From a virus (Duplodnaviria; Caudoviricetes): a stretch of DNA of 64,000 bases. Position 1 is the first letter of the stretch. Each line of letters opens with the position of its first letter. Below the pieces are notes generated by a model. It had not been told where the DNA came from. It saw only the letters and a list, made by a program, of their open reading frames with translations, and did no database searches. The stretch covers positions 1 through 64,000 of the IMG/VR virus record IMGVR_UViG_3300047545_000339; one strand, given 5' to 3'. Made by a program: the position numbers and the translations under genes. Below, piece by piece: positions 1 through 64,000 of this stretch.

Positions 1-1310
1 GCCTATGGGTTGCTGGTGGAAATTTAGGACAAATGCGCACCTCCACCAACGGCTCTACTTGGACCACCGTCACCTCAAACTTTGGGAGTACAGCCATCCG
101 TTCCATCGCCTACGGCAACAACCTATGGATTGCTGGTGGAAATTTAGGACAAATGCGCACCTCCACCAACGGCTCTACTTGGACCACCGTCACCTCAAAC
201 TTTGGGAATACAACCATCCTCTCCATCGCCTACGGCAACGGCCTATGGGTTGCTGGTGGAGATTTAGGACAAATGCGCACCTCCACACAAGAACAATTAA
301 ACCTAAACAAATTCATAAAATCTGAAGACGAACAAAAAGCAGCATTTTTAAATAACAACGGAATATTATTCAGTTGGAACGGCATTGGATATGAAAGAAT
401 ATCAACAGGAATAAATGATAATTTTGTTAATGGGGGAATTCAAACTGACACTACCCGCCCTGATAATGTAAATACTGGATCAACTTGGACCACCGTCACC
501 TCAAACTTTGGGAATACAACCATCTTCTCCATCGCCTACGGCAACGGCCTATGGGTTGCAGCAGGATATACAGGCCAAATCCGCACCTCCACTAACGGCA
601 CTACTTGGACCACCGTCACCTCAAACTTTGGAAATACAAATATACGATCCATTTCCTATGGCAACGGATTATGGGTTGCTGGCGGAGGTTTAGGTCAAAT
701 GCGTACCTCCACCAACGGCTCCACTTGGACCACCGTCACCTCAAACTTTGGAAATACAGTTATTGTTTCTATTGCCTACGGAAACAGCCTATGGGTTGCT
801 GGTGCATATTCAGGTCAAATCCGTACCTCCACCGATGGCTCCACTTGGACCACCGTAAACTCAAACTTTGGAACTACTCACATTTCCTCCATCGCCTACG
901 GCAATGGTCTATGGATTGCTGGTGGAGCATCAGGTCAAATGCGTACCTCAACCAACGGCTCCGCGTGGACCACCGTCACCTCAAACTTTGGAAATATATG
1001 GATTAATTCCATCTCCTATGCTAACAACTTATGGGTTGCTGGTGGAAATTCAGGTGAAATGCGTACCTCTACCAATGGCTCTACATGGACAACCGTCACC
1101 TCAAACTTTGGAACTACAAGGATTAATTCAATCGCTTATGGTAATGGTATATGGGTTGCTGGTGGATATAATGGACAAATCCGTACCTCCACCGATGGCT
1201 CCACTTGGACCACCGTAAACTCAAACTTTGGAGTTACAAAAGTCAACTCCATTGCCTACGGCAACGGCCTATGGGTTGCTGGTGCATATTCAGGTCAAAT
1301 CCGCACCTCT
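1..1310 (+). repeat. 120-bp coding tandem repeats: end of one array plus a complete 7-unit array
   Basis: TGGAC(C/A)ACCGT recurs at 60, 180, then 486, 606, 726, 846, 966, 1086 and 1206. Confidence 0.95.
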
Positions 1311-1439
1311 CCACAACTATATAACTACAACTACAACATAGTAGGACAAAATGCAACATATTATTCTACTAATTTAACAACATGGACAACTGTCTCTGTA
1401 CCCCCTGCATCTTCAATCAATGATATAATTGCCAAATAG
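3..1439 (+). CDS. Beta-propeller (BNR/Asp-box-like repeat) fibre or receptor-binding protein, 5'-truncated by the window
   Basis: Frame is open from base 3. It contains 40-aa repeats (RTSTNGSTWTTVTSNFG...[13 protein letters not shown]) with the SxNGxTW Asp-box signature. Confidence 0.8.
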   Translation, partial: LWVAGGNLGQMRTSTNGSTWTTVTSNFGSTAIRSIAYGNNLWIAGGNLGQMRTSTNGSTWTTVTSNFGNTTILSIAYGNGLWVAGGDLGQMRTSTQEQLNLNKFIKSEDEQKAAFLNNNGILFSWNGIGYERISTGINDNFVNGGIQTDTTRPDNVNTGSTWTTVTSNFGNTTIFSIAYGNGLWVAAGYTGQIRTSTNGTTWTTVTSNFGNTNIRSISYGNGLWVAGGGLGQMRTSTNGSTWTTVTSNFGNTVIVSIAYGNSLWVAGAYSGQIRTSTDGSTWTTVNSNFGTTHISSIAYGNGLWIAGGASGQMRTSTNGSAWTTVTSNFGNIWINSISYANNLWVAGGNSGEMRTSTNGSTWTTVTSNFGTTRINSIAYGNGIWVAGGYNGQIRTSTDGSTWTTVNSNFGVTKVNSIAYGNGLWVAGAYSGQIRTSPQLYNYNYNIVGQNATYYSTNLTTWTTVSVPPASSINDIIAK

Positions 1440-1460
1440 TCTAGTAGAAAGAAAAAACAC

Positions 1461-2282
1461 ATGAAAAAGTTTCACTTTTTGAGCGGTCTTCCACGATCTG
1501 GTTCCACTCTATTATCTTCAATACTAAATCAAAATCCTGAAATTTATTCAGGTCCAAACTCCCCAATGTGTGGGATGATGTTTAATTTGGAAAGAAGCAT
1601 TCTTGCTTCAGAGCAGTACCGCTCATATCCAAAACCAGAAGTTCTTCCAGCAACGGTATGTGGAGTGCTTGATAATTATTATTCTGATAGAGAAGAAGAA
1701 GTAATTATTGACAAGTCAAGAGAATGGTCAATCCAAGAACATTTCGGGGTACTTTTAAGAAACCTTCCTTATGATCCCAAAGTAATTCTTACAGTAAGAG
1801 ATATCAAAGATATACTTGCATCATTTATCTATATGGTGAATCAGAATCCACAACAGCCATCATTTATTGATCAAGAAATTCAGGCACGACAGGAATTCAA
1901 TTTTTACCGCCCAATTGATGATATTAGATGTGATCATCTTATGCGTCCAAAGGGATTGATTGACAATGCCCTGTATGGCATTGCTTATGCAATGCTGGAA
2001 GAAAATCGTGAATATTTCCATGTAGTGGAATATGATGATCTAATTAATAATACTCAAGAAACAATGGACGGTATATATGAGTTCCTTGGTTTACAGTCAT
2101 TTAACCATGATCTAAACAACATTGTAAATGTTGCACCAGAAGATGATCGTGTATATGGATTAAAGGGAATGCATGATGTTAGGTCATCAATATCTCCTCG
2201 CAGATTGCCAACAGAAGAAATACTTTCTCCATATGTATCAAGTAAGTATTCAGGACTAGAATTTTGGAGGGAAGTTGAGTAA
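1461..2282 (+). CDS. PAPS-dependent sulfotransferase, RaxST/TPST-like
   Basis: 5'-PSB motif FLSGLPRSGSTLL, then NQNP, DKSREW, 3'-PB motif VRDxxDxxxS, YDDL, IYEFL..F.HD, GMHDVR and a terminal EFW. Confidence 0.9.
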   Translation: MKKFHFLSGLPRSGSTLLSSILNQNPEIYSGPNSPMCGMMFNLERSILASEQYRSYPKPEVLPATVCGVLDNYYSDREEEVIIDKSREWSIQEHFGVLLRNLPYDPKVILTVRDIKDILASFIYMVNQNPQQPSFIDQEIQARQEFNFYRPIDDIRCDHLMRPKGLIDNALYGIAYAMLEENREYFHVVEYDDLINNTQETMDGIYEFLGLQSFNHDLNNIVNVAPEDDRVYGLKGMHDVRSSISPRRLPTEEILSPYVSSKYSGLEFWREVE

Positions 2283-2931
2283 GCCACATGTAAATGTTCT
2301 TATCTGTACCCCAGGAAGAATGATGGAGGCAGAATATGTCAAAAGCCTTGTAGCAACGCTAACTCATCTAAATAATAATGGAATTTCATACTTATACCTA
2401 AATGAATATTCTTCTCAAGTTAATGCTGCAAGAGAAGCAACTATTATGGGGTCTAGATTCTTAAGTGCATTTGCTACAGAGCCACTGTCTGGGGAAGTAA
2501 CATATGACAAGATAATTTGGATTGACTCAGATATTTCATGGAACGTAGAAGACTTCATGAAGTTATATGAATCTAGATATGACGTTGTATCTGGAATATA
2601 CTTCAATGAAGAGGGAGTTCCACTATTTACCTTTAAAGAAGATGATGTATATTTTGACAAAGAAAAACTAAAGCACAAAGAATACCCATTTGAAGTTTTT
2701 GGGGTAGGCTTTGGATTTGTGTCGATGAAGTCTGGTGTCTTTGAAAGTTGTAAAAGACCATGGTTTGAAACAGAATTTCAAAGAATTACAAATGAAGAAG
2801 GAAAAGAAATGTTTCTTCCTTGGGGAGAAGACTTTTCATGGTGCATTAAAGCACATGAGGCAGGGTACAAAATAATGCTTGACCCAAGTATTAGAGTAGG
2901 ACATCACAAGAAGATTAGGATTGCACTATGA
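2275..2931 (+). CDS. GT-A fold (GT2-like) glycosyltransferase
   Basis: WIDSD DxD motif, GVGFGF, GEDFSWC, C-terminal GHHK. TTG start preceded by GGAGG. Confidence 0.8.
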   Translation: MSKPHVNVLICTPGRMMEAEYVKSLVATLTHLNNNGISYLYLNEYSSQVNAAREATIMGSRFLSAFATEPLSGEVTYDKIIWIDSDISWNVEDFMKLYESRYDVVSGIYFNEEGVPLFTFKEDDVYFDKEKLKHKEYPFEVFGVGFGFVSMKSGVFESCKRPWFETEFQRITNEEGKEMFLPWGEDFSWCIKAHEAGYKIMLDPSIRVGHHKKIRIAL

Positions 2932-3611
2932 ATAAGCCACACTTTAATGTAGTATTTGCTACTCCAGGAAATTCATTCACGCCTGGATATGTAAGAAGTT
3001 TACTGCTATCTACAAATGCTCTAAATCAAGAAGGGCTTACCTGGAACTTTCTTAATCAGGGAGGATCTCTTGTAGCAATGGCTAGAGAGTCAACAATTGG
3101 TGGATACGATACAAACAATATTGACATGACTCAGCCATGCAGCGGTGATTTTACTTATGATATGATTATGTGGATTGATTCTGATATATCTTGGATGCCA
3201 TCAGATCTATTTGCTATCTATAATTCTAATAAAGACATTGTTGCAGGTTGTTACCTTATGGAAGATAGGCATATTCCTATTTATCAACAACCACGCGGTG
3301 GAATGATGCCAGAGCAATTACTTGATGATTATAAAAAGCCATTTAAGGTTGCTGGATGTGGATTTGGATTTATAGGAGTAAAGTCTGGGGTATTTGAAAA
3401 GATGCCTAGACCATGGTTTGGACCAGTTCCCATTGCATCTTTTGATGAAAAAACAGGGGAAAGAAAAGAAGACTTCATTCTTGTTGGAGAAGACCTGTCA
3501 TGGTGTACAAAGGCAATAAATTGTGGTTTTGATATTTGGGTTGATCCAGATGTTCGCGTTATTCATCAGAAAACATTTCCACTACCATTTATGTCACAAA
3601 TGAAAAAATGA
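2928..3611 (+). CDS. GT-A fold (GT2-like) glycosyltransferase, paralog of the preceding gene
   Basis: WIDSD, GCGFGF, KSGVFE, RPWF and GEDLSWC are shared with the upstream gene. ATGA overlap. Confidence 0.8.
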   Translation: MNKPHFNVVFATPGNSFTPGYVRSLLLSTNALNQEGLTWNFLNQGGSLVAMARESTIGGYDTNNIDMTQPCSGDFTYDMIMWIDSDISWMPSDLFAIYNSNKDIVAGCYLMEDRHIPIYQQPRGGMMPEQLLDDYKKPFKVAGCGFGFIGVKSGVFEKMPRPWFGPVPIASFDEKTGERKEDFILVGEDLSWCTKAINCGFDIWVDPDVRVIHQKTFPLPFMSQMKK

Positions 3612-4255
3612 AATCAATACCAACATTAATTATTCCAGTACTCAACAGATTTGATTTATTAGAAAATGCACTAGCATCTATTGACTACCCAGTTGATAAT
3701 ATCCTTGTTATAGATAATAGCAATACTTATAAAAACGATAGGGTAAATGTTCTAAATATGCCATCGAATATGGGGGTAGCTGGATCGTGGAATCTTGGAA
3801 TAAAATGCTACCCACATTCACCTTACTGGGTATTTATGGGAAGTGATGTTGAGTGGCTTCCAGGAACATTACAAAAGATATCTGTACTGAGTGGACCAGA
3901 AAGATTCTTGATCAGCAACTATGGATTCAATGCATTTTCTCTTGGGTCCTCTTTTATAAAAGATGTTGGACTATTTGACGAGAACTATTATCCTGCATAT
4001 TATGAAGATGAAGATTATGAGAATCGTGCAAGATATATGGGATTAGGAAATAAGATTCTTTATCCAGATATTCCAGTAAAAATTTATGATAGTTGCACAA
4101 CGGCAAAATCTGGCGGGTATCTAGAAAAGAAAAATAAAACAGATATATCTAATAAAAGATATTATGATAGTAAGTTTGCTAAAGATCCTTTAGAGTGCTA
4201 CAATTGGGAACTACAAAGACGTATAGATAATGATTGGATAGTCAATGAAAATTAA
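3608..4255 (+). CDS. GT2 glycosyltransferase
   Basis: IIPVLNR, VIDNS, NMGVAGSWNLG and GLFDENYYPAYYEDEDY. Confidence 0.85.
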   Translation: MKSIPTLIIPVLNRFDLLENALASIDYPVDNILVIDNSNTYKNDRVNVLNMPSNMGVAGSWNLGIKCYPHSPYWVFMGSDVEWLPGTLQKISVLSGPERFLISNYGFNAFSLGSSFIKDVGLFDENYYPAYYEDEDYENRARYMGLGNKILYPDIPVKIYDSCTTAKSGGYLEKKNKTDISNKRYYDSKFAKDPLECYNWELQRRIDNDWIVNEN

Positions 4256-4964
4256 GTTTGAGGCATTTGACAAAGAAACAGAAATTCTTTTTGATATACC
4301 AAAGCCTGCTGCACAATCTATTCCTCAATGGTATAAAGATATGCCAGTTAGGATGAATGGTGAAAAAGAAGATGGTCTAGCAAGAGATGGTGTTGCAGTA
4401 AGTAACCTTACTCTTAAGGGATGCTCACCATTTCTTGATGCTCTGACCTCTGGATATATGTTTACACTACCATTTGATCTTGAATTTAGAAAACACCCAG
4501 GTAAGGGAATCAACATTCGTTGGGCCACAAATATTAATGCAATAGGATCACATGGTCCAGATCAGGCTCCAGGACTACCAGCCCCATTTGATGGAAACGA
4601 AGATCTACTTAAGTGGAGGCCAGGATTTAGAGTCATTACCCCAAAGGGATATAGTTGTTTGTTTACGCACCCAACAAATAGACACGATCTTCCATTTAGA
4701 ACATTTTCGGGAGTAGTTGATACGGATACATACCCACTTGGAGTAGAGTTTCCATTTCAACTTCTTAATACTATTGACAAGGATATCTTTATTCTTGAAA
4801 AGGGTACCCCTATATGTCAGGTAATTCCATTCAAGAGGGAAGACTGGAGAAGTGAACAGGTTGCATTTGATGAAGATGCAAATAAAAAGAATGGCTTCAT
4901 ATTAAAGTCAAAGATCATCAGATCATATAAGACACAGTTTTGGAATAAAAAGAGTTACCTATAA
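4245..4964 (+). CDS. Conserved phage protein of unknown function, possibly a dUTPase-like beta fold
   Basis: IPQWYK, KGCSPFLDALTSGY, GVVDTD and KGTPICQVIPFKRE. I recall this family from aquatic phages; function unknown. Confidence 0.5.
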   Translation: MKIKFEAFDKETEILFDIPKPAAQSIPQWYKDMPVRMNGEKEDGLARDGVAVSNLTLKGCSPFLDALTSGYMFTLPFDLEFRKHPGKGINIRWATNINAIGSHGPDQAPGLPAPFDGNEDLLKWRPGFRVITPKGYSCLFTHPTNRHDLPFRTFSGVVDTDTYPLGVEFPFQLLNTIDKDIFILEKGTPICQVIPFKREDWRSEQVAFDEDANKKNGFILKSKIIRSYKTQFWNKKSYL

Positions 4965-4972
4965 GGAGACAA

Positions 4973-5932
4973 ATGGCTGACTGGCTACAAAGAAAATCAA
5001 CTGGAGATTCTAATGCTGTATTTGCAGCAAAGGGTGGAACTGAATTATTGAAAGAAGGATTAGAAAAGCATACTAATTTTAAAGAGTATGATAATATAAA
5101 TCTTTTAATATCTACCCCAAATCAAGATAAACTTAGATATACAAAGAAAAACGTTTTGTGGCAGCATCTTAATTATATTGATGAGTCTCTTGCCCCAATG
5201 AGAGATCCAGCATTTATGAAGGCTATTAATGCAACGGTATATGTATCTCATTGGCAGTTAGAAAAGTTTAGGTATTTATTTCAAGTACCACTTCACAATG
5301 CTCATGTTATCCGAAATGCAATTGAGCCGATTGAGTTTAAGCCAAAGTCTAAGGATGGAAAGCTAAAATTAATTTATACCTCCACACCATTTAGAGGTCT
5401 ATCAATTCTTCTAGATGTTTTTGAAATGTTGAATCGTGATGATATAGAATTAGAAGTCTATTCATCTACTGCTATCTATAGTTCAGGATATCAGGCAGCA
5501 TATGGAGATTTATACAAAGATCTTTTTGATCGTGCAAAGTCAATGAAAAACGTTAACTATCATGGATATGCAGAGAACAAAGATATTCACAAGGCACTAC
5601 AAGAGGCACATATTCTTGCATACCCCAGTATTTTTGAAGAAACTGCATGTCTTGCAATGATTGAGGCAGGGGCAGCAGGATGTTCTCTTGTTACAACAGA
5701 TCTTGGTGCATTGCCAGAAACAGGATCTATGTATGCCAACATGATGACAATTAAGTCGGATGAGAAAGACATTAAGGTTGCATATGCACAGCACCTAAAT
5801 CAAGCAATCAATGACTATTGGGATAAATCAAATCAAGAAATGCTAAGAGAGCAGTCAGACTTTTACAATAAATTTTATTCTTGGGAACGCAGAGCAAAAG
5901 AATGGAATGAGTTTTTTGAAGAAGTTTCTTAA
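4973..5932 (+). CDS. GT-B fold (GT4-like) glycosyltransferase
   Basis: GGTE, YTSTPFRGL and YPSIFEETACLAMIEAGAAG (EX7E motif), then GALPET. Confidence 0.88.
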   Translation: MADWLQRKSTGDSNAVFAAKGGTELLKEGLEKHTNFKEYDNINLLISTPNQDKLRYTKKNVLWQHLNYIDESLAPMRDPAFMKAINATVYVSHWQLEKFRYLFQVPLHNAHVIRNAIEPIEFKPKSKDGKLKLIYTSTPFRGLSILLDVFEMLNRDDIELEVYSSTAIYSSGYQAAYGDLYKDLFDRAKSMKNVNYHGYAENKDIHKALQEAHILAYPSIFEETACLAMIEAGAAGCSLVTTDLGALPETGSMYANMMTIKSDEKDIKVAYAQHLNQAINDYWDKSNQEMLREQSDFYNKFYSWERRAKEWNEFFEEVS

Positions 5933-6702
5933 TGATCGTTGATTGCACAATGTTCCACTGGGAGTTTGATCTTCTTGAAATAAGAATGAGAGAACTATGG
6001 GATGTTGTTGATTACTTTTATGTAACAGAGTCTGTATGCGACCATAGAGGAAATGACAGAGAACTAATTCTTTCTAAAAATATTGATAGGTTTGATTGGG
6101 CAAAAGAAAAACTGGTGGTTATCACATCTGATAAGCCAAAAGATGCTGTAACCTCTTGGGATTATGAAAGATATCAAAGATTAAGAAGCGTTAAGGCCTG
6201 CAAGAATATAGTCCAAGAAGATGATTTAATTTTAATATCAGATATTGATGAAATAATGAATGCTGAATCTGTTTTAAAGGCAGATAAAATTGGCGGTATA
6301 TTTACCATGAAAATGCCAATGTTTTATTATTATATGAATCTATATGTAGAAGACTGGAGTTATCCAAAAGCAATAACTTATAAGTATTTAGAAGATCCCA
6401 ATATTCTTAGATCAAGAGATCCAAACAGGACAGCCATAATAGAAAATGCAGGGTGGCACTTTAGTTACCTTGGAACACCAGATCAAATAAGTTATAAAAT
6501 AAAAACATTTGCCCATGACGAATATGACAAAAAAGACTTTACAGATGTTGACAAAATAATGGAAAGCATCTACAATAGAGAAGATATCTTTAAAAGATCA
6601 AGTAAAAAATTCATAACAGGGGGTATAGAAAATTTACCTCAATATGTATTACAAAATATAGATAAATATAACAATTTTATTTTAAGGAGTGAAAATGAGT
6701 AA
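5932..6702 (+). CDS. GT17 (MGAT3-like) N-acetylglucosaminyltransferase-family protein
   Basis: EFDLLEIRMREL, ERYQR, ISDIDEI, AGWHFSY and KIKTFAH. Confidence 0.85.
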   Translation: MIVDCTMFHWEFDLLEIRMRELWDVVDYFYVTESVCDHRGNDRELILSKNIDRFDWAKEKLVVITSDKPKDAVTSWDYERYQRLRSVKACKNIVQEDDLILISDIDEIMNAESVLKADKIGGIFTMKMPMFYYYMNLYVEDWSYPKAITYKYLEDPNILRSRDPNRTAIIENAGWHFSYLGTPDQISYKIKTFAHDEYDKKDFTDVDKIMESIYNREDIFKRSSKKFITGGIENLPQYVLQNIDKYNNFILRSENE

Positions 6703-7078
6703 TCCAAATATCACCATTTCAGGAAGAATTGGCACAGACATTGAAGCACGGAAAATGCCAGACGGTACACAAAAGGCAAAGTTTCGTATCATTACATCAG
6801 ATAGAAAGAAAAATGATAGAGGAGACTGGGAAGATTCTAATGTGTCTGGATGGACAATTGTCGCATGGGATAAATTAGCAGAAAAGTCAATTAGAAGCCT
6901 ATCTAAGGGAGATCTAATAACTGTTCAAGGACAAATAAAGGAAGTATCTTGGCTTGATCCAGATGGTAACAAAAAGAAGTCTACAGAAACCAGGGCATCA
7001 GAAATATCAGTTAATATCTATGGATTAAAAATAGAAGAAGATTCTATTCCAGAAAGAGATGACGAAATTCAGTGGTAA
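6695..7078 (+). CDS. ssb: Bacterial-type single-stranded DNA-binding protein
   Basis: ITISGRIG, AWDKLAE, LSKGD.ITVQG and an acidic tail (DDEIQW). AAGGAG precedes the ATG at 6695. Confidence 0.85.
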   Translation: MSNPNITISGRIGTDIEARKMPDGTQKAKFRIITSDRKKNDRGDWEDSNVSGWTIVAWDKLAEKSIRSLSKGDLITVQGQIKEVSWLDPDGNKKKSTETRASEISVNIYGLKIEEDSIPERDDEIQW

Positions 7079-8112
7079 ATATTGCAGTTTATACAATTGC
7101 AAAAAATGAATCACAATTTGTTGAGCGGTGGTATAACTCTGCAAAAGATGCTGACTATCTTTTTATATTGGATACAGGATCTTCAGATAATACAGCACAA
7201 GTTGCTAAGGATCTTGGGATAAATGTAAAAATACAATCCTTTGATCCTTGGCGCTTTGATGTTGCAAGAAATACAGCACTAAATTCTTTGCCAGAAAATA
7301 TTGATATGTGTATTGCTCTAGATATGGATGAAGTTCTTATTGAGGGATGGAGAGAGCAAATAGAAAAAGCAGTATCTAGTGGAGTTACCAGGCCACGATA
7401 TCAATATACTTGGTCTTGGAATGAAGATGGATCTCCAGGATTAGTTTATGGAGGGGATAAAATACACTCTAGGAATAATTATTTCTGGAAGCATCCTGTT
7501 CATGAGGTTTTAATGTGTTCTGATCAAGAAACTCAGGGGTGGTATGACATAGAAATCCATCACTACCCCGACAAAACAAAATCACGTTCTCAATATATGC
7601 CACTTCTAAAATTAGCGGTAGAAGAAGACCCAGAAGATGATCGTAATGCTTTTTACTATGCTAGAGAGTTGTTTTTCCATTCACGACTAGATGAGGCTGC
7701 CAAGGAGTTTAAAAGGCATCTATCACTTCCTAGGGCGGTATGGAAGCCAGAACGTGCTGCATCTATGAGATACCTTGCCAAAATACAAGATAAAGAGTCT
7801 TGGCTTTTAAGAGCAATTGCAGAATGCCCTGATAGAAGAGAGGCTATAGTAGAATTATCTCAATACTATTATGAGACTCGTCAATTTGAGTTATGTTATG
7901 CATATGCCGTAAGAGCATTGTCAATTAAAGAAAAGCCACTAGAGTATTTATGTGAGGACTTTGCTTGGGGGTATATCCCGTATGATCTAGCAGCAATTTC
8001 TGCCTATAATCTAGATATTAAAGATAAGGCCAGAGAATATGGTAGTAAGGCATTAGAATTAAACCCCAATAACATAAGGCTTTCAGTAAATATGGAATGG
8101 TATAATAAATGA
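7072..8112 (+). CDS. GT2 glycosyltransferase with C-terminal TPR domain (protein/peptide-glycosylating type)
   Basis: IAKNE, LDTGSSD, FDVARN, LDMDE and PVHE, followed by helical TPR-like repeats (FYYARE; KALELNPNN). Confidence 0.88.
   Translation: MVNIAVYTIAKNESQFVERWYNSAKDADYLFILDTGSSDNTAQVAKDLGINVKIQSFDPWRFDVARNTALNSLPENIDMCIALDMDEVLIEGWREQIEKAVSSGVTRPRYQYTWSWNEDGSPGLVYGGDKIHSRNNYFWKHPVHEVLMCSDQETQGWYDIEIHHYPDKTKSRSQYMPLLKLAVEEDPEDDRNAFYYARELFFHSRLDEAAKEFKRHLSLPRAVWKPERAASMRYLAKIQDKESWLLRAIAECPDRREAIVELSQYYYETRQFELCYAYAVRALSIKEKPLEYLCEDFAWGYIPYDLAAISAYNLDIKDKAREYGSKALELNPNNIRLSVNMEWYNK
8098..8106 (+). promoter_or_regulatory. Extended -10 promoter TGGTATAAT
   Basis: Lies in the last codons of the upstream gene, followed by an AAGGTGA RBS and the ATG at 8126. 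Confidence 0.7.
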
Positions 8113-8125
8113 AGGTGATTATTAG

Positions 8126-8485
8126 ATGAGTTTTCCTGCTACGTTCAATATTAGATATTACAAGGGTGATTTTTATCAGTTTGTCATAAGACCAAAAACT
8201 TCCACGGGAGATCCATTTCCAATATCTGATACAACACATGATGCATATTTTTATATTTCTTCCTCAAGAGGAGGAAACTCATCTTCTACAATTCAGGCTT
8301 CAGCACAAATAGATAATGGAAATGTTGTTGCAACAATTCTTCCATCTATAGGAAATCAGTTGAGTCAATCAACTACATATTTTTACGATGTTTCTGTTGA
8401 AAAGAAAGAAGATAACACAGAACTCTATACCCTAGTTACTGGAAGCATATCTGTTACTGCTGACATTACGGGGCCAGGAGCATGA
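8126..8485 (+). CDS. Small beta-rich virion structural protein (putative)
   Basis: GD at the N-terminus, YFYDV and GSISVTADIT form an Ig/BppU-like pattern. Located in the fibre region. Confidence 0.5.
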   Translation: MSFPATFNIRYYKGDFYQFVIRPKTSTGDPFPISDTTHDAYFYISSSRGGNSSSTIQASAQIDNGNVVATILPSIGNQLSQSTTYFYDVSVEKKEDNTELYTLVTGSISVTADITGPGA

Positions 8486-9054
8486 CCGCTGTATTTGATG
8501 TTTTAGTTGAAACTGATGACATCGTTGTTCTTGGTCCACCAACAAGCATAGATTTATCCTTAGATGTAGGACCAAAGGGTGATAGGGGTTCAAGGTTTTT
8601 TGTTGGCTCTGGAAATCCAAATCTTTCTGGAGTAATTCCTTCAGGACAGGTTCCAGCAGTTGGAGATGTTTTTGTAAATTCTTCTACGGCATCTGAGTAT
8701 GGATGGTTGTATCTTTATATCAGTACCCCATCTGGAAATTCTTGGGTTCCAGCATTAAGACTACAGCCTTCAATTTATTCTACAAACGTAGGAATATTAT
8801 TTAATTCAAGTGGCGAAGGAACAATAACGATTCCAATTGCTAACATTGTTGCAGACGTAACTATTTTAGATGTAGAAAAATATGTTAGTCAAGTTACTGC
8901 AATTAATTCTAATCCTGTGGCACTCTCAATTACCTCAAAATCAATTCTTGGACCCAATCTAAATATTTTTGTCAAGGGTATAGAGTACTCTGGATCTTCT
9001 TGGTCAAACCTAGAAGGTATTATTGATTTAGAAGTAACCATTTCAGTGATATAA
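8482..9054 (+). CDS. Putative minor tail/fibre protein
   Basis: Short collagen triplet run GPKGDRG, then FVGSGNP...GDVFVN. ATGA coupling to the upstream gene. Confidence 0.5.
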   Translation: MTAVFDVLVETDDIVVLGPPTSIDLSLDVGPKGDRGSRFFVGSGNPNLSGVIPSGQVPAVGDVFVNSSTASEYGWLYLYISTPSGNSWVPALRLQPSIYSTNVGILFNSSGEGTITIPIANIVADVTILDVEKYVSQVTAINSNPVALSITSKSILGPNLNIFVKGIEYSGSSWSNLEGIIDLEVTISVI

Positions 9055-9055
9055 T
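9047..9055 (+). promoter_or_regulatory. Extended -10 promoter TGATATAAT
   Basis: Includes the TAA stop of the upstream gene; lies 16 nt before the ATG at 9072. Confidence 0.65.
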
Positions 9056-9071
9056 GAGAATGGTGATATAA

Positions 9072-9857
9072 ATGTCTCAACCTATAGGATTAAACTTCAG
9101 AACCAGAATACCAACATTTTCTGACGATGCATCTATTGAAGAAGCACTAAAGGTATACCACTATGGAGTAGATAACTACTCTAGTCAGGCAATTCCAGAA
9201 GATAGCATTGAAGGACACTTCACAGCTCTTCAAAGTAGAATTGCTGCAGCAGAATTTTCACTTTCTCAACTATCAGAGACATTTATTGAAGAGGTTTCTT
9301 CAGCAACAGATCCAAACGAAATAACTCCTGCTAATGCAGGAATTGTTCCACTTACAATAAAGGCGGCAGCAAATCAGACTGCGGCTCTTCAAAGGTGGCA
9401 AAATAATTCTTCAGTAAACCTCGTCAGTATATTCCCTAATGGTGGAGCATCTTTTGCAAACTATGTTTCGATAGGAGACATTGCTCAAACAGTATCAAAT
9501 GTTTTAAATATTCAAGTTGGAAACTCATCACATATAGGCATTGTTATAAAAGGTGCTGCTAGCCAATCTGCCAATCTACAAGAATGGCAAAACTCGTCTG
9601 GCTCTATTTTAGCAAGGGTAAATAGTTCTGGAACAATGTTCTCAAATAACGTTGAGGTTGTTACCGTATCTCAATCACAGACAATTACAAATAAAACATT
9701 AACAAGTCCAACTATAAATGGTGGATCTATAGTAAATGGTTCTTCAATAACTCTATCTGGAGCACAGGATAATTCATCAAGAGTAAGAAATATTACTTTT
9801 TCTACCCTAGACCCAAGCGGTGGAAATGATGGAGATCTCTGGGTCAAGTATATATAA
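9072..9857 (+). CDS. Tail fibre shaft protein
   Basis: Coiled coil, repeated Q(T/S)AxLQxWQN, QTITNKTLTSPTI and C-terminal GNDGDLWVKY. Confidence 0.65.
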   Translation: MSQPIGLNFRTRIPTFSDDASIEEALKVYHYGVDNYSSQAIPEDSIEGHFTALQSRIAAAEFSLSQLSETFIEEVSSATDPNEITPANAGIVPLTIKAAANQTAALQRWQNNSSVNLVSIFPNGGASFANYVSIGDIAQTVSNVLNIQVGNSSHIGIVIKGAASQSANLQEWQNSSGSILARVNSSGTMFSNNVEVVTVSQSQTITNKTLTSPTINGGSIVNGSSITLSGAQDNSSRVRNITFSTLDPSGGNDGDLWVKYI

Positions 9858-10516
9858 TGTCTGCAATTAGGGTTAACAATGCATGGAAAACCCCAGGAAC
9901 AGTATATGCAAGAGTATCTGGAGAGTGGAAGATTGTTGGTCAAACATTTTCAAAAGTAAATGGTATATGGAGAACAACAACCTTTGGCGCTCCACCAAGT
10001 AAGCCAATAATGAATTGGTACTCTACTGGAGTATTTGAAATAACTAATTATGACTCTAGTCTAGTATATGAGGCACAATTTGTTAGTGGTTCTGGATCTG
10101 CGTCCTTAAATACTTCTAATGGTAGATATACCTTAAATGGAGTAAATTCTGCATTTAATGTTGTTGCTAGATACGGAGTAGGAGCACCAGCATCTGAGTC
10201 AGGGTATATGGAAAGAAAAGCAAGAACTACCAAATATGTTCAAACTGGTGTAAACTGTTATGGCACAAACTGTGTTCCAAATAGAGTTGCCACATGCAAT
10301 GAACCACCATTCACTCCTGGATATTGCTGTACAGAATGTCCAGCACCTTCATATGATGGTCAGAATAGATGTATTTGTTGGAGTAAGGGTCTTCCAGATC
10401 CTTTGTGTTATGGACAACAGTGTGATCCAGTTTTTGGATATGTTGATGACGCACAGTGGGGAGGATCTCCATATTTTTATACAGATAGAGGAACAGAATG
10501 GAGCAAACAATCATGA
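9857..10516 (+). CDS. Fibre-tip protein with a 10-cysteine C-terminal domain
   Basis: Three N-terminal (R/K)VxxxW(K/R) hairpins; 10 Cys in aa 134-189. Confidence 0.6.
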   Translation: MSAIRVNNAWKTPGTVYARVSGEWKIVGQTFSKVNGIWRTTTFGAPPSKPIMNWYSTGVFEITNYDSSLVYEAQFVSGSGSASLNTSNGRYTLNGVNSAFNVVARYGVGAPASESGYMERKARTTKYVQTGVNCYGTNCVPNRVATCNEPPFTPGYCCTECPAPSYDGQNRCICWSKGLPDPLCYGQQCDPVFGYVDDAQWGGSPYFYTDRGTEWSKQS

Positions 10517-11049
10517 CAGTATACTTGTATAGAGATAATGAACCATTTATCTCTTATCCATTACCATTTGATAAAGATATACAAAAATTTCAAGAATTAA
10601 AAATAAGAAATATTTTGATATCATTAAATAAAGAAAAAATTTATAATCAAATAGGTATGGGAGAAAAAGAGATTTCTATATCAAAAAGGGGCTTATGGTA
10701 CGCGGAAATAGAAGATGGTAGTTTTTTTGAATTAAAAAATGGTGAACACGAGTTATCAGTTCAAATTTTTGATATGGATGGAAATGAAATAGTAAACAAT
10801 AAAACAATACTTACCATTTATGATAAACAAGAGGATAGAAAAGATGAAGATGGACACGAAGATGTTACACCACTAGACCTACTTAGTTCAAAGAATTATA
10901 CAACAAAAGAAATAAGAAATGAACGCTTTAATATATGTAAGGCGTGCCCAAGATTGTTTAAGCCAACAAGAACCTGTAAGGAATGTGGATGTTTTATGGC
11001 TGCAAAGACTTGGTTAAAGGAAGCATCCTGTCCAATAGGAAAGTGGTAA
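10513..11049 (+). CDS. Hypothetical protein with a C-terminal 6-Cys domain (DUF6171-like pattern)
   Basis: RFNICKAC...CKECGCFM..KT.L..ASCPIGKW. ATGA overlap favours a start at 10513. Confidence 0.65.
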   Translation: MTVYLYRDNEPFISYPLPFDKDIQKFQELKIRNILISLNKEKIYNQIGMGEKEISISKRGLWYAEIEDGSFFELKNGEHELSVQIFDMDGNEIVNNKTILTIYDKQEDRKDEDGHEDVTPLDLLSSKNYTTKEIRNERFNICKACPRLFKPTRTCKECGCFMAAKTWLKEASCPIGKW

Positions 11050-11058
11050 TGATATAAT
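11050..11058 (+). promoter_or_regulatory. Extended -10 promoter TGATATAAT, predicted leaderless
   Basis: Directly follows the upstream stop; 6 nt before the ATG at 11065; no SD. Confidence 0.75.
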
Positions 11059-11064
11059 AAGATT

Positions 11065-12348
11065 ATGGCTAGTGGAAGAACTACTAATTTTAATTTTCCA
11101 TATCCATTTTCTACAGATCCAGTAAATGTTTCTGGAGACATAGAGCAACTTGCAGTATCTCTAGATACATTTTTAGAAGAAAATGTGACACAAGAGTCTG
11201 CTGCAAATACTTTATATGTGTCTAAAGATGGAAATGATAATAATAGTGGAACCTCCCTTTCTGATGCCTTTTTAACTATTCGTGCTGCTGCTGCTAATGC
11301 TGTTGCAGGAACGACTATTTTTGTTAAAAGCGGAGACTATACAGAAAATAATCCAGTAACTATTCCAGCAAGGGTAGCCATAGTGGGAGACAATCTTAGA
11401 ACTGTTACGGTTCGACCAGCAAATAGAACAGCAGACATATTTTATGTAAATAATGGATGTTTTGTAACTGGAATAACTTTTAGAGATCATTTATCTCCTG
11501 CCGCTGCATTCGCTTTTAATCCAGATGGATCTGCTGGAAATATATTTACTAGTCCATATATCCAAGATTGCTCATCAATTACAACTACTGGTAAGGGAAT
11601 GTATGTTGATGGATCTGTTGTTGGAGGACAAAGATCTATGGTTCTTGATGCATACACACAGTTTAACGAGGGCGGCATAGGAATTCATATTGATAATGAT
11701 GGATATGCTCAACTCGTAAGCATATTTACAATCTGTTGTGAAGTTGGAGTTTTATGTACTAATGGTGGATATTGCTCTGTAACAAACTCAAACTCATCCT
11801 TTGGAACTTATGGATTAAAGGCAGATGGAGTAGGTCCAGTAAAACTTACTGGGGCAACGAATAGAACAGATCAAGTAGGAACAGAAATAGTTATTGATGG
11901 GCTTGCTGCTAGACCAGCAGTAGGCAACGTTGTATCTTTTGATGGAGGAACTGTATTTTATACTGTCGCTTCAACCACACCTCTATCAAATACTCAAACA
12001 ACTGTAACACTTATAGAAGAGGTAGAAACTCCACTGCCAATTGACACACCAGCAACGTTTCATGCTAGAAGTTTTATATCAACATCTGGACATACATTTG
12101 AGTATGTTGGTGCAGGTAATATCTTGGCTCAGGCACTACCAGAAACTGGAGGAGTTCCTATCCAAGAAAACGAAGTAGTTGAAGAAAACGGTGGAAAGGT
12201 TTTCTATACAAGTACAGACCAGTGGGGCGATTTTAGAATAGGTGGAGACCTAACAATTAATCGCGCAGATGGTACAATTACAGGTAGGACTTTTGACAGA
12301 AGTCTTTTTGCTGTCTTAACTCCTTACATTTTGGCGATTGAGGGATAA
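11065..12348 (+). CDS. Pectin-lyase-like beta-helix virion protein
   Basis: LYVSKDGNDNNSG...FLTIRAA, IFVKSGDY, IVGDNLR and SPYIQDCS. Confidence 0.7.
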   Translation: MASGRTTNFNFPYPFSTDPVNVSGDIEQLAVSLDTFLEENVTQESAANTLYVSKDGNDNNSGTSLSDAFLTIRAAAANAVAGTTIFVKSGDYTENNPVTIPARVAIVGDNLRTVTVRPANRTADIFYVNNGCFVTGITFRDHLSPAAAFAFNPDGSAGNIFTSPYIQDCSSITTTGKGMYVDGSVVGGQRSMVLDAYTQFNEGGIGIHIDNDGYAQLVSIFTICCEVGVLCTNGGYCSVTNSNSSFGTYGLKADGVGPVKLTGATNRTDQVGTEIVIDGLAARPAVGNVVSFDGGTVFYTVASTTPLSNTQTTVTLIEEVETPLPIDTPATFHARSFISTSGHTFEYVGAGNILAQALPETGGVPIQENEVVEENGGKVFYTSTDQWGDFRIGGDLTINRADGTITGRTFDRSLFAVLTPYILAIEG

Positions 12349-12350
12349 TT

Positions 12351-12686
12351 ATGGCTACAGTACCATTGAATGCGTTTAAAACAGTTACGGCAAATCTAAC
12401 AACATCTATGACAGATGTTTATACTGCCCCAGCAGGAGTGTCATCTATTATTTTGACTGCTCAAATAGCCAACGTTACAAGCACATCTGGAAGTGCTACT
12501 TTTGCACATGTTTCTGGATCTACAGTCACAGAACTAATCAAAGACTATGAGATTCCTGGAAATGATGCTGCATCAGCAACAACTGGAAAGTTAGTTCTTG
12601 AATCAGGTCAAAAAATTAGGGTGGCAGCAAATACTTCAAATAAAATGAAATTAACGCTAAGTATCCTTGAGTCGGCAAATGAGTAA
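12351..12686 (+). CDS. Small virion structural protein
   Basis: VYTAPAG, AQIANV, KLVLESG and LSILESAN pattern, typical of phage fibre-associated proteins. Confidence 0.55.
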
Positions 12687-15303
12687 AATATTATCTGGAA
12701 AACAAAAAGTAAAGTCTCCTACAGAAGTATCGGAAGACAGATATAATTTTTTAAGTCTTTCTGAAGCAGAGCCAAATTTAGGTGCTCCACTATCCTCAAG
12801 TGCTGTTTTAATATCTGATACTCAGGGTACTAGACTGTGGGTAGAAAACGTTAGCCTTATCGGATCAACTGGACCCACTGGTCCAGCAGGACCCACAGGA
12901 CCATTCGGTGCCCCAGGTGCCCCAGGAGTTGGAATTAGAATCTTGGGATCATACGATACATTACAAGACTTAATAGATAATCAGCCTACAGGACAGGTTG
13001 GAGATGGATTTTTAGTAGGACAAAACCTATATGTATGGAGTAGCATAGAAAGTACTTGGGTCTTGGCTGGTCAAGTTCAGGGTCCAACAGGTCCAACAGG
13101 CCCAACAGGTCCTACGGGTCCAACTGGACCAAAAGGAGATGACTCTTTTGTCACGGGTCCAACTGGCCCTACTGGAGCAACTGGAGCAGATTCTACAGTA
13201 ACAGGTCCAACAGGACCAACAGGACCAACTGGGCCAATTGGAGATACTGGTCCAGTCGGGGCAGCATCTACAGTAACTGGTCCAACTGGTCCAACAGGAG
13301 CGGCAGGGTATTCATCAACATACTTTGAATATCAAGCAAAAACAACATTGAACTCTGGAGATCCAGGAAACGGCTTTATTATTTGGAGCAACTTAAGCCA
13401 AACATCTTCAACACAATTAAACATTAGTCATTTAAATGGCCAAGGAATAGATATAGATCAATTCTTGTCTATACTAAAACAATATGATAAATTAATTATT
13501 CAGGATAAGAATAATTCAAACAACTATCAAGAATGGCAGGTCTCTGGTCAGCCAACAGAAACATTAACATATGCTCAAATACCAGTAACAATAGTAAGTT
13601 CTGAAGGAACTGGAACAACTGGATTTTCTAATAATCAAAATATTATTCTTGCTACTGTAAGTATAGGAGCCACTGGCCCAACTGGTCCAACTGGTGCTAC
13701 TGGTGCAACAGGTCCATCTGTGACAGGACCAACAGGACCAACAGGGGCAACTGGCCCAACTGGTCCCATAGGAGATGAGTATCAAACATCAAGCACAACA
13801 GGTTTAACCATTGGTGCTGGTACTAAAACATTAACGGTAGACGTAGAACTTGCATATAGTGCAGGACAATATGTAGTGGTTTTTTACGATTCTAGTAACT
13901 CAATGGCTGGAGAAATAACTTCCTATAATAGTTCTACTGGTGAATTAGTTTTTGTTTCTAGTGTTTTTGAAGGATCTGGATCTTATTCAATATGGTCAGT
14001 AAATCTTTCTGGAGTTCAAGGACCAACTGGACCTACTGGTGCCACTGGTCCATCAGTAACTGGACCAACTGGTCCTACTGGAGCAACAGGGCCACAAGGA
14101 GACATAACAAAGGTAATTAGAAAGCAGGTAACTGGACCATATACCTTGCTACAGGAGGATGCTGGCAAGATAATAGAGGTAACATCTTCTTCTGCAACAA
14201 CAATAACTATTCCAAACAGTAGTGAATCAAGCATTAGTGTGGATTCAACATTTGATATTGTTCAATATGGGGATGGTCAAGTAACAATATTGCCTAATAA
14301 TATTGAGCCAACATGGACTACTATGACTATAGATGCGTCGTCTGGATATGAAGATATTATTTACTCAAATTCTCAATGGGTTGTAACGGCTGGTTCATTT
14401 GCTCCTCAAGGAATATTTAGTTCCACAGACTCTATTACATGGACAAGCAATACATATCCAACAGCATTTAACAGATATACAGATATAGCATACGGAGATA
14501 GCAAATATCTCCTAGCAATAAGATTTGACAATGAGTTAAGATCTTCAACAGATCTAAACACATGGACAACTACAACTTCAACCTTTGCTCCATCAACAAC
14601 CATCTGGTCTATTGCTTATGGAAATGGCTTATGGGCAATTGCTGGATCTTATGGACAAATTGCTTCATCAACAGATTCAATAACCTGGACAACTCAGTCA
14701 TTCTTTTCTTATAATACAAATAATGAAGTAAGATCTATTTACCACGGTAACGATACTTGGGTACTAGGAGGAAAGTCTGGTTCTGGATCTGTAAATGGAG
14801 TAATAGCATATTCTACAGATGCTGTAACTTGGACCACATCATTATCATCAGTTAACAATATAACCTCTGTATTTTATGGAGGAAATATGTGGGTCGCTGG
14901 AGGATATTATCAATCAATATTTACTTCTACAGATGCCATAACATGGACTACAGCAACAGTTCCTTCTGGAACTTCATTGATAAAATCTATTACATATTCT
15001 GGATCAAACTGGTATGCAACTGGTGGATATTCTCTGTATAGGTCAACAGACACCGTAACTTGGACTACATCTTTTGACTCTCCAAGTGGACAAAGCATAA
15101 ACTCTATTTCTAGCAACGCCCTAGGAAATATTATTTCTGTAGGAACAAACGCATTGGCTAGATCTTATGATGAAAATAATTTATTATCGGTTACGGTAAG
15201 ATCTAAAAATAATGCACTAAAGTTGTCTTCACAATATTCCGCTGTAACTTTATACAAAAGAGATGAAGAAGAATGGGTTGCAATAGGAGATCTCGAAGAA
15301 TAA
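12679..15303 (+). CDS. Collagen-like (Gly-Pro-Thr) fibre with beta-propeller
   Basis: Four GPT/GAT triplet blocks and repeated STDxxTWT Asp-box blades. ATG at 12679 overlaps the upstream gene end. Confidence 0.85.
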
Positions 15304-15327
15304 TGTTATTTTTATCATAACTAAAAT

Positions 15328-15356
15328 TTGAATATTTTTAATAACGGTGATATACT
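15328..15356 (+). promoter_or_regulatory. Sigma70/SigA-type promoter of the RNR gene
   Basis: TTGAAT-17 bp-TATACT with extended TG; AAGGAG RBS downstream. Confidence 0.7.
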
Positions 15357-15392
15357 CAATATCTATTAAACCAAAATAAAGGAGCGTGTCCT

Positions 15393-17348
15393 ATGTCATT
15401 TATTGATGAGAATGGATCAATTTCAGATCCATATAGAAACTTCATTCATGTTTCACGATATGCAAGATGGATTGAAGATAAAAACAGAAGAGAAACTTGG
15501 GTGGAAACAGTTGATCGATATATAAACTTTATGAAAAATCATTTAGTTGAAGATTATAATTATGAAAAAGATAATATTATTTTTTCTCAAGTAAAAGATG
15601 CAATTATTCAACATAAGATAATGCCCTCTATGCGTGCTTTAATGACCGCAGGACCAGCATTAGAAAGAGATAATATCGCAGCATACAATTGTTCTTTTAT
15701 CGCGGTAGATAGCCTTAGATCCTTTGATGAGGCCATGTATATTCTTATGAATGGAACAGGAGTAGGATTTTCTGTTGAGCAGAAGTATGTTAATAGTCTT
15801 CCTATTATTGCAGAGGAGTTTTATCCAACAAACACAACAATCGTTGTTGAGGATAGCAAGCTAGGATGGGCAAAATCATACAAAGAACTTATTGGACTTC
15901 TTTCTATGGGACAAATTCCAAACTGGGATATGTCTAAAGTTAGACCAGCGGGGGCACGGTTAAAGACCTTTGGTGGAAGAGCATCTGGACCAGAACCCCT
16001 ACATGCACTATTTCAGTTTACCGTAGATATTTTTAGAAGAGCAGCAGGACGTAGACTTAAGCCAATTGAGGCACACGATATTATGTGTAAAATTGGAGAG
16101 GTTGTTGTTGTAGGAGGGGTGCGTCGCTCTGCCTTGATCTCGTTATCAAACCTTGATGACTTTGAAATGGCAAAGGCAAAGAGTGGAAATTGGTGGGAAT
16201 CAGAAGGACAGCGTGCTCTAGCAAATAATTCAGCAGTATATAACGCAAAGCCAAATACTGCACAGTTCCTCCGTGAATGGAGAAATCTTTATGAGTCAAA
16301 ATCAGGAGAACGTGGAATCTATAATATGGATTCAGTTCGTAAGCATATTGATAAGTTTGATCGTCGTGACTCAAGCAAGGTAGTTGGAACTAATCCATGT
16401 GGAGAAATTCTTCTTCGTGCAAATGAATTTTGTAACCTTACTGAGGTAGTAATTGAAGCCTCAGACACTGTTGAAGATTTATCAGAAAAGATTAGATTAG
16501 CTACAATTCTTGGTACATGGCAGTCAACACTTACAAACTTTAAATATATTCGTAAATCCTGGAAGGATAATTGTGAAGAAGAAAGACTTCTTGGAGTGTC
16601 TCTAACAGGAATTTTTGGCAACAAGATTACTGCAACAAATGGAGAAAAGTTAGCAGGAATTCTTGATGCACTTAGAGAAGAGGCAGTTATGACAAATGCT
16701 AAAGAAGCAGATAAGCTTGGGATTAACCATTCTGCTTCCATTACTTGTGTTAAGCCATCTGGAACTGTTTCACAGCTAACAGGAGTATCAAGTGGAATTC
16801 ATCCATGGTATTCTCCATATTATTTGCGCTCAGTTCGTGGAGACAACAAAGATCCTCTAACAACATTCTTAAAGGAATCTGGTGTTCCAAATGAACCAGA
16901 TGTTATGAAGCCAAATGACACAACAGTATTTTATTTTCCAATTAAAGCACCAAAGGGTGCTGTTGTAACTAAGGACTTAACTGCTGTTGATCATCTAGAG
17001 ATGTGGAAGACATATCGTGAGCATTGGACAGAGCATAATCCATCAGTAACCGTAAACATTCATGAAGATGAATGGTTGCGTGTAGGCGCTTGGGTGTATG
17101 ATAATTTTGACAATGTTGGTGGAGTATCTTTTCTTCCTGCATCAGAACACACATATAAGCAAGCACCATATCAAGAAATTACAAAAGAAGAGTATGAAGA
17201 GTGGATAAAGAAGATGCCATCCAGAATAGACTGGAATATGATAACATTATATGAGACAGAGGACGGGACCACAGGAAGCCAAGAATTGTCATGTACTGCT
17301 GGCGTTTGTGAGATCGTAGACATTACCACCTCTGTGGCAACCGCCTAA
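15393..17348 (+). CDS. nrdJ: Class II adenosylcobalamin-dependent ribonucleotide reductase (monomeric RTPR type)
   Basis: YNCSF, GTGVGF, GGVRRSA, GTNPCGE, TCVKPSGT and C-terminal CTAGVC. No nrdB nearby. Confidence 0.95.
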   Translation: MSFIDENGSISDPYRNFIHVSRYARWIEDKNRRETWVETVDRYINFMKNHLVEDYNYEKDNIIFSQVKDAIIQHKIMPSMRALMTAGPALERDNIAAYNCSFIAVDSLRSFDEAMYILMNGTGVGFSVEQKYVNSLPIIAEEFYPTNTTIVVEDSKLGWAKSYKELIGLLSMGQIPNWDMSKVRPAGARLKTFGGRASGPEPLHALFQFTVDIFRRAAGRRLKPIEAHDIMCKIGEVVVVGGVRRSALISLSNLDDFEMAKAKSGNWWESEGQRALANNSAVYNAKPNTAQFLREWRNLYESKSGERGIYNMDSVRKHIDKFDRRDSSKVVGTNPCGEILLRANEFCNLTEVVIEASDTVEDLSEKIRLATILGTWQSTLTNFKYIRKSWKDNCEEERLLGVSLTGIFGNKITATNGEKLAGILDALREEAVMTNAKEADKLGINHSASITCVKPSGTVSQLTGVSSGIHPWYSPYYLRSVRGDNKDPLTTFLKESGVPNEPDVMKPNDTTVFYFPIKAPKGAVVTKDLTAVDHLEMWKTYREHWTEHNPSVTVNIHEDEWLRVGAWVYDNFDNVGGVSFLPASEHTYKQAPYQEITKEEYEEWIKKMPSRIDWNMITLYETEDGTTGSQELSCTAGVCEIVDITTSVATA

Positions 17349-17364
17349 ATAGGTCGGTTTAAGT

Positions 17365-17401
17365 AAGGGGAGGGGCCATGAATGAGGTGGCCTCTCCCTT
17401 T
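17365..17401 (+). terminator. GC-rich hairpin after nrdJ, probable terminator
   Basis: AAGGGGAGGGGCCA ... TGGCCTCTCCCTTT imperfect inverted repeat. Confidence 0.65.
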
Positions 17402-17409
17402 GCTATAAT
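17401..17409 (+). promoter_or_regulatory. Extended -10 promoter TGCTATAAT
   Basis: Abuts the hairpin; GAGGT RBS and ATG at 17425 follow. Confidence 0.75.
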
Positions 17410-17424
17410 TAGTAAGAGGTAAAC

Positions 17425-20400
17425 ATGTCAACATCATCCAATCTTTATGCAAACGCTATATTCTCAGAACATCCCATAGCAATCTATGCATTAGATGACA
17501 ACGTTAAATATATATCATTGATATCAGACGCACAAAGATACTTTGGGTCTGGAGGATGGTCTGCATCTGCAAATAATTCAGCATCTGTATCTTTTAATGA
17601 TTCTCCAGTAATACCAGAACTTGCCTCCCCATTTGTTGACAATATTTATTCTCAGATATCTGCATCAAATGTTAACTCTGATGACACAATTATTGAATGG
17701 AAAAGTCCAGAACTTTTTTCTTTCAACGAACTCAATGAAGAACTATCAACATTTTCTATAGCGCTCTATTTGTATCAAACATCATTTTTTGTAAATTGGT
17801 ATGAAATTGGATATACATACTATGACAATTCTCTTGGACAAGATGTTGAAGTCGTCAATAGGGTTGAGTCCCAAGAAGGAGAGTCTTGGATAAACTTTGA
17901 CTTCTCATTTTTGCCTAGTGAATATGATTCAAATAGTGCAAGAATATTAATAAGAGTAAACGTAGATTCTGGGGGAACACCAGAAGATTATAGGTTTATA
18001 GTAAATGGAATAACTGTTGGACAGTGGTCAGAAACATCATCAACTGAGTCTTTGGGGCAACAGCCATCACAAAACTCCTTGGGGTACGATTCTTTAATTG
18101 CATATGAGTATGGAATACAAGAAAACTCTGGATATTATATTGTAGAAAACAACAAACTTTTGGCAGTTAATGAAGGATTGCCGTTAGTGTACGGATCTCA
18201 GAATTGTACAAGACTGTATCCAGCAATAAATAATGATAGGCCGTCTATGATTTTTCCCGCTAGAGGATTTTTAAATCCACTGGGAAAATATAATGAATAC
18301 AGTATAGAGTTCTGGATGAATATAGATCCAAATACCTATGAAACAATAAGAATTTTTGGAAATACTGATACAGATGATGGAATATATGTAAACAATGCAT
18401 TTCTATCAATAAAAGTTGGAGATAATTTTGGATCTTACTCAGTTTCTGAGTGGTACAGACCAATGCTCGTTCACTTTATTTTATCAATAGATACCGCAAA
18501 TATTTTTATAAATGGAGAGCAAGTAATATCAATTCCATTTGATAGAAACTCTTATCCATTCTCTTCTACAGAAGATTGGGTAGGCTTCTACTCTCATCAA
18601 AATATAGAAATGTTTTCTATAGACTGTGTTTCTTTTTACTCATATTCTATTCCTTTACAGGTAGCAAAAAGAAGATTTGTTTATGGCCAAGGAACAAGTG
18701 CTCCAGAAATAGTCGCAGAATCATTTGATGGAAAAAGTGCTTATGTAAATTATTCAAATGCCAACTATAACGTTAATAAAATATATCCAGATACCTCAAA
18801 CTGGGAAGGTGGATATTCTAACAACATAAACAAAACAAGAACATCTCTATCCTTGCCAAACTATTCACTACCAGAAATATATATTGGTGGAAGAAATCTT
18901 GAATCTTTATATGAGGATAACAAAATAGTGAATGAATTAGAGGGAGATAAATTTTTTACTTTTAGGCCACACGTTTCTGATGGAAAGTTTGTTACAGAAG
19001 GAACTAAGTGGACAGAGCCAGGGTACATATTTTTTGATTCATTAGGAATAGTTGATTCCCTCTCTTCTATGTATGGAGTATTTTCTACAAAAAAATTAGA
19101 ACAAACATCAACGCTAATGTTGATAACAAGATCAGATAATCCAGATAGACTTCATGTTTATTTAGACAATGGAACAATATACTATGACTTTAATGGTTCA
19201 ACAATATATTCAGAGCAAATAGATCAAATTTATTATGACGAATATTCCTATGATCTTTATTCGCAGTACGAGTTTGACTATGAATATAGTTATCAAAGTG
19301 GATATTATTATAATGAAATTATAGGATGGGAATATTCCTTTGCCTTTGGATTAAAAATTAAAGACTTTGTAAATACATTTGGATATAGTCTAAAAAAGTT
19401 TTTCCAATCACCAAACAATCTTCAGGTATACTTTGGCGGGGATGGAGAAAATACATTTGAGGGCAAAATACACTCTATAGGATTTTCAGACTTAAATAAT
19501 GCTAATGAAACTTCTGATTTGTTTTTAACAAATGGAATCGTTGATTATCTTGAGTATGAATTTTTATCTAATCATTTTGCTACATATACACTTACCCCCA
19601 TAATTAGGTTTAATCGTTACTTCTTGGATATATCTGTTTCCTCACTATGGGAAGAATATTTTCCTTTATCAATATTTGCAGGATATGTAAATAATGCAGA
19701 TGGTCAAAAATATTATGATATTGACTTCTTGCAGGTAAATCTTGGATACCCATCCATTTATGAAATAGTAGAAAAACTAATAACTAGGTTTAGTTGGTCA
19801 TATGTTGAATTATTTTCAGAATATAATTTCCCATCACAAAAAGGTTATGACATTCTGGACAATGAAAACTTAAGCGGATATGAAACATATGAAGACTTAA
19901 CAATAAAGAATGAATTGAAAACTTTTATTAATACAGATAAGTCAAGTTTAAAATCATATATAACATTTCAACTATTGTCTGAAGGGGCAAATGAGCCACT
20001 TTCTAGTTTTCCATTTACAAGAGATCCATATGAATCAAAAATTGTTGATGCAGACTTAGAAAATGATCCATCAAACAGAAAAAGACCATATCTTACTAAG
20101 TTTGAATTTGTTGATAAAACTATAGTTTTTCCTCCAAAATATTTTGACTTTAACGATGTTGCTGCCGTCTTCCATTTTGTTTTCAAGCACGAGGGTATAC
20201 TTAGCAATCCCCTATACATAAGAGATTTTGAAATAGTTTCAAGAGCACTAGATCATAACACCTTTAATGCAATTGGCTCAGAAAGTGGTATGCCATTCTA
20301 TCCATATACAAGGTCTGGAGTTTATTACGAAAGCAAAACAAAGAACCCAATGATAATTTCAAAGAAAAGATCCCCATATCTTTATCTCACAGAAAGTTCT

Positions 20401-21777
20401 GGAATTAGTCTATTAGGGGATCAGACAACTGACAGAGAGTATGGAGTATCAGTCCCAATCAATCAAGAAAAGAATTCTGATTATGAAATCAATGCAGTCC
20501 AACTTTGGATGAAATATGATAGAAGATCTCTTCCATTAACAGAATATCCTTTATTTGAGGTTCAGGCTTTAAACAAAACAATAGAGTTTATCGTAAAGTC
20601 AGATGCATCTGGAAAAAGAGGAATGATTACTGCAAGGAATAAGTCAAACAGATTCCTAGAAGAAGGTGTTGTTTTTTATCAAAACGGCATAAGGGTAAAG
20701 AGTCCAATGATTCAGTTTAATCAGTGGGACTCTATTGGGGTATCATTTAAACAAGAACTTTCCTTTAATGAATATACTGGATACGTTAATATATTTAGAG
20801 GGGCAACCTTTAACAATATAACACATTATAAAACAAGCGGTCTTGGAAAAACTTTAGAGATTATTACAAGACCTTGGCGCAGAGTGCTTACAGAAAATGA
20901 TATTGACAACCTAACGTGGGCATCTTGGTATGTTGGACCCAACACAGAAACAAGAACTAGAACAAACATTGCATTTAATCCAAGTTTTGAGTCTAATACA
21001 GATGGCTGGATTGCAAATGGTACTGGAACAACAATAGAAAGAATATCTTCTGATTCAAGATTTGGAGGATACTCTTTGAAATGTACAACTGGATCTGCAA
21101 ATAATTCAGGAGTATTGTTTGCTAATACAAGTGGTCAAAGAATGTCGATATCTCCCAATACATCTTATACTGTTAGTGCATATGTTAAGATTCCACAGGG
21201 ATCTCCAAATAAAACATTGAAACTTAGAATTAGGCAGTATGAGGCAGTAACTGGGGGGTCTGCTTTGCCAGTTCAAGATCAGCAGCCTGTTACTTTTACA
21301 GGATTAGATGGATGGACAAGATTGTTTTATACTTTTACATCCAATTCATCTGCAAACGCTTTAGGAATTGAGATAAGTCAAGAAACTGGAAATCAAGTAG
21401 GCTCTATATTCTATGTTGATGCTGTTCTTATTGAAGACACATCTTCATTGTCACCACAACTAAATAGATACTTTGATGGTGGAACTGCATCCCCAGGAAC
21501 ATTTTTTGAATCGTTGGTATGGAATGGAACAGAAAATAACTCAACGTCAACTGGAGTATATTATGTACCATCAGAAAATAACATTAGACAATGGGTTAAT
21601 GTTTATGCAATAAGCGAAGACATAACTTTTGCTTTAACTCCAGCAGATATTTATAAAGCATTTGTTGGCACAAATGGTTTCGTCATAGATGACAACACTT
21701 CCTTAGTTATAGATGCAGACGAAATGAACGTTTATAGTGACCTTAGATGGTCCAGATATAGCGATACACCAGCATAA
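17425..21777 (+). CDS. Large virion structural protein with LamG-like and carbohydrate-binding (CBM4/9-like) domains
   Basis: EHPIAIYALDD start; SIEFW...FINGEQV LamG-like segments; NIAFNPSFE..TDGW...YTVSAYVK...WTRL...FYVDAVLIE module. Confidence 0.65.
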   Translation: MSTSSNLYANAIFSEHPIAIYALDDNVKYISLISDAQRYFGSGGWSASANNSASVSFNDSPVIPELASPFVDNIYSQISASNVNSDDTIIEWKSPELFSFNELNEELSTFSIALYLYQTSFFVNWYEIGYTYYDNSLGQDVEVVNRVESQEGESWINFDFSFLPSEYDSNSARILIRVNVDSGGTPEDYRFIVNGITVGQWSETSSTESLGQQPSQNSLGYDSLIAYEYGIQENSGYYIVENNKLLAVNEGLPLVYGSQNCTRLYPAINNDRPSMIFPARGFLNPLGKYNEYSIEFWMNIDPNTYETIRIFGNTDTDDGIYVNNAFLSIKVGDNFGSYSVSEWYRPMLVHFILSIDTANIFINGEQVISIPFDRNSYPFSSTEDWVGFYSHQNIEMFSIDCVSFYSYSIPLQVAKRRFVYGQGTSAPEIVAESFDGKSAYVNYSNANYNVNKIYPDTSNWEGGYSNNINKTRTSLSLPNYSLPEIYIGGRNLESLYEDNKIVNELEGDKFFTFRPHVSDGKFVTEGTKWTEPGYIFFDSLGIVDSLSSMYGVFSTKKLEQTSTLMLITRSDNPDRLHVYLDNGTIYYDFNGSTIYSEQIDQIYYDEYSYDLYSQYEFDYEYSYQSGYYYNEIIGWEYSFAFGLKIKDFVNTFGYSLKKFFQSPNNLQVYFGGDGENTFEGKIHSIGFSDLNNANETSDLFLTNGIVDYLEYEFLSNHFATYTLTPIIRFNRYFLDISVSSLWEEYFPLSIFAGYVNNADGQKYYDIDFLQVNLGYPSIYEIVEKLITRFSWSYVELFSEYNFPSQKGYDILDNENLSGYETYEDLTIKNELKTFINTDKSSLKSYITFQLLSEGANEPLSSFPFTRDPYESKIVDADLENDPSNRKRPYLTKFEFVDKTIVFPPKYFDFNDVAAVFHFVFKHEGILSNPLYIRDFEIVSRALDHNTFNAIGSESGMPFYPYTRSGVYYESKTKNPMIISKKRSPYLYLTESSGISLLGDQTTDREYGVSVPINQEKNSDYEINAVQLWMKYDRRSLPLTEYPLFEVQALNKTIEFIVKSDASGKRGMITARNKSNRFLEEGVVFYQNGIRVKSPMIQFNQWDSIGVSFKQELSFNEYTGYVNIFRGATFNNITHYKTSGLGKTLEIITRPWRRVLTENDIDNLTWASWYVGPNTETRTRTNIAFNPSFESNTDGWIANGTGTTIERISSDSRFGGYSLKCTTGSANNSGVLFANTSGQRMSISPNTSYTVSAYVKIPQGSPNKTLKLRIRQYEAVTGGSALPVQDQQPVTFTGLDGWTRLFYTFTSNSSANALGIEISQETGNQVGSIFYVDAVLIEDTSSLSPQLNRYFDGGTASPGTFFESLVWNGTENNSTSTGVYYVPSENNIRQWVNVYAISEDITFALTPADIYKAFVGTNGFVIDDNTSLVIDADEMNVYSDLRWSRYSDTPA

Positions 21778-21779
21778 TC

Positions 21780-21788
21780 TGGTATAAT
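21780..21788 (+). promoter_or_regulatory. Extended -10 promoter TGGTATAAT, predicted leaderless
   Basis: 7 nt before the in-frame ATG at 21796. Confidence 0.75.
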
Positions 21789-21795
21789 TATGACC

Positions 21796-22164
21796 ATGAG
21801 CAATACTAGAAAAGCAAAAGTTGGTAAATCAAAAGCAACTTGGATACCAAAAGGATATGATTGGGGTCTATACTTTTGGAGATTACCAAACGGACACCTG
21901 TTTCACGACGGTCAAGGAAATCTTCTAAACATTCCATCAATGAAAAATGATATTTCAAAGATAGCAGAACTAAGAAAGGCCGCTGCTCACTATGGTCAGC
22001 CAGATGGTGAGCCATGGTTCTATGCTGGAATTAAAAGAGCGACAGATGAAGAACACTCTGAGCAGGTACAAAGACTAAAAGAAGGATATATTCCAAACCT
22101 TAACGATCTTGGTGCGGTTCATGCTGCCCAACAAGGTATTAGACAGCATGGGAATCAAGAATAA
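21796..22164 (+). CDS. Conserved hypothetical protein upstream of the portal
   Basis: Coupled to the portal by TAATG. Start chosen from promoter spacing. Confidence 0.7.
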   Translation: MSNTRKAKVGKSKATWIPKGYDWGLYFWRLPNGHLFHDGQGNLLNIPSMKNDISKIAELRKAAAHYGQPDGEPWFYAGIKRATDEEHSEQVQRLKEGYIPNLNDLGAVHAAQQGIRQHGNQE

Positions 22165-23792
22165 TGCATTACGAAAATATCTATGCATTTGAAGATGAAC
22201 CAATAGAGAAACTAAACGAGTTTAAAGACTCAGATCCATTTTCAAAATCTTGGGAAGACTTAAAATCTTTTGATGGAATTGATACTAACTTTAAGCGTAG
22301 AACAACTCGTAATGAAAATAAAATAGACAAGGTTTATGATGTTCCACGAAATAATCAGGGACAGATATCTCCAGAGTATGCACAGGCAGCAGGGGTAAGG
22401 CCAGTTGGTCAAGATGATACGGGATCAAAGCAGATCAATCCTGGTGAAGTTTGGAGAAACGGTTACGGTATTTTTGACGTAATTACTCCACCATATAATC
22501 TTTATGAACTTGCAAATTTTTATGATACAAACTTTGCCAATCATGCCGCAGTAGATGCCAAGGTACAGAACATAGTTGGTCTTGGATATATGTTTGAAAT
22601 AACAAATCCAGTAAAGTTAAGACTTGAAGATGAAGAAGATGAAGGAAAGGCTAGCAGAGCCAGAAAAAGAATTGAAAGATTAAAGATTCAAACAAAAGAC
22701 TGGCTAGAAAGTCTTAACGATGAAGACAGTTTTATCAACATCATGGAAAAAATTATGACAGATGTTGAATCTACTGGTAATGGGTATATGGAAGTTGGAA
22801 GAAAAGTAAATGGAGAAATTGGCTATATAGGTCATATTCCATCCACCACTATGCGCGTTCGTAGAATTCGTGATGGGTTTATCCAGATTATTGGCGGCAA
22901 GGTTGTGTATTTTAGAAACTTTGGTGCAACTAATCCAAACCCTATAAGTAACGATCCTCGTCCAAATGAAGTAATTCACTTTAAGTCATACTCTCCACTA
23001 AATACTTTTTATGGTGTTCCAGACATTATTTCAGCCTATACTGCTTTGCAGGGTGATCAAATGGCTGCTCAGTATAATATTGATTACTTTGAGAATAAGG
23101 CTGTGCCCCGCTACATTGTTGTAACAAAGGGAGCAACCTTAAGCGGAGAATCTCAGGATAGACTATTTAGATTCCTACAAACTGGTCTTAAGGGTCAAAA
23201 CCATAGAACTCTATATGTTCCACTACCATCTGATCAAGATGGAAATAGTCCAGAGTTTGAGATGCATCCAGTAGAAAACGGTGTACAAGAAGCATCCTTT
23301 GATAGATATAGAACAAAGAATCGTGACGATATCCTTATGGCACACCAAGTTCCTCTATCTAAACTTGGAACTGATTCAGGATCTTTGGCGGCAGCATTAG
23401 CCAATGATAGAACATTTAAAGAGCAGGTAGCAAGACCAGCACAAAGACATTTAGAAAAAATACTTGCAAAGATAATATCTGAATTTACTGATATTGTTGA
23501 GTTAAAGTTGAATGAATTAACCTTAACTGATGAAGTTGCACAATCTCAGATACTTGAAAGATATGTAAAGAATCAGATCATGCTTCCAAATGAAGCAAGG
23601 GCAAAGATAGACCTTCCTCAAATTCCTAGTGGAGAAGAACCACTTGTTCTTGGAGCAAGACAAGCGGCAGATGCAAGAGCAAACACTATGCAGAACCGTG
23701 AAAGAGATGCAGAAAGAACAAACAATGCATCAGATAGTGTAGCCACAACAACAGGAAGAAACCCTCAAGGTGAGGGTAGAAGAACAACATAG
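22164..23792 (+). CDS. Portal protein
   Basis: TGNGYMEV, EVIHFK, FYGVPD, YFENKAVP, AHQVP and NEARA; sits before the protease and capsid genes. Confidence 0.92.
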   Translation: MHYENIYAFEDEPIEKLNEFKDSDPFSKSWEDLKSFDGIDTNFKRRTTRNENKIDKVYDVPRNNQGQISPEYAQAAGVRPVGQDDTGSKQINPGEVWRNGYGIFDVITPPYNLYELANFYDTNFANHAAVDAKVQNIVGLGYMFEITNPVKLRLEDEEDEGKASRARKRIERLKIQTKDWLESLNDEDSFINIMEKIMTDVESTGNGYMEVGRKVNGEIGYIGHIPSTTMRVRRIRDGFIQIIGGKVVYFRNFGATNPNPISNDPRPNEVIHFKSYSPLNTFYGVPDIISAYTALQGDQMAAQYNIDYFENKAVPRYIVVTKGATLSGESQDRLFRFLQTGLKGQNHRTLYVPLPSDQDGNSPEFEMHPVENGVQEASFDRYRTKNRDDILMAHQVPLSKLGTDSGSLAAALANDRTFKEQVARPAQRHLEKILAKIISEFTDIVELKLNELTLTDEVAQSQILERYVKNQIMLPNEARAKIDLPQIPSGEEPLVLGARQAADARANTMQNRERDAERTNNASDSVATTTGRNPQGEGRRTT

Positions 23793-23823
23793 TAACAATT
23801 TGATAAAAAACTAGAAAAACGTT

Positions 23824-23832
23824 TGGTATAAT
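23824..23832 (+). promoter_or_regulatory. Extended -10 promoter TGGTATAAT
   Basis: Intergenic, 9 nt before the ATG at 23842. Confidence 0.75.
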
Positions 23833-23841
23833 TAAGGTAGT

Positions 23842-25116
23842 ATGAATATTTCTAAGGCTCATTGGTCTAGCGACGGTAATGGCATTAAACTATCTATGCC
23901 TATTGCTAAGGTAGATATAGAGAGAAGAACAGTTTCTGGATTTGCTACCCTTGATAACGTAGATCGACAAGGGGATATTGTGCCGTCAGAGGCATCTTTA
24001 AATGCTTTTAAAACATTTCGTGGCAATTTAAGAGAAATGCATCAGCAAATTGCTGTTGGAAAAGTAGTTTCTTTTAAGGAAGATAAGTATTTTGATCCAG
24101 AGACAAAAAAGTTTTATAACGGAGTATATGTTTCAGCATATGTATCAAAGGGTGCTCAGGATACATGGGAAAAAGTTTTAGACGGAACACTAACTGGTTT
24201 TTCTATCGGGGGAAACATCAAAGAGTCAGAAGATGTTTATCAAGAAGATATGGATAAATCAATTCGTGTAATTAAAGATTATGAACTATATGAGCTTTCT
24301 TTGGTTGATAATCCAGCAAACCAATATGCAAATGTCATCAGTATTGAAAAAAATCATGAGGGTGGTTATCTTGCTAAGGCATCAATAGAAAATGTTTTTT
24401 GGTGTAACAGCGATGATCTTGTTCAACTTTCTGCCAACGCCTCTTCCGACTGTCCACGTTGTGACAAAGGTATGCAAAACATAGGGTTTGTTGAGTCCAA
24501 TGATGCAGAAAAGGCAGATGTAGTCAAGACAATTCTATTAAGAATGAAAAATGATGAAAAGGAGGTAAGCAAGATGGCAGAAGAAAATATTGAAACTTCA
24601 GAAACAGAAGAAGTAGTTAAGTCTGTAGAAGAAGTCGAGGAGGCGGAATCCGCTCCCATTGAAGAAGAAACTGTTGCTAAAGCAGACGAGGAAACAAGTT
24701 CTGAAGAAACAGAATCTGTTGAAGAACAAGAAGAAGTAGTAGAGTCAGCCGAAGTTGTTGAAGAAACTGAAAAATCAGTTGAAACAACAAATGAAGATGT
24801 TGTAAAGACTATTACTGAAACTGTAACTTCAGCCATAGAAACTCTTGCTGAGACCATGAAGGCTCTAAACGAAAAAGTAGAAGGTCTTCATAAGACAATC
24901 GCTGGTGTATCCCAAGAGGTTGCTGGCGTTAGCCAAGAGGTCAAAGAAGTTAAGGGTTCATATGAAGAGTTTGGAAAGCGTGTTGATGCAGTGGAAAATG
25001 ATACCGCTTTCCGTAAGTCTGGAGATCTCGGAGAGATTATTCAGGAAGAACCTGTAAGGGTTCACAAATCTCTATGGGGCGGTCGTTTCCTCAACAAGTC
25101 CGACCTATTTAAATAA
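23842..25116 (+). CDS. HK97-type prohead protease fused to an acidic scaffold domain
   Basis: VDRQGD, REMH, GFSIGG and ELSLVDNPAN, then a Glu-rich region and coiled coil. Confidence 0.92.
   Translation: MNISKAHWSSDGNGIKLSMPIAKVDIERRTVSGFATLDNVDRQGDIVPSEASLNAFKTFRGNLREMHQQIAVGKVVSFKEDKYFDPETKKFYNGVYVSAYVSKGAQDTWEKVLDGTLTGFSIGGNIKESEDVYQEDMDKSIRVIKDYELYELSLVDNPANQYANVISIEKNHEGGYLAKASIENVFWCNSDDLVQLSANASSDCPRCDKGMQNIGFVESNDAEKADVVKTILLRMKNDEKEVSKMAEENIETSETEEVVKSVEEVEEAESAPIEEETVAKADEETSSEETESVEEQEEVVESAEVVEETEKSVETTNEDVVKTITETVTSAIETLAETMKALNEKVEGLHKTIAGVSQEVAGVSQEVKEVKGSYEEFGKRVDAVENDTAFRKSGDLGEIIQEEPVRVHKSLWGGRFLNKSDLFK
24574..25116 (+). CDS. Nested in-frame scaffolding protein (internal start)
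   Basis: AAGGAGGT ends 7 nt before an in-frame ATG, exactly where the acidic/coiled-coil region begins. Confidence 0.65.
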   Translation: MAEENIETSETEEVVKSVEEVEEAESAPIEEETVAKADEETSSEETESVEEQEEVVESAEVVEETEKSVETTNEDVVKTITETVTSAIETLAETMKALNEKVEGLHKTIAGVSQEVAGVSQEVKEVKGSYEEFGKRVDAVENDTAFRKSGDLGEIIQEEPVRVHKSLWGGRFLNKSDLFK

Positions 25117-25138
25117 AGAAAACAGGAGGTGAAAGTAA

Positions 25139-26269
25139 ATGTCAGAAGAAATTTTAAAGAATCAGCCATCAGACTCAGGTCAGTACGGTGATCCAAACCC
25201 AGGTTTATACCAAGGACAGGGCGCAGTAGCAGCAGGAGGTATTGGTGGCGTATCAAGCCCCGCTGATGGCGTATTGGGCAATATCCCAAACGCTAACTAC
25301 GGTGTTACATCAGGTCCAAACGCTGTAAATCCTACAGGAACTCTAAGTGGTCTACTCAACCCTGAGCAGGCTAACCGATTCATTGATTATGTATGGGACG
25401 CTACCGTTCTTGCTAACGATGGTCGTAGAGTTACAATGCGTGCAAACACAATGGAAATCGAAAAGGTTAACGTTGGAGAGCGTGTTATCCGTGCTGCTGC
25501 TCAGGCACTAGGTACATATGATAACGCTGGAGCAACCTTTACCAAGGTAGAACTTACTACAACAAAGATCCGCCTTGACTGGGAAGTTTCAACAGAATCA
25601 CTTGAGGATAACATCGAAGGTGGAGCATTAGAAGATCATCTAGTTCGCTTGATGACAAATGCATTTGCTAACGATATTGAGGATCTTGCTATCAATGGTG
25701 ACAATGGAGCAGACCCATTCCTAGGAATTTGGGATGGATTCGTTCATCAGGTTACTAGTGGTAGCGATGCTCATGAGGCAGTAGTTTCTGTTTCCAACAA
25801 CGCTTGGACACCAGAAGTAATGCAGCAGATCATCTATGCAATGCCACGTAAGTACCGCGCAGTTAAGAGCAATCTTAAGTTCTACGCAGGTACAGACGCA
25901 TTCGCTGGTATCGTTGCCAACAATGGAACCCTTGCTGATGCTATTGCAGCAGCATTTGATCCACGTATTGCTGGCACAGAACGCAACCGTCAGGCTTACC
26001 TAGACGGTGCAGGCCAGACACTAGGCAACGCAAATGTTACTCGCGTTCTCGGTATCGATGTTCTTGAAGTTCCCTACTACCCTGCTGATTATGTCGATTT
26101 GACATTCCCCAGCAACCGTGTATGGGGCTTCCAGCGCGATATCACTGTTAACCGTGAGTATCAGGCCAAGAAGGACACAATTGAATACACAGTATTCGTC
26201 CGTCTAGGTATCACATGGGAAGAGCTTGACGCAGTTGCTTATGCAGATGCTTCAGCACCAACTTCCTAA
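25139..26269 (+). CDS. Major capsid protein (HK97 fold)
   Basis: LNPEQANRFID, EDNIEG and EDLAINGD; strong GGAGGTG RBS; biased codon use; position after the protease. Confidence 0.92.
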   Translation: MSEEILKNQPSDSGQYGDPNPGLYQGQGAVAAGGIGGVSSPADGVLGNIPNANYGVTSGPNAVNPTGTLSGLLNPEQANRFIDYVWDATVLANDGRRVTMRANTMEIEKVNVGERVIRAAAQALGTYDNAGATFTKVELTTTKIRLDWEVSTESLEDNIEGGALEDHLVRLMTNAFANDIEDLAINGDNGADPFLGIWDGFVHQVTSGSDAHEAVVSVSNNAWTPEVMQQIIYAMPRKYRAVKSNLKFYAGTDAFAGIVANNGTLADAIAAAFDPRIAGTERNRQAYLDGAGQTLGNANVTRVLGIDVLEVPYYPADYVDLTFPSNRVWGFQRDITVNREYQAKKDTIEYTVFVRLGITWEELDAVAYADASAPTS

Positions 26270-26290
26270 TAATTAAATATTGCACTTGTT

Positions 26291-26317
26291 GGGGGGTAGG
26301 ACAAAAACCTACCCCCC
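26291..26317 (+). terminator. Hairpin after the capsid gene
   Basis: GGGGGGTAGG-ACAAAAA-CCTACCCCCC perfect 10-bp stem. Confidence 0.8.
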
Positions 26318-26329
26318 TCAAGCATATTC

Positions 26330-26338
26330 TGATATAAT
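26330..26338 (+). promoter_or_regulatory. Extended -10 promoter TGATATAAT
   Basis: Follows the hairpin; GGAGGA RBS precedes the ATG at 26364. Confidence 0.75.
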
Positions 26339-26363
26339 TAAGTTTAGACACAGGAGGAAATAA

Positions 26364-26831
26364 ATGGAACATTTATCATCAAAGACCGCAAAAGAATTAA
26401 GGGACTATGCCCTTGAAAATGGTATAGATATCGGAGAAGCAAAAACAAAAACAAAAATTCTTTCTATCCTAATGGATATTGAATCAAACATTACTGTGCC
26501 AGAACAGGTTGTTGCAGAAAATATTATTTCTGTTCCAGAGCCAAAAAAGTCATTTGCTACATCTAACACAAAGTCAAATGAAGATGGAGTAATTACAGTC
26601 AGATCAGCAGAAAAAAACTATCCACCTGTAAAGGCTGAGAAAAAAACTCCAGAAGTTTCTGAAGACAAGGTTGCTGTTTACTCAGAAAAAAATTTACACT
26701 GGCAAGGGGTAGGAAAGTTAACATTTGGTTATAACATTATTACAAGGGAGGTTGCCGAAAAGTGGCTCACAAACAAGAATGTTCGTGAAGCAACACCAGA
26801 AGAGGTGGCCACATATTACGGTAAGGCATGA
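26364..26831 (+). CDS. Hypothetical protein with an N-terminal Rho-N/HeH-like helical motif
   Basis: LSSKTAKELRDYALENGI...KTKIL. Confidence 0.55.
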   Translation: MEHLSSKTAKELRDYALENGIDIGEAKTKTKILSILMDIESNITVPEQVVAENIISVPEPKKSFATSNTKSNEDGVITVRSAEKNYPPVKAEKKTPEVSEDKVAVYSEKNLHWQGVGKLTFGYNIITREVAEKWLTNKNVREATPEEVATYYGKA

Positions 26832-27790
26832 TAATTCTTAGACAGCCATCAGAATTTCCTATTACTCTTAAATATTCTAGTTTAGATCCATATACAGATT
26901 ATGCTTTAAAAATTTATAGCACAAAGTCAGAACTTGTTGCTGAACATGAAGTATCATCTGACGACTATGGAACAATTTCACAACAACTTGATCAATATTT
27001 TGAAAAATTTGATGATGAATATGTTGTAAATGTATTTTCCTTAGATGAAGGGGGAAATCCAGAAGACACTGTAGTAATAGATAATCTTGCTATTAAGCGC
27101 CCATATGTTAATCCATATACATTAGGAGAAACAGAAGGAGAAGATGAAGAGGCAGTCTATAATGAAAGAATTGCAAGGTCAATAATTGACTCTATTACGG
27201 GTGGATTCTATTACACATATGATACTTTAGATCTCGTGGCACTTGGTGGAGATTATCTAGCAATTCCAAATAGAATAAATAGGATAAATCATATATACAG
27301 AAATAATGTTTTAGTATATGATCGTTTTGCTAGTGCTAGCGTTGTTCAAGATACATATTTTGTTACAGCAGACCATGCTGCCATTACCATAAGGCAGGAA
27401 GGGTTATATAATAGATCTGAATCAAAGCCAGTAGATTTACCCTTGGCAGCATCAGACTCCTTTAATCTTTACAATGATTCTGACGATCCAATTGCTGCTC
27501 TTACAAAAGTAAGAGAGTTTGATCTTTTCCCAAATGGATATGACTTCACCATATCAGCAGAGTTTGGATACCCAGTTGTTCCAGTAGACATACAAGATGC
27601 AACAAAGATGCTTATGTCAGATATAAAATGCGGTAAATTAGATTATGTAAATAAATACATAAAAGAATATACAACTGATCAATTTACAATAAAGTATGGA
27701 GATCTTGCGTGGTCTGGAACTGGAAATAGAATTGTTGATCATATTCTTCAGGGATATGCAACTAATTTTTATAAACTAGGAGTTCTATAG
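26828..27790 (+). CDS. Head-tail adaptor (putative)
   Basis: ARSIIDSITG, GYPVVPVDIQDAT and VDHIL; position after the capsid gene. Confidence 0.7.
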   Translation: MIILRQPSEFPITLKYSSLDPYTDYALKIYSTKSELVAEHEVSSDDYGTISQQLDQYFEKFDDEYVVNVFSLDEGGNPEDTVVIDNLAIKRPYVNPYTLGETEGEDEEAVYNERIARSIIDSITGGFYYTYDTLDLVALGGDYLAIPNRINRINHIYRNNVLVYDRFASASVVQDTYFVTADHAAITIRQEGLYNRSESKPVDLPLAASDSFNLYNDSDDPIAALTKVREFDLFPNGYDFTISAEFGYPVVPVDIQDATKMLMSDIKCGKLDYVNKYIKEYTTDQFTIKYGDLAWSGTGNRIVDHILQGYATNFYKLGVL

Positions 27791-28237
27791 ATGGAGTGCT
27801 CTAATTTTTTATTCCCTATGTCTTTTGATGTTTACTATGCAACAGAATGCCAAAACAAATATGGCATGGAAGAAAAAGATTGGAAACTAGATCAAACAAT
27901 AGAAGGATATGCTGAAATACTTGGATCAGTAAGTAAAAATGCACTAAAAACTCAGATGTTTAATCAGTATGAAGATAAGTTAATTGGAAGAAGCAGGGTA
28001 GACCCAAGAATTTCTCTTAACGGAATATACTACCCCATAACCAGTATTTTAATAACAAACATAAGAAATACAAAAACTAATGAAGAGTACTACATTGAGG
28101 TAGCAGGAGAAAGAAAAAAAGAATCCACTATTTATGAAATATTTGCTATAGAACCTTATGTAAATCCATGGAACCAAATAGAGTATTGGAAAATACTTTT
28201 TAATAGATCAGATACTCAGGCGCTGACTGAAATATGA
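27791..28237 (+). CDS. Head closure/stopper protein (putative)
   Basis: Synteny and size; beta-rich. Confidence 0.5.
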   Translation: MECSNFLFPMSFDVYYATECQNKYGMEEKDWKLDQTIEGYAEILGSVSKNALKTQMFNQYEDKLIGRSRVDPRISLNGIYYPITSILITNIRNTKTNEEYYIEVAGERKKESTIYEIFAIEPYVNPWNQIEYWKILFNRSDTQALTEI

Positions 28238-28911
28238 TAGGAATAAGATATGATAAAAGAGATTTCAACAAGGCTCTTAGAAATACAGTGGATTATTCCT
28301 TAGGATTTTTGGACGGAACAAAGGCTGGGACAATTATCTTTAATACTAAACTTGCTCAAATAACAGAAGAATCTCTTAAACAGTATATTGATATAAAAGC
28401 AAAAGCAAATCCAGAATCATTGCATCATGTTTATGAATGGAATAGGGTGGGAGATTCATCAGCCAGACTTTTTGAAATTAAGGCTATTGCAAGTAAAACA
28501 AATATAATTATTACTGGAGAATTTATTGCCTCAGAAAGCGTGAGCGAAAATTCTAATGAGCCATTTGTAGACAAGGCAAACGTAATGGAGAATGCAATAT
28601 CAATTTTAATAGAACCTAGGTCTTCTGACTTCTTGGCTTTTGATGTTAATGGAGAACAGGTTTTTACTGTTAATTCAATATTTATTGACAACCCTGGTGG
28701 AGATCAAGTGGCTGGAAGTTTTGGAAGAGCAGTAAATGATTTTTTTGAGGTTTACTTTACAAGTACAATACTAAAGCAGTCTGGAATATTTGATCAATTA
28801 TCTTTTCCAAAAGAATTTGCTCAAAATTTTGCAGAGGGTGCTAAAATAGGTAGAAGTGCAGGAAGAAAGGCAGGATTAGAATACATGAACATTAAGGGTG
28901 GTTTGCTATGA
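28234..28911 (+). CDS. Neck/tail completion protein (putative)
   Basis: Synteny; LHHVYEW motif. Confidence 0.45.
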   Translation: MIGIRYDKRDFNKALRNTVDYSLGFLDGTKAGTIIFNTKLAQITEESLKQYIDIKAKANPESLHHVYEWNRVGDSSARLFEIKAIASKTNIIITGEFIASESVSENSNEPFVDKANVMENAISILIEPRSSDFLAFDVNGEQVFTVNSIFIDNPGGDQVAGSFGRAVNDFFEVYFTSTILKQSGIFDQLSFPKEFAQNFAEGAKIGRSAGRKAGLEYMNIKGGLL

Positions 28912-29444
28912 GTTTAGAATCTTTGTCAGTTCCTATTCTTGCTGTGAACGGATATTTTTGGGATACCATGAAACAACTTGACCCAACTCTTACACAAAGC
29001 AAAAGATACGGAAGCAAGATACCACTTTTTCCAATTGGAGATTCTACTACTGGTCAAAAGCAATGGGAGAATAAGGCATACTTCCTTTATGACAGAGTAT
29101 TTAGGTTTTCCTCAAGTCCGTTTTATCCAAAAAAGAGAGAAAGTTTTCTTTACTATTTAAAGGCAAATCCTTTAGAAACAATACAGTGGTCTGCTGCTCT
29201 TCAAATTATCCTTGACAGAGAAGATGACTCTGCAAAAGATATTAATGAATGGATAAGAGAAAATGGTGGATGTGAAGAGTATCCAGTGTACTTCCATACA
29301 CTTAGAGTTTATCAAGCCAGATCTGGTGCCCCAAGTGCTGAAGAAATGTTGAGACAAGAATCATCTAGACCACACAACATAACAGAATTTATGATAGATG
29401 TATGCTATCATCATACAAAATCTCTTGAAGATTATTTGTCATAA
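28908..29444 (+). CDS. Tail terminator-like protein (putative)
   Basis: Position directly before the tail tube gene. Confidence 0.45.
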   Translation: MSLESLSVPILAVNGYFWDTMKQLDPTLTQSKRYGSKIPLFPIGDSTTGQKQWENKAYFLYDRVFRFSSSPFYPKKRESFLYYLKANPLETIQWSAALQIILDREDDSAKDINEWIRENGGCEEYPVYFHTLRVYQARSGAPSAEEMLRQESSRPHNITEFMIDVCYHHTKSLEDYLS

Positions 29445-29514
29445 ATTGCTGTATAATTATAAATGAGGAAACACCCCATAGCACAAAAAAAACTATGGAA
29501 AAGAGGTGAAATAT

Positions 29515-30201
29515 ATGGCTTATACACGCGGAGATTCAAAGCAGATTATCGTAGGCGCAGCAGCCATGTTCGTCAGCAACACTGGTGAGTTTGATTCAAC
29601 AACAGCACTACCAGACTTCGTTGCTGGAGAAAAGTATCAAGAAACACTTTCAGGATCAGCAGGAACAGCAGTAGTTCGTAACGTTGGTTATACAATGAAC
29701 GGTCTAGAGCTTCAGTTCCAGCCAGATTTTGGTGAGGTACAGGTTGATCAGGTTCTTGACGTTGCTAAGTTGTACAAGCAAGGAATGCAGGTTAATCTTG
29801 CAACAGCCTTTGCTGAAGCATCACTAGAAAACCTTCTGGTAGCAATTGCAGCATCTGATACTGACTACGATGCCGATGCCACCATTGATAGCCCTCTAGG
29901 GGCAGATGGAGGAACAAAGGCTACAGCATCAGTTATGAACCTTTCTGCTGGCTCAATTGGAGAGTGTCCTGTAGAACGTGGTCTAGTTGCAGTTGGACCA
30001 GGTACAGGAGATTGTGATCCAGGAGAATATGTAGAAAGAATTTATGTTGCTTATCGTGCATTATCAATTGATAACGTAACCGTGTCAGCAAAGAGAGACG
30101 AAGCCTCAATGTTTGAGGTTTCTTTCCGTCTACTTCCAGAGGACGCATCTGGTTCATATGGAAAGATTGTTGATCGCACAGTTGCTGCACCAACAACCTG
30201 A
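29515..30201 (+). CDS. Major tail tube protein
   Basis: IIVGAA, VGYTMNGL, VDQ and FEVSFRLLP; GAGGTG RBS; upstream of the chaperones and tape measure. Confidence 0.85.
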   Translation: MAYTRGDSKQIIVGAAAMFVSNTGEFDSTTALPDFVAGEKYQETLSGSAGTAVVRNVGYTMNGLELQFQPDFGEVQVDQVLDVAKLYKQGMQVNLATAFAEASLENLLVAIAASDTDYDADATIDSPLGADGGTKATASVMNLSAGSIGECPVERGLVAVGPGTGDCDPGEYVERIYVAYRALSIDNVTVSAKRDEASMFEVSFRLLPEDASGSYGKIVDRTVAAPTT

Positions 30202-30222
30202 TAAAAAAATAACTTAATAGTC

Positions 30223-30257
30223 GACGGCCCCTAGTGCATTGCACGGGGGCCTTCGTC
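30223..30257 (+). terminator. Hairpin after the tail tube gene
   Basis: GACGGCCCCTAGTGC-ATT-GCACGGGGGCCTTCGTC imperfect stem. Confidence 0.65.
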
Positions 30258-30258
30258 A

Positions 30259-30267
30259 TGCTATAAT
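30259..30267 (+). promoter_or_regulatory. Extended -10 promoter TGCTATAAT
   Basis: Abuts the hairpin; upstream of the chaperone gene. Confidence 0.7.
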
Positions 30268-30297
30268 ATTTCTACCACAACAAGGAAAGGGAGTAAC

Positions 30298-30633
30298 ATG
30301 GCAACAACAGTATATGAAACAATGGAAATTGAAATGATGGACGGAACAAAGGTTAAAATGCGTCCTTTAAAGATTTCTCTTTTAAGAGAATTTATGAAAA
30401 CATTTGAAGGAATCACAGATGTTGCAGATAGCAATGATAAATCTATGGATCTTTTGATGGACTGTGTACAAATTGCTATGAAGCAATACGATACAAAATA
30501 TTCAGATGATCGTGTAATGCTAGAAGATAATATCGATCTTCCAAGTGTATATCAAGTAATTGAAGCAGCCGCAGGCATTAAGCTGGATTCCCAGGGAAAC
30601 GTACTGACGGCGGGGACACCTGGAGCGAACTAG
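30298..30633 (+). CDS. Tail assembly chaperone (gpG-like)
   Basis: Between the tail tube and tape measure genes; slippery site near its end. Confidence 0.85.
   Translation: MATTVYETMEIEMMDGTKVKMRPLKISLLREFMKTFEGITDVADSNDKSMDLLMDCVQIAMKQYDTKYSDDRVMLEDNIDLPSVYQVIEAAAGIKLDSQGNVLTAGTPGAN
30594..30600 (+). other. Programmed -1 frameshift site G GGA AAC
   Basis: Correctly phased X XXY YYZ heptamer; the -1 frame is open to 31016. Confidence 0.85.
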
Positions 30634-31016
30634 ATCTCGCCAAGATCGAATCTGAAGTTTTCCTTTTAGGTATATGGAAAGACTATGAAGAGTTGGAAAG
30701 TAGTCTTTCTATGCCTGAGCTTACATCAATATTAATTGCAAAAAGAGAACAAGATTATGAAGAAAAAAAGTTTCTTGCTGCAATGCAAGGAGTAGATCTT
30801 GATGCAAACAATAAATCTTCTGATGGAAAAAATCGTGGACAAAAAGAATGGGAAGACTTGAAGGCAAGAGTTTTTAGCGGTGGAGCAACAGGAGACTCTA
30901 ACGATATCATTTCTTTACAAGGAAGCAGCGCCATAAAAGCAGGAATTGGCATAGGGATGGGAATAGATTATTACTCTGTTTCTGATAAGGATGGACCTAA
31001 AAATCCACTCGGATAA
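30600..31016 (+). CDS. Frameshift extension of the tail chaperone (gpGT C-terminal part)
   Basis: The -1 frame reads RTDGGDTWSELDLAKIESEVFLLGIWKDYEELESS and continues into ORF 30693..31016. Confidence 0.8.
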   Translation, partial: RTDGGDTWSELDLAKIESEVFLLGIWKDYEELESSLSMPELTSILIAKREQDYEEKKFLAAMQGVDLDANNKSSDGKNRGQKEWEDLKARVFSGGATGDSNDIISLQGSSAIKAGIGIGMGIDYYSVSDKDGPKNPLG

Positions 31017-31025
31017 TGGTATAAT
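31017..31025 (+). promoter_or_regulatory. Extended -10 promoter TGGTATAAT
   Basis: Immediately after a TAA stop; AAGGTGA RBS precedes the tape measure ATG. Confidence 0.7.
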
Positions 31026-31045
31026 TTAATAAGGTGAAATTTTAA

Positions 31046-34000
31046 ATGTCTACCCCAGTAAATGCCAGTATTAATATATTAGTTAATACTTCTCAAGCAA
31101 CTGCTCAGCTAAGATCTTTACAAGCACAGATTGCAGCAACAAACAAAGGCATAAATTCTGGATCAGGGGCCGCAGCAGCACAACAAGCAGCTCTAAGCAA
31201 AGCACTGATGGATAGTGCTAATGCTAGCCGTATGTGGAATGCAAGGGTAGTTCCAGTCACTACTGCCACACAACAATTTTCTGATGCACTTGATAGAGGC
31301 AAAATGTCTCTTGGTCAGTATACAAGGTATGCATCTTCACAACTTCCTGGGATGAGCAGGATATTCAAACGAGAATTCGATATGATGTCTCGTGTTGCAG
31401 AGCAAAATGTTAAAAGAATGCAAACACAATATGTTGCATTAGGAAATAACGCTGCTGGAGCTGCCCAAGCAATGGCAATGACTCCAACTGCTCTAAACAA
31501 ACAGGCGGCAGCAACTCAAATTGCAGCTCAGCGTCAGATGATGATGAATAGAATGATCGATCTTGGATCAACTAAGCTTTTAAACTGGGGTAAAAATACA
31601 CAATGGGCTGGTCGACAGTTGATGGTAGGATTCTCCCTACCTCTAGCAATGATGGGGGCAGCAGCAGCAAAAGCTTTTAAAGAAATTGATAAGGCAGAAA
31701 TTTCTTTTAAAAGAGTCTATGGAAATCTTGAAACAACAACTGCTGAAATGGAAAGAAATCTTGATGCAGTAAAAGAACTTGGTGCAGAATATACTAAATA
31801 TGGTAAAAGTATGGCTAGCACTATTGATATTGCTGCACGAGTAGCAGCAACAGGAGCACAGGGGGATGCACTAGTAGCTGGAACAGAACAAACAATTAGA
31901 TTAGCAACACTTGGATTAATGGAATATGATGAAGCTCTTGATGCAACAATTGCCCTTCAAACAGCATTTCAAACTAGTAATGAAGATTTAGCACCAACTA
32001 TTGACTTTCTTAACATTGTAGAAAACGAAACAATCCTTACTATGCAAGATATGGCTGCTGCAATTCCTCGTGTTGCTCCAGTAATTAAAGGATTGGGTGG
32101 AGATGTAAAAGATCTAGCAGTAATGATGACTGCCTTACGCGAGGGTGGTGTAACTGCAGAGCAGGGAGCAAACGCCATTAAGTCTGGTCTTGGAAGACTT
32201 ATTAATCCAACTAAGGCTGCAAGAGAAGAAATGGCAAAGTACAACATAAGTATTGATGCTATCGCCCAACAAAATAAAGGCGACCTTATGGGAATGCTGA
32301 ATGATTTTAGTGATGCATTAGTTAGACTTGGAAACTTTGAGCAACAACAGGTCTTGCAAAAAGTTTTTGGAACCTATCAGTATGCAAGACTTGGAGCTCT
32401 ATTTAAGAACTTAGCAAATGACTCTGGTCAAGCAGCAAGAGCCATTGAGTTAACATCCATGTCTGTCGAAGATCTTGCAAGAGTGTCTGATAAAGAACTT
32501 AGCAAGATTGAAGAAGCGACTAGTGTCAAGTTTCAAGCGGCAATAGAAAAAATGAAGATTGCCATCGCACCAGTTGGAGAAACATTCTTAAAAATTCTTA
32601 CTCCAGTGATAGACATAGTAACAAAAATTGCTGATAAGTTTAATAATCTTCCAGATGGTATTAAAAACGCAATAACTGTAGCTATTGCTTTGATTGCAGG
32701 AATTGGTCCAATTGTTCTAATGGTTGTTGGTTTATTTGCTAACGGCATAGCAAACATAGTTAAGTTTGTTCAGATTATGAGAAAGTTTTTTGCTAGATTA
32801 AAGGGAGATTCTTCTGCATTTGGACACCTTGCTCAAAAAGAACAGGAGGCAAGACTTGCTGCAGATGGATTAAGTGGATCAACCGAAAAGCTTACAGGTA
32901 AATTTGTTATACAGCAAAGGGCACTAGAAAGGCTTATTGAGCTCCTGTCAATATATTCTGGCAGGTTAGGCTCAGTTGCAGGCATAGCTCTTCCAGCAAC
33001 TGCTCCAGGAAAGACAGGATTCGTACCAGCTGCAAAGGCTACATCAACACAGCCAAGATCTTTTTTCACCCCAATGGGAAGAATGATTCCTCCAAGAAAA
33101 TATGCTGGAGGGGTGACAGGTGTTCCAGGAACAGGAAACAAGGATACTGTACCAGCACTTTTAACTCCAGGAGAATCTGTTGTAACAAAATCTGCAACAC
33201 AAAAATATGCTCCAGTTATTGCTGCAATGAATGCAGGAACCCTTCCTGGATTTAACGGTGGACTAACCCCATCAACAACGCAGCTTCGTACAACAGATTG
33301 GGCCGCAAGATACGCTGGGATAATTCCAGGAAGAAGTATCGGTCCAATTGCTGCAAGGCTATCTGGTGCCGAAAATGAGCTAAACGAGGCAAAGGCACTT
33401 GGTAAGGGAGTAGAGGAAGCAAGAAAAAAACTTCGCAGATTGCAGCAGGCTCTAAGGGGTCTTATTGCTCAGGGAATATCTCCTACAGCGGCAGCACTTG
33501 ATAAATCTGTTGCAAGAATGAAAAAAAGAGAAAAAGAGCTTTCGAAGCCACCAGTTATTAGAAGATCAGCATCCAGAGAAGTAAGTCCACAAGCAAGAGC
33601 CCTTGGCTACGATAGGCCTATGCAACAGCTTCAGATGACAGGTGACGAAGCAAGACAAAGAGGACATCTTGGCGGAGCAGTAAGAATGCCTATAGAGCGG
33701 GCAGTAAGAATGATCGAGGCCAATCCATCAATTTATAGAGAATCTGCTAAAGAGGCTATAAGAAATCTTCAAGCATCAGGTGCTAAGTATGTTAACGTTT
33801 TCAATAACGGAATTGCGTCTATAAGTCAAACCTTAAATGCTGCAATGAATAACAATAAAGCAACAATTGATATGGCAAAAAAGGAATTGGGAAATCCAAA
33901 AAACCATGTAATGCTAAGAGAACAATTAAAAAATCTAGGAATGTCCGATGATGAAATTGAGAAAAAATTAATTCAATATACAGCAAGATTAAATGCAGAG

Positions 34001-37000
34001 CTGGATGCCGTTGCAAAACAAATTGGAGGATCAAACATACCTCTAAAGAGAAAAGACATGGACATGGCCTTACGTCGTGCAGCAGGAATAGCAGCAAAAG
34101 AAACACTAAGCTCTAGCAAAGATTATTCAGGTGGTAGGTATATTGGCCCAGGAATGGGTACTGAAAGTGAAAGAACCGCCAATGCTCGCATGATGCAAAC
34201 AAGAGGAATTTCTGTTCCAAAGGGTGGGGACAGATATGACAGACTTCCGTTATATGCTAGCAACCAAGGAAAACCTTTTTATACACAAATGCCTCAAATG
34301 GAAAAATACTTTCCAACACAGGCAAGACAATTTCCAACAGATGATTTAGCAAAAGCAGGAGTTCCCAGAAAAGAGCTGCTAGGAGCTTTTGGATCTCTTG
34401 CTAAAACACCTGCTGGCATAGGACTACAAAGACAGATTTTAGCAACACAGGGAGATGTTGAAAAAGCTTTACCACTATTCCAAAAGGGAGGACAGCTGCT
34501 TGGATACACATTTGCTCGTTCAATGAATAATGCCGCTGGACTGGAAAGTAAAAAATTAATTCCAACTGTTGGAGCGCAGTCTGGCCATGCTTCTCCAGCC
34601 CCAGCAATGGGTAAATATGGATTACAAGATGGAACTCTTTATGCACAGAAATGGATAGAGGCAGCTCAAAAATATATAGGATCTTCAAAAATTGCCACAT
34701 CTCCAGTAAAGGGTCAGCCAGTTGGAAAAGAAGATCTTAGTGGTGTAAGAATGTCTACCAAAGTATTGGCCTCAACCTTGATTGCCACCCTTGGAGATGC
34801 AAAAACATCTCTGCTTGCAGCATTTAGACAAATTCCTGCCTTTGCATGGGAAGCGACAAGGGCGATTGCCCCAATTTTTGTAGCTCTTGGTCAAGCATTT
34901 ATTCAATTAAATCCATGGATTACTAAATCTGTTGATTCTATTAAAAGATTTTTAACCCAAATTTCTTATACTTGGATGGGCTTAAAACTAACGGGTGCAG
35001 AAGCTATTAAAACAACTTTAGCAAAAGCAAAAGCGGCATATGTAGAAGTCATGCTTAAAACAATGATAATTTGGGAAAAAGCAAAGACCCTTCCCATGAA
35101 AGCAAAAAATGCATATGAAACAGCAATGATTAAAACAATGCTCGCCTGGGAATCAGTTAAAAGAATGCCAGCACAAATAAAAAATGCAGTTTCAACCTTT
35201 ATGTCAGACTTACCAAGAAATCTTCAGAGATTAAGAAATCAGGTATTTTATAGAGGACAAGATGTTTCTAGAAGAGTATCAGAAAGATTGCGTCCAGTTA
35301 GAGAAAGATTGGCAGGAATAAGGGATTCATTCAAGAGGGCTGGAACAATAGCAGCCAATCCAGTTCCACGGGCAATGACAGTAACTATTGCAGGAATGGT
35401 TGCACAAGAAAAACTTAATTCAGCAGTTACAAAAGCGTCACAAGCATTTGATCCAATAAAATCAAAGATAGTACAGTTTGGACAATCGATTTCGTCTGCT
35501 GCTCAATTTGTTTCAAAAGGATTCCAATTACTTGCAGATCCATTGGGAAGAGCAGTTGTTGTTGCCACCATCACCAGGGTTTCTCTAGAAAAGCTTAATG
35601 CAGCACTTGAGTTTGTAAGGCAAAAATTATCTCCAATAGCAACTGCATTTAATTCTGTGGTTTCAGCAGTAAAGGGTGTAGCAACAAAAATCTCTAGAAT
35701 AACCCAGCTTCTTATGGACCCACTTGGAAGAGCTGTTGTTATCTCTACTCTATCAAAAAGAATGCAAGAGGCATTCTCTAGTGCTGTTACGGCAGTAAAA
35801 GCGGGGGCAAATAAGTTATACGAGTCACTTCTTTGGGGTGCTATTAAGGCTGTAACTGGTATTGAAAAGGCTACCATTGCCATTAGAGGAGTTATTGTAA
35901 ATGTTTTCAATGGTGCTGTTACGGCAGTAAAAGCGGGGGCCACCAAGCTTTATGAATCTATGATCTTGGGTGCAATCAAGGTTGTGACTGGAGTAGAAAA
36001 AATTGTTGGGGCTTTTGCAGCCATGAGAACGATGGCAGTAACTAAGTGGAACAATGTTCTTGCTACGCTTAGAAGTGTTAACCTTAAGCAAGCATTCATT
36101 GATGCGGGTAAAGCAATTAAGGGTGCCGCAACAGGCGGAGCAGATGAAATCAAAAAATCTTTGAGATCCGCAGCAATATCCATTAGAGATGCGGGAAGAA
36201 TTGCTGGTGCAATAATTTCTAATGTTGGAGCAGCAGGAAAGGGGGTCGCTCAAGGAATAGGTGGATGGCTTGGAAAAGTAAATGAAAAAACTGGACAAAC
36301 ACGGGGACAAAGAATAAGCGGTGTAGGTAATAGCGCTGTAATGGGTCTTATGGGTGTTTCAATGGCTGCAAGCTTCCTAGAAGGAGAGCTTGGAGAAATG
36401 GCTCAAAAAATAATGCCAGTGACAATGGGCTTGATGGGTCTTCAGATGCTTCTCCCAATGCTTACAAATCCATTTGGGTTAGCAATTGTTGCAGTTGGTG
36501 CTCTTACAGCAATGTTTGTAAAAACAAGAATGGATCTAGACAATCTTGCAAGGTCAGCCGCAGAAGCTGGAGCAAATCTTGGTGGTATAGCAAACAGACA
36601 ACAGGAAATGAGTGCGGCAACTGGATATACATTTGCATCACAAAGAGCAAAAGATAGATTGTTTAGAATTAACCCAGATCAAAAAGAATCAATGTCTCAA
36701 TTCTCAGAGTACTTTGAGTCTGAAAGAGGAACAAAATTCCTTGACAATCTTAGAGAATTAACCTCTGCTGAAAGATATACCGAAGTAGCAAAAATGATCT
36801 CTATGGCAATTGCCGATGGTATGGATGAAGAAACAGCAAAAGCATATGGATATTCTGTAGCCTATTATCTTAATGATGCTGTTATGCAAGAAAAATTAAA
36901 ATTAGATTTTGCTGCAGGTAATTTTGCTAAGGGAATTGATAACCTTATTGACATTATTGCGGAAAGACAGGCTGCCATTGACGCACTTGGTGGATATAGG

Positions 37001-40000
37001 CCAACAGATGTTGGTCAATCTGGTGCTTCACGAAGTCTAGCAAATATGACGGGAATAGGAAAATATGATACTCAAAAATCTATGTTTGCCGAAGGTCTAG
37101 GAAAGACTGGAGCCGCCGCTGGTGTAGGAACTCTTGCTGGCCTTGGAGTTGGTCTTGGGGCAACAATGGCAATGTATGGGGTTGGTTTGGGTGCAGCCCT
37201 GTCTGCTGGTGTTGCTGGTGCTACAGCAGGTTCTGTTGTTCCAATTGTTGGAACAGTTATTGGGGCAATTACTGGAACACTTATCGGAGGCTTGGTAGCA
37301 TGGAAGCAATATCAAGATCAGGTTGCAAGACTTAATGAAAATATTGGCAGTGCTGCAAGAATAATGGGTGGGTCTATCCAAGTTTTAGGAGAACTAAGAG
37401 GAGCAGAACAACTTCTTATTGAAAAGAGGCAAGAGGGATTAATTTCTGCTGAAGAATATGCTACTGAAATGGCAAGAGTTGATCAAATAGAAGCTAAGGC
37501 AACAGCAAATATGTCATCTGTTATTCAGTCTATGATGATGGGTGGTCAGGTAGATACTGGAGCATTAAACGAAGCACTTAAGAGCCAATTAATTGTTTCT
37601 GGTTTTGAGGGTGATCTTGCTGGAGCAGTAGTTGGAACAATAAATGTAGAAAATATCGCTAAAGCTCTTTTCCCAGAAGAAGACCTTGACACAATTCTTG
37701 CAGATCAAGCAAAGAGGTCAGCAATAACGGCAGTAATGATTGAGTCTCTTGCTGGAATTACCCCAGAAAATGCAAAACAAAGGGTATCTGATGTTACATC
37801 TCAATGGTCTAGCATATCAGAGGAGCTTCTTATTGCTGCTGAGGATGGACTGACTCAAGACGAAGCAAGGGCGGTTCTTGCAGGTAAAAGGGCTGGACAA
37901 ATTGTTATGGATAGGCTACTGGGTGGAGCAGAAGGATCAATTGAGGGATATTCAGCAGGAACAACTGCATCAGATTATGAAAAAGCAGCAGATGCTCTTT
38001 CAAGAATTGCTGCTGGAAATACAACAAACCTTCCATCGGGTGTAAAAATTGTTGAAGGAAAAGAGGGAGATCCTGATCGTGTTGAAGTAAATGGAAGAGT
38101 CTATGAGGCAAGTGCCGCTGGAGAAGAAAAAAAGAGTTTAGCAGTCAGAGTAGCTGAAGGACAACTTGGAACCGCAATTCCAGAAGATGGGGCGACCCCC
38201 GCGCAAAGCTCCACATTAAATTTTGCACAAAATGATTTAGATATTATATCTCGTAGTTATGGCTACAATGAAGATGCAATAAATTTCATAGCCAATAGTG
38301 CTAAACAAATGGGAGTAACGGTACAAGAGTTTTTAGCAGATGCCATGGCAGATCCAACCTATGGACCAGCCTTTGTAGAAAATATGGAAGCAGCACTTAA
38401 AGATGAAAACTTTGATTGGATGCAACTTGAAGGTTTAGGAATAGGGACAACGGCTGAGCAAATTAAAGAATCAATCATGCTTGCCCTAGATCTATCTGAT
38501 GTAAAAATAAAATATCCAGAACTTGAGGTCACAGATGTTGGAACAACTGAGCAGTATATATCTGGTGCAGCAACAGCCTGGGCAGCATTACCAGAAACAC
38601 AAACAGCAATTGAAGAAAGAGCTATAAGTCCAGAACAGCTAGATGTTGGTTTGGCTGCTGCAACTGATGTGTTGGGAGCAGAGGGTTTAAACGAGCTGCT
38701 TGCTACACCAGATGCAATGAACGTCCTGCTTGATCTTATTGCCAAAATGAATACCGCAGAATTTGCAGGGATGGATATGGCAAAAGCAATTGAAGAGGTT
38801 TTTGGAGGCAATACAACACAAAATGCTGAAGAATTAACAGATGGTCTTAATAAGTTTGAAGATTCGTATTCTGGAATGGGCCCAGCATTTGGAGAAAATG
38901 CCCAAATTGTTATAGATTATTTTAAGGGAATGGCTGAAGAATCAAAAAATGCTGGAGAAACATCAGAAGACTATGTTAAGAGAATGTCTCAAGAAGCAAA
39001 AGGATATGCGGAAATAATCAAGGGGATGCCAACAGATATGACGGCAAGATTAGGAATAAATATAGAAGATCCGTCAACATTCATGGAGATTGGGCCCCAC
39101 CTTGATCAAGTTATAAAGATGTGGCCAATCTTGTCTAATTTGGATAAAGGCATAGACCTAAAAGCAGCAATAGAGGCTGGGTTGCTAACTACTGAAAATG
39201 GAGAATACAAATCTCCAGATCAACTTGCAAAAGATGTTAAAACAACAAATAAAACTTGGAAGAATTTTGGAAAAGCTGAAACGTTAGAAGCTAAGAAAAA
39301 AATACTTTTTGAAATGACAGTAAACGAAAATGATCCAGAAGCCGTTAAAAAAGCAGATGAAACATGGAATAGTCTAATAGACAGGTTCGGTGAGGCAAAA
39401 GTTCTAGACATGGGTACGGATGTATTTAAAAAAGCTTGGGATCTTCAAATCACTTTAACTGGAAATGCTGACAAACTAAAAGACTTAAAAGATACCTATG
39501 CCTCTTTAGCTGTAAGACCAGGTTGGGCCGCAACCGAGGCAGGAAAAACTATGGCGGCTGACATAAAAGCCCTAGAAATAGCAATAGCTCAAGGTGAGTC
39601 TGAGATGGCCAACATTAAAATAAATCCTTCTGGAGGATCTGACACAGGTTCCAGTGGCAGTAGTGGTGGTGGAGGTGGAGGAAAAGAATCACCTCTAAAA
39701 GGATTTAAAGAAGAAATTCTTAACATGGCTAAACTTTGGACAGATGCCACCATGAGTATGGAAAAACTTAATAATGCCAAAATGTCTTTTGCTCAACAAG
39801 TTTTTAAAGGACAAGGAATATTTGATAAATTAAAGAATATAAAAGGACTTCCAAAAGATGCAATATCTCAAATTATGGAAATGGGTCCAGAAGGTTCTGA
39901 AGAATTTATTAAAAAATTTACCAAGGGTAACAAGATAACTGCTGCAGGAAAAGGATTCTTGCAGGCACAATCAGCAGCAAGAATAAACCAAATGGTTGGA

Positions 40001-42151
40001 GAAGATAGGCTTTCAAATATTGATACTAGAAAGAGGACTAGGGCAGCAAGGTCGCTTATGGGTGAGCAAGGGGTATCAAGAGAAACATTTAACTTTATTG
40101 CTGAAGATACAGACAGACTTGATGCATACTGGGAATTAAAAAAGAGGGCAAATAAGGGCGATAAAGAGGCAGTCAAAGATCTTGAAAGATTTTTAAAGAT
40201 TCAACAAAGAAAGGTTAACTTAGAAGAAAAGTTTAATGATTCCCTAAAGACTGGTATTGAATTAGCAAGAGAAGAGTGGGATGAATATGCCTCTAAGCAA
40301 AATGCCTTCTTTGATAGAGAGTTTGCTGCTATTCAGGTACAGGAAGATATTCAATTTGAAGCAGACTATGGAATGTCAGTCTCTGATATGGAATGGCAAA
40401 TAAAACTTAATGAAGATTTAATTGATGGATATAGAGAAAGAATCCAGGTAATTAATGATGAAATTAGAGCACTAGAAACAAGAAATGGAATTGCAAGTGA
40501 CTACTCCGACTGGGGAATAGAACAACTTCAAAAAGAAATTGATTCTAATCAAGATTTAATTAGAGGGTATGAAAGACAAAATGAACTAGCTCAAAGAAAA
40601 ATAGACAACCTTAAGCGTGAAGATGAATTAAGAATGAGAGTTTCTGAAGAACTTTCTCGTGACCTTGAAATCATGTCAGAGGCTGAAACAAAAATTGATG
40701 AAGCTTACAATAAAAGAATTGAAGCATTAGATAAGGTTCAAAGCATTAATCAACAAATTATTGAACAACAAAAACAACAGCTTAATCTATCTCAAGCAAT
40801 ATCTGAGGGAGACATTTATGCTGCTACCGCTGCTGCTCAAGAGATGAGAGCATCTGCTGCATCATTTGCAGTGGAACAAGTAAGAACATCTTTGGATAAA
40901 GGAAGAGAAAATGAGATAGCATCTTTAAGAACTTCTGGAGGGCTGACAAGAGAACAAGCAGAAAAACAAATATCTGATATTAAAGAGCAATCATATCAAA
41001 CATCTTTAAAAACTAGACTGCTTGAAGATGAAATTTACAATAGACAAATAAATGACATTCTTCCACTTAAAGATAAAGAGTTTAACCTTAATAAAGCACT
41101 TGAAAGCTTACAAGATTCTATTGCAACAAAACAATTAGCTATTCGTGATATTGAAAGATCTAAAATTGAGCCACTTGAAAGACAAAATGCTTTAATGGCA
41201 GAACAGGTTGATGATCATCTATTAAAGATAGAAGGAAAGCAAAGGGATGTAAAGAATGAGGTAGGACTAACAAAAGATGAATTTGAAAAAATGAATAATT
41301 GGATGCAAGCAGATCTGGCCTGGCAAGAACTAATGACAAAGGAAACTGAAAGAGCAGAACAAAAGGCTGCAGACTTAGCGGCGCAATGGCAAAATGTTGG
41401 AGAACAAATACAGGCAGCTAAAAAAGCTTTAGCAGGAGATTTTGCAAAAATAGCTCTTAAACCACTAGGAAAGACATACACTGAAGAAGATAGAAAAGCA
41501 GAGAGGGCTGCAGCGCAGGCAAGATATGATAAAGCAGTCTCTGGATATCTTTCTTCCGCTGCATCTCAAACATCAGCTGCTTTAACAACTGATGGTTCAT
41601 CAGGAGAAACTCAGGGATCTTCTGGAAAAACTCCTAGTCAAAATTCTAGATCAATAATGATGCCTGGAATGAAGATGCTAACTGGTCAAGCATTAGATGA
41701 AGGTATTATTTATATGGATAAAAATGGAAGGTTTAGGTGGACTAAAACTAAAAAACTTGTTCCAACTATGCCAGAGGGAGATTTATCTAAATATTTCAGT
41801 GGTGGAATGGTTGCTGGTAATGGATCAAGAGATTCTATTAGAGCAATATTATCTCCTGGAGAATTTATAATTCGTAAAGCAATGGTAGATAAATATGGAA
41901 CACCATTGATGAATGCACTTAATCAAGGATCTTTTGCTATGCCAACATATAATACTGGACCAGAAACTCCACAAATGAACTCAGTAAATAGTACTTCTAT
42001 TTCCAGCACTAACGCTCCAGTGTATAATACATATGATATGAAATTCTCTATTAATGGGGCAAGTCAGTCTGCTGATGATATTGCTAATAAGGTTATGTTT
42101 AAAATGAAACAGTTACAAAATCAACAGGTTAGAGGTAACCGTGGCTACTAG
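31046..42151 (+). CDS. Tape measure protein (3701 aa)
   Basis: TP901-type core (NWGKNTQWAGRQL...ANAIKSGL), hydrophobic segments, long coiled coils and two GG...G..D...A.L.PGE motifs. Confidence 0.93.
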   Translation: MSTPVNASINILVNTSQATAQLRSLQAQIAATNKGINSGSGAAAAQQAALSKALMDSANASRMWNARVVPVTTATQQFSDALDRGKMSLGQYTRYASSQLPGMSRIFKREFDMMSRVAEQNVKRMQTQYVALGNNAAGAAQAMAMTPTALNKQAAATQIAAQRQMMMNRMIDLGSTKLLNWGKNTQWAGRQLMVGFSLPLAMMGAAAAKAFKEIDKAEISFKRVYGNLETTTAEMERNLDAVKELGAEYTKYGKSMASTIDIAARVAATGAQGDALVAGTEQTIRLATLGLMEYDEALDATIALQTAFQTSNEDLAPTIDFLNIVENETILTMQDMAAAIPRVAPVIKGLGGDVKDLAVMMTALREGGVTAEQGANAIKSGLGRLINPTKAAREEMAKYNISIDAIAQQNKGDLMGMLNDFSDALVRLGNFEQQQVLQKVFGTYQYARLGALFKNLANDSGQAARAIELTSMSVEDLARVSDKELSKIEEATSVKFQAAIEKMKIAIAPVGETFLKILTPVIDIVTKIADKFNNLPDGIKNAITVAIALIAGIGPIVLMVVGLFANGIANIVKFVQIMRKFFARLKGDSSAFGHLAQKEQEARLAADGLSGSTEKLTGKFVIQQRALERLIELLSIYSGRLGSVAGIALPATAPGKTGFVPAAKATSTQPRSFFTPMGRMIPPRKYAGGVTGVPGTGNKDTVPALLTPGESVVTKSATQKYAPVIAAMNAGTLPGFNGGLTPSTTQLRTTDWAARYAGIIPGRSIGPIAARLSGAENELNEAKALGKGVEEARKKLRRLQQALRGLIAQGISPTAAALDKSVARMKKREKELSKPPVIRRSASREVSPQARALGYDRPMQQLQMTGDEARQRGHLGGAVRMPIERAVRMIEANPSIYRESAKEAIRNLQASGAKYVNVFNNGIASISQTLNAAMNNNKATIDMAKKELGNPKNHVMLREQLKNLGMSDDEIEKKLIQYTARLNAELDAVAKQIGGSNIPLKRKDMDMALRRAAGIAAKETLSSSKDYSGGRYIGPGMGTESERTANARMMQTRGISVPKGGDRYDRLPLYASNQGKPFYTQMPQMEKYFPTQARQFPTDDLAKAGVPRKELLGAFGSLAKTPAGIGLQRQILATQGDVEKALPLFQKGGQLLGYTFARSMNNAAGLESKKLIPTVGAQSGHASPAPAMGKYGLQDGTLYAQKWIEAAQKYIGSSKIATSPVKGQPVGKEDLSGVRMSTKVLASTLIATLGDAKTSLLAAFRQIPAFAWEATRAIAPIFVALGQAFIQLNPWITKSVDSIKRFLTQISYTWMGLKLTGAEAIKTTLAKAKAAYVEVMLKTMIIWEKAKTLPMKAKNAYETAMIKTMLAWESVKRMPAQIKNAVSTFMSDLPRNLQRLRNQVFYRGQDVSRRVSERLRPVRERLAGIRDSFKRAGTIAANPVPRAMTVTIAGMVAQEKLNSAVTKASQAFDPIKSKIVQFGQSISSAAQFVSKGFQLLADPLGRAVVVATITRVSLEKLNAALEFVRQKLSPIATAFNSVVSAVKGVATKISRITQLLMDPLGRAVVISTLSKRMQEAFSSAVTAVKAGANKLYESLLWGAIKAVTGIEKATIAIRGVIVNVFNGAVTAVKAGATKLYESMILGAIKVVTGVEKIVGAFAAMRTMAVTKWNNVLATLRSVNLKQAFIDAGKAIKGAATGGADEIKKSLRSAAISIRDAGRIAGAIISNVGAAGKGVAQGIGGWLGKVNEKTGQTRGQRISGVGNSAVMGLMGVSMAASFLEGELGEMAQKIMPVTMGLMGLQMLLPMLTNPFGLAIVAVGALTAMFVKTRMDLDNLARSAAEAGANLGGIANRQQEMSAATGYTFASQRAKDRLFRINPDQKESMSQFSEYFESERGTKFLDNLRELTSAERYTEVAKMISMAIADGMDEETAKAYGYSVAYYLNDAVMQEKLKLDFAAGNFAKGIDNLIDIIAERQAAIDALGGYRPTDVGQSGASRSLANMTGIGKYDTQKSMFAEGLGKTGAAAGVGTLAGLGVGLGATMAMYGVGLGAALSAGVAGATAGSVVPIVGTVIGAITGTLIGGLVAWKQYQDQVARLNENIGSAARIMGGSIQVLGELRGAEQLLIEKRQEGLISAEEYATEMARVDQIEAKATANMSSVIQSMMMGGQVDTGALNEALKSQLIVSGFEGDLAGAVVGTINVENIAKALFPEEDLDTILADQAKRSAITAVMIESLAGITPENAKQRVSDVTSQWSSISEELLIAAEDGLTQDEARAVLAGKRAGQIVMDRLLGGAEGSIEGYSAGTTASDYEKAADALSRIAAGNTTNLPSGVKIVEGKEGDPDRVEVNGRVYEASAAGEEKKSLAVRVAEGQLGTAIPEDGATPAQSSTLNFAQNDLDIISRSYGYNEDAINFIANSAKQMGVTVQEFLADAMADPTYGPAFVENMEAALKDENFDWMQLEGLGIGTTAEQIKESIMLALDLSDVKIKYPELEVTDVGTTEQYISGAATAWAALPETQTAIEERAISPEQLDVGLAAATDVLGAEGLNELLATPDAMNVLLDLIAKMNTAEFAGMDMAKAIEEVFGGNTTQNAEELTDGLNKFEDSYSGMGPAFGENAQIVIDYFKGMAEESKNAGETSEDYVKRMSQEAKGYAEIIKGMPTDMTARLGINIEDPSTFMEIGPHLDQVIKMWPILSNLDKGIDLKAAIEAGLLTTENGEYKSPDQLAKDVKTTNKTWKNFGKAETLEAKKKILFEMTVNENDPEAVKKADETWNSLIDRFGEAKVLDMGTDVFKKAWDLQITLTGNADKLKDLKDTYASLAVRPGWAATEAGKTMAADIKALEIAIAQGESEMANIKINPSGGSDTGSSGSSGGGGGGKESPLKGFKEEILNMAKLWTDATMSMEKLNNAKMSFAQQVFKGQGIFDKLKNIKGLPKDAISQIMEMGPEGSEEFIKKFTKGNKITAAGKGFLQAQSAARINQMVGEDRLSNIDTRKRTRAARSLMGEQGVSRETFNFIAEDTDRLDAYWELKKRANKGDKEAVKDLERFLKIQQRKVNLEEKFNDSLKTGIELAREEWDEYASKQNAFFDREFAAIQVQEDIQFEADYGMSVSDMEWQIKLNEDLIDGYRERIQVINDEIRALETRNGIASDYSDWGIEQLQKEIDSNQDLIRGYERQNELAQRKIDNLKREDELRMRVSEELSRDLEIMSEAETKIDEAYNKRIEALDKVQSINQQIIEQQKQQLNLSQAISEGDIYAATAAAQEMRASAASFAVEQVRTSLDKGRENEIASLRTSGGLTREQAEKQISDIKEQSYQTSLKTRLLEDEIYNRQINDILPLKDKEFNLNKALESLQDSIATKQLAIRDIERSKIEPLERQNALMAEQVDDHLLKIEGKQRDVKNEVGLTKDEFEKMNNWMQADLAWQELMTKETERAEQKAADLAAQWQNVGEQIQAAKKALAGDFAKIALKPLGKTYTEEDRKAERAAAQARYDKAVSGYLSSAASQTSAALTTDGSSGETQGSSGKTPSQNSRSIMMPGMKMLTGQALDEGIIYMDKNGRFRWTKTKKLVPTMPEGDLSKYFSGGMVAGNGSRDSIRAILSPGEFIIRKAMVDKYGTPLMNALNQGSFAMPTYNTGPETPQMNSVNSTSISSTNAPVYNTYDMKFSINGASQSADDIANKVMFKMKQLQNQQVRGNRGY

Positions 42152-42764
42152 CTCGTATATGGCTGGAAGAATTAAGTGGCAAAGGCCACAGGCAGTCTTA
42201 TTTTCTGATAACCCAGGAACACTACAAGACGGACTATATATTCCACAGGGTAATGAATTTGAAGACTTTATAATCCTATCTGATCATAACAGATCTACTA
42301 TTTCTATATCAAATCAAAGGATAGAGACTAGAAATAGAATGGTCAATGGAACAATGAGGTCTTACCATACCGCAGACAAGATCAATGTGTCAACATCTTG
42401 GGCCAGACTTCCTTCAAGAGCGTATGGATCATCTCCAGTATATGTTGATGGAGAACTAGAGCAGACAAATATTTTTAGTCCTGATGGAAAATATTTAGGA
42501 AAAAATCCAGAGGAGTATACAGCAGATGGTGGTGCAGGAGGAGCAGATCTATTAGATTGGTATGAAACACACTATGGACCATTCTGGGTATTCCTATCAT
42601 ACGACAAGGATGGATCTGGAAACCTAAATAGATACACCCAAGTTGCTCAAATGTATTTTGCTTCATTTGATTATGACATTGAAAAAAGAGGTCAGGCTTG
42701 GAGTAATGGAAGAGCAACTGGATTTGATATGTGGAACGTAAGCATGGCTTTGGAGCAGGTATAA
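42141..42764 (+). CDS. Distal tail (Dit-like) protein (putative)
   Basis: Follows the tape measure; RMVNGTMRSY and WNVSMALEQV. Confidence 0.6.
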   Translation: MATSSYMAGRIKWQRPQAVLFSDNPGTLQDGLYIPQGNEFEDFIILSDHNRSTISISNQRIETRNRMVNGTMRSYHTADKINVSTSWARLPSRAYGSSPVYVDGELEQTNIFSPDGKYLGKNPEEYTADGGAGGADLLDWYETHYGPFWVFLSYDKDGSGNLNRYTQVAQMYFASFDYDIEKRGQAWSNGRATGFDMWNVSMALEQV

Positions 42765-45700
42765 TGTTTCAGTCTGAAGAATTAGACAATCATCTAAAAA
42801 CATCACACACTATTAAAACAGAATCAATTGTCTTTGCCGAATGGAATATGAATGATTCTGAAAATATTGAAAAACTAGGAAACTACAGATACAGGCCAAA
42901 CACAGTAGACAATAAGTTTTCTATAGTTCCAACTACTTATGATCCAGTAGATGACGGAGGATACTACACAGGTGCCACAGACGCAGATATAACAGTACAG
43001 TCTGGTTTTGCTGATGAAGATCAGCCAGTATTTCTTGCAACAAGAAATGAAAAAATGAATCTTCTATATTCTTTAGAGGATTGCATTAAACCACATAGAC
43101 CAAGATCTGGAATCAATAAGTTATTATATCTAGGAGATGCAGCAAGTCAATATTTAGATATGGGCGGTAGAGATGACTCATCCCAAGAACTTTTAAATAT
43201 TGCCAATAGGCCAAGATACTATATGTCATCAAGAAAAGATCCATTCAAATATTGGACTTCCTATAGAACAGAGCAAGAAAACGGGGAGCAAAAAGAATAC
43301 GGAGTATCTTTTCAAACAAACTTTGGAAACATTTTTTATATCTATGATGCCGCTCCATTTGTTGTATATAAAGATTTAGTTCCTACAAATAAAATAGTCA
43401 TCAAGATGCAAACAAACGTAGGGGATGTAAACCTAGGACCATTTAGATATAACAACCAACAGTTTCAAGATCCACTTTTTGGATATGAAAATCAAACAAC
43501 TCCAATCAAGTGGAGGGTAGAGGTCTTAGATGATGATAACTGGGTAGAAGCAATATCTTTTGATGCTAACTCAAGAGATGAAAATAATGAACCAGTTATT
43601 AAAAGTGATGGATATGTAGAGATCTCGTATGGATTACAAATTCCATTTAGATATAGAGATTCTTATGTATACGCTGGAGTTTTATCAGATGAATCTTTGC
43701 TGCCAGAACAAGCAATAGATGGAGATACATTTCTTATAAAGCAGAGCAGCAATGATAGGGGAGTTTTAAAGATCTATGATTCTGGACAATGGGAAACTTT
43801 TATTCCAGAATATAATTGGCAATTATCTAGCCAAACAATTGATATTAGAAGCAGTGCAGTTACAGAACTTACAAATCCAGACTACTTTATTAATGAAGAA
43901 GGATTTGTTCAGTTTAGAGAGTTTCAATTCATTCGCGGTATAAGAGTTGTTGTTGAAACAATGAATAAGCCAGAATGTACATTTGATCTTATTGAGTTTT
44001 CTCCTAGATTATTTGCAAATATTTCTGATAACGTATCATCTATACAGATAACAAAAACAATGTCAGACTTAGGAAATGGATCTATTCCAGTTGGAAATAT
44101 TATTGCATCCACAGGAAGCCTAGATATTTTTGATGACGATTTTTCTTTTAACAGAAACAATGTTTTTAATTTTGAAACAAATGAAGGAAGCATTGTTGCA
44201 AAATATGTTGACAAAAGAGTTAAGTTTAACTTCTATCAAGTGGTAAAAGATGTAAATAGTTTTGACTATTTTATTCCAATAAAGATAATGTATACAGATC
44301 AAATACCACCAGTATCTCAATCTACTGGCTTGATTAATACCTCATTAAGAGACTTTTTCTTTAATCTAGAGTCATCAAAGGCTCCAGAACTATTAATGAC
44401 TGATGTATCAATCAGTTATGCTGTCACACTACTTCTTGACTATATGGGCTATAGCAATTATGTATTTAAAAGAATATTAAATACTTCAGAAATAATAATC
44501 CCATTCTTTTTTGTGGCACCAGATCAAAACGTGGCAGAAGTTTTACAACAACTTGCAGTAGCATCACAGACAGCAATGTTTTTTGATGAGTACAATAACT
44601 TGGTTGTAATGTCTAAAGAATATCTTTTACCAGAAGAGGGACAGAGAGAAGTTGACTCATACCTATATGGTCAAGAAGAAGGAGAAAATCTTCCTAACAT
44701 TATTAATCTCTCATCTGAAGAAAAAAGAGTTTACAACGATGGAAGTATTAACTACACAACAAGGTATATTCAAAGAGAAATCTCTGAATACTCTCAAGCA
44801 CCGTATACTGATAAATATAAAACATATGGATACAAGCCTGTTCTTCTATGGGAGGTATCGGGAAAAGAAACCCTCAGAACAAAGAATGATTTGGCTGGTC
44901 AGTCATCTGGATATACTCTAAGCGCTGCTCCATTAAATTCTAATTTATCGGCAGATGTTCCAGTAGTTGAAAATAATCAAGTCATCAACAACATCCTTGA
45001 TCTTGGAGAAAATATAGATGCTGGATTTGGAGGTTTGTCTTCATATCAAGGATATTTATATGCAAATGGAGAGATCATAAAGTATGATGCTATAGAATAT
45101 TCAATCTCTGGAAACCTTAATGATGGACAGTCTGGAAATCTAAGGTGGATTAGTAGCAATCAAGAATATCAAAGATATTTTTCTAAACTTCCATTTAATG
45201 GAAAGATTTATCCAACTGGAAATGTAAGAATATACTCAGAGCCAGACTATGAAACCGTTAATGGTATAACTCAAATGAAAAATGGTGCGGTAAAAAAGCA
45301 CGGTAGAGGACAGTTTGGTACACCTATAACTAGTCATGGAGCAGGGTTAAACGATTATTGGTCAAGCGATGATAATGTTTTTGGCTGTGTGCAAGAGTCA
45401 AAAGAATATCTTTTTAATACAGACCAATATATTAATTATCCAGAAACACAAAAGGATATTAAGGCTGGAAAAACTAAAGAAATTTCTGGCTTAGGATTTT
45501 TTAATGCAGATGTTCGTGCAGAAAACTCTACAAGAAATGGAATAATTAAGAACTTTAGAGCAAATAAGTATTACACAGAAAGAGAAGTTAATTACTTTAG
45601 TACTGCAAGAACAGGAACGATGCAGTCTTCTGCTCTAGTTTTTCAGGGTCCAGAAATTCCAAGTCAGATAAGGGCATCAGACTTTGTATCGTATGTCTAT

Positions 45701-48019
45701 AAAGATCTATCTTCTGGGTCTAGAAACCCTTCTGCAACAATTAGATCTTTTATAATAAAGTATAATGATGGATACTCCCCTTATCCATTAATATCAAATA
45801 GATATCCTCAAGGTACTCAGGCTGCCCAAGATAACATAGAACTTATAATAGATAAAGAGTTAGGTGGTCAGGGCATGTATCGATTAATTTCTGATCAAAC
45901 TAATCAAAATTATTATGATGATTCTTTTGTTAATAACATTCTTGAGCAAATTAGACAAGAGGAATCAGTAGAGTATATTGTTTGGGATCAAATAGTTACA
46001 ATAAATAAAAATGAACAAACTCCAGTACCTGCACAATACACACACTTTGGTACAAGAATGAGAATTGTTGGAAAGATTGAATCAACAAACCAAAAATCTG
46101 AAACACCTTTTGGGGCATTTCCAATATACGAAACTCAAGACTTAAATATCGATGACCCAGAAAAAAATATACAGATACTGGGTGGATCTGGTGGTCTAGG
46201 TATTAACGTAAATAAGGAAAGAAATACTGGGTACTTTTTTGAAATAGTTTCTCTAACTCAAGATAATATTAATCAGTATACAAACAATAACAAAGAACAG
46301 TTTGTTAGTTATCAAATTTTGAGCGATCCCGCTCCTTCTTGTGTAAACAATGTTGTGACAGTAAGAAGCAAGAATAATATAGAATTTGTTGTTGGACAAA
46401 AATTAGTTATTTCTGGCATGGTAGATTCATTAAATCCAACAGATACAAGAACTCCATTAAATGGAGAGTATCAAGTAACAGCAATTAATGAAGATGGAAA
46501 AACATTTCAATACATAATTCCAGGTGATCCAATAGCAAATAGAACATCCACCACTGGGGCAACAGCCTTTGTTTCTACAAATGCACCAAATAATATTGCA
46601 AATATATATTTTTACAAGGTAGTTGCTGATAATAAAAGAACGGTTTTTCATAGTTATTCAATAGAGAGCAATGTCTTAACCCTATTTTCTGAATCTCCTG
46701 CAAGATTTGTTGTTGGAGAAAAAATATATATTGACTACCCAGCAGGATTATCTCCAGTAGACCTTAGTGGAGAAAGAACTATCTCTGGAGTTTCTGGAAA
46801 TACAATATCAATAAATCTTCAATCTGACTTAAACCAACCAAAAACAGAAATGAAAGTCATAGTAAATCTTGTGGAAGGGGCATTGGCAGTACCATATAGG
46901 CTTTGGAGTGGAACAGGAAATATTACTGTTGATGATGGAAGATTTACTGGTCAATATAGATTTGTAGGAGAGGAAAATCCAACAGTATATGATTTAGCAG
47001 CAGAGTATACAACAATTGGAAGTGCAAAAAGATTTTATCTTTACATAAATGGCAAGCAGGTTGCAACAGTTACAGACACAGACCCTCTACCAGACTATAA
47101 TGGAATGTCTCTTTTTGTTAGAGGAAGTTCAAGGTGTATGTTTGAAAATATATATGCCTTGGCAACAAATGTTAGCGATAACAGCAAGGTTCCTGTAGCA
47201 TATCCAGTATCAAAGGTCTGGGGGGATGAAGAGGTAGATGCCTCAGAATCTTTAAAGAAGTATGCAATTAGTGGGATGATCCAAAAAACATATTTGTCTG
47301 GAATAAATACTGAAGGAGAACCTTCTCATAACTTGTATTTTGATGAGTTTGGAACTATAATGAGAGAGGCGGCATACCTAAATATTAAGTATGATCGTGC
47401 CTATCCAGCACTTTATGCAAGAATGATGAATACATTTAACAGACTAAAAGGATATTCCGTTTCTGGATTCTACGCTGGGTCTTATGGAGCAGAGTTCTTG
47501 ATCTTTAACTGTACAGATACTAACATAAACCTAGATGATACAACTGGAAACTTCTTAAGAATTCAAGGAATAGCATTCACTCAGTCAACAAGCAAAACTT
47601 TGACAGTAGATGATTATTATAATAAAATGTCATCATTGTCCGATCCTATTTATAGAAATGACAATACTTTGTATAGCCCTTTGATTGCAAGAGAAGAGTA
47701 TAACAAAATTGTTAATAGTAGATCAAAGCATGGCTTAAATGAATTTAGCATAGACAGTAGTTATATTCAAACAGATGAAGCAGCAGAGGATGTTTTTGGG
47801 TGGATTATAAGAAAGATTTCTTCTCCAAAAATATTGGTTGGCCTTAATACTTTTGCAACATTTAATCTACAACTAGGAGATATTCTAGAAGTTAATTATA
47901 AAAATAATGACGGACTAGATATTATTTCAGATTCTTCAAAAAGATTTGTTGTTTATAATATGGAATATAATAAAACTTTAGGTCAAGAAACTATGACAAT
48001 GTATTTAGCGGAGGTATAA
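42764..48019 (+). CDS. Large tail-tip/baseplate hub protein
   Basis: TAATG coupling favours the ATG at 42764. AMFFDEYNNL and LQLGD hub-like motifs, with inserted small beta-barrels. Confidence 0.65.
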   Translation: MFQSEELDNHLKTSHTIKTESIVFAEWNMNDSENIEKLGNYRYRPNTVDNKFSIVPTTYDPVDDGGYYTGATDADITVQSGFADEDQPVFLATRNEKMNLLYSLEDCIKPHRPRSGINKLLYLGDAASQYLDMGGRDDSSQELLNIANRPRYYMSSRKDPFKYWTSYRTEQENGEQKEYGVSFQTNFGNIFYIYDAAPFVVYKDLVPTNKIVIKMQTNVGDVNLGPFRYNNQQFQDPLFGYENQTTPIKWRVEVLDDDNWVEAISFDANSRDENNEPVIKSDGYVEISYGLQIPFRYRDSYVYAGVLSDESLLPEQAIDGDTFLIKQSSNDRGVLKIYDSGQWETFIPEYNWQLSSQTIDIRSSAVTELTNPDYFINEEGFVQFREFQFIRGIRVVVETMNKPECTFDLIEFSPRLFANISDNVSSIQITKTMSDLGNGSIPVGNIIASTGSLDIFDDDFSFNRNNVFNFETNEGSIVAKYVDKRVKFNFYQVVKDVNSFDYFIPIKIMYTDQIPPVSQSTGLINTSLRDFFFNLESSKAPELLMTDVSISYAVTLLLDYMGYSNYVFKRILNTSEIIIPFFFVAPDQNVAEVLQQLAVASQTAMFFDEYNNLVVMSKEYLLPEEGQREVDSYLYGQEEGENLPNIINLSSEEKRVYNDGSINYTTRYIQREISEYSQAPYTDKYKTYGYKPVLLWEVSGKETLRTKNDLAGQSSGYTLSAAPLNSNLSADVPVVENNQVINNILDLGENIDAGFGGLSSYQGYLYANGEIIKYDAIEYSISGNLNDGQSGNLRWISSNQEYQRYFSKLPFNGKIYPTGNVRIYSEPDYETVNGITQMKNGAVKKHGRGQFGTPITSHGAGLNDYWSSDDNVFGCVQESKEYLFNTDQYINYPETQKDIKAGKTKEISGLGFFNADVRAENSTRNGIIKNFRANKYYTEREVNYFSTARTGTMQSSALVFQGPEIPSQIRASDFVSYVYKDLSSGSRNPSATIRSFIIKYNDGYSPYPLISNRYPQGTQAAQDNIELIIDKELGGQGMYRLISDQTNQNYYDDSFVNNILEQIRQEESVEYIVWDQIVTINKNEQTPVPAQYTHFGTRMRIVGKIESTNQKSETPFGAFPIYETQDLNIDDPEKNIQILGGSGGLGINVNKERNTGYFFEIVSLTQDNINQYTNNNKEQFVSYQILSDPAPSCVNNVVTVRSKNNIEFVVGQKLVISGMVDSLNPTDTRTPLNGEYQVTAINEDGKTFQYIIPGDPIANRTSTTGATAFVSTNAPNNIANIYFYKVVADNKRTVFHSYSIESNVLTLFSESPARFVVGEKIYIDYPAGLSPVDLSGERTISGVSGNTISINLQSDLNQPKTEMKVIVNLVEGALAVPYRLWSGTGNITVDDGRFTGQYRFVGEENPTVYDLAAEYTTIGSAKRFYLYINGKQVATVTDTDPLPDYNGMSLFVRGSSRCMFENIYALATNVSDNSKVPVAYPVSKVWGDEEVDASESLKKYAISGMIQKTYLSGINTEGEPSHNLYFDEFGTIMREAAYLNIKYDRAYPALYARMMNTFNRLKGYSVSGFYAGSYGAEFLIFNCTDTNINLDDTTGNFLRIQGIAFTQSTSKTLTVDDYYNKMSSLSDPIYRNDNTLYSPLIAREEYNKIVNSRSKHGLNEFSIDSSYIQTDEAAEDVFGWIIRKISSPKILVGLNTFATFNLQLGDILEVNYKNNDGLDIISDSSKRFVVYNMEYNKTLGQETMTMYLAEV

Positions 48020-48024
48020 TAAAT

Positions 48025-48750
48025 ATGGCAAAAACTAAAGGTGGGGGCCCAAACCCTAACAAAAATATTGCACAAGCAGAGGCAATATTAAACTCTGGAG
48101 GAAATACTAGCAACTTTACTGCTGCAACATGGGAAAAATTAAAAGAAATAGAAAGGCAAAATAATGCAGCCGCAGCTCCTGCTGTAACACAGCCCCAAAA
48201 AAGTTTTGAAAATATCCCAAACCTTAATCCAGGTGGACTTATTCCATCAACATCCCCAACATATAGTAGCCCAACAACTGAAGCACCAGCCCCACCACCA
48301 GCAAAACCAGTAGACCCATGGCTTAAGTCTTCAAACTACGTTGCCCCTGTTGGAATAAAACAGGCAGACCCAGATATTGTTTTATTTGATTCAGAAAGTA
48401 TAAGTCCAGAACTTTTGTTAGAACTTCAATATGAAGATATTTCTGGAATGGAATTAATTAATATTTCTAGATCAGATATAATAGATGGACAAGATGTTAT
48501 TTATTCCCCAGTTAAAAATCTATCTTCAATACGAAGAAGATATAATCCAAACAATATAATTTCTTCTCCAGAACTTTCTTCATCGTTCTTTTCTAGATTT
48601 GGAATTGATTTAATTCAGAGAGGAATGAATGATCCATATTTTGATGAGCAGGGCAACTTAGTAATTGAGATAGATGATATCAAAGAAAACGAAGTAATTG
48701 AGGTAGAAATAGACACCAATGGTACAATTGAAGAAGTGAATTTTATATGA
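48025..48750 (+). CDS. Hypothetical tail-region protein with a Pro/Ala-rich N-terminus
   Basis: GGAGG RBS; synteny. Confidence 0.55.
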   Translation: MAKTKGGGPNPNKNIAQAEAILNSGGNTSNFTAATWEKLKEIERQNNAAAAPAVTQPQKSFENIPNLNPGGLIPSTSPTYSSPTTEAPAPPPAKPVDPWLKSSNYVAPVGIKQADPDIVLFDSESISPELLLELQYEDISGMELINISRSDIIDGQDVIYSPVKNLSSIRRRYNPNNIISSPELSSSFFSRFGIDLIQRGMNDPYFDEQGNLVIEIDDIKENEVIEVEIDTNGTIEEVNFI

Positions 48751-50084
48751 TTACTAATAATGGCAAAGACATAATTTCTAAGTACCTTTTAGGACAGGCT
48801 CCAGCCTATGCAACACATATATCTATTGGATGTGGAGCAACCCCATTAGATCCAACAGATCCAGAGCAGGAAGACATAGCCACAAAAAATACGATGGACT
48901 TTGAAATGACAAGAGTTCCAATTAGCTCTCGTGGATTTGTTGAAGAAGATGGAATTACAAAGGTTTCTCTTATTGCACAATTGCCTACAGAAAATAGATA
49001 CGAAATTAGCGAGGTAGGTCTTTGGTCAGGTCCAAGCAATTCCTTAGCAAAAGGATTTGATAGCAGAGTAATCTTTGATTTCCAAGAAGAATGGCAGGCA
49101 CATGATGTATCAGTAGATCCAATTGACTTAGTAGAAAACCTAGGGTCTGGGGGAACCATTGATGATGGTGGAAGAACTGTTTTTAGAGTAAACTCTGGAA
49201 ACTCACTGCTAGAAGAGGCAGCAAGAAAGGCAAGAAAAGAGGGTCCAAGATTTTTAAATAGTTCTATTTTTATGAGGGGTGATTCATCAAATATAGAATC
49301 CTCTGATATAGAAATAGTTTCTGCATCTGCGAATGGAACTCAGATAATATATACCGCAACAAATTCATTTGTTCAAGGAGATAAGATTACAGTTTCTTCT
49401 TCAAGCAATGAACTTTTTGATGTTATAAATGCACAGGTTGTTTCTGCTTCTGCTGGTGGATTCACCATAAATAAAAATACAAGTGCTTCTGCATCATCTC
49501 TAGGAGGAGTAGCATGGAAAACAGGAACTTGGTCCCCTGAAGAAGACTTAGAAGGATTTACATCAAAGCACATTCATCTTAATGGAATATCTTTGAACAT
49601 TGGAAACAATAGCCCATCGGACATTTTAACCCTAGCAATAAGTCTTGTTGACAAAGACTCAGTAGGAAACGGTAATCCAGAATTTGTAAAGATTTTAGTT
49701 GAATTTTTTAGGAATGAAATAAGTCAAGATAATGGATATGCCAAGGCAGAAATATATATTCCAGGATCAGAGTTTACAGACAGATATAAAGCAATCTCTT
49801 TTCCAATATCCAACCTAATAACATCCCCAGACTTTTCTTCCTCAGAAGTAAGAATTGCTAGAGTTTTTTGCTATGTTGGAGTAACAGATGGGCCATCTAT
49901 TGTAGGGTCTACAAATCATTATGTTTCACTAGATGGATTTAGGCTTGATAATATCTCTACAAATAATCCTCTTTATAAGATGGTGGGATACTCATCAACA
50001 AGAACAGCAGATGGATCTCCAGTAATTAAGTTTAGAAACACAAATAATTTTGTTGAATTTAGGTTCGCTGTCGGGGTTACATAA
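48747..50084 (+). CDS. Minor tail/baseplate protein
   Basis: MITNNGK..I..YL, IGCG and EISEVGL collar-like pattern. Confidence 0.55.
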   Translation: MITNNGKDIISKYLLGQAPAYATHISIGCGATPLDPTDPEQEDIATKNTMDFEMTRVPISSRGFVEEDGITKVSLIAQLPTENRYEISEVGLWSGPSNSLAKGFDSRVIFDFQEEWQAHDVSVDPIDLVENLGSGGTIDDGGRTVFRVNSGNSLLEEAARKARKEGPRFLNSSIFMRGDSSNIESSDIEIVSASANGTQIIYTATNSFVQGDKITVSSSSNELFDVINAQVVSASAGGFTINKNTSASASSLGGVAWKTGTWSPEEDLEGFTSKHIHLNGISLNIGNNSPSDILTLAISLVDKDSVGNGNPEFVKILVEFFRNEISQDNGYAKAEIYIPGSEFTDRYKAISFPISNLITSPDFSSSEVRIARVFCYVGVTDGPSIVGSTNHYVSLDGFRLDNISTNNPLYKMVGYSSTRTADGSPVIKFRNTNNFVEFRFAVGVT

Positions 50085-50872
50085 TGTCTAAACTGATTAG
50101 AATTCCATATCAAAATCTTCCAGATATCAATGCATTAACAGAACAGTATCAAGTAAGATACAGAATAAAATCTGACGATGGAAACAGAACATCTGCTTGG
50201 TCTCCCATTTATGGAATAAATCCAAACTTTACCTTTCAAACAAACGTAGACATGGTATTTGAAAAAGAAACTGGATATACTCGTGCTGTTTGGGACCCTG
50301 TTAGAATATTAACAGAAGATGAAAATTTTGTTAATGATTTAACTGTTTATGATATTTGGGTAAGATATAGTATTGACTTAGGAGATGCTAGAGAATGGCA
50401 GTATCAAGAAAGAGTCTTTGGAACATCTCTAAATATTTTTAAGCCACCAATGATATCAACAATAAAATATATTAGCATTGAGGTTTATAGACCAAGCGTA
50501 CAAAGTGTCACCATGAGAGCAAGAAGATTTGATGTATATCAAGATAGCGCACATATAGACTTAATTAAATACAGAATAGAGTTTGATCAAGATATAGATT
50601 TTGAAACTGGGGAAGAAATAGTTTATGAAGTAAGGCAAGAAACTGGCAATAATCCAGTAGGTGGACTATCCAACAATGGTCATTATTTTGTTAGAAGAGT
50701 AACACCTCTTGGAATAAACACGATTCAGCTACATCCAACAAGGCAAGATGCAATTAATAATACAAATGTCATTAATTTAACATCTCATCCCAGTAGTATT
50801 GGATATTTCACTGCTGCTGACTGTACACTTTGTGATCATCTTCTTTATTCACAAGCATATCTAGGCATATAG
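50084..50872 (+). CDS. Minor tail protein
   Basis: YQVRYRI.SDDGNRTSAWSP and a C-terminal FETGEEIVY...GGL...YFV barrel. Confidence 0.5.
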   Translation: MSKLIRIPYQNLPDINALTEQYQVRYRIKSDDGNRTSAWSPIYGINPNFTFQTNVDMVFEKETGYTRAVWDPVRILTEDENFVNDLTVYDIWVRYSIDLGDAREWQYQERVFGTSLNIFKPPMISTIKYISIEVYRPSVQSVTMRARRFDVYQDSAHIDLIKYRIEFDQDIDFETGEEIVYEVRQETGNNPVGGLSNNGHYFVRRVTPLGINTIQLHPTRQDAINNTNVINLTSHPSSIGYFTAADCTLCDHLLYSQAYLGI

Positions 50873-50881
50873 TGGTATAAT
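50873..50881 (+). promoter_or_regulatory. Extended -10 promoter TGGTATAAT
   Basis: Directly after a TAG stop; AGGAG RBS precedes 50897. Confidence 0.7.
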
Positions 50882-50896
50882 TTTATAGGAGAAATT

Positions 50897-51343
50897 ATGG
50901 CAAGAATACCAACACCAGACAGAGGACAGCCAATAGATGTACCATACCTATATCAGTTGGCAACTGCAGTAAACAATATTTCTGATCAAATTGATGCCTC
51001 TTCACAAAAATATACAACAGTATATAGTAGAGAAGCACAAAAGCAAGATCTAAGAACATCTGAAACAAAGTTTTTTGCATCATTTGCAGACCTTCCCCAG
51101 CAACTAGCAGTTACTGCGGGAGATACAAGAGAATTTGCCTTTGACATATCCAATCTTGGATTTAAGTATCCTCCAATCGTAACTATGACACCAGTTAATA
51201 CTGGAACTAGCACGGCAAGCAATGATGTTTCTGTAACAGTTAGTTCTGTAACAACATCAAGAATAGATGGATTTGTTAGATTTAATTCAACTGGTCAAGT
51301 CGATGTAGCAGTCAATGTCATCGCCATCGGCATTCCAGAATAA
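50897..51343 (+). CDS. Minor tail protein with an H-type-lectin/gp53-like C-terminus
   Basis: FKYPPIVTMT...VNVIAIG pattern. Confidence 0.55.
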   Translation: MARIPTPDRGQPIDVPYLYQLATAVNNISDQIDASSQKYTTVYSREAQKQDLRTSETKFFASFADLPQQLAVTAGDTREFAFDISNLGFKYPPIVTMTPVNTGTSTASNDVSVTVSSVTTSRIDGFVRFNSTGQVDVAVNVIAIGIPE

Positions 51344-51344
51344 A

Positions 51345-51353
51345 TGATATAAT
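51345..51353 (+). promoter_or_regulatory. Extended -10 promoter TGATATAAT, predicted leaderless; starts the replication module
   Basis: 7 nt before the ATG at 51361; no SD. Confidence 0.75.
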
Positions 51354-51360
51354 TGTCGGC

Positions 51361-51555
51361 ATGTTGAAGTGCCCAAAGTGCAAAGGAAAAGTTTTTGTTG
51401 ATAGCATGTTCAATGCACAAAATCATATTGAAACCTTTTGCATTAGATGTGGCAGAAGAAAGTTTTACCATAACTTTGGTCCAGAAGATAAGGAAGCACA
51501 GTGGCTTCTAAAAATAGAGCAGATGAGAGCGGCAACCTCAATCTCAAGCCTGTAA
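51361..51555 (+). CDS. Small zinc-ribbon protein
   Basis: CPKC...CIRCG. Confidence 0.75.
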   Translation: MLKCPKCKGKVFVDSMFNAQNHIETFCIRCGRRKFYHNFGPEDKEAQWLLKIEQMRAATSISSL

Positions 51556-52043
51556 TTAAACCAAGAACAAAGATTTGGTTTTTAAATGGAGATCTTGTTC
51601 GTGTTTTGCACACAAGCAGGGCGGCAGGAATAATTACCCTTTTTAATAAAACAAAAGATGAAACAATGACTACAACTATTGTTGAGTTTAAAAAGAAAAG
51701 AAAAAAGGCTTTTACAGTTAAAGAAACAGCACAGTTATTAAACTGTCATGTTAAGCATATTCCAAGATTAGTAAAACGAGGAGTCATTCCAGAACCAGTT
51801 GGTGAACTTCCTGGTGGAAAAAGAGCGTTTCACTACTTGTCATATTACTCAGAAGATACTATAATGGAGGCTAGGAGGGCCATGGCGATGATTCATCAGG
51901 GTCAGCCTAGAAAAGATGGTCTCATCACAAATAACAAAACTCCTACAGAACAAGAGTTAAGATATGCAATGGGTGATGGCATCCTTTTATATACAAGAGA
52001 TGAGAATGGAAACTTCATTCCCATCTTCTCTGAAACTATCTAA
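51501..52043 (+). CDS. MerR/excisionase-like HTH DNA-binding protein
   Basis: FTVKETAQLLNCH...LVKRGVIP.P...YYSEDTI. Confidence 0.75.
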   Translation: MASKNRADESGNLNLKPVIKPRTKIWFLNGDLVRVLHTSRAAGIITLFNKTKDETMTTTIVEFKKKRKKAFTVKETAQLLNCHVKHIPRLVKRGVIPEPVGELPGGKRAFHYLSYYSEDTIMEARRAMAMIHQGQPRKDGLITNNKTPTEQELRYAMGDGILLYTRDENGNFIPIFSETI

Positions 52044-52057
52044 AGAAAGGTATTTTT

Positions 52058-52255
52058 ATGGAGCCTACTAAGGTTCAGTGGTCACTTGGATATACCCTAA
52101 ATACTGGAAATTTCCAGTCTCTTAGGCTTGATTGCCAAGTAACAGATTTTGTTCGTGATAATGAATCTACAAAGGAAGCGTCTGATCGTGTATATGCATT
52201 TGTAGAGCAGCAACTTATTGAAAAACTAAGCGAGGCTAAGGAGGAAATGGCATGA
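52058..52255 (+). CDS. Conserved hypothetical protein
   Basis: LGYTLNTGNFQSLRLD; AAAGG RBS. Confidence 0.7.
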   Translation: MEPTKVQWSLGYTLNTGNFQSLRLDCQVTDFVRDNESTKEASDRVYAFVEQQLIEKLSEAKEEMA

Positions 52256-52458
52256 AGGCATATGTAGCAACAGGTGAATATGCACAGTTGGTTTGTGCGT
52301 TTGATAAGAATCCAGCAAAGGCTCTTAAGAAGGCAGCAAAGAAGATTGATGAGTTGCAGAATGACAACGAGTATCTTATGCTTACTGGAGTAAACATCAA
52401 CTATGATGATGAAGGATTCTACTATGTGACTGCCACTGTATCAACAGCGGTACTATAA
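52252..52458 (+). CDS. Hypothetical protein
   Basis: GGAGG RBS, ATGA coupling. Confidence 0.65.
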   Translation: MKAYVATGEYAQLVCAFDKNPAKALKKAAKKIDELQNDNEYLMLTGVNINYDDEGFYYVTATVSTAVL

Positions 52459-52769
52459 TGGCTGATCGCAAGGAAAGGTTCGCGGTACTTAGTAGGTTTG
52501 AGAAGCATTGGAACATAAACGGTTTTCCAAAGTTACAGATCAATAAGTACAACGAGCAATGGGCAGCAGACGCATTACTTGAATCTTTTCCGATGGAAGA
52601 TATTTATGATGCCATGACGTATTATTTTCAAGTAAATCCTCGTCCATCATGGAAAGGATTTGCCAACAACGTTGATCGTCTGCTACAATCAAAAGCAGAA
52701 AAAGAAGAAGACATGCGACTACGCATTGAGCGCCGTGAAAAGGCAAAGGAGTGGTTAAGTGAATATTGA
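52458..52769 (+). CDS. Hypothetical protein, possibly helicase-loader/initiator-like
   Basis: Coupled directly upstream of dnaB; helical. Confidence 0.5.
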   Translation: MADRKERFAVLSRFEKHWNINGFPKLQINKYNEQWAADALLESFPMEDIYDAMTYYFQVNPRPSWKGFANNVDRLLQSKAEKEEDMRLRIERREKAKEWLSEY

Positions 52770-53976
52770 GGCTAAGACTTTATCAGCGGTACTTAATGAC
52801 AAGCAGACACATGTTCTGTTGCAGGCTAATGTTGATTCTATGCTGCAAACACATAATGATGTATGGAAATTCATCCACAACTACTATGAACAAAATAAGG
52901 CTGCTCCATCCCCAACGCTTGTTAAGGAGAAGTTTCCAGATTTTGATTATATATCAGAAACAGGTGCGACTAAACATCATCTAGATGAACTGCGCCAAGA
53001 ATATCTCAATGAGAGTGTCAAGGTTATGTTGCGTGATGCGGCAAACAAGGTTATGGAGGGAGATTCGCTTTCAGCACTTGATGCTTTATTGGGTGAGACA
53101 GCACGACTAAAGCAAGTTACCTCGCCTGCGCGTGACTTGGATGTGTCTAATATTGATGATGCACTAGCATATTTTGAGAACGTAAAGCGTCAGCAGGAAG
53201 CGGGTAACTACGGTATTTATACTGGAATTAAGGGCTTTGATTCCTTTATGCCGTCTGGAATTATGCCAGGAAACTTTGGCATTCTTCTCGCATATCCTGC
53301 TATTGGTAAGTCTTGGATGGCCCTATACTTTGCCGTTGCCGCATGGAAAAGGGGAAAGTCTCCACTTATTGTAAGCCTTGAGATGACTGAGACAGAGGTT
53401 CGTAATCGCATATTTACAATTCTTGGTGAGGGTCTTTGGTCGCACAGAAAGTTATCTCGCGGTGATGTAGAGATTGATATGATGAAAAAGTGGATGAAGA
53501 AGACGTTTGACGGTATGCCACCACTTCATATTATTTCTAACGAGGGTATTGGAGAAATTAGTCCAAGTGTTCTTAGAGGAAAAATTGACCAATACAGTCC
53601 GTCAATTGTCTTTCTTGACTATCTCAATCTCATGACTAGCAATCAGCGCACAGAGAATGAAGTTGTTAAGATGAAAAACCTTAGCCGTGAATTAAAGTTG
53701 CTTGCTATTAGCGAAGAAATTCCAATCATTGCTATTTCATCTGCAACTCCAGATGATGTAACCGATATGCACAGTGTTCCAACACTTGGTCAAACATCTT
53801 GGTCACGACAAATCGCCTATGATGCTGACTTTTTGTTGGCATTGGGAAGGGCAGCAAATAGCGATGTAGTCGAATGTGTTTTTCGTAAGTCAAGAAACGG
53901 ACCACTAGGAGACTTTTTGGTACAGGTTGATTTTGATCGCGGTATGTTTAGGGATAAAGCGTTTGATGATAACTGA
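52759..53976 (+). CDS. dnaB: DnaB-like replicative helicase
   Basis: AYPAIGKS Walker A, SLEM, LDYL, SRELK, YDAD and KSRNG. Confidence 0.92.
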   Translation: MNIEAKTLSAVLNDKQTHVLLQANVDSMLQTHNDVWKFIHNYYEQNKAAPSPTLVKEKFPDFDYISETGATKHHLDELRQEYLNESVKVMLRDAANKVMEGDSLSALDALLGETARLKQVTSPARDLDVSNIDDALAYFENVKRQQEAGNYGIYTGIKGFDSFMPSGIMPGNFGILLAYPAIGKSWMALYFAVAAWKRGKSPLIVSLEMTETEVRNRIFTILGEGLWSHRKLSRGDVEIDMMKKWMKKTFDGMPPLHIISNEGIGEISPSVLRGKIDQYSPSIVFLDYLNLMTSNQRTENEVVKMKNLSRELKLLAISEEIPIIAISSATPDDVTDMHSVPTLGQTSWSRQIAYDADFLLALGRAANSDVVECVFRKSRNGPLGDFLVQVDFDRGMFRDKAFDDN

Positions 53977-53985
53977 TCAATTTTA

Positions 53986-53994
53986 TGGTATAAT
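53986..53994 (+). promoter_or_regulatory. Extended -10 promoter TGGTATAAT, predicted leaderless
   Basis: 6 nt before the ATG at 54001. Confidence 0.75.
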
Positions 53995-54000
53995 TGATCT

Positions 54001-54489
54001 ATGAAGATTTGTGGTAGGTGTAAAGAAAAAAAGCCGTTTTCCGAATTTGGGAAAAAGGGCAGTGGATATCAATCATACTGTATTCCATGTAGAAGAATTG
54101 CTCAAAAGGAATGGCTAGAGGCTGATCCAGAAAGAAAAAAGAAGGCAGTTCAAAGAGCAAAAAAATGGGGTATAGATAACCCAGAAAAAAGAAAAGAACA
54201 TAGAAGGAAATATATTGAAAAATATCCAGAAAGGGTGTCTAAACAAAGGCTTAAGCAAAGGCTTAAAATATATGGATTAACTATTGAACAATATTATTCT
54301 ATGCTTGATAATCAGAATAACTGTTGTGTAATATGTGAAAAAGAAAAAGACTTATGGATTGATCATAATCATATAACAGGAAAAGTTCGTGGATTGCTTT
54401 GTCCAGCATGTAATAGCATTGTAGGATATTTAGAAACATATGGAGAAATTATCTGTGTTGCAGAAAGATACATTAAAGACTTTGAGTAA
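54001..54489 (+). CDS. Endonuclease VII-family HNH (free-standing homing-type) endonuclease
   Basis: N-terminal CxxC...CxxC; YGLT; QNNCCVIC; IDHNHITGKVRGLLCPACN. Confidence 0.9.
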   Translation: MKICGRCKEKKPFSEFGKKGSGYQSYCIPCRRIAQKEWLEADPERKKKAVQRAKKWGIDNPEKRKEHRRKYIEKYPERVSKQRLKQRLKIYGLTIEQYYSMLDNQNNCCVICEKEKDLWIDHNHITGKVRGLLCPACNSIVGYLETYGEIICVAERYIKDFE

Positions 54490-54491
54490 GG

Positions 54492-54500
54492 TGGTATAAT
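54492..54500 (+). promoter_or_regulatory. Extended -10 promoter TGGTATAAT, predicted leaderless
   Basis: 6 nt before the ATG at 54507. Confidence 0.75.
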
Positions 54501-54506
54501 TAAAAC

Positions 54507-54791
54507 ATGGCTAGTCATAAAATATATACATTAAATAACTCTACACCAACCAGAGTCACTCCCAGACCAGTTCATTCAGGTGTTGACGTAACAGTTCAAA
54601 ATCTTGATGAATCAGCATTTGTTTATGTTGGAGTAAACGATACACTTTCCACTACAAATTATGGATTTAAGGTTCTGCCCAACAGTGCTATTTCTTTTGA
54701 GTTGCCAGGAAGCGATACAATCTTCCTTATTGGTTCTGCCGCATCAGTTGAAGCAGCAGTTCTTATTATAGGTCTTGAGGAAGGCGACTAA
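54507..54791 (+). CDS. Small beta-sandwich protein, probably virion-associated
   Basis: VTVQN...VYVG...NYGFKV.P pattern. Confidence 0.5.
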   Translation: MASHKIYTLNNSTPTRVTPRPVHSGVDVTVQNLDESAFVYVGVNDTLSTTNYGFKVLPNSAISFELPGSDTIFLIGSAASVEAAVLIIGLEEGD

Positions 54792-56047
54792 TGTCTAGAT
54801 TTACTTATCCTGTCGGCAGTGGTGGCGGCAGTGCCTCAGCAGATATTGCTGATTTTATATTTATCAATGAAGATGAAGATAATAGCACCATGACCTTGCC
54901 AATCAACAAAGAAATGACTATTGAAACAACAAGAGATGATGATGGCGATGCAGACATAAATATTTATTCTGCTGATGATATTTTTATTACAGCACGAGGC
55001 GATGATGTAAACATAAGTGCGTTTAATGAAGTATCAATAGAATCTGATGACGAAAACTACACATGGACCTTTACTAATTCTGGAAATCTTGATCTCCCAG
55101 GCGATGGGTACATTTCAAATCCATCAAGTTCTTCTGGAGACCCAAACACACCATACGTTGATACTCTTCATTTAGTTCCAGACAGTGATCTTGACAATGA
55201 TCGCTATATTATTCTTGATCCAACATCTCCAAACCACATCCATATTCGTGCTGGTGGAGACATGGACAATTCCTTGGCACAACTTATTTTAGGTGGAGAA
55301 AAAGCCAATGTATCAGTAACTGATAATTCTCATGATGTTGGTATTAGCACATATGATGCAGAAGGCGACAATTATTATGGATGGAATTTTGGAAATGATG
55401 GAGTCCTTGCTGGACCAGCAATGGGTGGACTTATTGTTAACGGTTTGTTTGGTGCAAATGAACAAAATTTACTAATATATGGTGGGGCAAGTGGCGCTAT
55501 TGTTTTAAGCGGGGAAAATGGAGAATTTCTTAATGATCCAGATATTCCAGCAAATCAAATAGCAACAATTGGCGATGTTAATACTGCTACTGATAAGGCA
55601 TATATTTCTTTATACAGTACTGCTGACCAAGGTCCATATACAGCAAATACAATTCAGCCATTTACATACACAAACGTAGACTTTTCAAATGATATTTCTT
55701 TAGTAGAAGGATCATTAATTACTTTTGCAAAGGCAGGAAAGTATAATCTTGCATTCTCTGCACAACTTCATCAAACAAACTCATCTGGTATTGTGAATAT
55801 TTGGTTGAGAAAGAATGGCAACAATATGCCAGCAACAAATACCAAGTGCTCTATCACAGCCAATAACCCCTACTACGTTGCTGCATGGAACTTCTTCATA
55901 GATGCAGCGGCAGGAGATGACTTTGAACTTATTTGGTCTTCTGATAGCAGTCATACTGTAATAGAATACGAAGCCGCTACAGGATCTGGAGCAACAGAAC
56001 ATCCATCAGTTCCTTCAATTATATTGACTGTAAATGAAATATCATAA
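54791..56047 (+). CDS. Acidic fibre-like protein with a C1q/TNF-like C-terminal domain
   Basis: ITFAKAGKYNLAFSAQL, IWLRKNG, AAWNFF and PSIILTV. Confidence 0.6.
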   Translation: MSRFTYPVGSGGGSASADIADFIFINEDEDNSTMTLPINKEMTIETTRDDDGDADINIYSADDIFITARGDDVNISAFNEVSIESDDENYTWTFTNSGNLDLPGDGYISNPSSSSGDPNTPYVDTLHLVPDSDLDNDRYIILDPTSPNHIHIRAGGDMDNSLAQLILGGEKANVSVTDNSHDVGISTYDAEGDNYYGWNFGNDGVLAGPAMGGLIVNGLFGANEQNLLIYGGASGAIVLSGENGEFLNDPDIPANQIATIGDVNTATDKAYISLYSTADQGPYTANTIQPFTYTNVDFSNDISLVEGSLITFAKAGKYNLAFSAQLHQTNSSGIVNIWLRKNGNNMPATNTKCSITANNPYYVAAWNFFIDAAAGDDFELIWSSDSSHTVIEYEAATGSGATEHPSVPSIILTVNEIS

Positions 56048-56049
56048 TC

Positions 56050-56058
56050 CTGTATAAT
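56050..56058 (+). promoter_or_regulatory. -10 promoter variant CTGTATAAT, predicted leaderless
   Basis: 6 nt before the ATG at 56065. The same variant occurs at 29449 before the tail tube gene. Confidence 0.6.
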
Positions 56059-56064
56059 TAGGGT

Positions 56065-56403
56065 ATGAAAAACTTCATACATAAATCTATAAAACGTTTC
56101 CATTTAGATGGACAGATTTATGATGATGCTTTAATTCCAAGATTACAACTTGAATATATAAAAATAATCAACACTCAGATGCAATTGCAAGGATATGCAC
56201 CAAGGCTAGATATTGACCCACAGTTCACAATATCATATAATGGAAACTCATACGATTTTATTTTATCGGTTTACGGTACTTTTGTAGGGAAAAGGAATGC
56301 AGAATGGATAGAAGGTTTGGACGGCAGCAAGCCAATATATATACAGCAGAGCAAGTCAAAAGAATCCTCAATGGATCAGGAATCTCAATCGAATCAGAAG
56401 TAG
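56065..56403 (+). CDS. Conserved hypothetical protein upstream of the primase
   Basis: M..QGYAPRLDIDPQF..SY and LSVYG..VGK. Confidence 0.7.
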   Translation: MKNFIHKSIKRFHLDGQIYDDALIPRLQLEYIKIINTQMQLQGYAPRLDIDPQFTISYNGNSYDFILSVYGTFVGKRNAEWIEGLDGSKPIYIQQSKSKESSMDQESQSNQK

Positions 56404-57248
56404 ATTCAGACTTTATTGTTTTTTGTCCATTTCATAATAACTATAGAACCCCTGCTGGAGAAGTTTCAAAAGAGAGAGGAACATTCTTTTGCTTCTCCTG
56501 TCAAACATCAAAATCCCTTGTAGAGTTTGTTATGTTTGTTACTCAAAAAAGTTACTTTGAATCGCTAAGATTTATTGAATCATCTTCAACAGAATCTGAT
56601 ATTGTTGATGTGATTGATAAGGCATTGGTAAAAGAGCCAGAATGGAAACCCTTTGACGAGATATTAATTCGTAGACTACATGCTCAGGCATTAGATTCCC
56701 CAAGAGCAATGAGATATTACGAAGGAAGAAGAATATCAGAAAATTCAGTTAATAAGTTTTTATTAGGATATTCTGATAATCAAGATATGGTTATAATACC
56801 AATGCACAACACGGATGGATCAGTCTTAGTTGGATTTGTTGCAAGGTCAGTAGAGGGAAAAGATTTTAAGAATACCCCCAACCTACCAAAATCTAGAATT
56901 TTGTTTAATCTTCATCGTGTAAAGAAGTATGACACGGTATATGTAGTCGAATCATCTTTTGATGCTATTAGACTAGATCAAAATGGTATTCCAGCAGTAG
57001 CAACGCTAGGAGCCAATGTTTCAAAAAATCAAACAGAGTTATTGACAAAACACTTCAACAATGTTATAGTTGTAGGAGATAACGATGATGCTGGAAAGGG
57101 AATGCAGGACAAGATTCTAGATCGTCTAGGAAGTCGTGCTACACTTATCACTATTCCGTCACGATTCAAGGATATTGGAGACATGACGGATGAAGATATA
57201 CAGAAGTTAAATACAAAAATATCAGATCCACTATTTTCATTATTATAA
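56304..57248 (+). CDS. dnaG: DNA primase (CHC2 zinc finger plus TOPRIM)
   Basis: CPFH...CFSC, VESSFDA, DNDDAG and KDIGD. Confidence 0.92.
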   Translation: MDRRFGRQQANIYTAEQVKRILNGSGISIESEVDSDFIVFCPFHNNYRTPAGEVSKERGTFFCFSCQTSKSLVEFVMFVTQKSYFESLRFIESSSTESDIVDVIDKALVKEPEWKPFDEILIRRLHAQALDSPRAMRYYEGRRISENSVNKFLLGYSDNQDMVIIPMHNTDGSVLVGFVARSVEGKDFKNTPNLPKSRILFNLHRVKKYDTVYVVESSFDAIRLDQNGIPAVATLGANVSKNQTELLTKHFNNVIVVGDNDDAGKGMQDKILDRLGSRATLITIPSRFKDIGDMTDEDIQKLNTKISDPLFSLL

Positions 57249-57257
57249 GGAGAAAAA

Positions 57258-57941
57258 ATGAGTATTATGAAGGGACTAAAGGCCATGGAACAGGCCATTG
57301 ATAAGCCCAAGGCAGCCGCAGAGTCAGGTGGCATGAAGGTTCGCTGGCTCAAGTTGGAGGATGGTCAATCAGCAAAGGTTCGTTTTATCAACGAACTAGA
57401 CGAGGATTCACCAAACTATAATGAATCACGAGATGTTGCAATCGTGGTTTCAGAACACACTAATCCAAAGGATTACAAGCGCAAGGCTGTCTGTACACAG
57501 GAAAGTGAAGGACGATGCTTTGGATGCGAGATGGCTCGCAAGGAAACAATGGAAGATAGGAAGCGTGGAGGATCGTGGAGACCACGACTACGCTTCTATA
57601 CAAATCTTCTGGTTGACGATGGTCTAGAAGATCCATACGTGGCTGTTTGGTCACAGGGTGTGGGAAAGCAGTCTGCTTTTAATTCTATTCGGGAATATGC
57701 TCTAGATACAGGAAGCGTCAGCAATCTAACATGGAGGCTCAAGCGTCAGGGTACAGGAACAGATACAACATATGTTCTTCTTCCTACGGCTCCAGATTCT
57801 GAGCCATTTGATTGGCCTAGCATTGATCCTTTCAATCTAGAAAAGGTTGTTAGGGAAGTTCCTTACGCAGAGCAGGAGGCATTCTATCTTGGATTCGATG
57901 CCCCAACAGGCTCTTCTTCATCTACCAATATTGACTGGTAG
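57258..57941 (+). CDS. gp32-like phage ssDNA-binding protein
   Basis: WLKLEDGQSAKVRF, H...C...CFGC zinc site, KRQGTGTDTTY and a tail ending in DW. Confidence 0.75.
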   Translation: MSIMKGLKAMEQAIDKPKAAAESGGMKVRWLKLEDGQSAKVRFINELDEDSPNYNESRDVAIVVSEHTNPKDYKRKAVCTQESEGRCFGCEMARKETMEDRKRGGSWRPRLRFYTNLLVDDGLEDPYVAVWSQGVGKQSAFNSIREYALDTGSVSNLTWRLKRQGTGTDTTYVLLPTAPDSEPFDWPSIDPFNLEKVVREVPYAEQEAFYLGFDAPTGSSSSTNIDW

Positions 57942-57947
57942 TTAACT

Positions 57948-58000
57948 AGTGGGGGAGGGCAATCCAACTGCAATAAATTTATAGCAGGCTCTCCCCCACT
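57948..58000 (+). other. Long bulged RNA hairpin between the SSB gene and dnaE
   Basis: AGTGGGGGAG/CTCCCCCACT perfect stem plus inner CTGC/GCAG stem. Confidence 0.7.
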
Positions 58001-58024
58001 CTTATAATAATAGAAAGGAATATT

Positions 58025-61000
58025 TTGTACGTTCCACTTCACGTTCATACACACTATAGCCAGATGGATGGTGTAGCAACACCAGAAGAATACGTTCGTC
58101 GTGCTGTAGAAGTTGGTATGCCAGGAATTGCCATCACAGACCATGGAACACTGTCTGGACACAGACCAATGTACCGTGCTGCAAAGTCTGCTGGAATCAA
58201 GCCAATCCTTGGTATTGAGGGGTATATTACGGGTGATAGATTTGACAGAAGAGACAAGTCTGAAAGAACAACTCCATTAGACTTAGTTTATAATCACATT
58301 GTTATTCTTGCTAAGAACAACGAGGGTCTTGAAAATCTTGGCAAACTTAATGAGATAGCATGGAATGAAGGCTTTTATAGGAAGCCAAGAATAGACTTTG
58401 AAATCCTTGATAAGTATGGCGATGGACTTATTGTTTCTTCAGCCTGCATGTCTGGTCTTATTAATAAGGCAATTGAAGCAGATGATTATGCTGTGGCAAA
58501 GCAACATCTTCAGTGGTTTGGAGACAGGTTTGGGGAAGACTTTTATGTTGAGGTTATGCCACATAATCCTCCAGAGATGAACAAGGCTTTAGTAGAATTA
58601 GCAGATGCTGGCGGGTATAAGATTGTTGTAACCCCAGATTGTCATCATGCAACAGTAGACCAAAAGGTCATTCAAGAAATGATGCTCATCCTTAATACTC
58701 ATGCTAAGTTAGAAAAAGATATTTCATATGAAAAGTCAAAGAAGTTTGACAATATGATGGATCGTCTTGACTACCTTTATGGCAAGGATCGTATGATGAG
58801 TTTCAACAAGTTTGACATTCATCTTCTTTCTTCAGAAGAGATGGAAGAATCCATGAACAATAATGGTGGATTCCGTCAGGATATGTTTGATAACACTATG
58901 GAAATTTTCAACAAGGTTGAGGATTATGATATTAAGCGTAACCTAAATCTACTTCCTGTAGAGCACCGTGATCCCGATGCTCAGATTAGAAAGTATGCAG
59001 AAACTAGTCTTATAGCCAAGAATCTGCATACTAATCAGGAGTATGTAGATCGCCTAGAAGAAGAACTAAACATTATTGCTCAAAAGAAGTTTGCCTCATA
59101 CTTTATTGTTGTTCAGAACATGCTTAATTGGGCAAAGAAGAATGACATCATGGTTGGCCCAGGTCGTGGTTCATCTGCTGGCTCCCTTGTTTGTTATTTA
59201 CTAGGTATTACAGACATTGATCCACTAAAGCATGGACTACTATTCTTCCGATTTATTGACATTGACCGCGATGACTGGCCCGATATTGATTCAGATATTC
59301 AGGATAGTCGCCGTGAAGAGGTAAAAGATTATCTAGAAAGGCAGTATCGACATGTCGCAAGTATTGCAACATTCCTACAGTTCAAAGATAAGGGAGTCAT
59401 CAGAGACATTAGTCGTGCTCTCAACATTCCATTGTCTGATGTTAACCGTGCGCTTAAGGCAGTGGATACTTGGGAGGAATATCTAACCTCTAGAAATACA
59501 GCATGGTTCCGTGAAAAGTATCCAGAGGTTGAGCAGTATGGAGATCAGTTGCGTGGACGTATTCGTGGGACAGGAATTCACGCTGCTGGAGTCGTAACAT
59601 CTAAGATGCCCATATCCAAGATAGCACCTATGGAAACACGCTCTGTAACAGGTTCAGAGGGTAGAATCCCTGTAGTTGCGGTAGACATGGAGGAGGCAGC
59701 AGACATTGGTCTAATTAAGATTGATGCCTTGGGTCTCAAAACTCTTACTGTAATTAATGACACTCTTAATATTATTGAAGAAAGAAAAGGAAAGAAGCCA
59801 GATCTTCATGAAATTAATATGGAGGATAAAAACATTTACGCTATGCTTTCTGACGGATACACAAAGGGAGTTTTTCAGTGTGAGGCTACCCCATATACAA
59901 ATCTTCTTGTAAAAATGGGAGTTAATAAATTTGATGAGCTTGTTGCTTCTAATGCGTTAGTTCGTCCAGGAGCTATGAATACTATTGGTAAAGATTACAT
60001 TGAAAGAAAAAGGGGTAAGCAAAGTATTGCTTATTCAAGCCCAATTCTTAAAGAATTTACCGAAGATACATACGGTACAATTTTGTATCAAGAGCAAGTC
60101 ATGCTTGCTTGCGTTAAACTTGGTGGCATGACCATGGGTGAGGCCAACAAGGTTCGAAAGATTATTGGTAAAAAGAAGGATGCGAAGGAGTTTGACGAAT
60201 TCAAAGACCTATTCATTAGGAATGCTACTGGGCCGCTTGGTGGGGCTGCTGCTGAAAAAATGTGGCATGACTTTGAGGCACACGCAGGATACTCGTTTAA
60301 TAAGTCTCATGCTGTGGCTTACTCAACACTCTCGTACTGGACGGCATGGTTAAAGTATTATTATCCACTAGAGTTCATGTTTGCCCTTCTTAAGAACGAG
60401 AAGGATAAGGATGCTCGTACAGAATATTTGATTGAGGCAAAGCGCATGGGCATTCCATTGAGACTACCACATATCAATGATTCTGATACTGACTTTAAAA
60501 TTGAAGGGAAAGGAATTCGTTTTGGGTTGGCGGCAATTAAGTTTATTTCTGATAAGATCGCTGGAAGATATATTGAAGGAAGGCCATTCCACTCTTATAA
60601 AGAAGTTGAAGAATTTACCTTTACTAAAGGAAACGGAGTAAATAGTAGGGCGCTATCATCCTTGAATGCAGTTGGCGCACTAACATTTCCAGACAATCCT
60701 AGGGATGATGAAAAGGTTCGTGAGAATCTTTATGAATACCTAAATCTACCAGAATTTACCAATGATATTCCACAGCATTATCATGCCTATATAAACAGTG
60801 TTGATGAGTTTGATGAGAAGGGTGTATTTATTCTCATGGGAGTAGTTAGAGGTATAAAGCGTGGAAAGGGCTGGAGCAGAGTAGAAGTACTAGATAGTAC
60901 AGGATCGATTGGAATATTTGATGATGAAGAAACTAAGATTGAAGCAGGTAGAACTTATATTATTCTTGTTGGATCTAACAGAATTATGGAGGCAATTCCT

Positions 61001-61300
61001 GTGGAAGAGATACAGAGCAGCAAGTCAGCGCTCGTAAAGTTTCTTAACTATAAACAGTTGCCATATGGCCCAGATGAGCATTATGTGCTATCCTTTAGGC
61101 CAAGAGTAACAAAGGCTGGAAAAAGAATGGCATCGTTAGTTGTTGCAAATCATGAAAGAGAACTGTCGTCTGTGATAGTATTCCCGACAGCATTTGCCAT
61201 GGCATATACAAGAATAGAAGAAGGAAAAGCCTTTAGTATGGAATTTAGCAAAACAAAAGAAGGAGATATTACATTGAAAGAGGTAACCAGTGCAGTTTGA
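58025..61300 (+). CDS. dnaE: DNA polymerase III alpha subunit (family C)
   Basis: LHVHTHYS..DG, ITDHG, GRGSSAGS, PDIDSD, KIDALGL and YSFNKSHA. TTG start with AGAAAGGA RBS. Confidence 0.96.
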   Translation: MYVPLHVHTHYSQMDGVATPEEYVRRAVEVGMPGIAITDHGTLSGHRPMYRAAKSAGIKPILGIEGYITGDRFDRRDKSERTTPLDLVYNHIVILAKNNEGLENLGKLNEIAWNEGFYRKPRIDFEILDKYGDGLIVSSACMSGLINKAIEADDYAVAKQHLQWFGDRFGEDFYVEVMPHNPPEMNKALVELADAGGYKIVVTPDCHHATVDQKVIQEMMLILNTHAKLEKDISYEKSKKFDNMMDRLDYLYGKDRMMSFNKFDIHLLSSEEMEESMNNNGGFRQDMFDNTMEIFNKVEDYDIKRNLNLLPVEHRDPDAQIRKYAETSLIAKNLHTNQEYVDRLEEELNIIAQKKFASYFIVVQNMLNWAKKNDIMVGPGRGSSAGSLVCYLLGITDIDPLKHGLLFFRFIDIDRDDWPDIDSDIQDSRREEVKDYLERQYRHVASIATFLQFKDKGVIRDISRALNIPLSDVNRALKAVDTWEEYLTSRNTAWFREKYPEVEQYGDQLRGRIRGTGIHAAGVVTSKMPISKIAPMETRSVTGSEGRIPVVAVDMEEAADIGLIKIDALGLKTLTVINDTLNIIEERKGKKPDLHEINMEDKNIYAMLSDGYTKGVFQCEATPYTNLLVKMGVNKFDELVASNALVRPGAMNTIGKDYIERKRGKQSIAYSSPILKEFTEDTYGTILYQEQVMLACVKLGGMTMGEANKVRKIIGKKKDAKEFDEFKDLFIRNATGPLGGAAAEKMWHDFEAHAGYSFNKSHAVAYSTLSYWTAWLKYYYPLEFMFALLKNEKDKDARTEYLIEAKRMGIPLRLPHINDSDTDFKIEGKGIRFGLAAIKFISDKIAGRYIEGRPFHSYKEVEEFTFTKGNGVNSRALSSLNAVGALTFPDNPRDDEKVRENLYEYLNLPEFTNDIPQHYHAYINSVDEFDEKGVFILMGVVRGIKRGKGWSRVEVLDSTGSIGIFDDEETKIEAGRTYIILVGSNRIMEAIPVEEIQSSKSALVKFLNYKQLPYGPDEHYVLSFRPRVTKAGKRMASLVVANHERELSSVIVFPTAFAMAYTRIEEGKAFSMEFSKTKEGDITLKEVTSAV

Positions 61301-61625
61301 TCTAGATGATATAGCACATACAATTCACTCAAATGCAGTAGAAAAAGGCTTTTGGGAAGCAAATACAGAGGAGAACAGAACTATCTTCTATCTAAAGCAA
61401 TTGGCAATGATCCACTCTGAGGTATCAGAGACCTTAGAGGCAATTCGTAAAGAAAAGGGCCATGAGGTTGTAGTAGAAGAATTGGCAGATATTATTATTC
61501 GCGTTCTGGATCTTTGGGCAGGAATGTCGTGGGATCAATATACAAATAAATCCCTTAAAAACTCAATTGCAGAAAAGGTAGAGAAGAATCGTTCTCGTCC
61601 AAAGATGCACGGGGTGTTGGCATAG
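61290..61625 (+). CDS. MazG-like NTP pyrophosphohydrolase
   Basis: IHSEVSETLEA...EELADIIIR...KN..RP. Confidence 0.85.
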   Translation: MQFDLDDIAHTIHSNAVEKGFWEANTEENRTIFYLKQLAMIHSEVSETLEAIRKEKGHEVVVEELADIIIRVLDLWAGMSWDQYTNKSLKNSIAEKVEKNRSRPKMHGVLA

Positions 61626-62644
61626 TGTCAGAATTAATGACAACAGAGGAAGTATTGTCCCAACTTAATCCTAAGTTGAGGAAGAAGATTTCTCTTGGAT
61701 CTGAAATTGAAAAGACTACCTATGCACAAACCCCAAGTTTTGGCCTTAACAGGGCTTTAAACGGTGGTCTGCCATATGGAAGACAAGTCCTGGTATGGGG
61801 CAATAAGTCTGCTGGAAAGTCCTCATTTTGCCTACAAACGATTGCTAAGGCACAACAAGAAGGAAAGGTGTGTGCATGGATAGATGCAGAAATGTCGTAT
61901 TCTCCAGAATGGGCATCCACGCTAGGAGTGGACAGTTCTCTTCTTATTCACTCTACAGCAAGAACAATAAACGATATGGTAGATGTTGGTACAGATCTAA
62001 TGGCAGCAGGAGCAGATATAATTGTCGTGGATAGTATCTCAGCACTTCTTCCAGCAATTTATTTTGAAAAGGACTCAACTGATTTAAAGCAGTTAGAGAA
62101 CACAAAGCAAATTGGCGCGGAAGCAAGAGATATGACTAATGCTGTCAAGATGCTTAACTATGCAAACAATCAAGTAAAGCCAACACTTCTTATCCTAATT
62201 TCTCAGGCTAGGAATAATATTGGGGCAATGTATGTCTCTCAGCAACCAACTGGCGGAATGGCAACTAAGTTTTATTCGTCTACCATCGTTAAATTATTTT
62301 CCTCTGAATCTGATAATCAGGCTATTAAGGGAAAAATATATGTTGGAGATAAAATAATTGAAGAAAAGATTGGTAGAAAGGTAAGATGGGACGTTCAGTT
62401 TTCAAAGACGAGTCCAGCATTCCAGTCAGGGGAGTATGACTTTTATTTCAGGGGAAATGATATAGGGATTGACTCAATAGCAGATCTTGTTGATACCGCA
62501 GAAATGCTTGGGCTTATTGAGAGGGCTGGAGCATGGTATACAGTTGAGGGAGAAAGATACCAAGGAAGAGAAAAGCTAGTGCTTGGCGTTAAAGAAAACT
62601 TAGATCTACAAGATCTTCTCATAGAAAAAATAAAGAATGCCTAG
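61625..62644 (+). CDS. recA: RecA/UvsX-like recombinase
   Basis: GGLPYGR, GNKSAGKS, WIDAE, VVDSISAL, GG...KFYSS and AGAWY. Confidence 0.92.
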   Translation: MSELMTTEEVLSQLNPKLRKKISLGSEIEKTTYAQTPSFGLNRALNGGLPYGRQVLVWGNKSAGKSSFCLQTIAKAQQEGKVCAWIDAEMSYSPEWASTLGVDSSLLIHSTARTINDMVDVGTDLMAAGADIIVVDSISALLPAIYFEKDSTDLKQLENTKQIGAEARDMTNAVKMLNYANNQVKPTLLILISQARNNIGAMYVSQQPTGGMATKFYSSTIVKLFSSESDNQAIKGKIYVGDKIIEEKIGRKVRWDVQFSKTSPAFQSGEYDFYFRGNDIGIDSIADLVDTAEMLGLIERAGAWYTVEGERYQGREKLVLGVKENLDLQDLLIEKIKNA

Positions 62645-62792
62645 ATACTCTGTATATAAAGGAATATTCTTGTGTCAAAAATGTAAAGAAGAAGTTGCAG
62701 AGTCTAGATTCTATGGCCACTCTTACGATCTAACTTGGATGTGTAGTAATAAACATCTATCAAAAGTAAGCCTATATCAAAAGGGATACTAG
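62637..62792 (+). CDS. 51-aa zinc-binding protein (absent from the ORF track)
   Basis: MPRYSVYKGIFLCQKCKEEV...WMCSNKHLSKV gives CxxC...CxxxH; overlaps the recA stop. Confidence 0.75.
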   Translation: MPRYSVYKGIFLCQKCKEEVAESRFYGHSYDLTWMCSNKHLSKVSLYQKGY

Positions 62793-62793
62793 G

Positions 62794-62901
62794 TTGACTG
62801 AAACTGGATTATATATAGTATGCCCAATATGTGGGTTTATTAGATCTAATGTGAGCCCAGAAAAACATATTGAGGAGGTGCATAAAAATGAGCGAGCGTA
62901 G
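62794..62901 (+). CDS. 35-aa C2H2-type zinc-finger microprotein (absent from the ORF track)
   Basis: TTG start; MTETGLYIVCPICGFIRSNVSPEKHIEEVHKNERA. Fills the intergenic gap. Confidence 0.55.
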   Translation: MTETGLYIVCPICGFIRSNVSPEKHIEEVHKNERA

Positions 62902-63187
62902 TGAATCAAAAAGAATAGGTGCCCAACAACATAAGAACAGCGGTCGTGGGAATAAAAAAGGAGATGCAACATGGAAAAATTATGTTGTAGATTTTAAAGA
63001 ATATGGCAAGAGTTTTAGTTTAAGTCAAGATGTTTGGGCTAAGGCTGTAACAGATTGTATGAAGGTAGATAGAACAAAGTCTCCAGCAATTATCGTAGTT
63101 CTTGGCGAGGGAAGTCGCAAAATTAGGCTAGCCGTGATAGAATTAGACGAATTAGAAAGGCTAACAGAAAATGATAACAACGATTGA
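62888..63187 (+). CDS. Holliday junction resolvase-like PD-(D/E)xK nuclease
   Basis: E...NSGRG..KGD...VDFKE; GAGGAGG RBS precedes the ATG at 62888. Confidence 0.75.
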   Translation: MSERSESKRIGAQQHKNSGRGNKKGDATWKNYVVDFKEYGKSFSLSQDVWAKAVTDCMKVDRTKSPAIIVVLGEGSRKIRLAVIELDELERLTENDNND

Positions 63188-63494
63188 GTTAGTAAACGAA
63201 GTTGCTGAGTTCTCTGATATATCGGAGATTATGAATGATGAACAACTTACAGATGCACTTGGAATTATTGTTAAGCTAATGATGACTCCAGATGTACCAC
63301 CACAGAAAGCGGTAGGTCTTATAGTTCAATTAGAAGCATATGCGGCAAAGTTTAAGATGCTTGCTTCGTACTATACAAATGTAAAGAAAGATGATCGTGC
63401 AAAGAAAAATCTATACTATTCCGCTAACGAGGCGGTACAAAGACTGGTAGATAGTCTAAAGTATAGTGCTAAACTAGGGAGTTATTATGGCTAA
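63171..63494 (+). CDS. Conserved helical hypothetical protein
   Basis: Overlaps both neighbours; KKNLYY...LVDSLKY. Confidence 0.7.
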   Translation: MITTIELVNEVAEFSDISEIMNDEQLTDALGIIVKLMMTPDVPPQKAVGLIVQLEAYAAKFKMLASYYTNVKKDDRAKKNLYYSANEAVQRLVDSLKYSAKLGSYYG

Positions 63495-64000
63495 AAATTT
63501 TTTAAAGCAAGTAATGGATAAACAACCAGAAGGTCCAATTGATACTAAAGAACTTATTGCAAAAATTGAGTCTGGGTATTTAGTTGGAAGAGATCCAAAG
63601 TTCGTACAGAAGAAAACCTTTAGTCCATCGACTCTAGTTTATGGCAACGGAGCATGTCCAAGATACTGGTACATGGCTTGGACTGGTGCTGAATTTGAGG
63701 ATGATGCTGATGCATATGCTGTAGCAAATATGGGCAGCGGAACAGATGCTCATGAAAGAATCCAGACAGCAATTGAAAATGCTGGAATTATGGTAGAGAA
63801 AGAAAAAAGAATTATTGCATCAGATCCACCAATCTTCGGCTTTGCTGATGCCATTATTCAGTGGAAAGAAGAACAGCCCGTAGTTGAAATTAAGACCATG
63901 AGGGAGGAGTCTTTTGCGTATCGAAAGCACGCAAAGCCACCAAACTATCACTTAATGCAACTTATTATTTATATGAAGGTTCTGGGTAAAAAACTTGGAG
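63487..64000 (+). CDS. Cas4-like PD-(D/E)xK exonuclease, 3'-truncated by the window
   Basis: My translation: FSPS...CPRYW, GTDAHERIQ, GFADAI, EIKT and QLIIY. Confidence 0.85.
   Translation, partial: MAKNFLKQVMDKQPEGPIDTKELIAKIESGYLVGRDPKFVQKKTFSPSTLVYGNGACPRYWYMAWTGAEFEDDADAYAVANMGSGTDAHERIQTAIENAGIMVEKEKRIIASDPPIFGFADAIIQWKEEQPVVEIKTMREESFAYRKHAKPPNYHLMQLIIYMKVLGKKLG

Follow-up and report, generated by a model that had tools for sequence, protein, structure and literature searches.

Tyrosine sulfation in prokaryotes has so far been demonstrated for a single enzyme, the sulfotransferase (ST) RaxST, which is encoded together with raxX, the small peptide substrate, and the secretion genes raxA and raxB (PMC4646787). 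For bacterial operons combining a dioxygenase with an ST, collagen-like or tail-collar proteins encoded in the same operon were predicted as targets (Iyer et al. 2010, PMC2938197), and virion glycosylation by phage glycosyltransferases (GTs) has been reported for the mycobacteriophages Che8 and Rita (Freeman et al. 2023, as cited in PMC11256854). The function of phage STs has been stated to be unknown (PMC10580990).

Here, we describe an uncultured phage (record length, ~101 kb; the window analyzed comprises the first 64,000 nucleotides) that encodes a predicted ST next to GT and fiber genes. The ST (P0001; 1461..2282, plus strand; 273 aa) matched the Pfam families Sulfotransfer_3 (PF13469; 2e-15, above the cut-off) and Sulfotransfer_1 (1e-11), as well as phrog_27463 (2e-80). 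It contains the 5'-PSB loop (GxPRSG[ST]T; here G9-L-P-R12-S-G14-S-T) and the 3'-PB motif, an Arg and a Ser 8 residues apart (R113 and S121, both conserved), and G9, R12, G14, Q24, S121, and H238 are invariant in 70 diverse relatives. The AF2 model (pLDDT 97) matched ST structures only, and the features that define PAPS-dependent STs, namely, the 5'-PSB loop, the 3'-PB motif, and, in the model, the alpha/beta sulfotransferase fold, are all present. By its sequence, this ORF encodes a soluble enzyme that depends on PAPS and belongs to the RaxST sequence family, in agreement with the original prediction of a PAPS-type ST at this position, whose motif series is present and conserved.

Because a single-sequence search of the PDB gave only marginal matches (E 0.07 or worse), PDB matches were obtained with a profile of the family, which produced the best match with TPST1 (2e-13). 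In the structural ranking, TPST1/2 and a tick TPST came first (Z 18.7-19.3; 233-239 residues aligned; rmsd 3.3-3.9), with TM-scores of only 0.5-0.6, followed by polyketide STs (Z 16.4-16.7; profile e-values of 1e-10 to 2e-9) and the remaining ST structures (Z <=14.6), including heparan-sulfate 3-OSTs (Z 13.4-14.6). The match to the NCBIfam NoeE model of NoeE/NodH-type carbohydrate STs scored 24.7 bits (cut-off, 500) and covered the PAPS loop only. Clustering of the enzyme with carbohydrate STs, which had been named beforehand as an outcome adverse to tyrosine sulfation, was not seen among the references compared, a set without NodH, LpsS, Stf0, or a characterized bacterial carbohydrate ST. Megablast of positions 1-8000 against phage records produced no match.

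The Xoo RaxST sequence is available in PMC6637879 (Fig. S6), and its N-terminal motif was used to extract RaxST orthologues from genomes. In BLASTP comparisons, P0001 was 27.5-28.2% identical to these orthologues over 273 columns (E 4e-30 to 1e-33), and all six family-invariant residues are common to P0001 and RaxST, with R12 and S121 corresponding to Arg-11 and Ser-118 of RaxST (PMC6637879), so that the likeness to RaxST named in the original prediction is real and extends over the full length (~28% identity, E 1e-33). In a quick, unrooted FastTree analysis of 90 sequences, RaxST fell within a bacterial clade (support 99) with proteins of Paraburkholderia, Dyella, Ralstonia, and Acetobacteraceae, and P0001 within a viral/metagenomic clade (support 96). 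On this tree, P0001 is not a RaxST orthologue, RaxST being placed in a bacterial sister clade, and the phage enzyme is assigned to a large, mostly viral clade (2139 representatives of the branch at 50% clustering; 2696 matches in a second protein-collection search). In the viral clade, P0333 (688 aa) is a fusion of the ST with a GT4 domain, and another family member, P0272, is a fusion with a 2OG-Fe(II) oxygenase. A Ralstonia homologue (33% identity) adjoins cysC and a giant NRPS gene, which is a peptide context. Some family members sit in bacterial non-structural contexts; the plasmid contexts of the Acetobacter and Komagataeibacter homologues were uninformative.

The genes around the ST all lie on the plus strand. 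Upstream, cut by the record start, is the C-terminal part of a beta-propeller repeat protein (3..1439) with ~40-aa Ser/Thr-rich repeats in translation, which is matched by the designed propeller Ika8 (1e-4) and has a relative of 1731 aa with DUF6242 and Kelch_6 domains (in L092); only 21 nt lie between this gene and the ST start. Downstream, the stop codon of the ST is overlapped by the first of two phrog_1574 paralogues, p1574a (2275..2931; 9e-54), a GT-A-type GT-like protein with a D84-S85-D86 motif, followed by p1574b (2928..3611; identified by PHROG match and synteny), a GT2 (3608..4255; PF00535, 7e-8; phrog_29879), the conserved cassette protein p7084 (4245..4964; phrog_7084), which is kept in nearly all cassettes, a Pfam-supported GT4 (Glycos_transf_1; 4973..5932), a GT17-like protein (5932..6702; PF04724, 5e-27), and a Pfam-supported GT2 with TPR repeats (7072..8112), found also in relatives without the ST. 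From 1461 to 8112, adjacent genes overlap or are nearly contiguous at their start and stop codons. A profile of 11 phrog_1574 relatives matched the STIV A197 glycosyltransferase (1.4e-4), and the two genes after the ST, which are GT-A-like, are not 2OG oxygenases. Further downstream are tail-fiber genes (11065..15303) for proteins of 427, 111, and 878 aa, the last a collagen-repeat fiber (12667-15303), and the portal gene (22164..23792), which starts the head module. Over the interval of 1 to 12.3 kb, the neighbors of the ST are the propeller protein, GTs, SSB, and fibers, with no raxX- or raxAB-like genes. The absence of PAPS synthesis genes, asserted in the original prediction for the window, holds over the whole ~101-kb record, in which neither APS kinase nor ATP sulfurylase was found; a search of this genome for 2OG-Fe(II) oxygenases (PF13640) was likewise negative.

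In orthologous loci, the ST and the GT cassette always occur together. In 19/19 ST orthologues (61-82% identity), the ST is followed directly by p1574a, p1574b, (GT2), p7084, and GT4, and in most of these loci, the propeller gene is directly upstream. G051 carries an ST and GTs that are 82% and 76-89% identical, respectively, to those of this phage, with a 1450-aa homologue that is only ~40% identical and lacks the Tyr-rich loop described below. In G052 and G053, which yielded no 1450-aa homologue, the cassette lies immediately ahead of the SSB, o124, and portal genes.

The 1450-aa protein (17425..21777, plus strand), presumed to be structural, consists of laminin-G/ConA-like beta-sandwich domains and a C-terminal CBM_4_9 carbohydrate-binding domain (20965..21375; aa 1181-1317; PF02018, 2e-13) that is ~30% identical to actinophage minor tail proteins. 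It had no PHROG match and no annotated homologue, and is probably a virion protein. Its Tyr/acid-rich loop (19231..19311, aa 603-629) is inserted between two conserved beta strands, varies in length, and is predicted to be disordered. Its translation is identical to the one originally quoted, with 12 Tyr and 6 Asp/Glu in 27 aa, whereas Tyr makes up 6.7% of the remainder of the protein (binomial P ~6e-8 per window, ~8e-5 over the protein). The loop is unique in the genome: among 27-aa windows of all ORFs of the 101-kb genome, no other contains more than 8 Tyr, and none outside the loop region more than 7. It lacks basic residues, five Tyr have at least three acidic residues within +/-5, and three have Asp/Glu at -1; Tyr among nearby acidic residues is the classical sulfation consensus. 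Among 165 homologues, the loop ranges from 0 to ~50 extra residues, and in an 82%-identical relative, the tyrosines are conserved and the acidic residues are not. In the structural model, aa 604-633 fall below pLDDT 50, whereas the surrounding domain exceeds 90; for this domain, Foldseek returned no match at E 0.001 or better and only weak LNS/laminin-G/pentraxin-like hits.

The ST and the loop are distributed independently. At least seven ST-bearing lineages have a loop-less 1450-aa homologue (G051; G055/057/059/061; G067; L143; L192/193; G029; G049). The upstream DNA of loop-bearing loci was reached by chained look-ups: in the lineage with a 17-Tyr loop, the most Tyr-rich (L132/133/210, L212-214), the 19 kb upstream and the 10 kb downstream contain no ST, and the loop-bearing lineages L125/127 and L126/128/129 likewise have none over 18-20 kb of syntenic upstream DNA. 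In the loop-bearing lineage L131, a paralogous ST lies 3.4 kb upstream, without a GT cassette. The ST directly adjoins GTs in every orthologous locus, whereas 15 kb separate it from the 1450-aa gene in this phage. The original prediction had stated that a loop equally common in phages lacking an ST would tell against it; loop-bearing lineages without the ST and ST lineages without the loop approximate that outcome. Of the proposed tyrosine-sulfation system, the family assignment of the enzyme is supported and the pairing with the proposed substrate is not.

The enzyme family, the synteny of the ST, and the independent occurrence of ST and loop are directly observed; the glycan acceptor, the virion target, and the role of the loop are inferred. 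The best explanation, which we consider about as probable as not when taken as a whole, is that a mobile late cassette builds a sulfated glycan, probably on a fiber protein, with the ST depending on host PAPS, and that the Tyr loop is separate, evolving independently as a hypervariable surface loop at a laminin-G-like beta-sandwich hairpin of a lectin-like protein. The ST would be the first enzyme of a translationally coupled cassette running through the two GT-A paralogues, GT2, p7084, and GT4 to GT17, with GT2-TPR nearby; placed between the propeller-repeat, fiber-like gene and the other fiber genes, the cassette would be transferred as one block from one phage lineage to another. In the most likely scheme, a surface protein of the virion would be glycosylated by the GTs, with their product being sulfated by the ST; the propeller protein encoded immediately upstream would be the prime candidate target. 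The loop itself probably serves, without modification, in adhesion or ligand binding, and its Tyr/Ser/Gly/Asp composition resembles that of antibody paratopes.

The sulfated-glycan reading draws on the synteny of the cassette, its overlapping frames, its mobility alongside a divergent, loop-less 1450-aa homologue, and the ST-GT4 fusion P0333, as well as on the GT-A likeness of the phrog_1574 proteins, the Pfam-supported GTs, the GTs at the same place in Streptomyces phage Sham, and the glycosylation of Che8 and Rita, as far as the citing article describes it. Several observations count against this reading: RaxST, the only characterized member of the family, sulfates a peptide tyrosine; the nearest folds are TPSTs, ahead of heparan-sulfate 3-OSTs, in a comparison that held no characterized bacterial carbohydrate ST; the Ralstonia homologue is found in a peptide context and P0272 is fused to an oxygenase; loop-bearing L131 has a paralogous ST without the GT cassette; and linkage to GTs does not make a glycan the acceptor. 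To our knowledge, a sulfated glycan has not been demonstrated experimentally on any phage.

The first of the alternatives is that the cassette is aimed away from the virion and changes a host envelope glycan or lipid (e.g., for superinfection block or progeny release), or produces a small sulfated metabolite. Phage STs are often catalogued among auxiliary genes whose role is not known (PMC10580990), bacterial family members occur in non-structural contexts, as noted above, and PHROGs places the neighboring GTs under "moron, auxiliary metabolic gene and host takeover"; nevertheless, we regard this alternative as unlikely given that the cassette lies among fiber genes, shares its strand with the structural operon, has coupled reading frames, moves with the fiber-like propeller gene, and has no membrane-anchoring or export-related genes among the neighbors scanned. 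Somewhat less probable still is direct sulfation by the ST of a side chain (Tyr, or Ser/Thr/hydroxylated residues) in another virion protein, such as the propeller or collagen-like fibers, with the GTs acting in parallel. Membership in the RaxST family, the TPST-like fold, the constant adjacency of the propeller gene, the predicted dioxygenase-ST operons acting on collagen-like and tail-collar proteins, the oxygenase fusion P0272, and the collagen-repeat fiber all agree with it, but the propeller repeats have almost no acidic residues beside Tyr, and the dioxygenase that a "hydroxylate then sulfate" scheme requires is missing from this genome. A doubtful generalization, to which we give a lower probability again, is that the viral RaxST-family clade comprises protein-tyrosine STs acting on virion proteins, here including the Tyr/acid loop. 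Finally, we find it improbable that the ST sulfates the tyrosines of aa 603-629, yielding a polyanionic sulfotyrosine patch on the virion, the least supported part of the original prediction, because, although the enzyme is a RaxST homologue structurally nearest to TPSTs, the loop is exposed, disordered by prediction, and free of basic residues in line with the consensus, both genes share a strand of the late region, and L131 offers a second loop with an ST nearby, the two features occur without each other in the lineages listed above, the loop acidic residues are not conserved even in the 82%-identical relative, and the ST keeps company with GTs rather than with a gene 15 kb away.

These results show that the RaxST sequence family includes a large branch that is mostly viral. 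The conserved linkage of this branch to GT cassettes and fiber genes makes it possible to test, in a defined system, whether phages add sulfate to their particles and, if so, on sugar or on tyrosine. Sulfation of either acceptor would represent a new type of phage surface chemistry and would bear on adsorption, host range, and antibody recognition. Should the viral clade consist of tyrosine STs that act on virion proteins, this phage would provide the first natural sulfotyrosine known from a phage particle, and tyrosine sulfation in prokaryotes would have only its second example.

Among the known enzymes, the animal TPST1 and TPST2 are the nearest solved structures and share the Arg-type 5'-PSB loop with P0001, but are only 16-18% identical to it; they are type II membrane proteins, whereas the PAPS loop of P0001 begins at residue 9, leaving no room for an N-terminal anchor. 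Glu99 of TPST2, to which Teramoto reportedly assigned a catalytic role in 2013, aligns with Asn33 of P0001 in a variable column of the family, a mismatch that says little on tyrosine specificity because RaxST has Thr there as well. The polyketide ST domains (CurM, olefin synthase) belong to the same Pfam family as P0001, but are megasynthase domains acting on acyl-ACP, and their catalytic Glu is not kept in P0001. RaxST of Xanthomonas oryzae resembles P0001 in family and size (267 versus 273 aa), in the 5'-PSB motif at the extreme N-terminus, and in the retained G, G, Q, and C-terminal His (RaxST His-227), but differs in its neighbors, raxX and raxA/raxB, as opposed to GT and fiber genes. The operons predicted by Iyer et al. 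(PMC2938197) likewise place a P-loop ST beside collagen-like or fiber-type proteins, and an ST-2OG oxygenase fusion exists in the P0001 family; those operons, known by prediction only, use a dioxygenase, whereas the partners in this phage, which lacks one, are GTs. As in virion glycosylation cassettes of the Che8 type, the GT genes of this phage lie within or next to the structural operon. The portal is 48-50% identical to those of Streptomyces phages that carry GTs at the same position; in one of these, Sham (48%), there are two GTs, and its 954-aa positional counterpart of the 1450-aa protein is not claimed as a homologue, the profile match being weak (E 0.0026, probability 11%). Che8 and Rita, as described in the citing article, have phage GTs beside the structural genes of actinobacteriophage-type siphoviruses, as here, and no ST, whereas the predicted cassette described here is larger (5-7 GT-like genes) and is linked to a propeller fiber gene.

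The open reading frame at 1461-2282 (+) encodes a PAPS-type sulfotransferase (ST; protein P0001), as the original prediction had it, with matches above the cut-offs for Sulfotransfer_3 and Sulfotransfer_1 and an additional match to phrog_27463. The record, an IMG/VR virus of 101,213 bp that is 94% complete (CheckV), has a G+C content of 37.6% and carries all its large genes on the + strand; the window covers its first 64 kb. The first gene (3-1439, +), truncated where the record starts, encodes a beta-propeller repeat protein. The ST comes next and opens a chain of overlapping reading frames that runs from 1461 to 8112 (+), followed by small genes and tail fibres up to 15303 (+). A ribonucleotide reductase of class II (RNR, B12-type; 15393-17348) stands between the fibres and the head module. 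After it come, in order, a 1450-aa protein (17425-21777, +), a 124-aa protein, the portal (22164-23792), a protease, the capsid and a tape-measure-like gene. Two genes are very large (31046-42151, 3701 aa; 42731-48019, 1762 aa), and PhageMin_Tail on the relatives' counterpart of the 3701-aa product points to a tape-measure-type protein of unusual length. The portal shares 48-50% identity with those of Streptomyces phages (Stanwilliamsviridae, Annadreamyvirus), and Streptomyces phage Sham shares with this phage the order glycosyltransferase (GT), GT, RNR, endolysin, 954-aa hypothetical protein, small protein, portal, which makes an aquatic actinobacterium the probable host. Relatives of the phage are found in lakes and estuaries. 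In related phages, a tryptophan-halogenase-family protein (PF04820) is encoded just 5' of the fibre genes (L126, 1-1333; L128 and L129, 8027-9538).

At each of the 19 orthologous loci, two phrog_1574 paralogues come directly after the ST, sometimes with a GT2 next, then phrog_7084 and a GT4, and in most of these loci a propeller repeat protein is encoded directly 5' of the ST. The phrog_1574 proteins contain a conserved DSD motif and match, by profile, the viral GT-A enzyme A197. The propeller protein, Ser/Thr-rich and composed of ~40-aa units, has a relative of 1731 aa in locus L092 (758-5953) and is a candidate glycosylation target. The best-supported reading of this arrangement is a mobile late cassette that would glycosylate a surface protein, with the adjacent propeller fibre as the likeliest target, the ST then sulfating the product of that glycosylation. 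A precedent is the glycosylation of mycobacteriophage virions, described in PMC11256854 with citation of Freeman 2023. Searches of the genome detected no PAPS-synthesis genes, as the original prediction had noted for the window.

Direct sulfation of a protein by the ST stays a minority view, kept alive by the kinship of the enzyme with the Xanthomonas tyrosine sulfotransferase RaxST and by its TPST-like fold. The AlphaFold model of the ST is very confident (pLDDT 97), and structural ranking places TPST1/2 and a tick TPST first (Z 18.7-19.3), followed by polyketide STs (Z 16.4-16.7) and heparan-sulfate 3-O-STs (Z 13.4-14.6). A profile built from 70 relatives matched, in the PDB, TPST1 (2e-13), the olefin-synthase ST (1e-10), TPST2 (6e-10) and the CurM ST (2e-9). 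The family is large, with 2696 relatives in one protein collection and 2139 representatives at 50% clustering in another, and the Atlas clusters nearest to the ST are 94-100% viral; Synechococcus phages S-SKS1, S-SRM01 and S-SCSM1 encode annotated homologues of 24-40% identity. The closest 'bacterial' homologues (41-42% identity) are encoded on short contigs, L219 and L220, of actinobacterial MAGs labelled Actinomycetota and Iamiaceae; these contigs may derive from phages and have been binned with the host. Within the family, the ST is fused to a GT4 in P0333 (688 aa) and to a 2OG-Fe(II) oxygenase in P0272 (500 aa), an oxygenase type for which no gene was found in the present genome; the long extensions of P0345 (850 aa) and P0392 (703 aa) match nothing in Pfam. 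STs have been predicted to modify collagen-like and tail-collar proteins (PMC2938197), the function of phage STs has been called unclear (PMC10580990), and the searchable literature yielded no natural sulfotyrosine on phages.

The original prediction took the ST to sulfate a Tyr/acid-rich loop of the 1450-aa protein (19231-19311, aa 603-629). This 27-mer translates exactly as quoted there. It contains 12 Tyr, compared with 7 in the best window outside this region (P ~6e-8 per window), and no other window of the genome is comparably rich in Tyr. Comparison of 165 homologues of the 1450-aa protein shows the loop to be an insertion of variable length, flanked by two conserved strands. In relatives with more than ~47% identity it is rich in Tyr, Gly, Asp, Asn and Ser, the stretch between the anchors reaching 65 residues and 17 Tyr, and in most other homologues it shrinks to 14-22 residues with 0-3 Tyr; close relatives keep the tyrosines but not the acidic residues. 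Modelling of aa 430-745 gave pLDDT <50 for residues 604-633, within a beta-sandwich of pLDDT >90 that is weakly similar to LNS/laminin-G/pentraxin domains. The protein, plausibly a virion component, also has a Laminin_G_3-like stretch and, at its C-terminus, a CBM_4_9 domain (20965-21375) common to actinophage minor tail proteins. This module, which shares 30% identity with Arthrobacter and Microbacterium phage minor tail proteins, occurs in some homologues and is absent from the ~1200-aa forms.

The ST and the loop do not go together across ~15 lineages tabulated from contigs most of which are partial, so that 'no ST' refers to the syntenic 30 kb and not to the whole genome. An ST accompanies a loop-less homologue in G051, where the ST is 82% and the cassette GTs are 76-89% identical to those of the window, and likewise in G055/057/059/061, G067, L143, L192/193, G029 and G049. 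G052 (76% complete) and G053 (69%) have the ST, with the cassette just 5' of the SSB, o124 and portal genes, and no detected homologue of the 1450-aa protein. Conversely, the lineage with 17 Tyr (L132/133/210, L212-214) showed no ST within 19 kb on the upstream side or 10 kb on the downstream side, its syntenic cassette consisting of a phrog_1574 protein, GT4 and GT2-TPR; the loop-bearing L125/127 showed none in 20 kb upstream, and L126/128/129 none in 18 kb upstream. Both occur together in the window's genome and in L131; the ST of the latter is a paralogue (38% identity) located 3.4 kb upstream and not accompanied by GTs. No ST was found in four near-complete loop-less genomes. This separate distribution makes it improbable that the ST acts specifically on the loop, which would rather be a hypervariable binding loop unrelated to the glycosylating and sulfating cassette. 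Identity of the RNR is 80-92% among close relatives (87-92% for loop-bearing lineages) and falls to 27-29% in lineages of the G055 and L192 types, which are more distant.

RaxST orthologues were located using a short N-terminal motif from the published Xoo RaxST (PMC6637879, Fig. S6), which was found at three genomic loci (bacterial family of an Arenimonas genome), two of them encoding proteins with ends nearly identical to the published sequence. P0001 aligns end to end with these proteins (27.5-28.2% identity, E 4e-30 to 1e-33), bearing out the RaxST likeness put forward in the original prediction. RaxST keeps all six residues that are invariant across the phage ST family (G9, R12, G14, Q24, S121 and H238), among which are equivalents of its Arg-11 and Ser-118, named essential in PMC6637879. 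Unlike TPST2, with its catalytic Glu99, both P0001 and RaxST lack Glu at this position, and its absence from P0001 is thus no argument against tyrosine specificity. In a quick tree, RaxST falls inside a well-supported bacterial clade that includes an enzyme from Ralstonia, whereas P0001 belongs to a separate, mostly viral clade. The Ralstonia enzyme (L216; R. solanacearum megaplasmid CP023017.1) is 33% identical to the ST, has cysC and the gene of a giant NRPS (>5000 aa) as neighbours and is conserved in 133 Ralstonia megaplasmids, which suggests a sulfated non-ribosomal peptide. Given the separate clades, the phage ST is a member of the RaxST family, yet not an orthologue of RaxST.

Follow-up and report, generated by a model that had tools for sequence, protein, structure and literature searches.

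A cluster of glycosyltransferase and sulfotransferase genes in a freshwater actinophage suggests two modules linked to tail fibres

Introduction

Giant viruses such as Mimivirus, with its fibrils, and the chloroviruses, with their capsid, possess a host-independent set of multiple glycosyltransferases (GTs) of their own with which surface fibrils are decorated; they also have collagen-like proteins. A197 is a small viral GT-A enzyme suspected of modifying capsid proteins, although this function is unproven. In C. difficile, the 358-aa protein SgtA, which combines a GT-A domain with four TPRs and whose gene adjoins bclA3, adds beta-O-GlcNAc as the initiating sugar to Thr residues in the collagen repeats of BclA3 (PMC7157674). 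Among mycobacteriophages of the Che8, Corndog and Myrna type, the C-termini of capsid and tail-tube proteins are glycosylated with few GTs, according to the account of Freeman et al. 2023 in PMC12619734; the same article cites Pyle 2024 for metagenomic phage systems that glycosylate 5hmC.

Here we compare these systems with a locus in a 64,000-nucleotide stretch of viral DNA (IMG/VR record IMGVR_UViG_3300047545_000339, positions 1 to 64,000; hereafter “the window”). The source is an uncultured freshwater phage that infects actinobacteria, with a genome of 101 kb that encodes WhiB; the contig is 94% complete, and the gene at its start, fibA, lacks its 5' end. The comparison set consisted of about 100 related phage fragments (IMG/VR contigs).

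Results

Enzyme genes are packed into a string of tail-fibre genes

A sequence-only reading of the window had placed a sulfotransferase and six GTs at 1461-8112, with fibre genes on both flanks. Pfam, PHROG and profile searches bore out these identities, with open reading frame boundaries that match exactly: the interval encodes a sulfotransferase, two paralogous A197-like GT-A enzymes, a GT2, a GT4, a GT17 and a GT2-TPR enzyme. While the list of enzymes stood, two further genes within the interval had been overlooked, one for a DUF6065 protein with a dUTPase-like fold (4245-4964) and one for an SSB (6689-7078); the accompanying remark that no nucleotide-modification genes lie beside the enzymes takes no account of these two. 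Fibre genes do occupy both flanks, with a propeller repeat protein upstream (3-1439) and tail-fibre genes downstream (9072-15303). The features are as follows, labelled by the two modules into which the enzymes appear to fall (see below).

3..1439, + strand: fibA, stand-alone beta-propeller repeat fibre protein, 5' end missing (translation, profile matches, synteny)
1461..2282, + strand: PAPS-type sulfotransferase, module A (PF13469, PF00685, phrog_27463)
2275..2931, + strand: GT-A glycosyltransferase a, A197-like, module A (phrog_1574, 9e-54; profile against 2c0n)
2928..3611, + strand: GT-A glycosyltransferase b, A197-like, invariant core of module A (phrog_1574)
3608..4255, + strand: GT2 glycosyltransferase, variable member of module A (PF00535, phrog_29879)
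4245..4964, + strand: DUF6065/phrog_7084 protein, dUTPase/dCTP-deaminase-like fold, usual module A member (AF2 model, VIA, Foldseek)
4973..5932, + strand: GT4 (GT-B fold) glycosyltransferase, invariant core of module A (PF00534, PF13692, phrog_2170)
5932..6702, + strand: GT17-family glycosyltransferase, lineage-specific addition (PF04724)
6689..7078, + strand: SSB, probably a passenger gene (PF00436, 70 bits, 2.5e-19)
7072..8112, + strand: GT-A + TPR glycosyltransferase (GT2-TPR), module B (profile against PDB, AF2, Foldseek, synteny)
8126..12686, + strand: seven tail-fibre-module genes (PHROG tail-fibre matches): phrog_1084, 8482-9054, 9072-9857, Cys-rich 9857-10516, DUF6171 10498-11049, tail fibre 11065-12348 and 12351-12686
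12667..15303, + strand: collagen-like tail fibre with (G-P-T)n blocks and a C-terminal fibA-type propeller (PF01391, 4e-12; many PHROG tail-fibre families)

From position 33 to 15303 the packing is operon-like: all 18 genes lie on the + strand with intergenic gaps of at most 21 bp, and the enzymes and tail-fibre genes share one co-directional string that runs from fibA through the collagen fibre. The tie between enzymes and fibre genes, as first read from the sequence, is seen both in this window and in dozens of related contigs. Beyond the window, the genome also encodes a PF11397/GT60-like enzyme (2e-58) and a GT25; both families include polypeptide or collagen glycosyltransferases.

A hydrophobicity scan found no TM-like segment in any cluster enzyme, so that the enzymes look soluble, and no flippase, polymerase or lipid-carrier priming transferase was found among the cluster genes. 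This weighs against a possible but unlikely alternative, in which an actinobacterial cell-wall glycopolymer would be remodelled and sulfated during infection, whether to mask receptors (superinfection exclusion) or to keep progeny off debris. The freshwater actinophage literature reads phage GTs in this way (PMC10202952), and enzymes of the families GT4, GT2 and GT25 commonly serve to make polysaccharides; the missing export and priming functions and the packing of the genes into a late structural string argue against it.

A soluble sulfotransferase and a diverse set of glycosyltransferases

The sulfotransferase scores 58.0 bits against PF13469 (cut-off 27; E 2.2e-15) and 45.2 bits against PF00685 (cut-off 22; E 1e-11), and matches phrog_27463 at 2e-80; homologues are annotated as such in the Synechococcus phages S-SKS1, S-SRM01 and S-SCSM1. 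Its translation contains LPRSGST at residues 10-16, which is PKSGTT-like, and VRDIKDILAS, which fits RDxxDxxxS; we take these to be the 5'-phosphosulfate-binding (5'-PSB) loop and the 3'-phosphate-binding (3'-PB) R..D...S motif. Since no APS kinase was found in this genome, sulfation would depend on host PAPS, a point against the fibre reading given below. Directly upstream of GT2-TPR in another lineage (L018-L020, L025-L026) lie a gene for an APS kinase (3.5e-17) and an ORF with weak similarity to sulfotransferases.

The two A197-like GT-A enzymes are paralogues with 41% identity. Their profile matches STIV A197 (PDB 2c0n) at E 2.2e-5, a modest match across the DXD region, and D84-S-D86, E185-D186 and H210 are invariant across 10 sequences. 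The GT2 protein scores 33 bits against PF00535 (cut-off 23.3; E 7e-8) and matches phrog_29879, “galactosyl transferase”, at 1.6e-31, while the GT4 protein reaches 44.3 bits against PF00534 (cut-off 26.4; E 1.8e-11) and 40.5 bits against PF13692 (cut-off 27; E 4e-10).

The GT17 had been called unusual for a phage, and the catalogues agree, with one such enzyme among 50,697 phage records and no PHROG family. It scores 95.4 bits against PF04724 (cut-off 26; E 4.6e-27) over profile positions 75-300 of 348 and contains a DID motif. Starting at profile position 75 and with a maximum KD19 of 0.85, it consists of the soluble catalytic domain only; the type II membrane anchor and stem of eukaryotic Golgi GT17 enzymes are absent from 5932-6702. 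In the sister contig the GT17 is just 58% identical, compared with 76-89% for neighbouring genes, and in L003 it adjoins a gene for an NAD-dependent epimerase/dehydratase.

Two nucleotide-type genes within the cluster

An AF2 model of the DUF6065 protein (pLDDT 82) found dUTPases as its best VIA matches (Z 9.4-8.6); dUTPases and dCTP deaminases filled the first 22 places (Z 9.4-4.9), the next unrelated fold followed at Z 4.2, and Foldseek agrees with this fold. Only a motif III-like (GVVDTDxY) and a motif IV-like (PICQ) segment of the five dUTPase motifs are visible in the DUF6065 consensus, and the C-terminus of the model is helical in place of the Gly-rich motif V expected there of a dUTPase. 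The family has 590 metagenomic homologues. It stands among GT genes in most fibA-linked loci and adjoins GT2-TPR in L046 and L052, and in the haloarchaeal virus HRTV-8 it adjoins RNR, with no GTs there. Only the window, L002/L248 and L221 have the SSB in this place, and it is probably a passenger gene.

As genes of a DNA or nucleotide type, these two count against a role of the cluster in fibre modification. They invite the view that the GTs add sugars to modified bases as a defence against restriction, in a pathway to which the SSB and the dUTPase-fold protein would also belong, as would fit the classical role of phage GTs in DNA modification (cited in PMC12619734 and PMC10202952). The genome also appears to lack a canonical dUTPase, with zero matches to PF00692 at E <=0.1. 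We nevertheless consider DNA hypermodification very unlikely. No ThyA-type dCMP/dUMP hydroxymethylase was found: PF00303 (ThyA family) gave zero matches in the 94%-complete genome, in a search whose control was positive in 10 of 14 genomes, and only ThyX is present. The SSB holds this position only in the few loci named above, its homologue in G002 lying far from the module, and the enzymes sit among fibre genes, outside the replication module at 54-62 kb with its DNA polymerase III alpha. Moreover, we know of no role for sulfotransferases in modifying DNA, and the TPR domain of GT2-TPR and its kinship with SunS and GmaR (see below) indicate a polypeptide acceptor.

One part of the enzyme set travels with fibA

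Synteny across related phages suggests that the enzyme set splits into two modules, each travelling with one fibre type. Module A always comprises a GT4 and one A197-like GT-A, and usually DUF6065 and a second GT-A; the sulfotransferase is often present, the GT2 sometimes, and the GT17 is an addition in this phage. The association holds in the reverse direction: when fibA alone was used as the query, and loci with sequence beyond fibA were counted as informative, module A directly adjoined fibA homologues in 23 of 23 loci and in at least eight gene arrangements, with the GT4 and an A197-like GT-A in every one. Here and for GT2-TPR (see below), co-occurrence is partly lineage-driven: most loci come from one freshwater-phage group and several are near-duplicates.

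The sequence-only reading had also proposed a single pathway, initiated by GT2-TPR and extended by the other enzymes, and this part was not supported by the comparison. In G002 (160 kb, 100% complete), six fibA genes are interleaved with module A, and neither GT2-TPR nor collagen repeats were found, which implies that GT2-TPR is not an obligatory initiator. L002/L248, the closest relative of the cluster, has the sulfotransferase/GT set next to fibA, and its syntenic fibre block contains no GT2-TPR and no collagen; conversely, GT2-TPR is mostly found in loci without the other enzymes.

FibA is built of blades of about 39 aa with a STxGSTWTT...YGNGLWVAGG motif and is 28% Ser+Thr. It is 40% identical to the C-terminal domain of the collagen fibre, matches the designed propeller Ika8 (2.5e-5) and Ycf48 (0.003), and has a relative (40% identity) on the giant-virus MAG contig L250. 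We propose fibA as a substrate or partner of module A. Against this, enzymes that alter a host receptor glycan would give the same synteny with receptor-binding genes, since both would track the same host glycan; in known temperate phages, genes that modify the receptor do vary together with receptor-binding proteins. A 1450-aa neighbour protein carries carbohydrate-binding domains, so that host glycans are probably the receptor, which again favours action on the host envelope.

GT2-TPR resembles protein glycosyltransferases and is linked to collagen-like fibres

In the case of GT2-TPR, the single sequence scores 22.1 bits against PF00535, slightly under the cut-off of 23.3. A profile search against the PDB returned GmaR (3.5e-12), SunS (6.8e-10) and ThuS (1.5e-8), and positions 181-344 match the TPR consensus at 3.6e-19. 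The AF2 model (pLDDT 94) has 11 helices after residue 172, and Foldseek aligns it with SunS/ThuS over both domains (1e-16, TMq 0.6), while polysaccharide GT-As trail by nine orders of magnitude. Both the profile, with GmaR, SunS and ThuS nearest, and the fold, with SunS/ThuS, place the enzyme with the protein- or peptide-glycosylating kind. This likeness is far closer than that to polysaccharide GTs, which speaks against envelope modification.

Across 69 GT2-TPR loci, the gene lies at the edge of the structural module, and in about 40 of them a collagen-like ORF is found within 10 kb, often adjacent; about 25 show no collagen ORF in the available flanking sequence, some of these flanks being short. 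In nearly all of these collagen-like ORFs, Y is most often Thr. In L012, tail-fibre-module genes are syntenic 3' of GT2-TPR. The link was also recovered in reverse, from 46 IMG/VR records picked solely by a (GPT)5 DNA pattern: full-length GT2-TPR was present in eight, compared with none of 48 arbitrary records (Fisher p = 0.002), and seven of the eight have the collagen gene on the same strand at a distance of 1-6 genes. GT2-TPR is thus linked to the collagen type of stalk and not to the receptor-binding head, which again argues against the host envelope as the target.

In the window, the translation of 12667-15303 contains GPT/GAT blocks; runs of six or more triplets add up to 33 triplets, 21 of them with Thr at Y. 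We propose that GT2-TPR glycosylates Thr of this G-P/A-T stalk, and the fibre, with its fibA-type head, is a candidate substrate of both modules.

The fibre link could also be real and the acceptors different, namely the capsid or tail tube, or S-glycosylated Cys-rich proteins of the fibre tip, in place of fibA and the collagen stalk. Because SunS and ThuS S-glycosylate Cys, GT2-TPR could likewise have Cys instead of Thr as its acceptor; DUF6171 and Cys-rich ORFs recur close to GT2-TPR, as do the small Cys-rich proteins at 9857-11049 here. In L056, GT4 and GT2 genes come after protease and capsid genes, and the mycobacteriophage glycans, as relayed in PMC12619734 from Freeman 2023, sit on capsid and tail-tube C-termini. 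We judge these acceptors improbable, since the tightest and most general adjacency, across many rearrangements, is to fibA (23/23) and to GXT collagen genes, and the capsid genes of this phage lie about 15 kb from the cluster. The neighbouring tail fibre at 11065-12348 matches phrog_17885 at 4.5e-96.

Discussion

Taken together, the best reading of these data, and one we hold to be reasonably likely, is that the cluster encodes cytoplasmic machinery that modifies the phage's own tail fibres by means of two separable modules, each of which probably decorates its own fibre type. In this model, whose substrates, acceptor residues, sugars, sulfation target and order of steps are inferred, the cluster would be expressed late, and the enzymes would act on the fibres in the cytoplasm ahead of assembly. 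In module B, the TPR domain of GT2-TPR would hold the repetitive fibre polypeptide while the enzyme puts a first sugar on Thr, the likeliest site being position Y of the repeats in the stalk of 12667-15303. Module A would act on fibA-type receptor-binding proteins, which here means fibA itself and the head of the collagen fibre: it would assemble an oligosaccharide on their beta-propeller domain, rich in Ser/Thr, and sulfate that glycan with host PAPS.

Individual parts of the locus have counterparts in several systems. STIV A197 (2c0n) shares the DXD-containing core common to both paralogous GT-As, although it is an archaeal-virus protein and the similarity spans only about 90 residues. Like giant viruses, the phage would decorate fibres with enzymes of its own, but giant viruses infect eukaryotes and make their own nucleotide-sugars, whereas here only the relative L003 has an epimerase/dehydratase. 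T4 alpha/beta-GT and the metagenomic 5hmC systems likewise involve phage-encoded GTs, sometimes several per genome; such DNA glycosylation needs a hydroxymethylase, which was not found here, and sits with nucleotide-metabolism genes, whereas the present enzymes lie in a fibre operon and one has a TPR domain of an apparently polypeptide-binding type.

Mycobacteriophages offer a precedent for what we propose, in that GTs encoded by actinobacteriophages act in the cytoplasm on virion proteins of the same phage. Their targets, in the account given in PMC12619734, are capsid and tail tube, whereas synteny here points to fibres, and that account reports no sulfotransferase, GT17 or TPR enzyme; no Mycobacterium phage appeared among the tblastn matches of GT2-TPR, sulfotransferase, GT-A or DUF6065. 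GmaR, the Listeria flagellin O-GlcNAc transferase, and SunS/ThuS are the best sequence and structural relatives of GT2-TPR, and are cytoplasmic GTs that recognise a polypeptide via a helical repeat domain; their substrates are flagellin and bacteriocin peptides, and identity with GT2-TPR is only 14-18%.

In spore-fibre glycosylation, of which Bacillus BclA is another case, the SgtA-BclA3 pair has the same layout as seen here, in which a GT-A enzyme of about 350 aa with C-terminal TPRs is encoded beside a gene for a collagen-like G-X-T surface fibre, a likeness of architecture as described in PMC7157674. In this phage the fibre is an actinophage tail fibre, and a second, multi-enzyme module with a sulfotransferase accompanies it.

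Glycosyltransferase genes embedded among tail-fibre genes

The cluster at 1461-8112 has exactly the open reading frame bounds assigned to it by the sequence-only reading, and its gene content is real and non-random. All the enzymes named in that reading were recovered, but its list was incomplete, since the DUF6065 and SSB genes had gone unmentioned.

Genes of the cluster and other features (G000, coordinates in the whole record)
3-1439: fibA, a beta-propeller repeat fibre gene; ~39-aa Ser/Thr-rich blades, weak propeller-structure matches, cut by the contig start
1461-2282: sulfotransferase (PF13469/PF00685), both PAPS-binding motifs readable
2275-2931 and 2928-3611: paralogues GT-A a and GT-A b, 41% identical; profile matches STIV A197 at 2.2e-5
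3608-4255: GT2
4245-4964: DUF6065/phrog_7084 protein, predicted model pLDDT 82
4973-5932: GT4
5932-6702: GT17 catalytic domain (95 bits), without membrane anchor
6689-7078: SSB, wedged between GT17 and GT2-TPR and overlapping both
7072-8112: GT2-TPR
Downstream of the cluster: tail-fibre genes, the last (12667-15303) a fibre of 878 aa that contains collagen blocks of (G-P-T)n
15393-17348: ribonucleotide reductase (phrog_367, 6e-193)
17425-21777: 1450-aa ORF, CBM_4_9 carbohydrate-binding module and ConA-like lectin domain
22-26 kb: portal, protease and major capsid genes
No coordinates: tape-measure protein, 3701 aa
58 kb: DNA polymerase III alpha
G000 72335-72508: WhiB-family gene, above Pfam cut-off
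G000 72867-73796: PF11397 (GT60-like) protein, 2e-58
G000 74416-75054: GT25 protein
G000 78214-79906: GT-B and putative methyltransferase pair

The 18 genes between 33 and 15303 are all co-directional, with overlaps or gaps of at most 21 bp, and the C-terminal domain of the 878-aa collagen fibre is 40% identical to fibA. The DXD, ED and His residues are invariant in the GT-A paralogues, while the sulfotransferase and GT17 have no sequence relatives in the PDB. Among deposited phage records, the A197-like GT-A (phrog_1574) has 96 homologous records, all from marine Synechococcus/Prochlorococcus cyanophages, and matches to the sulfotransferase are limited to Synechococcus phages (S-SKS1, S-SRM01, S-SCSM1) and to virus contigs from marine single cells.

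The claim that a GT17 is unusual in a phage stands for catalogued phages, since among 50,697 deposited records it occurs in just one, from an uncultured phage of 642 kb (24% identity), and has no PHROG family, but not for this uncultured group, where it is common (119 metagenomic protein matches, ~66 at 47% identity or more). In one related contig (L003), an NAD-dependent epimerase/dehydratase gene follows a GT17 gene and comes directly before the fibre genes.

The DUF6065 model adopts a dUTPase/dCTP-deaminase-like barrel (Z 9.4-8.6; next fold Z 4.2) and not a cupin/DSBH fold, which led us to reject a role as a 2OG-oxygenase or prolyl/lysyl hydroxylase priming the collagen. The gene lies among glycosyltransferase genes in most loci and twice adjoins GT2-TPR in L046. 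Because its homologue in HRTV-8 sits between the tail module and ribonucleotide reductase without any glycosyltransferase, and because the present genome has no canonical dUTPase, DUF6065 is ambiguous and may be a hitch-hiking nucleotide enzyme.

The genome and its affiliation

The record is linear, 101,213 bp long and 94% complete (CheckV), with a GC content of ~36%; the window is its first 64 kb. By gene content it looks like a long-tailed phage, and the WhiB-family gene identifies it as an actinobacteriophage. Among deposited relatives of the cluster genes, the closest is from the freshwater 'Actinomycetia phage DSL-LC01' (PMC10611076). Megablast of the cluster against the 50,697 phage records gave no match and the NCBIfam search only sub-threshold ones; no tRNAs were found in the window, and a promoter/terminator scan did no better than shuffles.

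The contig starts within the fibA repeat array (window 1-240, with bases 1-20 repeated at position 240); fibA lacks its N-terminal part, probably through an assembly break in these repeats. A start at the opposite contig end by circular permutation was rejected, there being no open frame that runs off the 3' end and no terminal repeat.

The ribonucleotide reductase gene interrupts the structural region, with tail-fibre genes on one side and head genes on the other; its adjacency to fibre genes is repeated in relatives and in the haloarchaeal virus HRTV-8. The 1450-aa ORF is just upstream of portal, the usual place of the terminase, and many related contigs have a homologue there; its carbohydrate-binding and lectin domains led us to discard it as the terminase, and the large terminase was not located.

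Beyond the window, the PF11397 gene, whose family is that of polypeptide/hydroxyproline GlcNAc-transferases, immediately follows the WhiB-like gene (G000 72335-73796; L219/L081). This apparent actinophage also carries a heme oxygenase gene (PF01126, 2.8e-31; G000 76701-77351, L081 12701-13351), a phage auxiliary gene better known in cyanophages.

Module A accompanies fibA

A query with fibA only found 33 loci. In all 23 with sequence beyond a fibA of at least 45% identity, a set of glycosyltransferase genes that we call module A is directly adjacent; seven further loci stop at fibA, and three distant ones (29-40% identity) are without the module. The module comes in at least eight gene arrangements. 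GT4 and GT-A b are constant in them, DUF6065 is usual and the sulfotransferase and GT-A a are often present; occasional members are GT2, the putative methyltransferase (79310-79906) and a GT-B homologous to 78214-79305. Among fibA loci, GT17 is confined to the window's lineage and GT2-TPR to L220 and L236/238. A fibA-like propeller protein (40% identity) is found, without module A nearby, in a giant-virus MAG bin (L250, contig of IMGVR GVMAG-M-3300023184-29).

The sequence-only reading had proposed a single pathway initiated by GT2-TPR. In G002, a phage genome of 160 kb (100% complete) with few other genes in common with the window's phage, six fibA paralogues are interspersed with module A, which there includes the GT-B/methyltransferase pair; GT2-TPR and collagen repeats are both absent. 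In the sister contig L002/L248, module A is 76-89% identical to the window's, and the syntenic fibre block, without GT2-TPR and collagen, has an Mtd-type receptor-binding gene instead. This double dissociation replaces the single pathway with two modules, and GT2-TPR, absent from G002 and L002, is not an obligatory initiator for the whole set.

GT2-TPR is associated with collagen-like fibres

A profile of 21 GT2-TPR homologues, searched against the PDB, matched the Listeria flagellin O-GlcNAc transferase GmaR (3.5e-12), consensus TPR proteins (3.6e-19) and the glycocin S-glycosyltransferases SunS (6.8e-10) and ThuS (1.5e-8). Its AF2 model (pLDDT 94) aligned with SunS/ThuS over both domains (E 1e-16), as against 1e-7 for the best polysaccharide GT-As.

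In a forward test, GT2-TPR was found at the structural-module boundary in 69 IMG/VR loci, ~40 of which have a collagen-like ORF, often adjacent, in the flanking DNA examined; in almost every one of these ORFs, the Y position is most often Thr. For the reverse test, 46 records were picked solely by a (GPT)5 DNA pattern and 48 controls by an arbitrary 16-mer. Full-length GT2-TPR (E <=1e-107) was present in 8/46 and 0/48, respectively (Fisher p = 0.002), a comparison in which the controls give a rough base rate and shared lineage accounts for part of the association. It was present in three of seven (GPT)5 records at least 90% complete. The GT2-TPRs recovered in this way are 41-61% identical to the window's, and in seven of the eight records the collagen gene shares their strand, at a distance of 1-6 genes. 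Taken together, profile, model and gene neighbourhood mark GT2-TPR as a predicted protein-type glycosyltransferase with a link to fibres of the collagen-like kind (module B).

As SunS and ThuS act as S-glycosyltransferases on Cys, the small Cys-rich/DUF6171 ORFs that recur near GT2-TPR or module A in several lineages (window 9857-11049, L052 9752-10000, L009 5206-5451) are alternative acceptor candidates. Overall, we consider virion targets other than the fibres quite improbable.

Sulfation

No APS kinase is encoded in the genome, which excludes a phage-encoded PAPS supply there; PAPS must therefore be host-derived. In a DSL-LC01-like lineage (L018-L020, L025-L026), an APS kinase gene (3.5e-17), a weak sulfotransferase-like ORF and an A197-like GT-A gene form a set directly upstream of GT2-TPR. 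This would be a putative phage-encoded PAPS supply adjoining a fibre glycosyltransferase, and its occurrence in a second lineage suggests that sulfation may be part of fibre modification more widely. The acceptor could be a sugar or tyrosine, as family membership fits either. A metallophosphoesterase-like ORF joins the sulfotransferase-like ORF and APS kinase in these loci (L019 7162-9795; also L018, L020, L025, L026).

Likely targets of the two modules

Glycosyltransferases of freshwater actinophages have been read as serving DNA protection or superinfection exclusion rather than fibre modification (PMC10202952). Here, remodelling of the host envelope seems unlikely, as the enzymes all lack hydrophobic segments and the gene string includes no flippase, polymerase or priming transferase. 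DNA modification is far less likely still: no ThyA-type hydroxymethylase was found in the genome, which has ThyX, and the presence of an SSB gene at this place in the cluster is confined to the window, L002/L248 and L221. On balance, we favour a reading in which two separable modules, of predicted chemistry, act in the cytoplasm to glycosylate, and probably sulfate, the tail fibres of the phage itself.

More tentatively, abundant freshwater actinophages may carry mobile substrate-plus-enzymes cassettes, in which a fibA-type propeller receptor-binding gene would always travel with GT4/GT-A (with or without sulfotransferase, methyltransferase, GT2 and GT17) that would coat fibA with a variable, sometimes sulfated glycan, while an SgtA-like GT-A+TPR enzyme would glycosylate Thr of collagen-like stalks, replacing hydroxyproline as triple-helix stabiliser.

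If so, two dedicated enzyme sets would glycosylate the receptor-binding fibres of widespread, mostly uncultured freshwater actinophages, and the annotation of phage glycosyltransferases in such genomes would change. The Thr-rich collagen repeats of phage fibres would gain a rationale, glycan diversity on receptor-binding proteins would become a new axis of host-range or defence-evasion evolution, and these would be the first sulfated phage virions. The predicted enzyme-substrate pairs would be compact and soluble, and directly testable in E. coli.

To our knowledge, protein glycosylation of tailed-phage virions has been shown only in a few mycobacteriophages, whose glycans are on capsid and tail tube, whereas here they are predicted on receptor-binding fibres. 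Clostridioides difficile SgtA (358 aa), encoded next to bclA3, combines a GT-A domain with four TPRs and puts beta-O-GlcNAc on Thr within collagen repeats (PMC7157674); by this published architecture, GT2-TPR is built alike. One set would parallel the spore BclA/SgtA pair; the other includes a sulfotransferase, joined in some relatives by an APS kinase. Compared with the spore pair and with virion glycosylation in mycobacteriophages, the arrangement is a variation on known systems.
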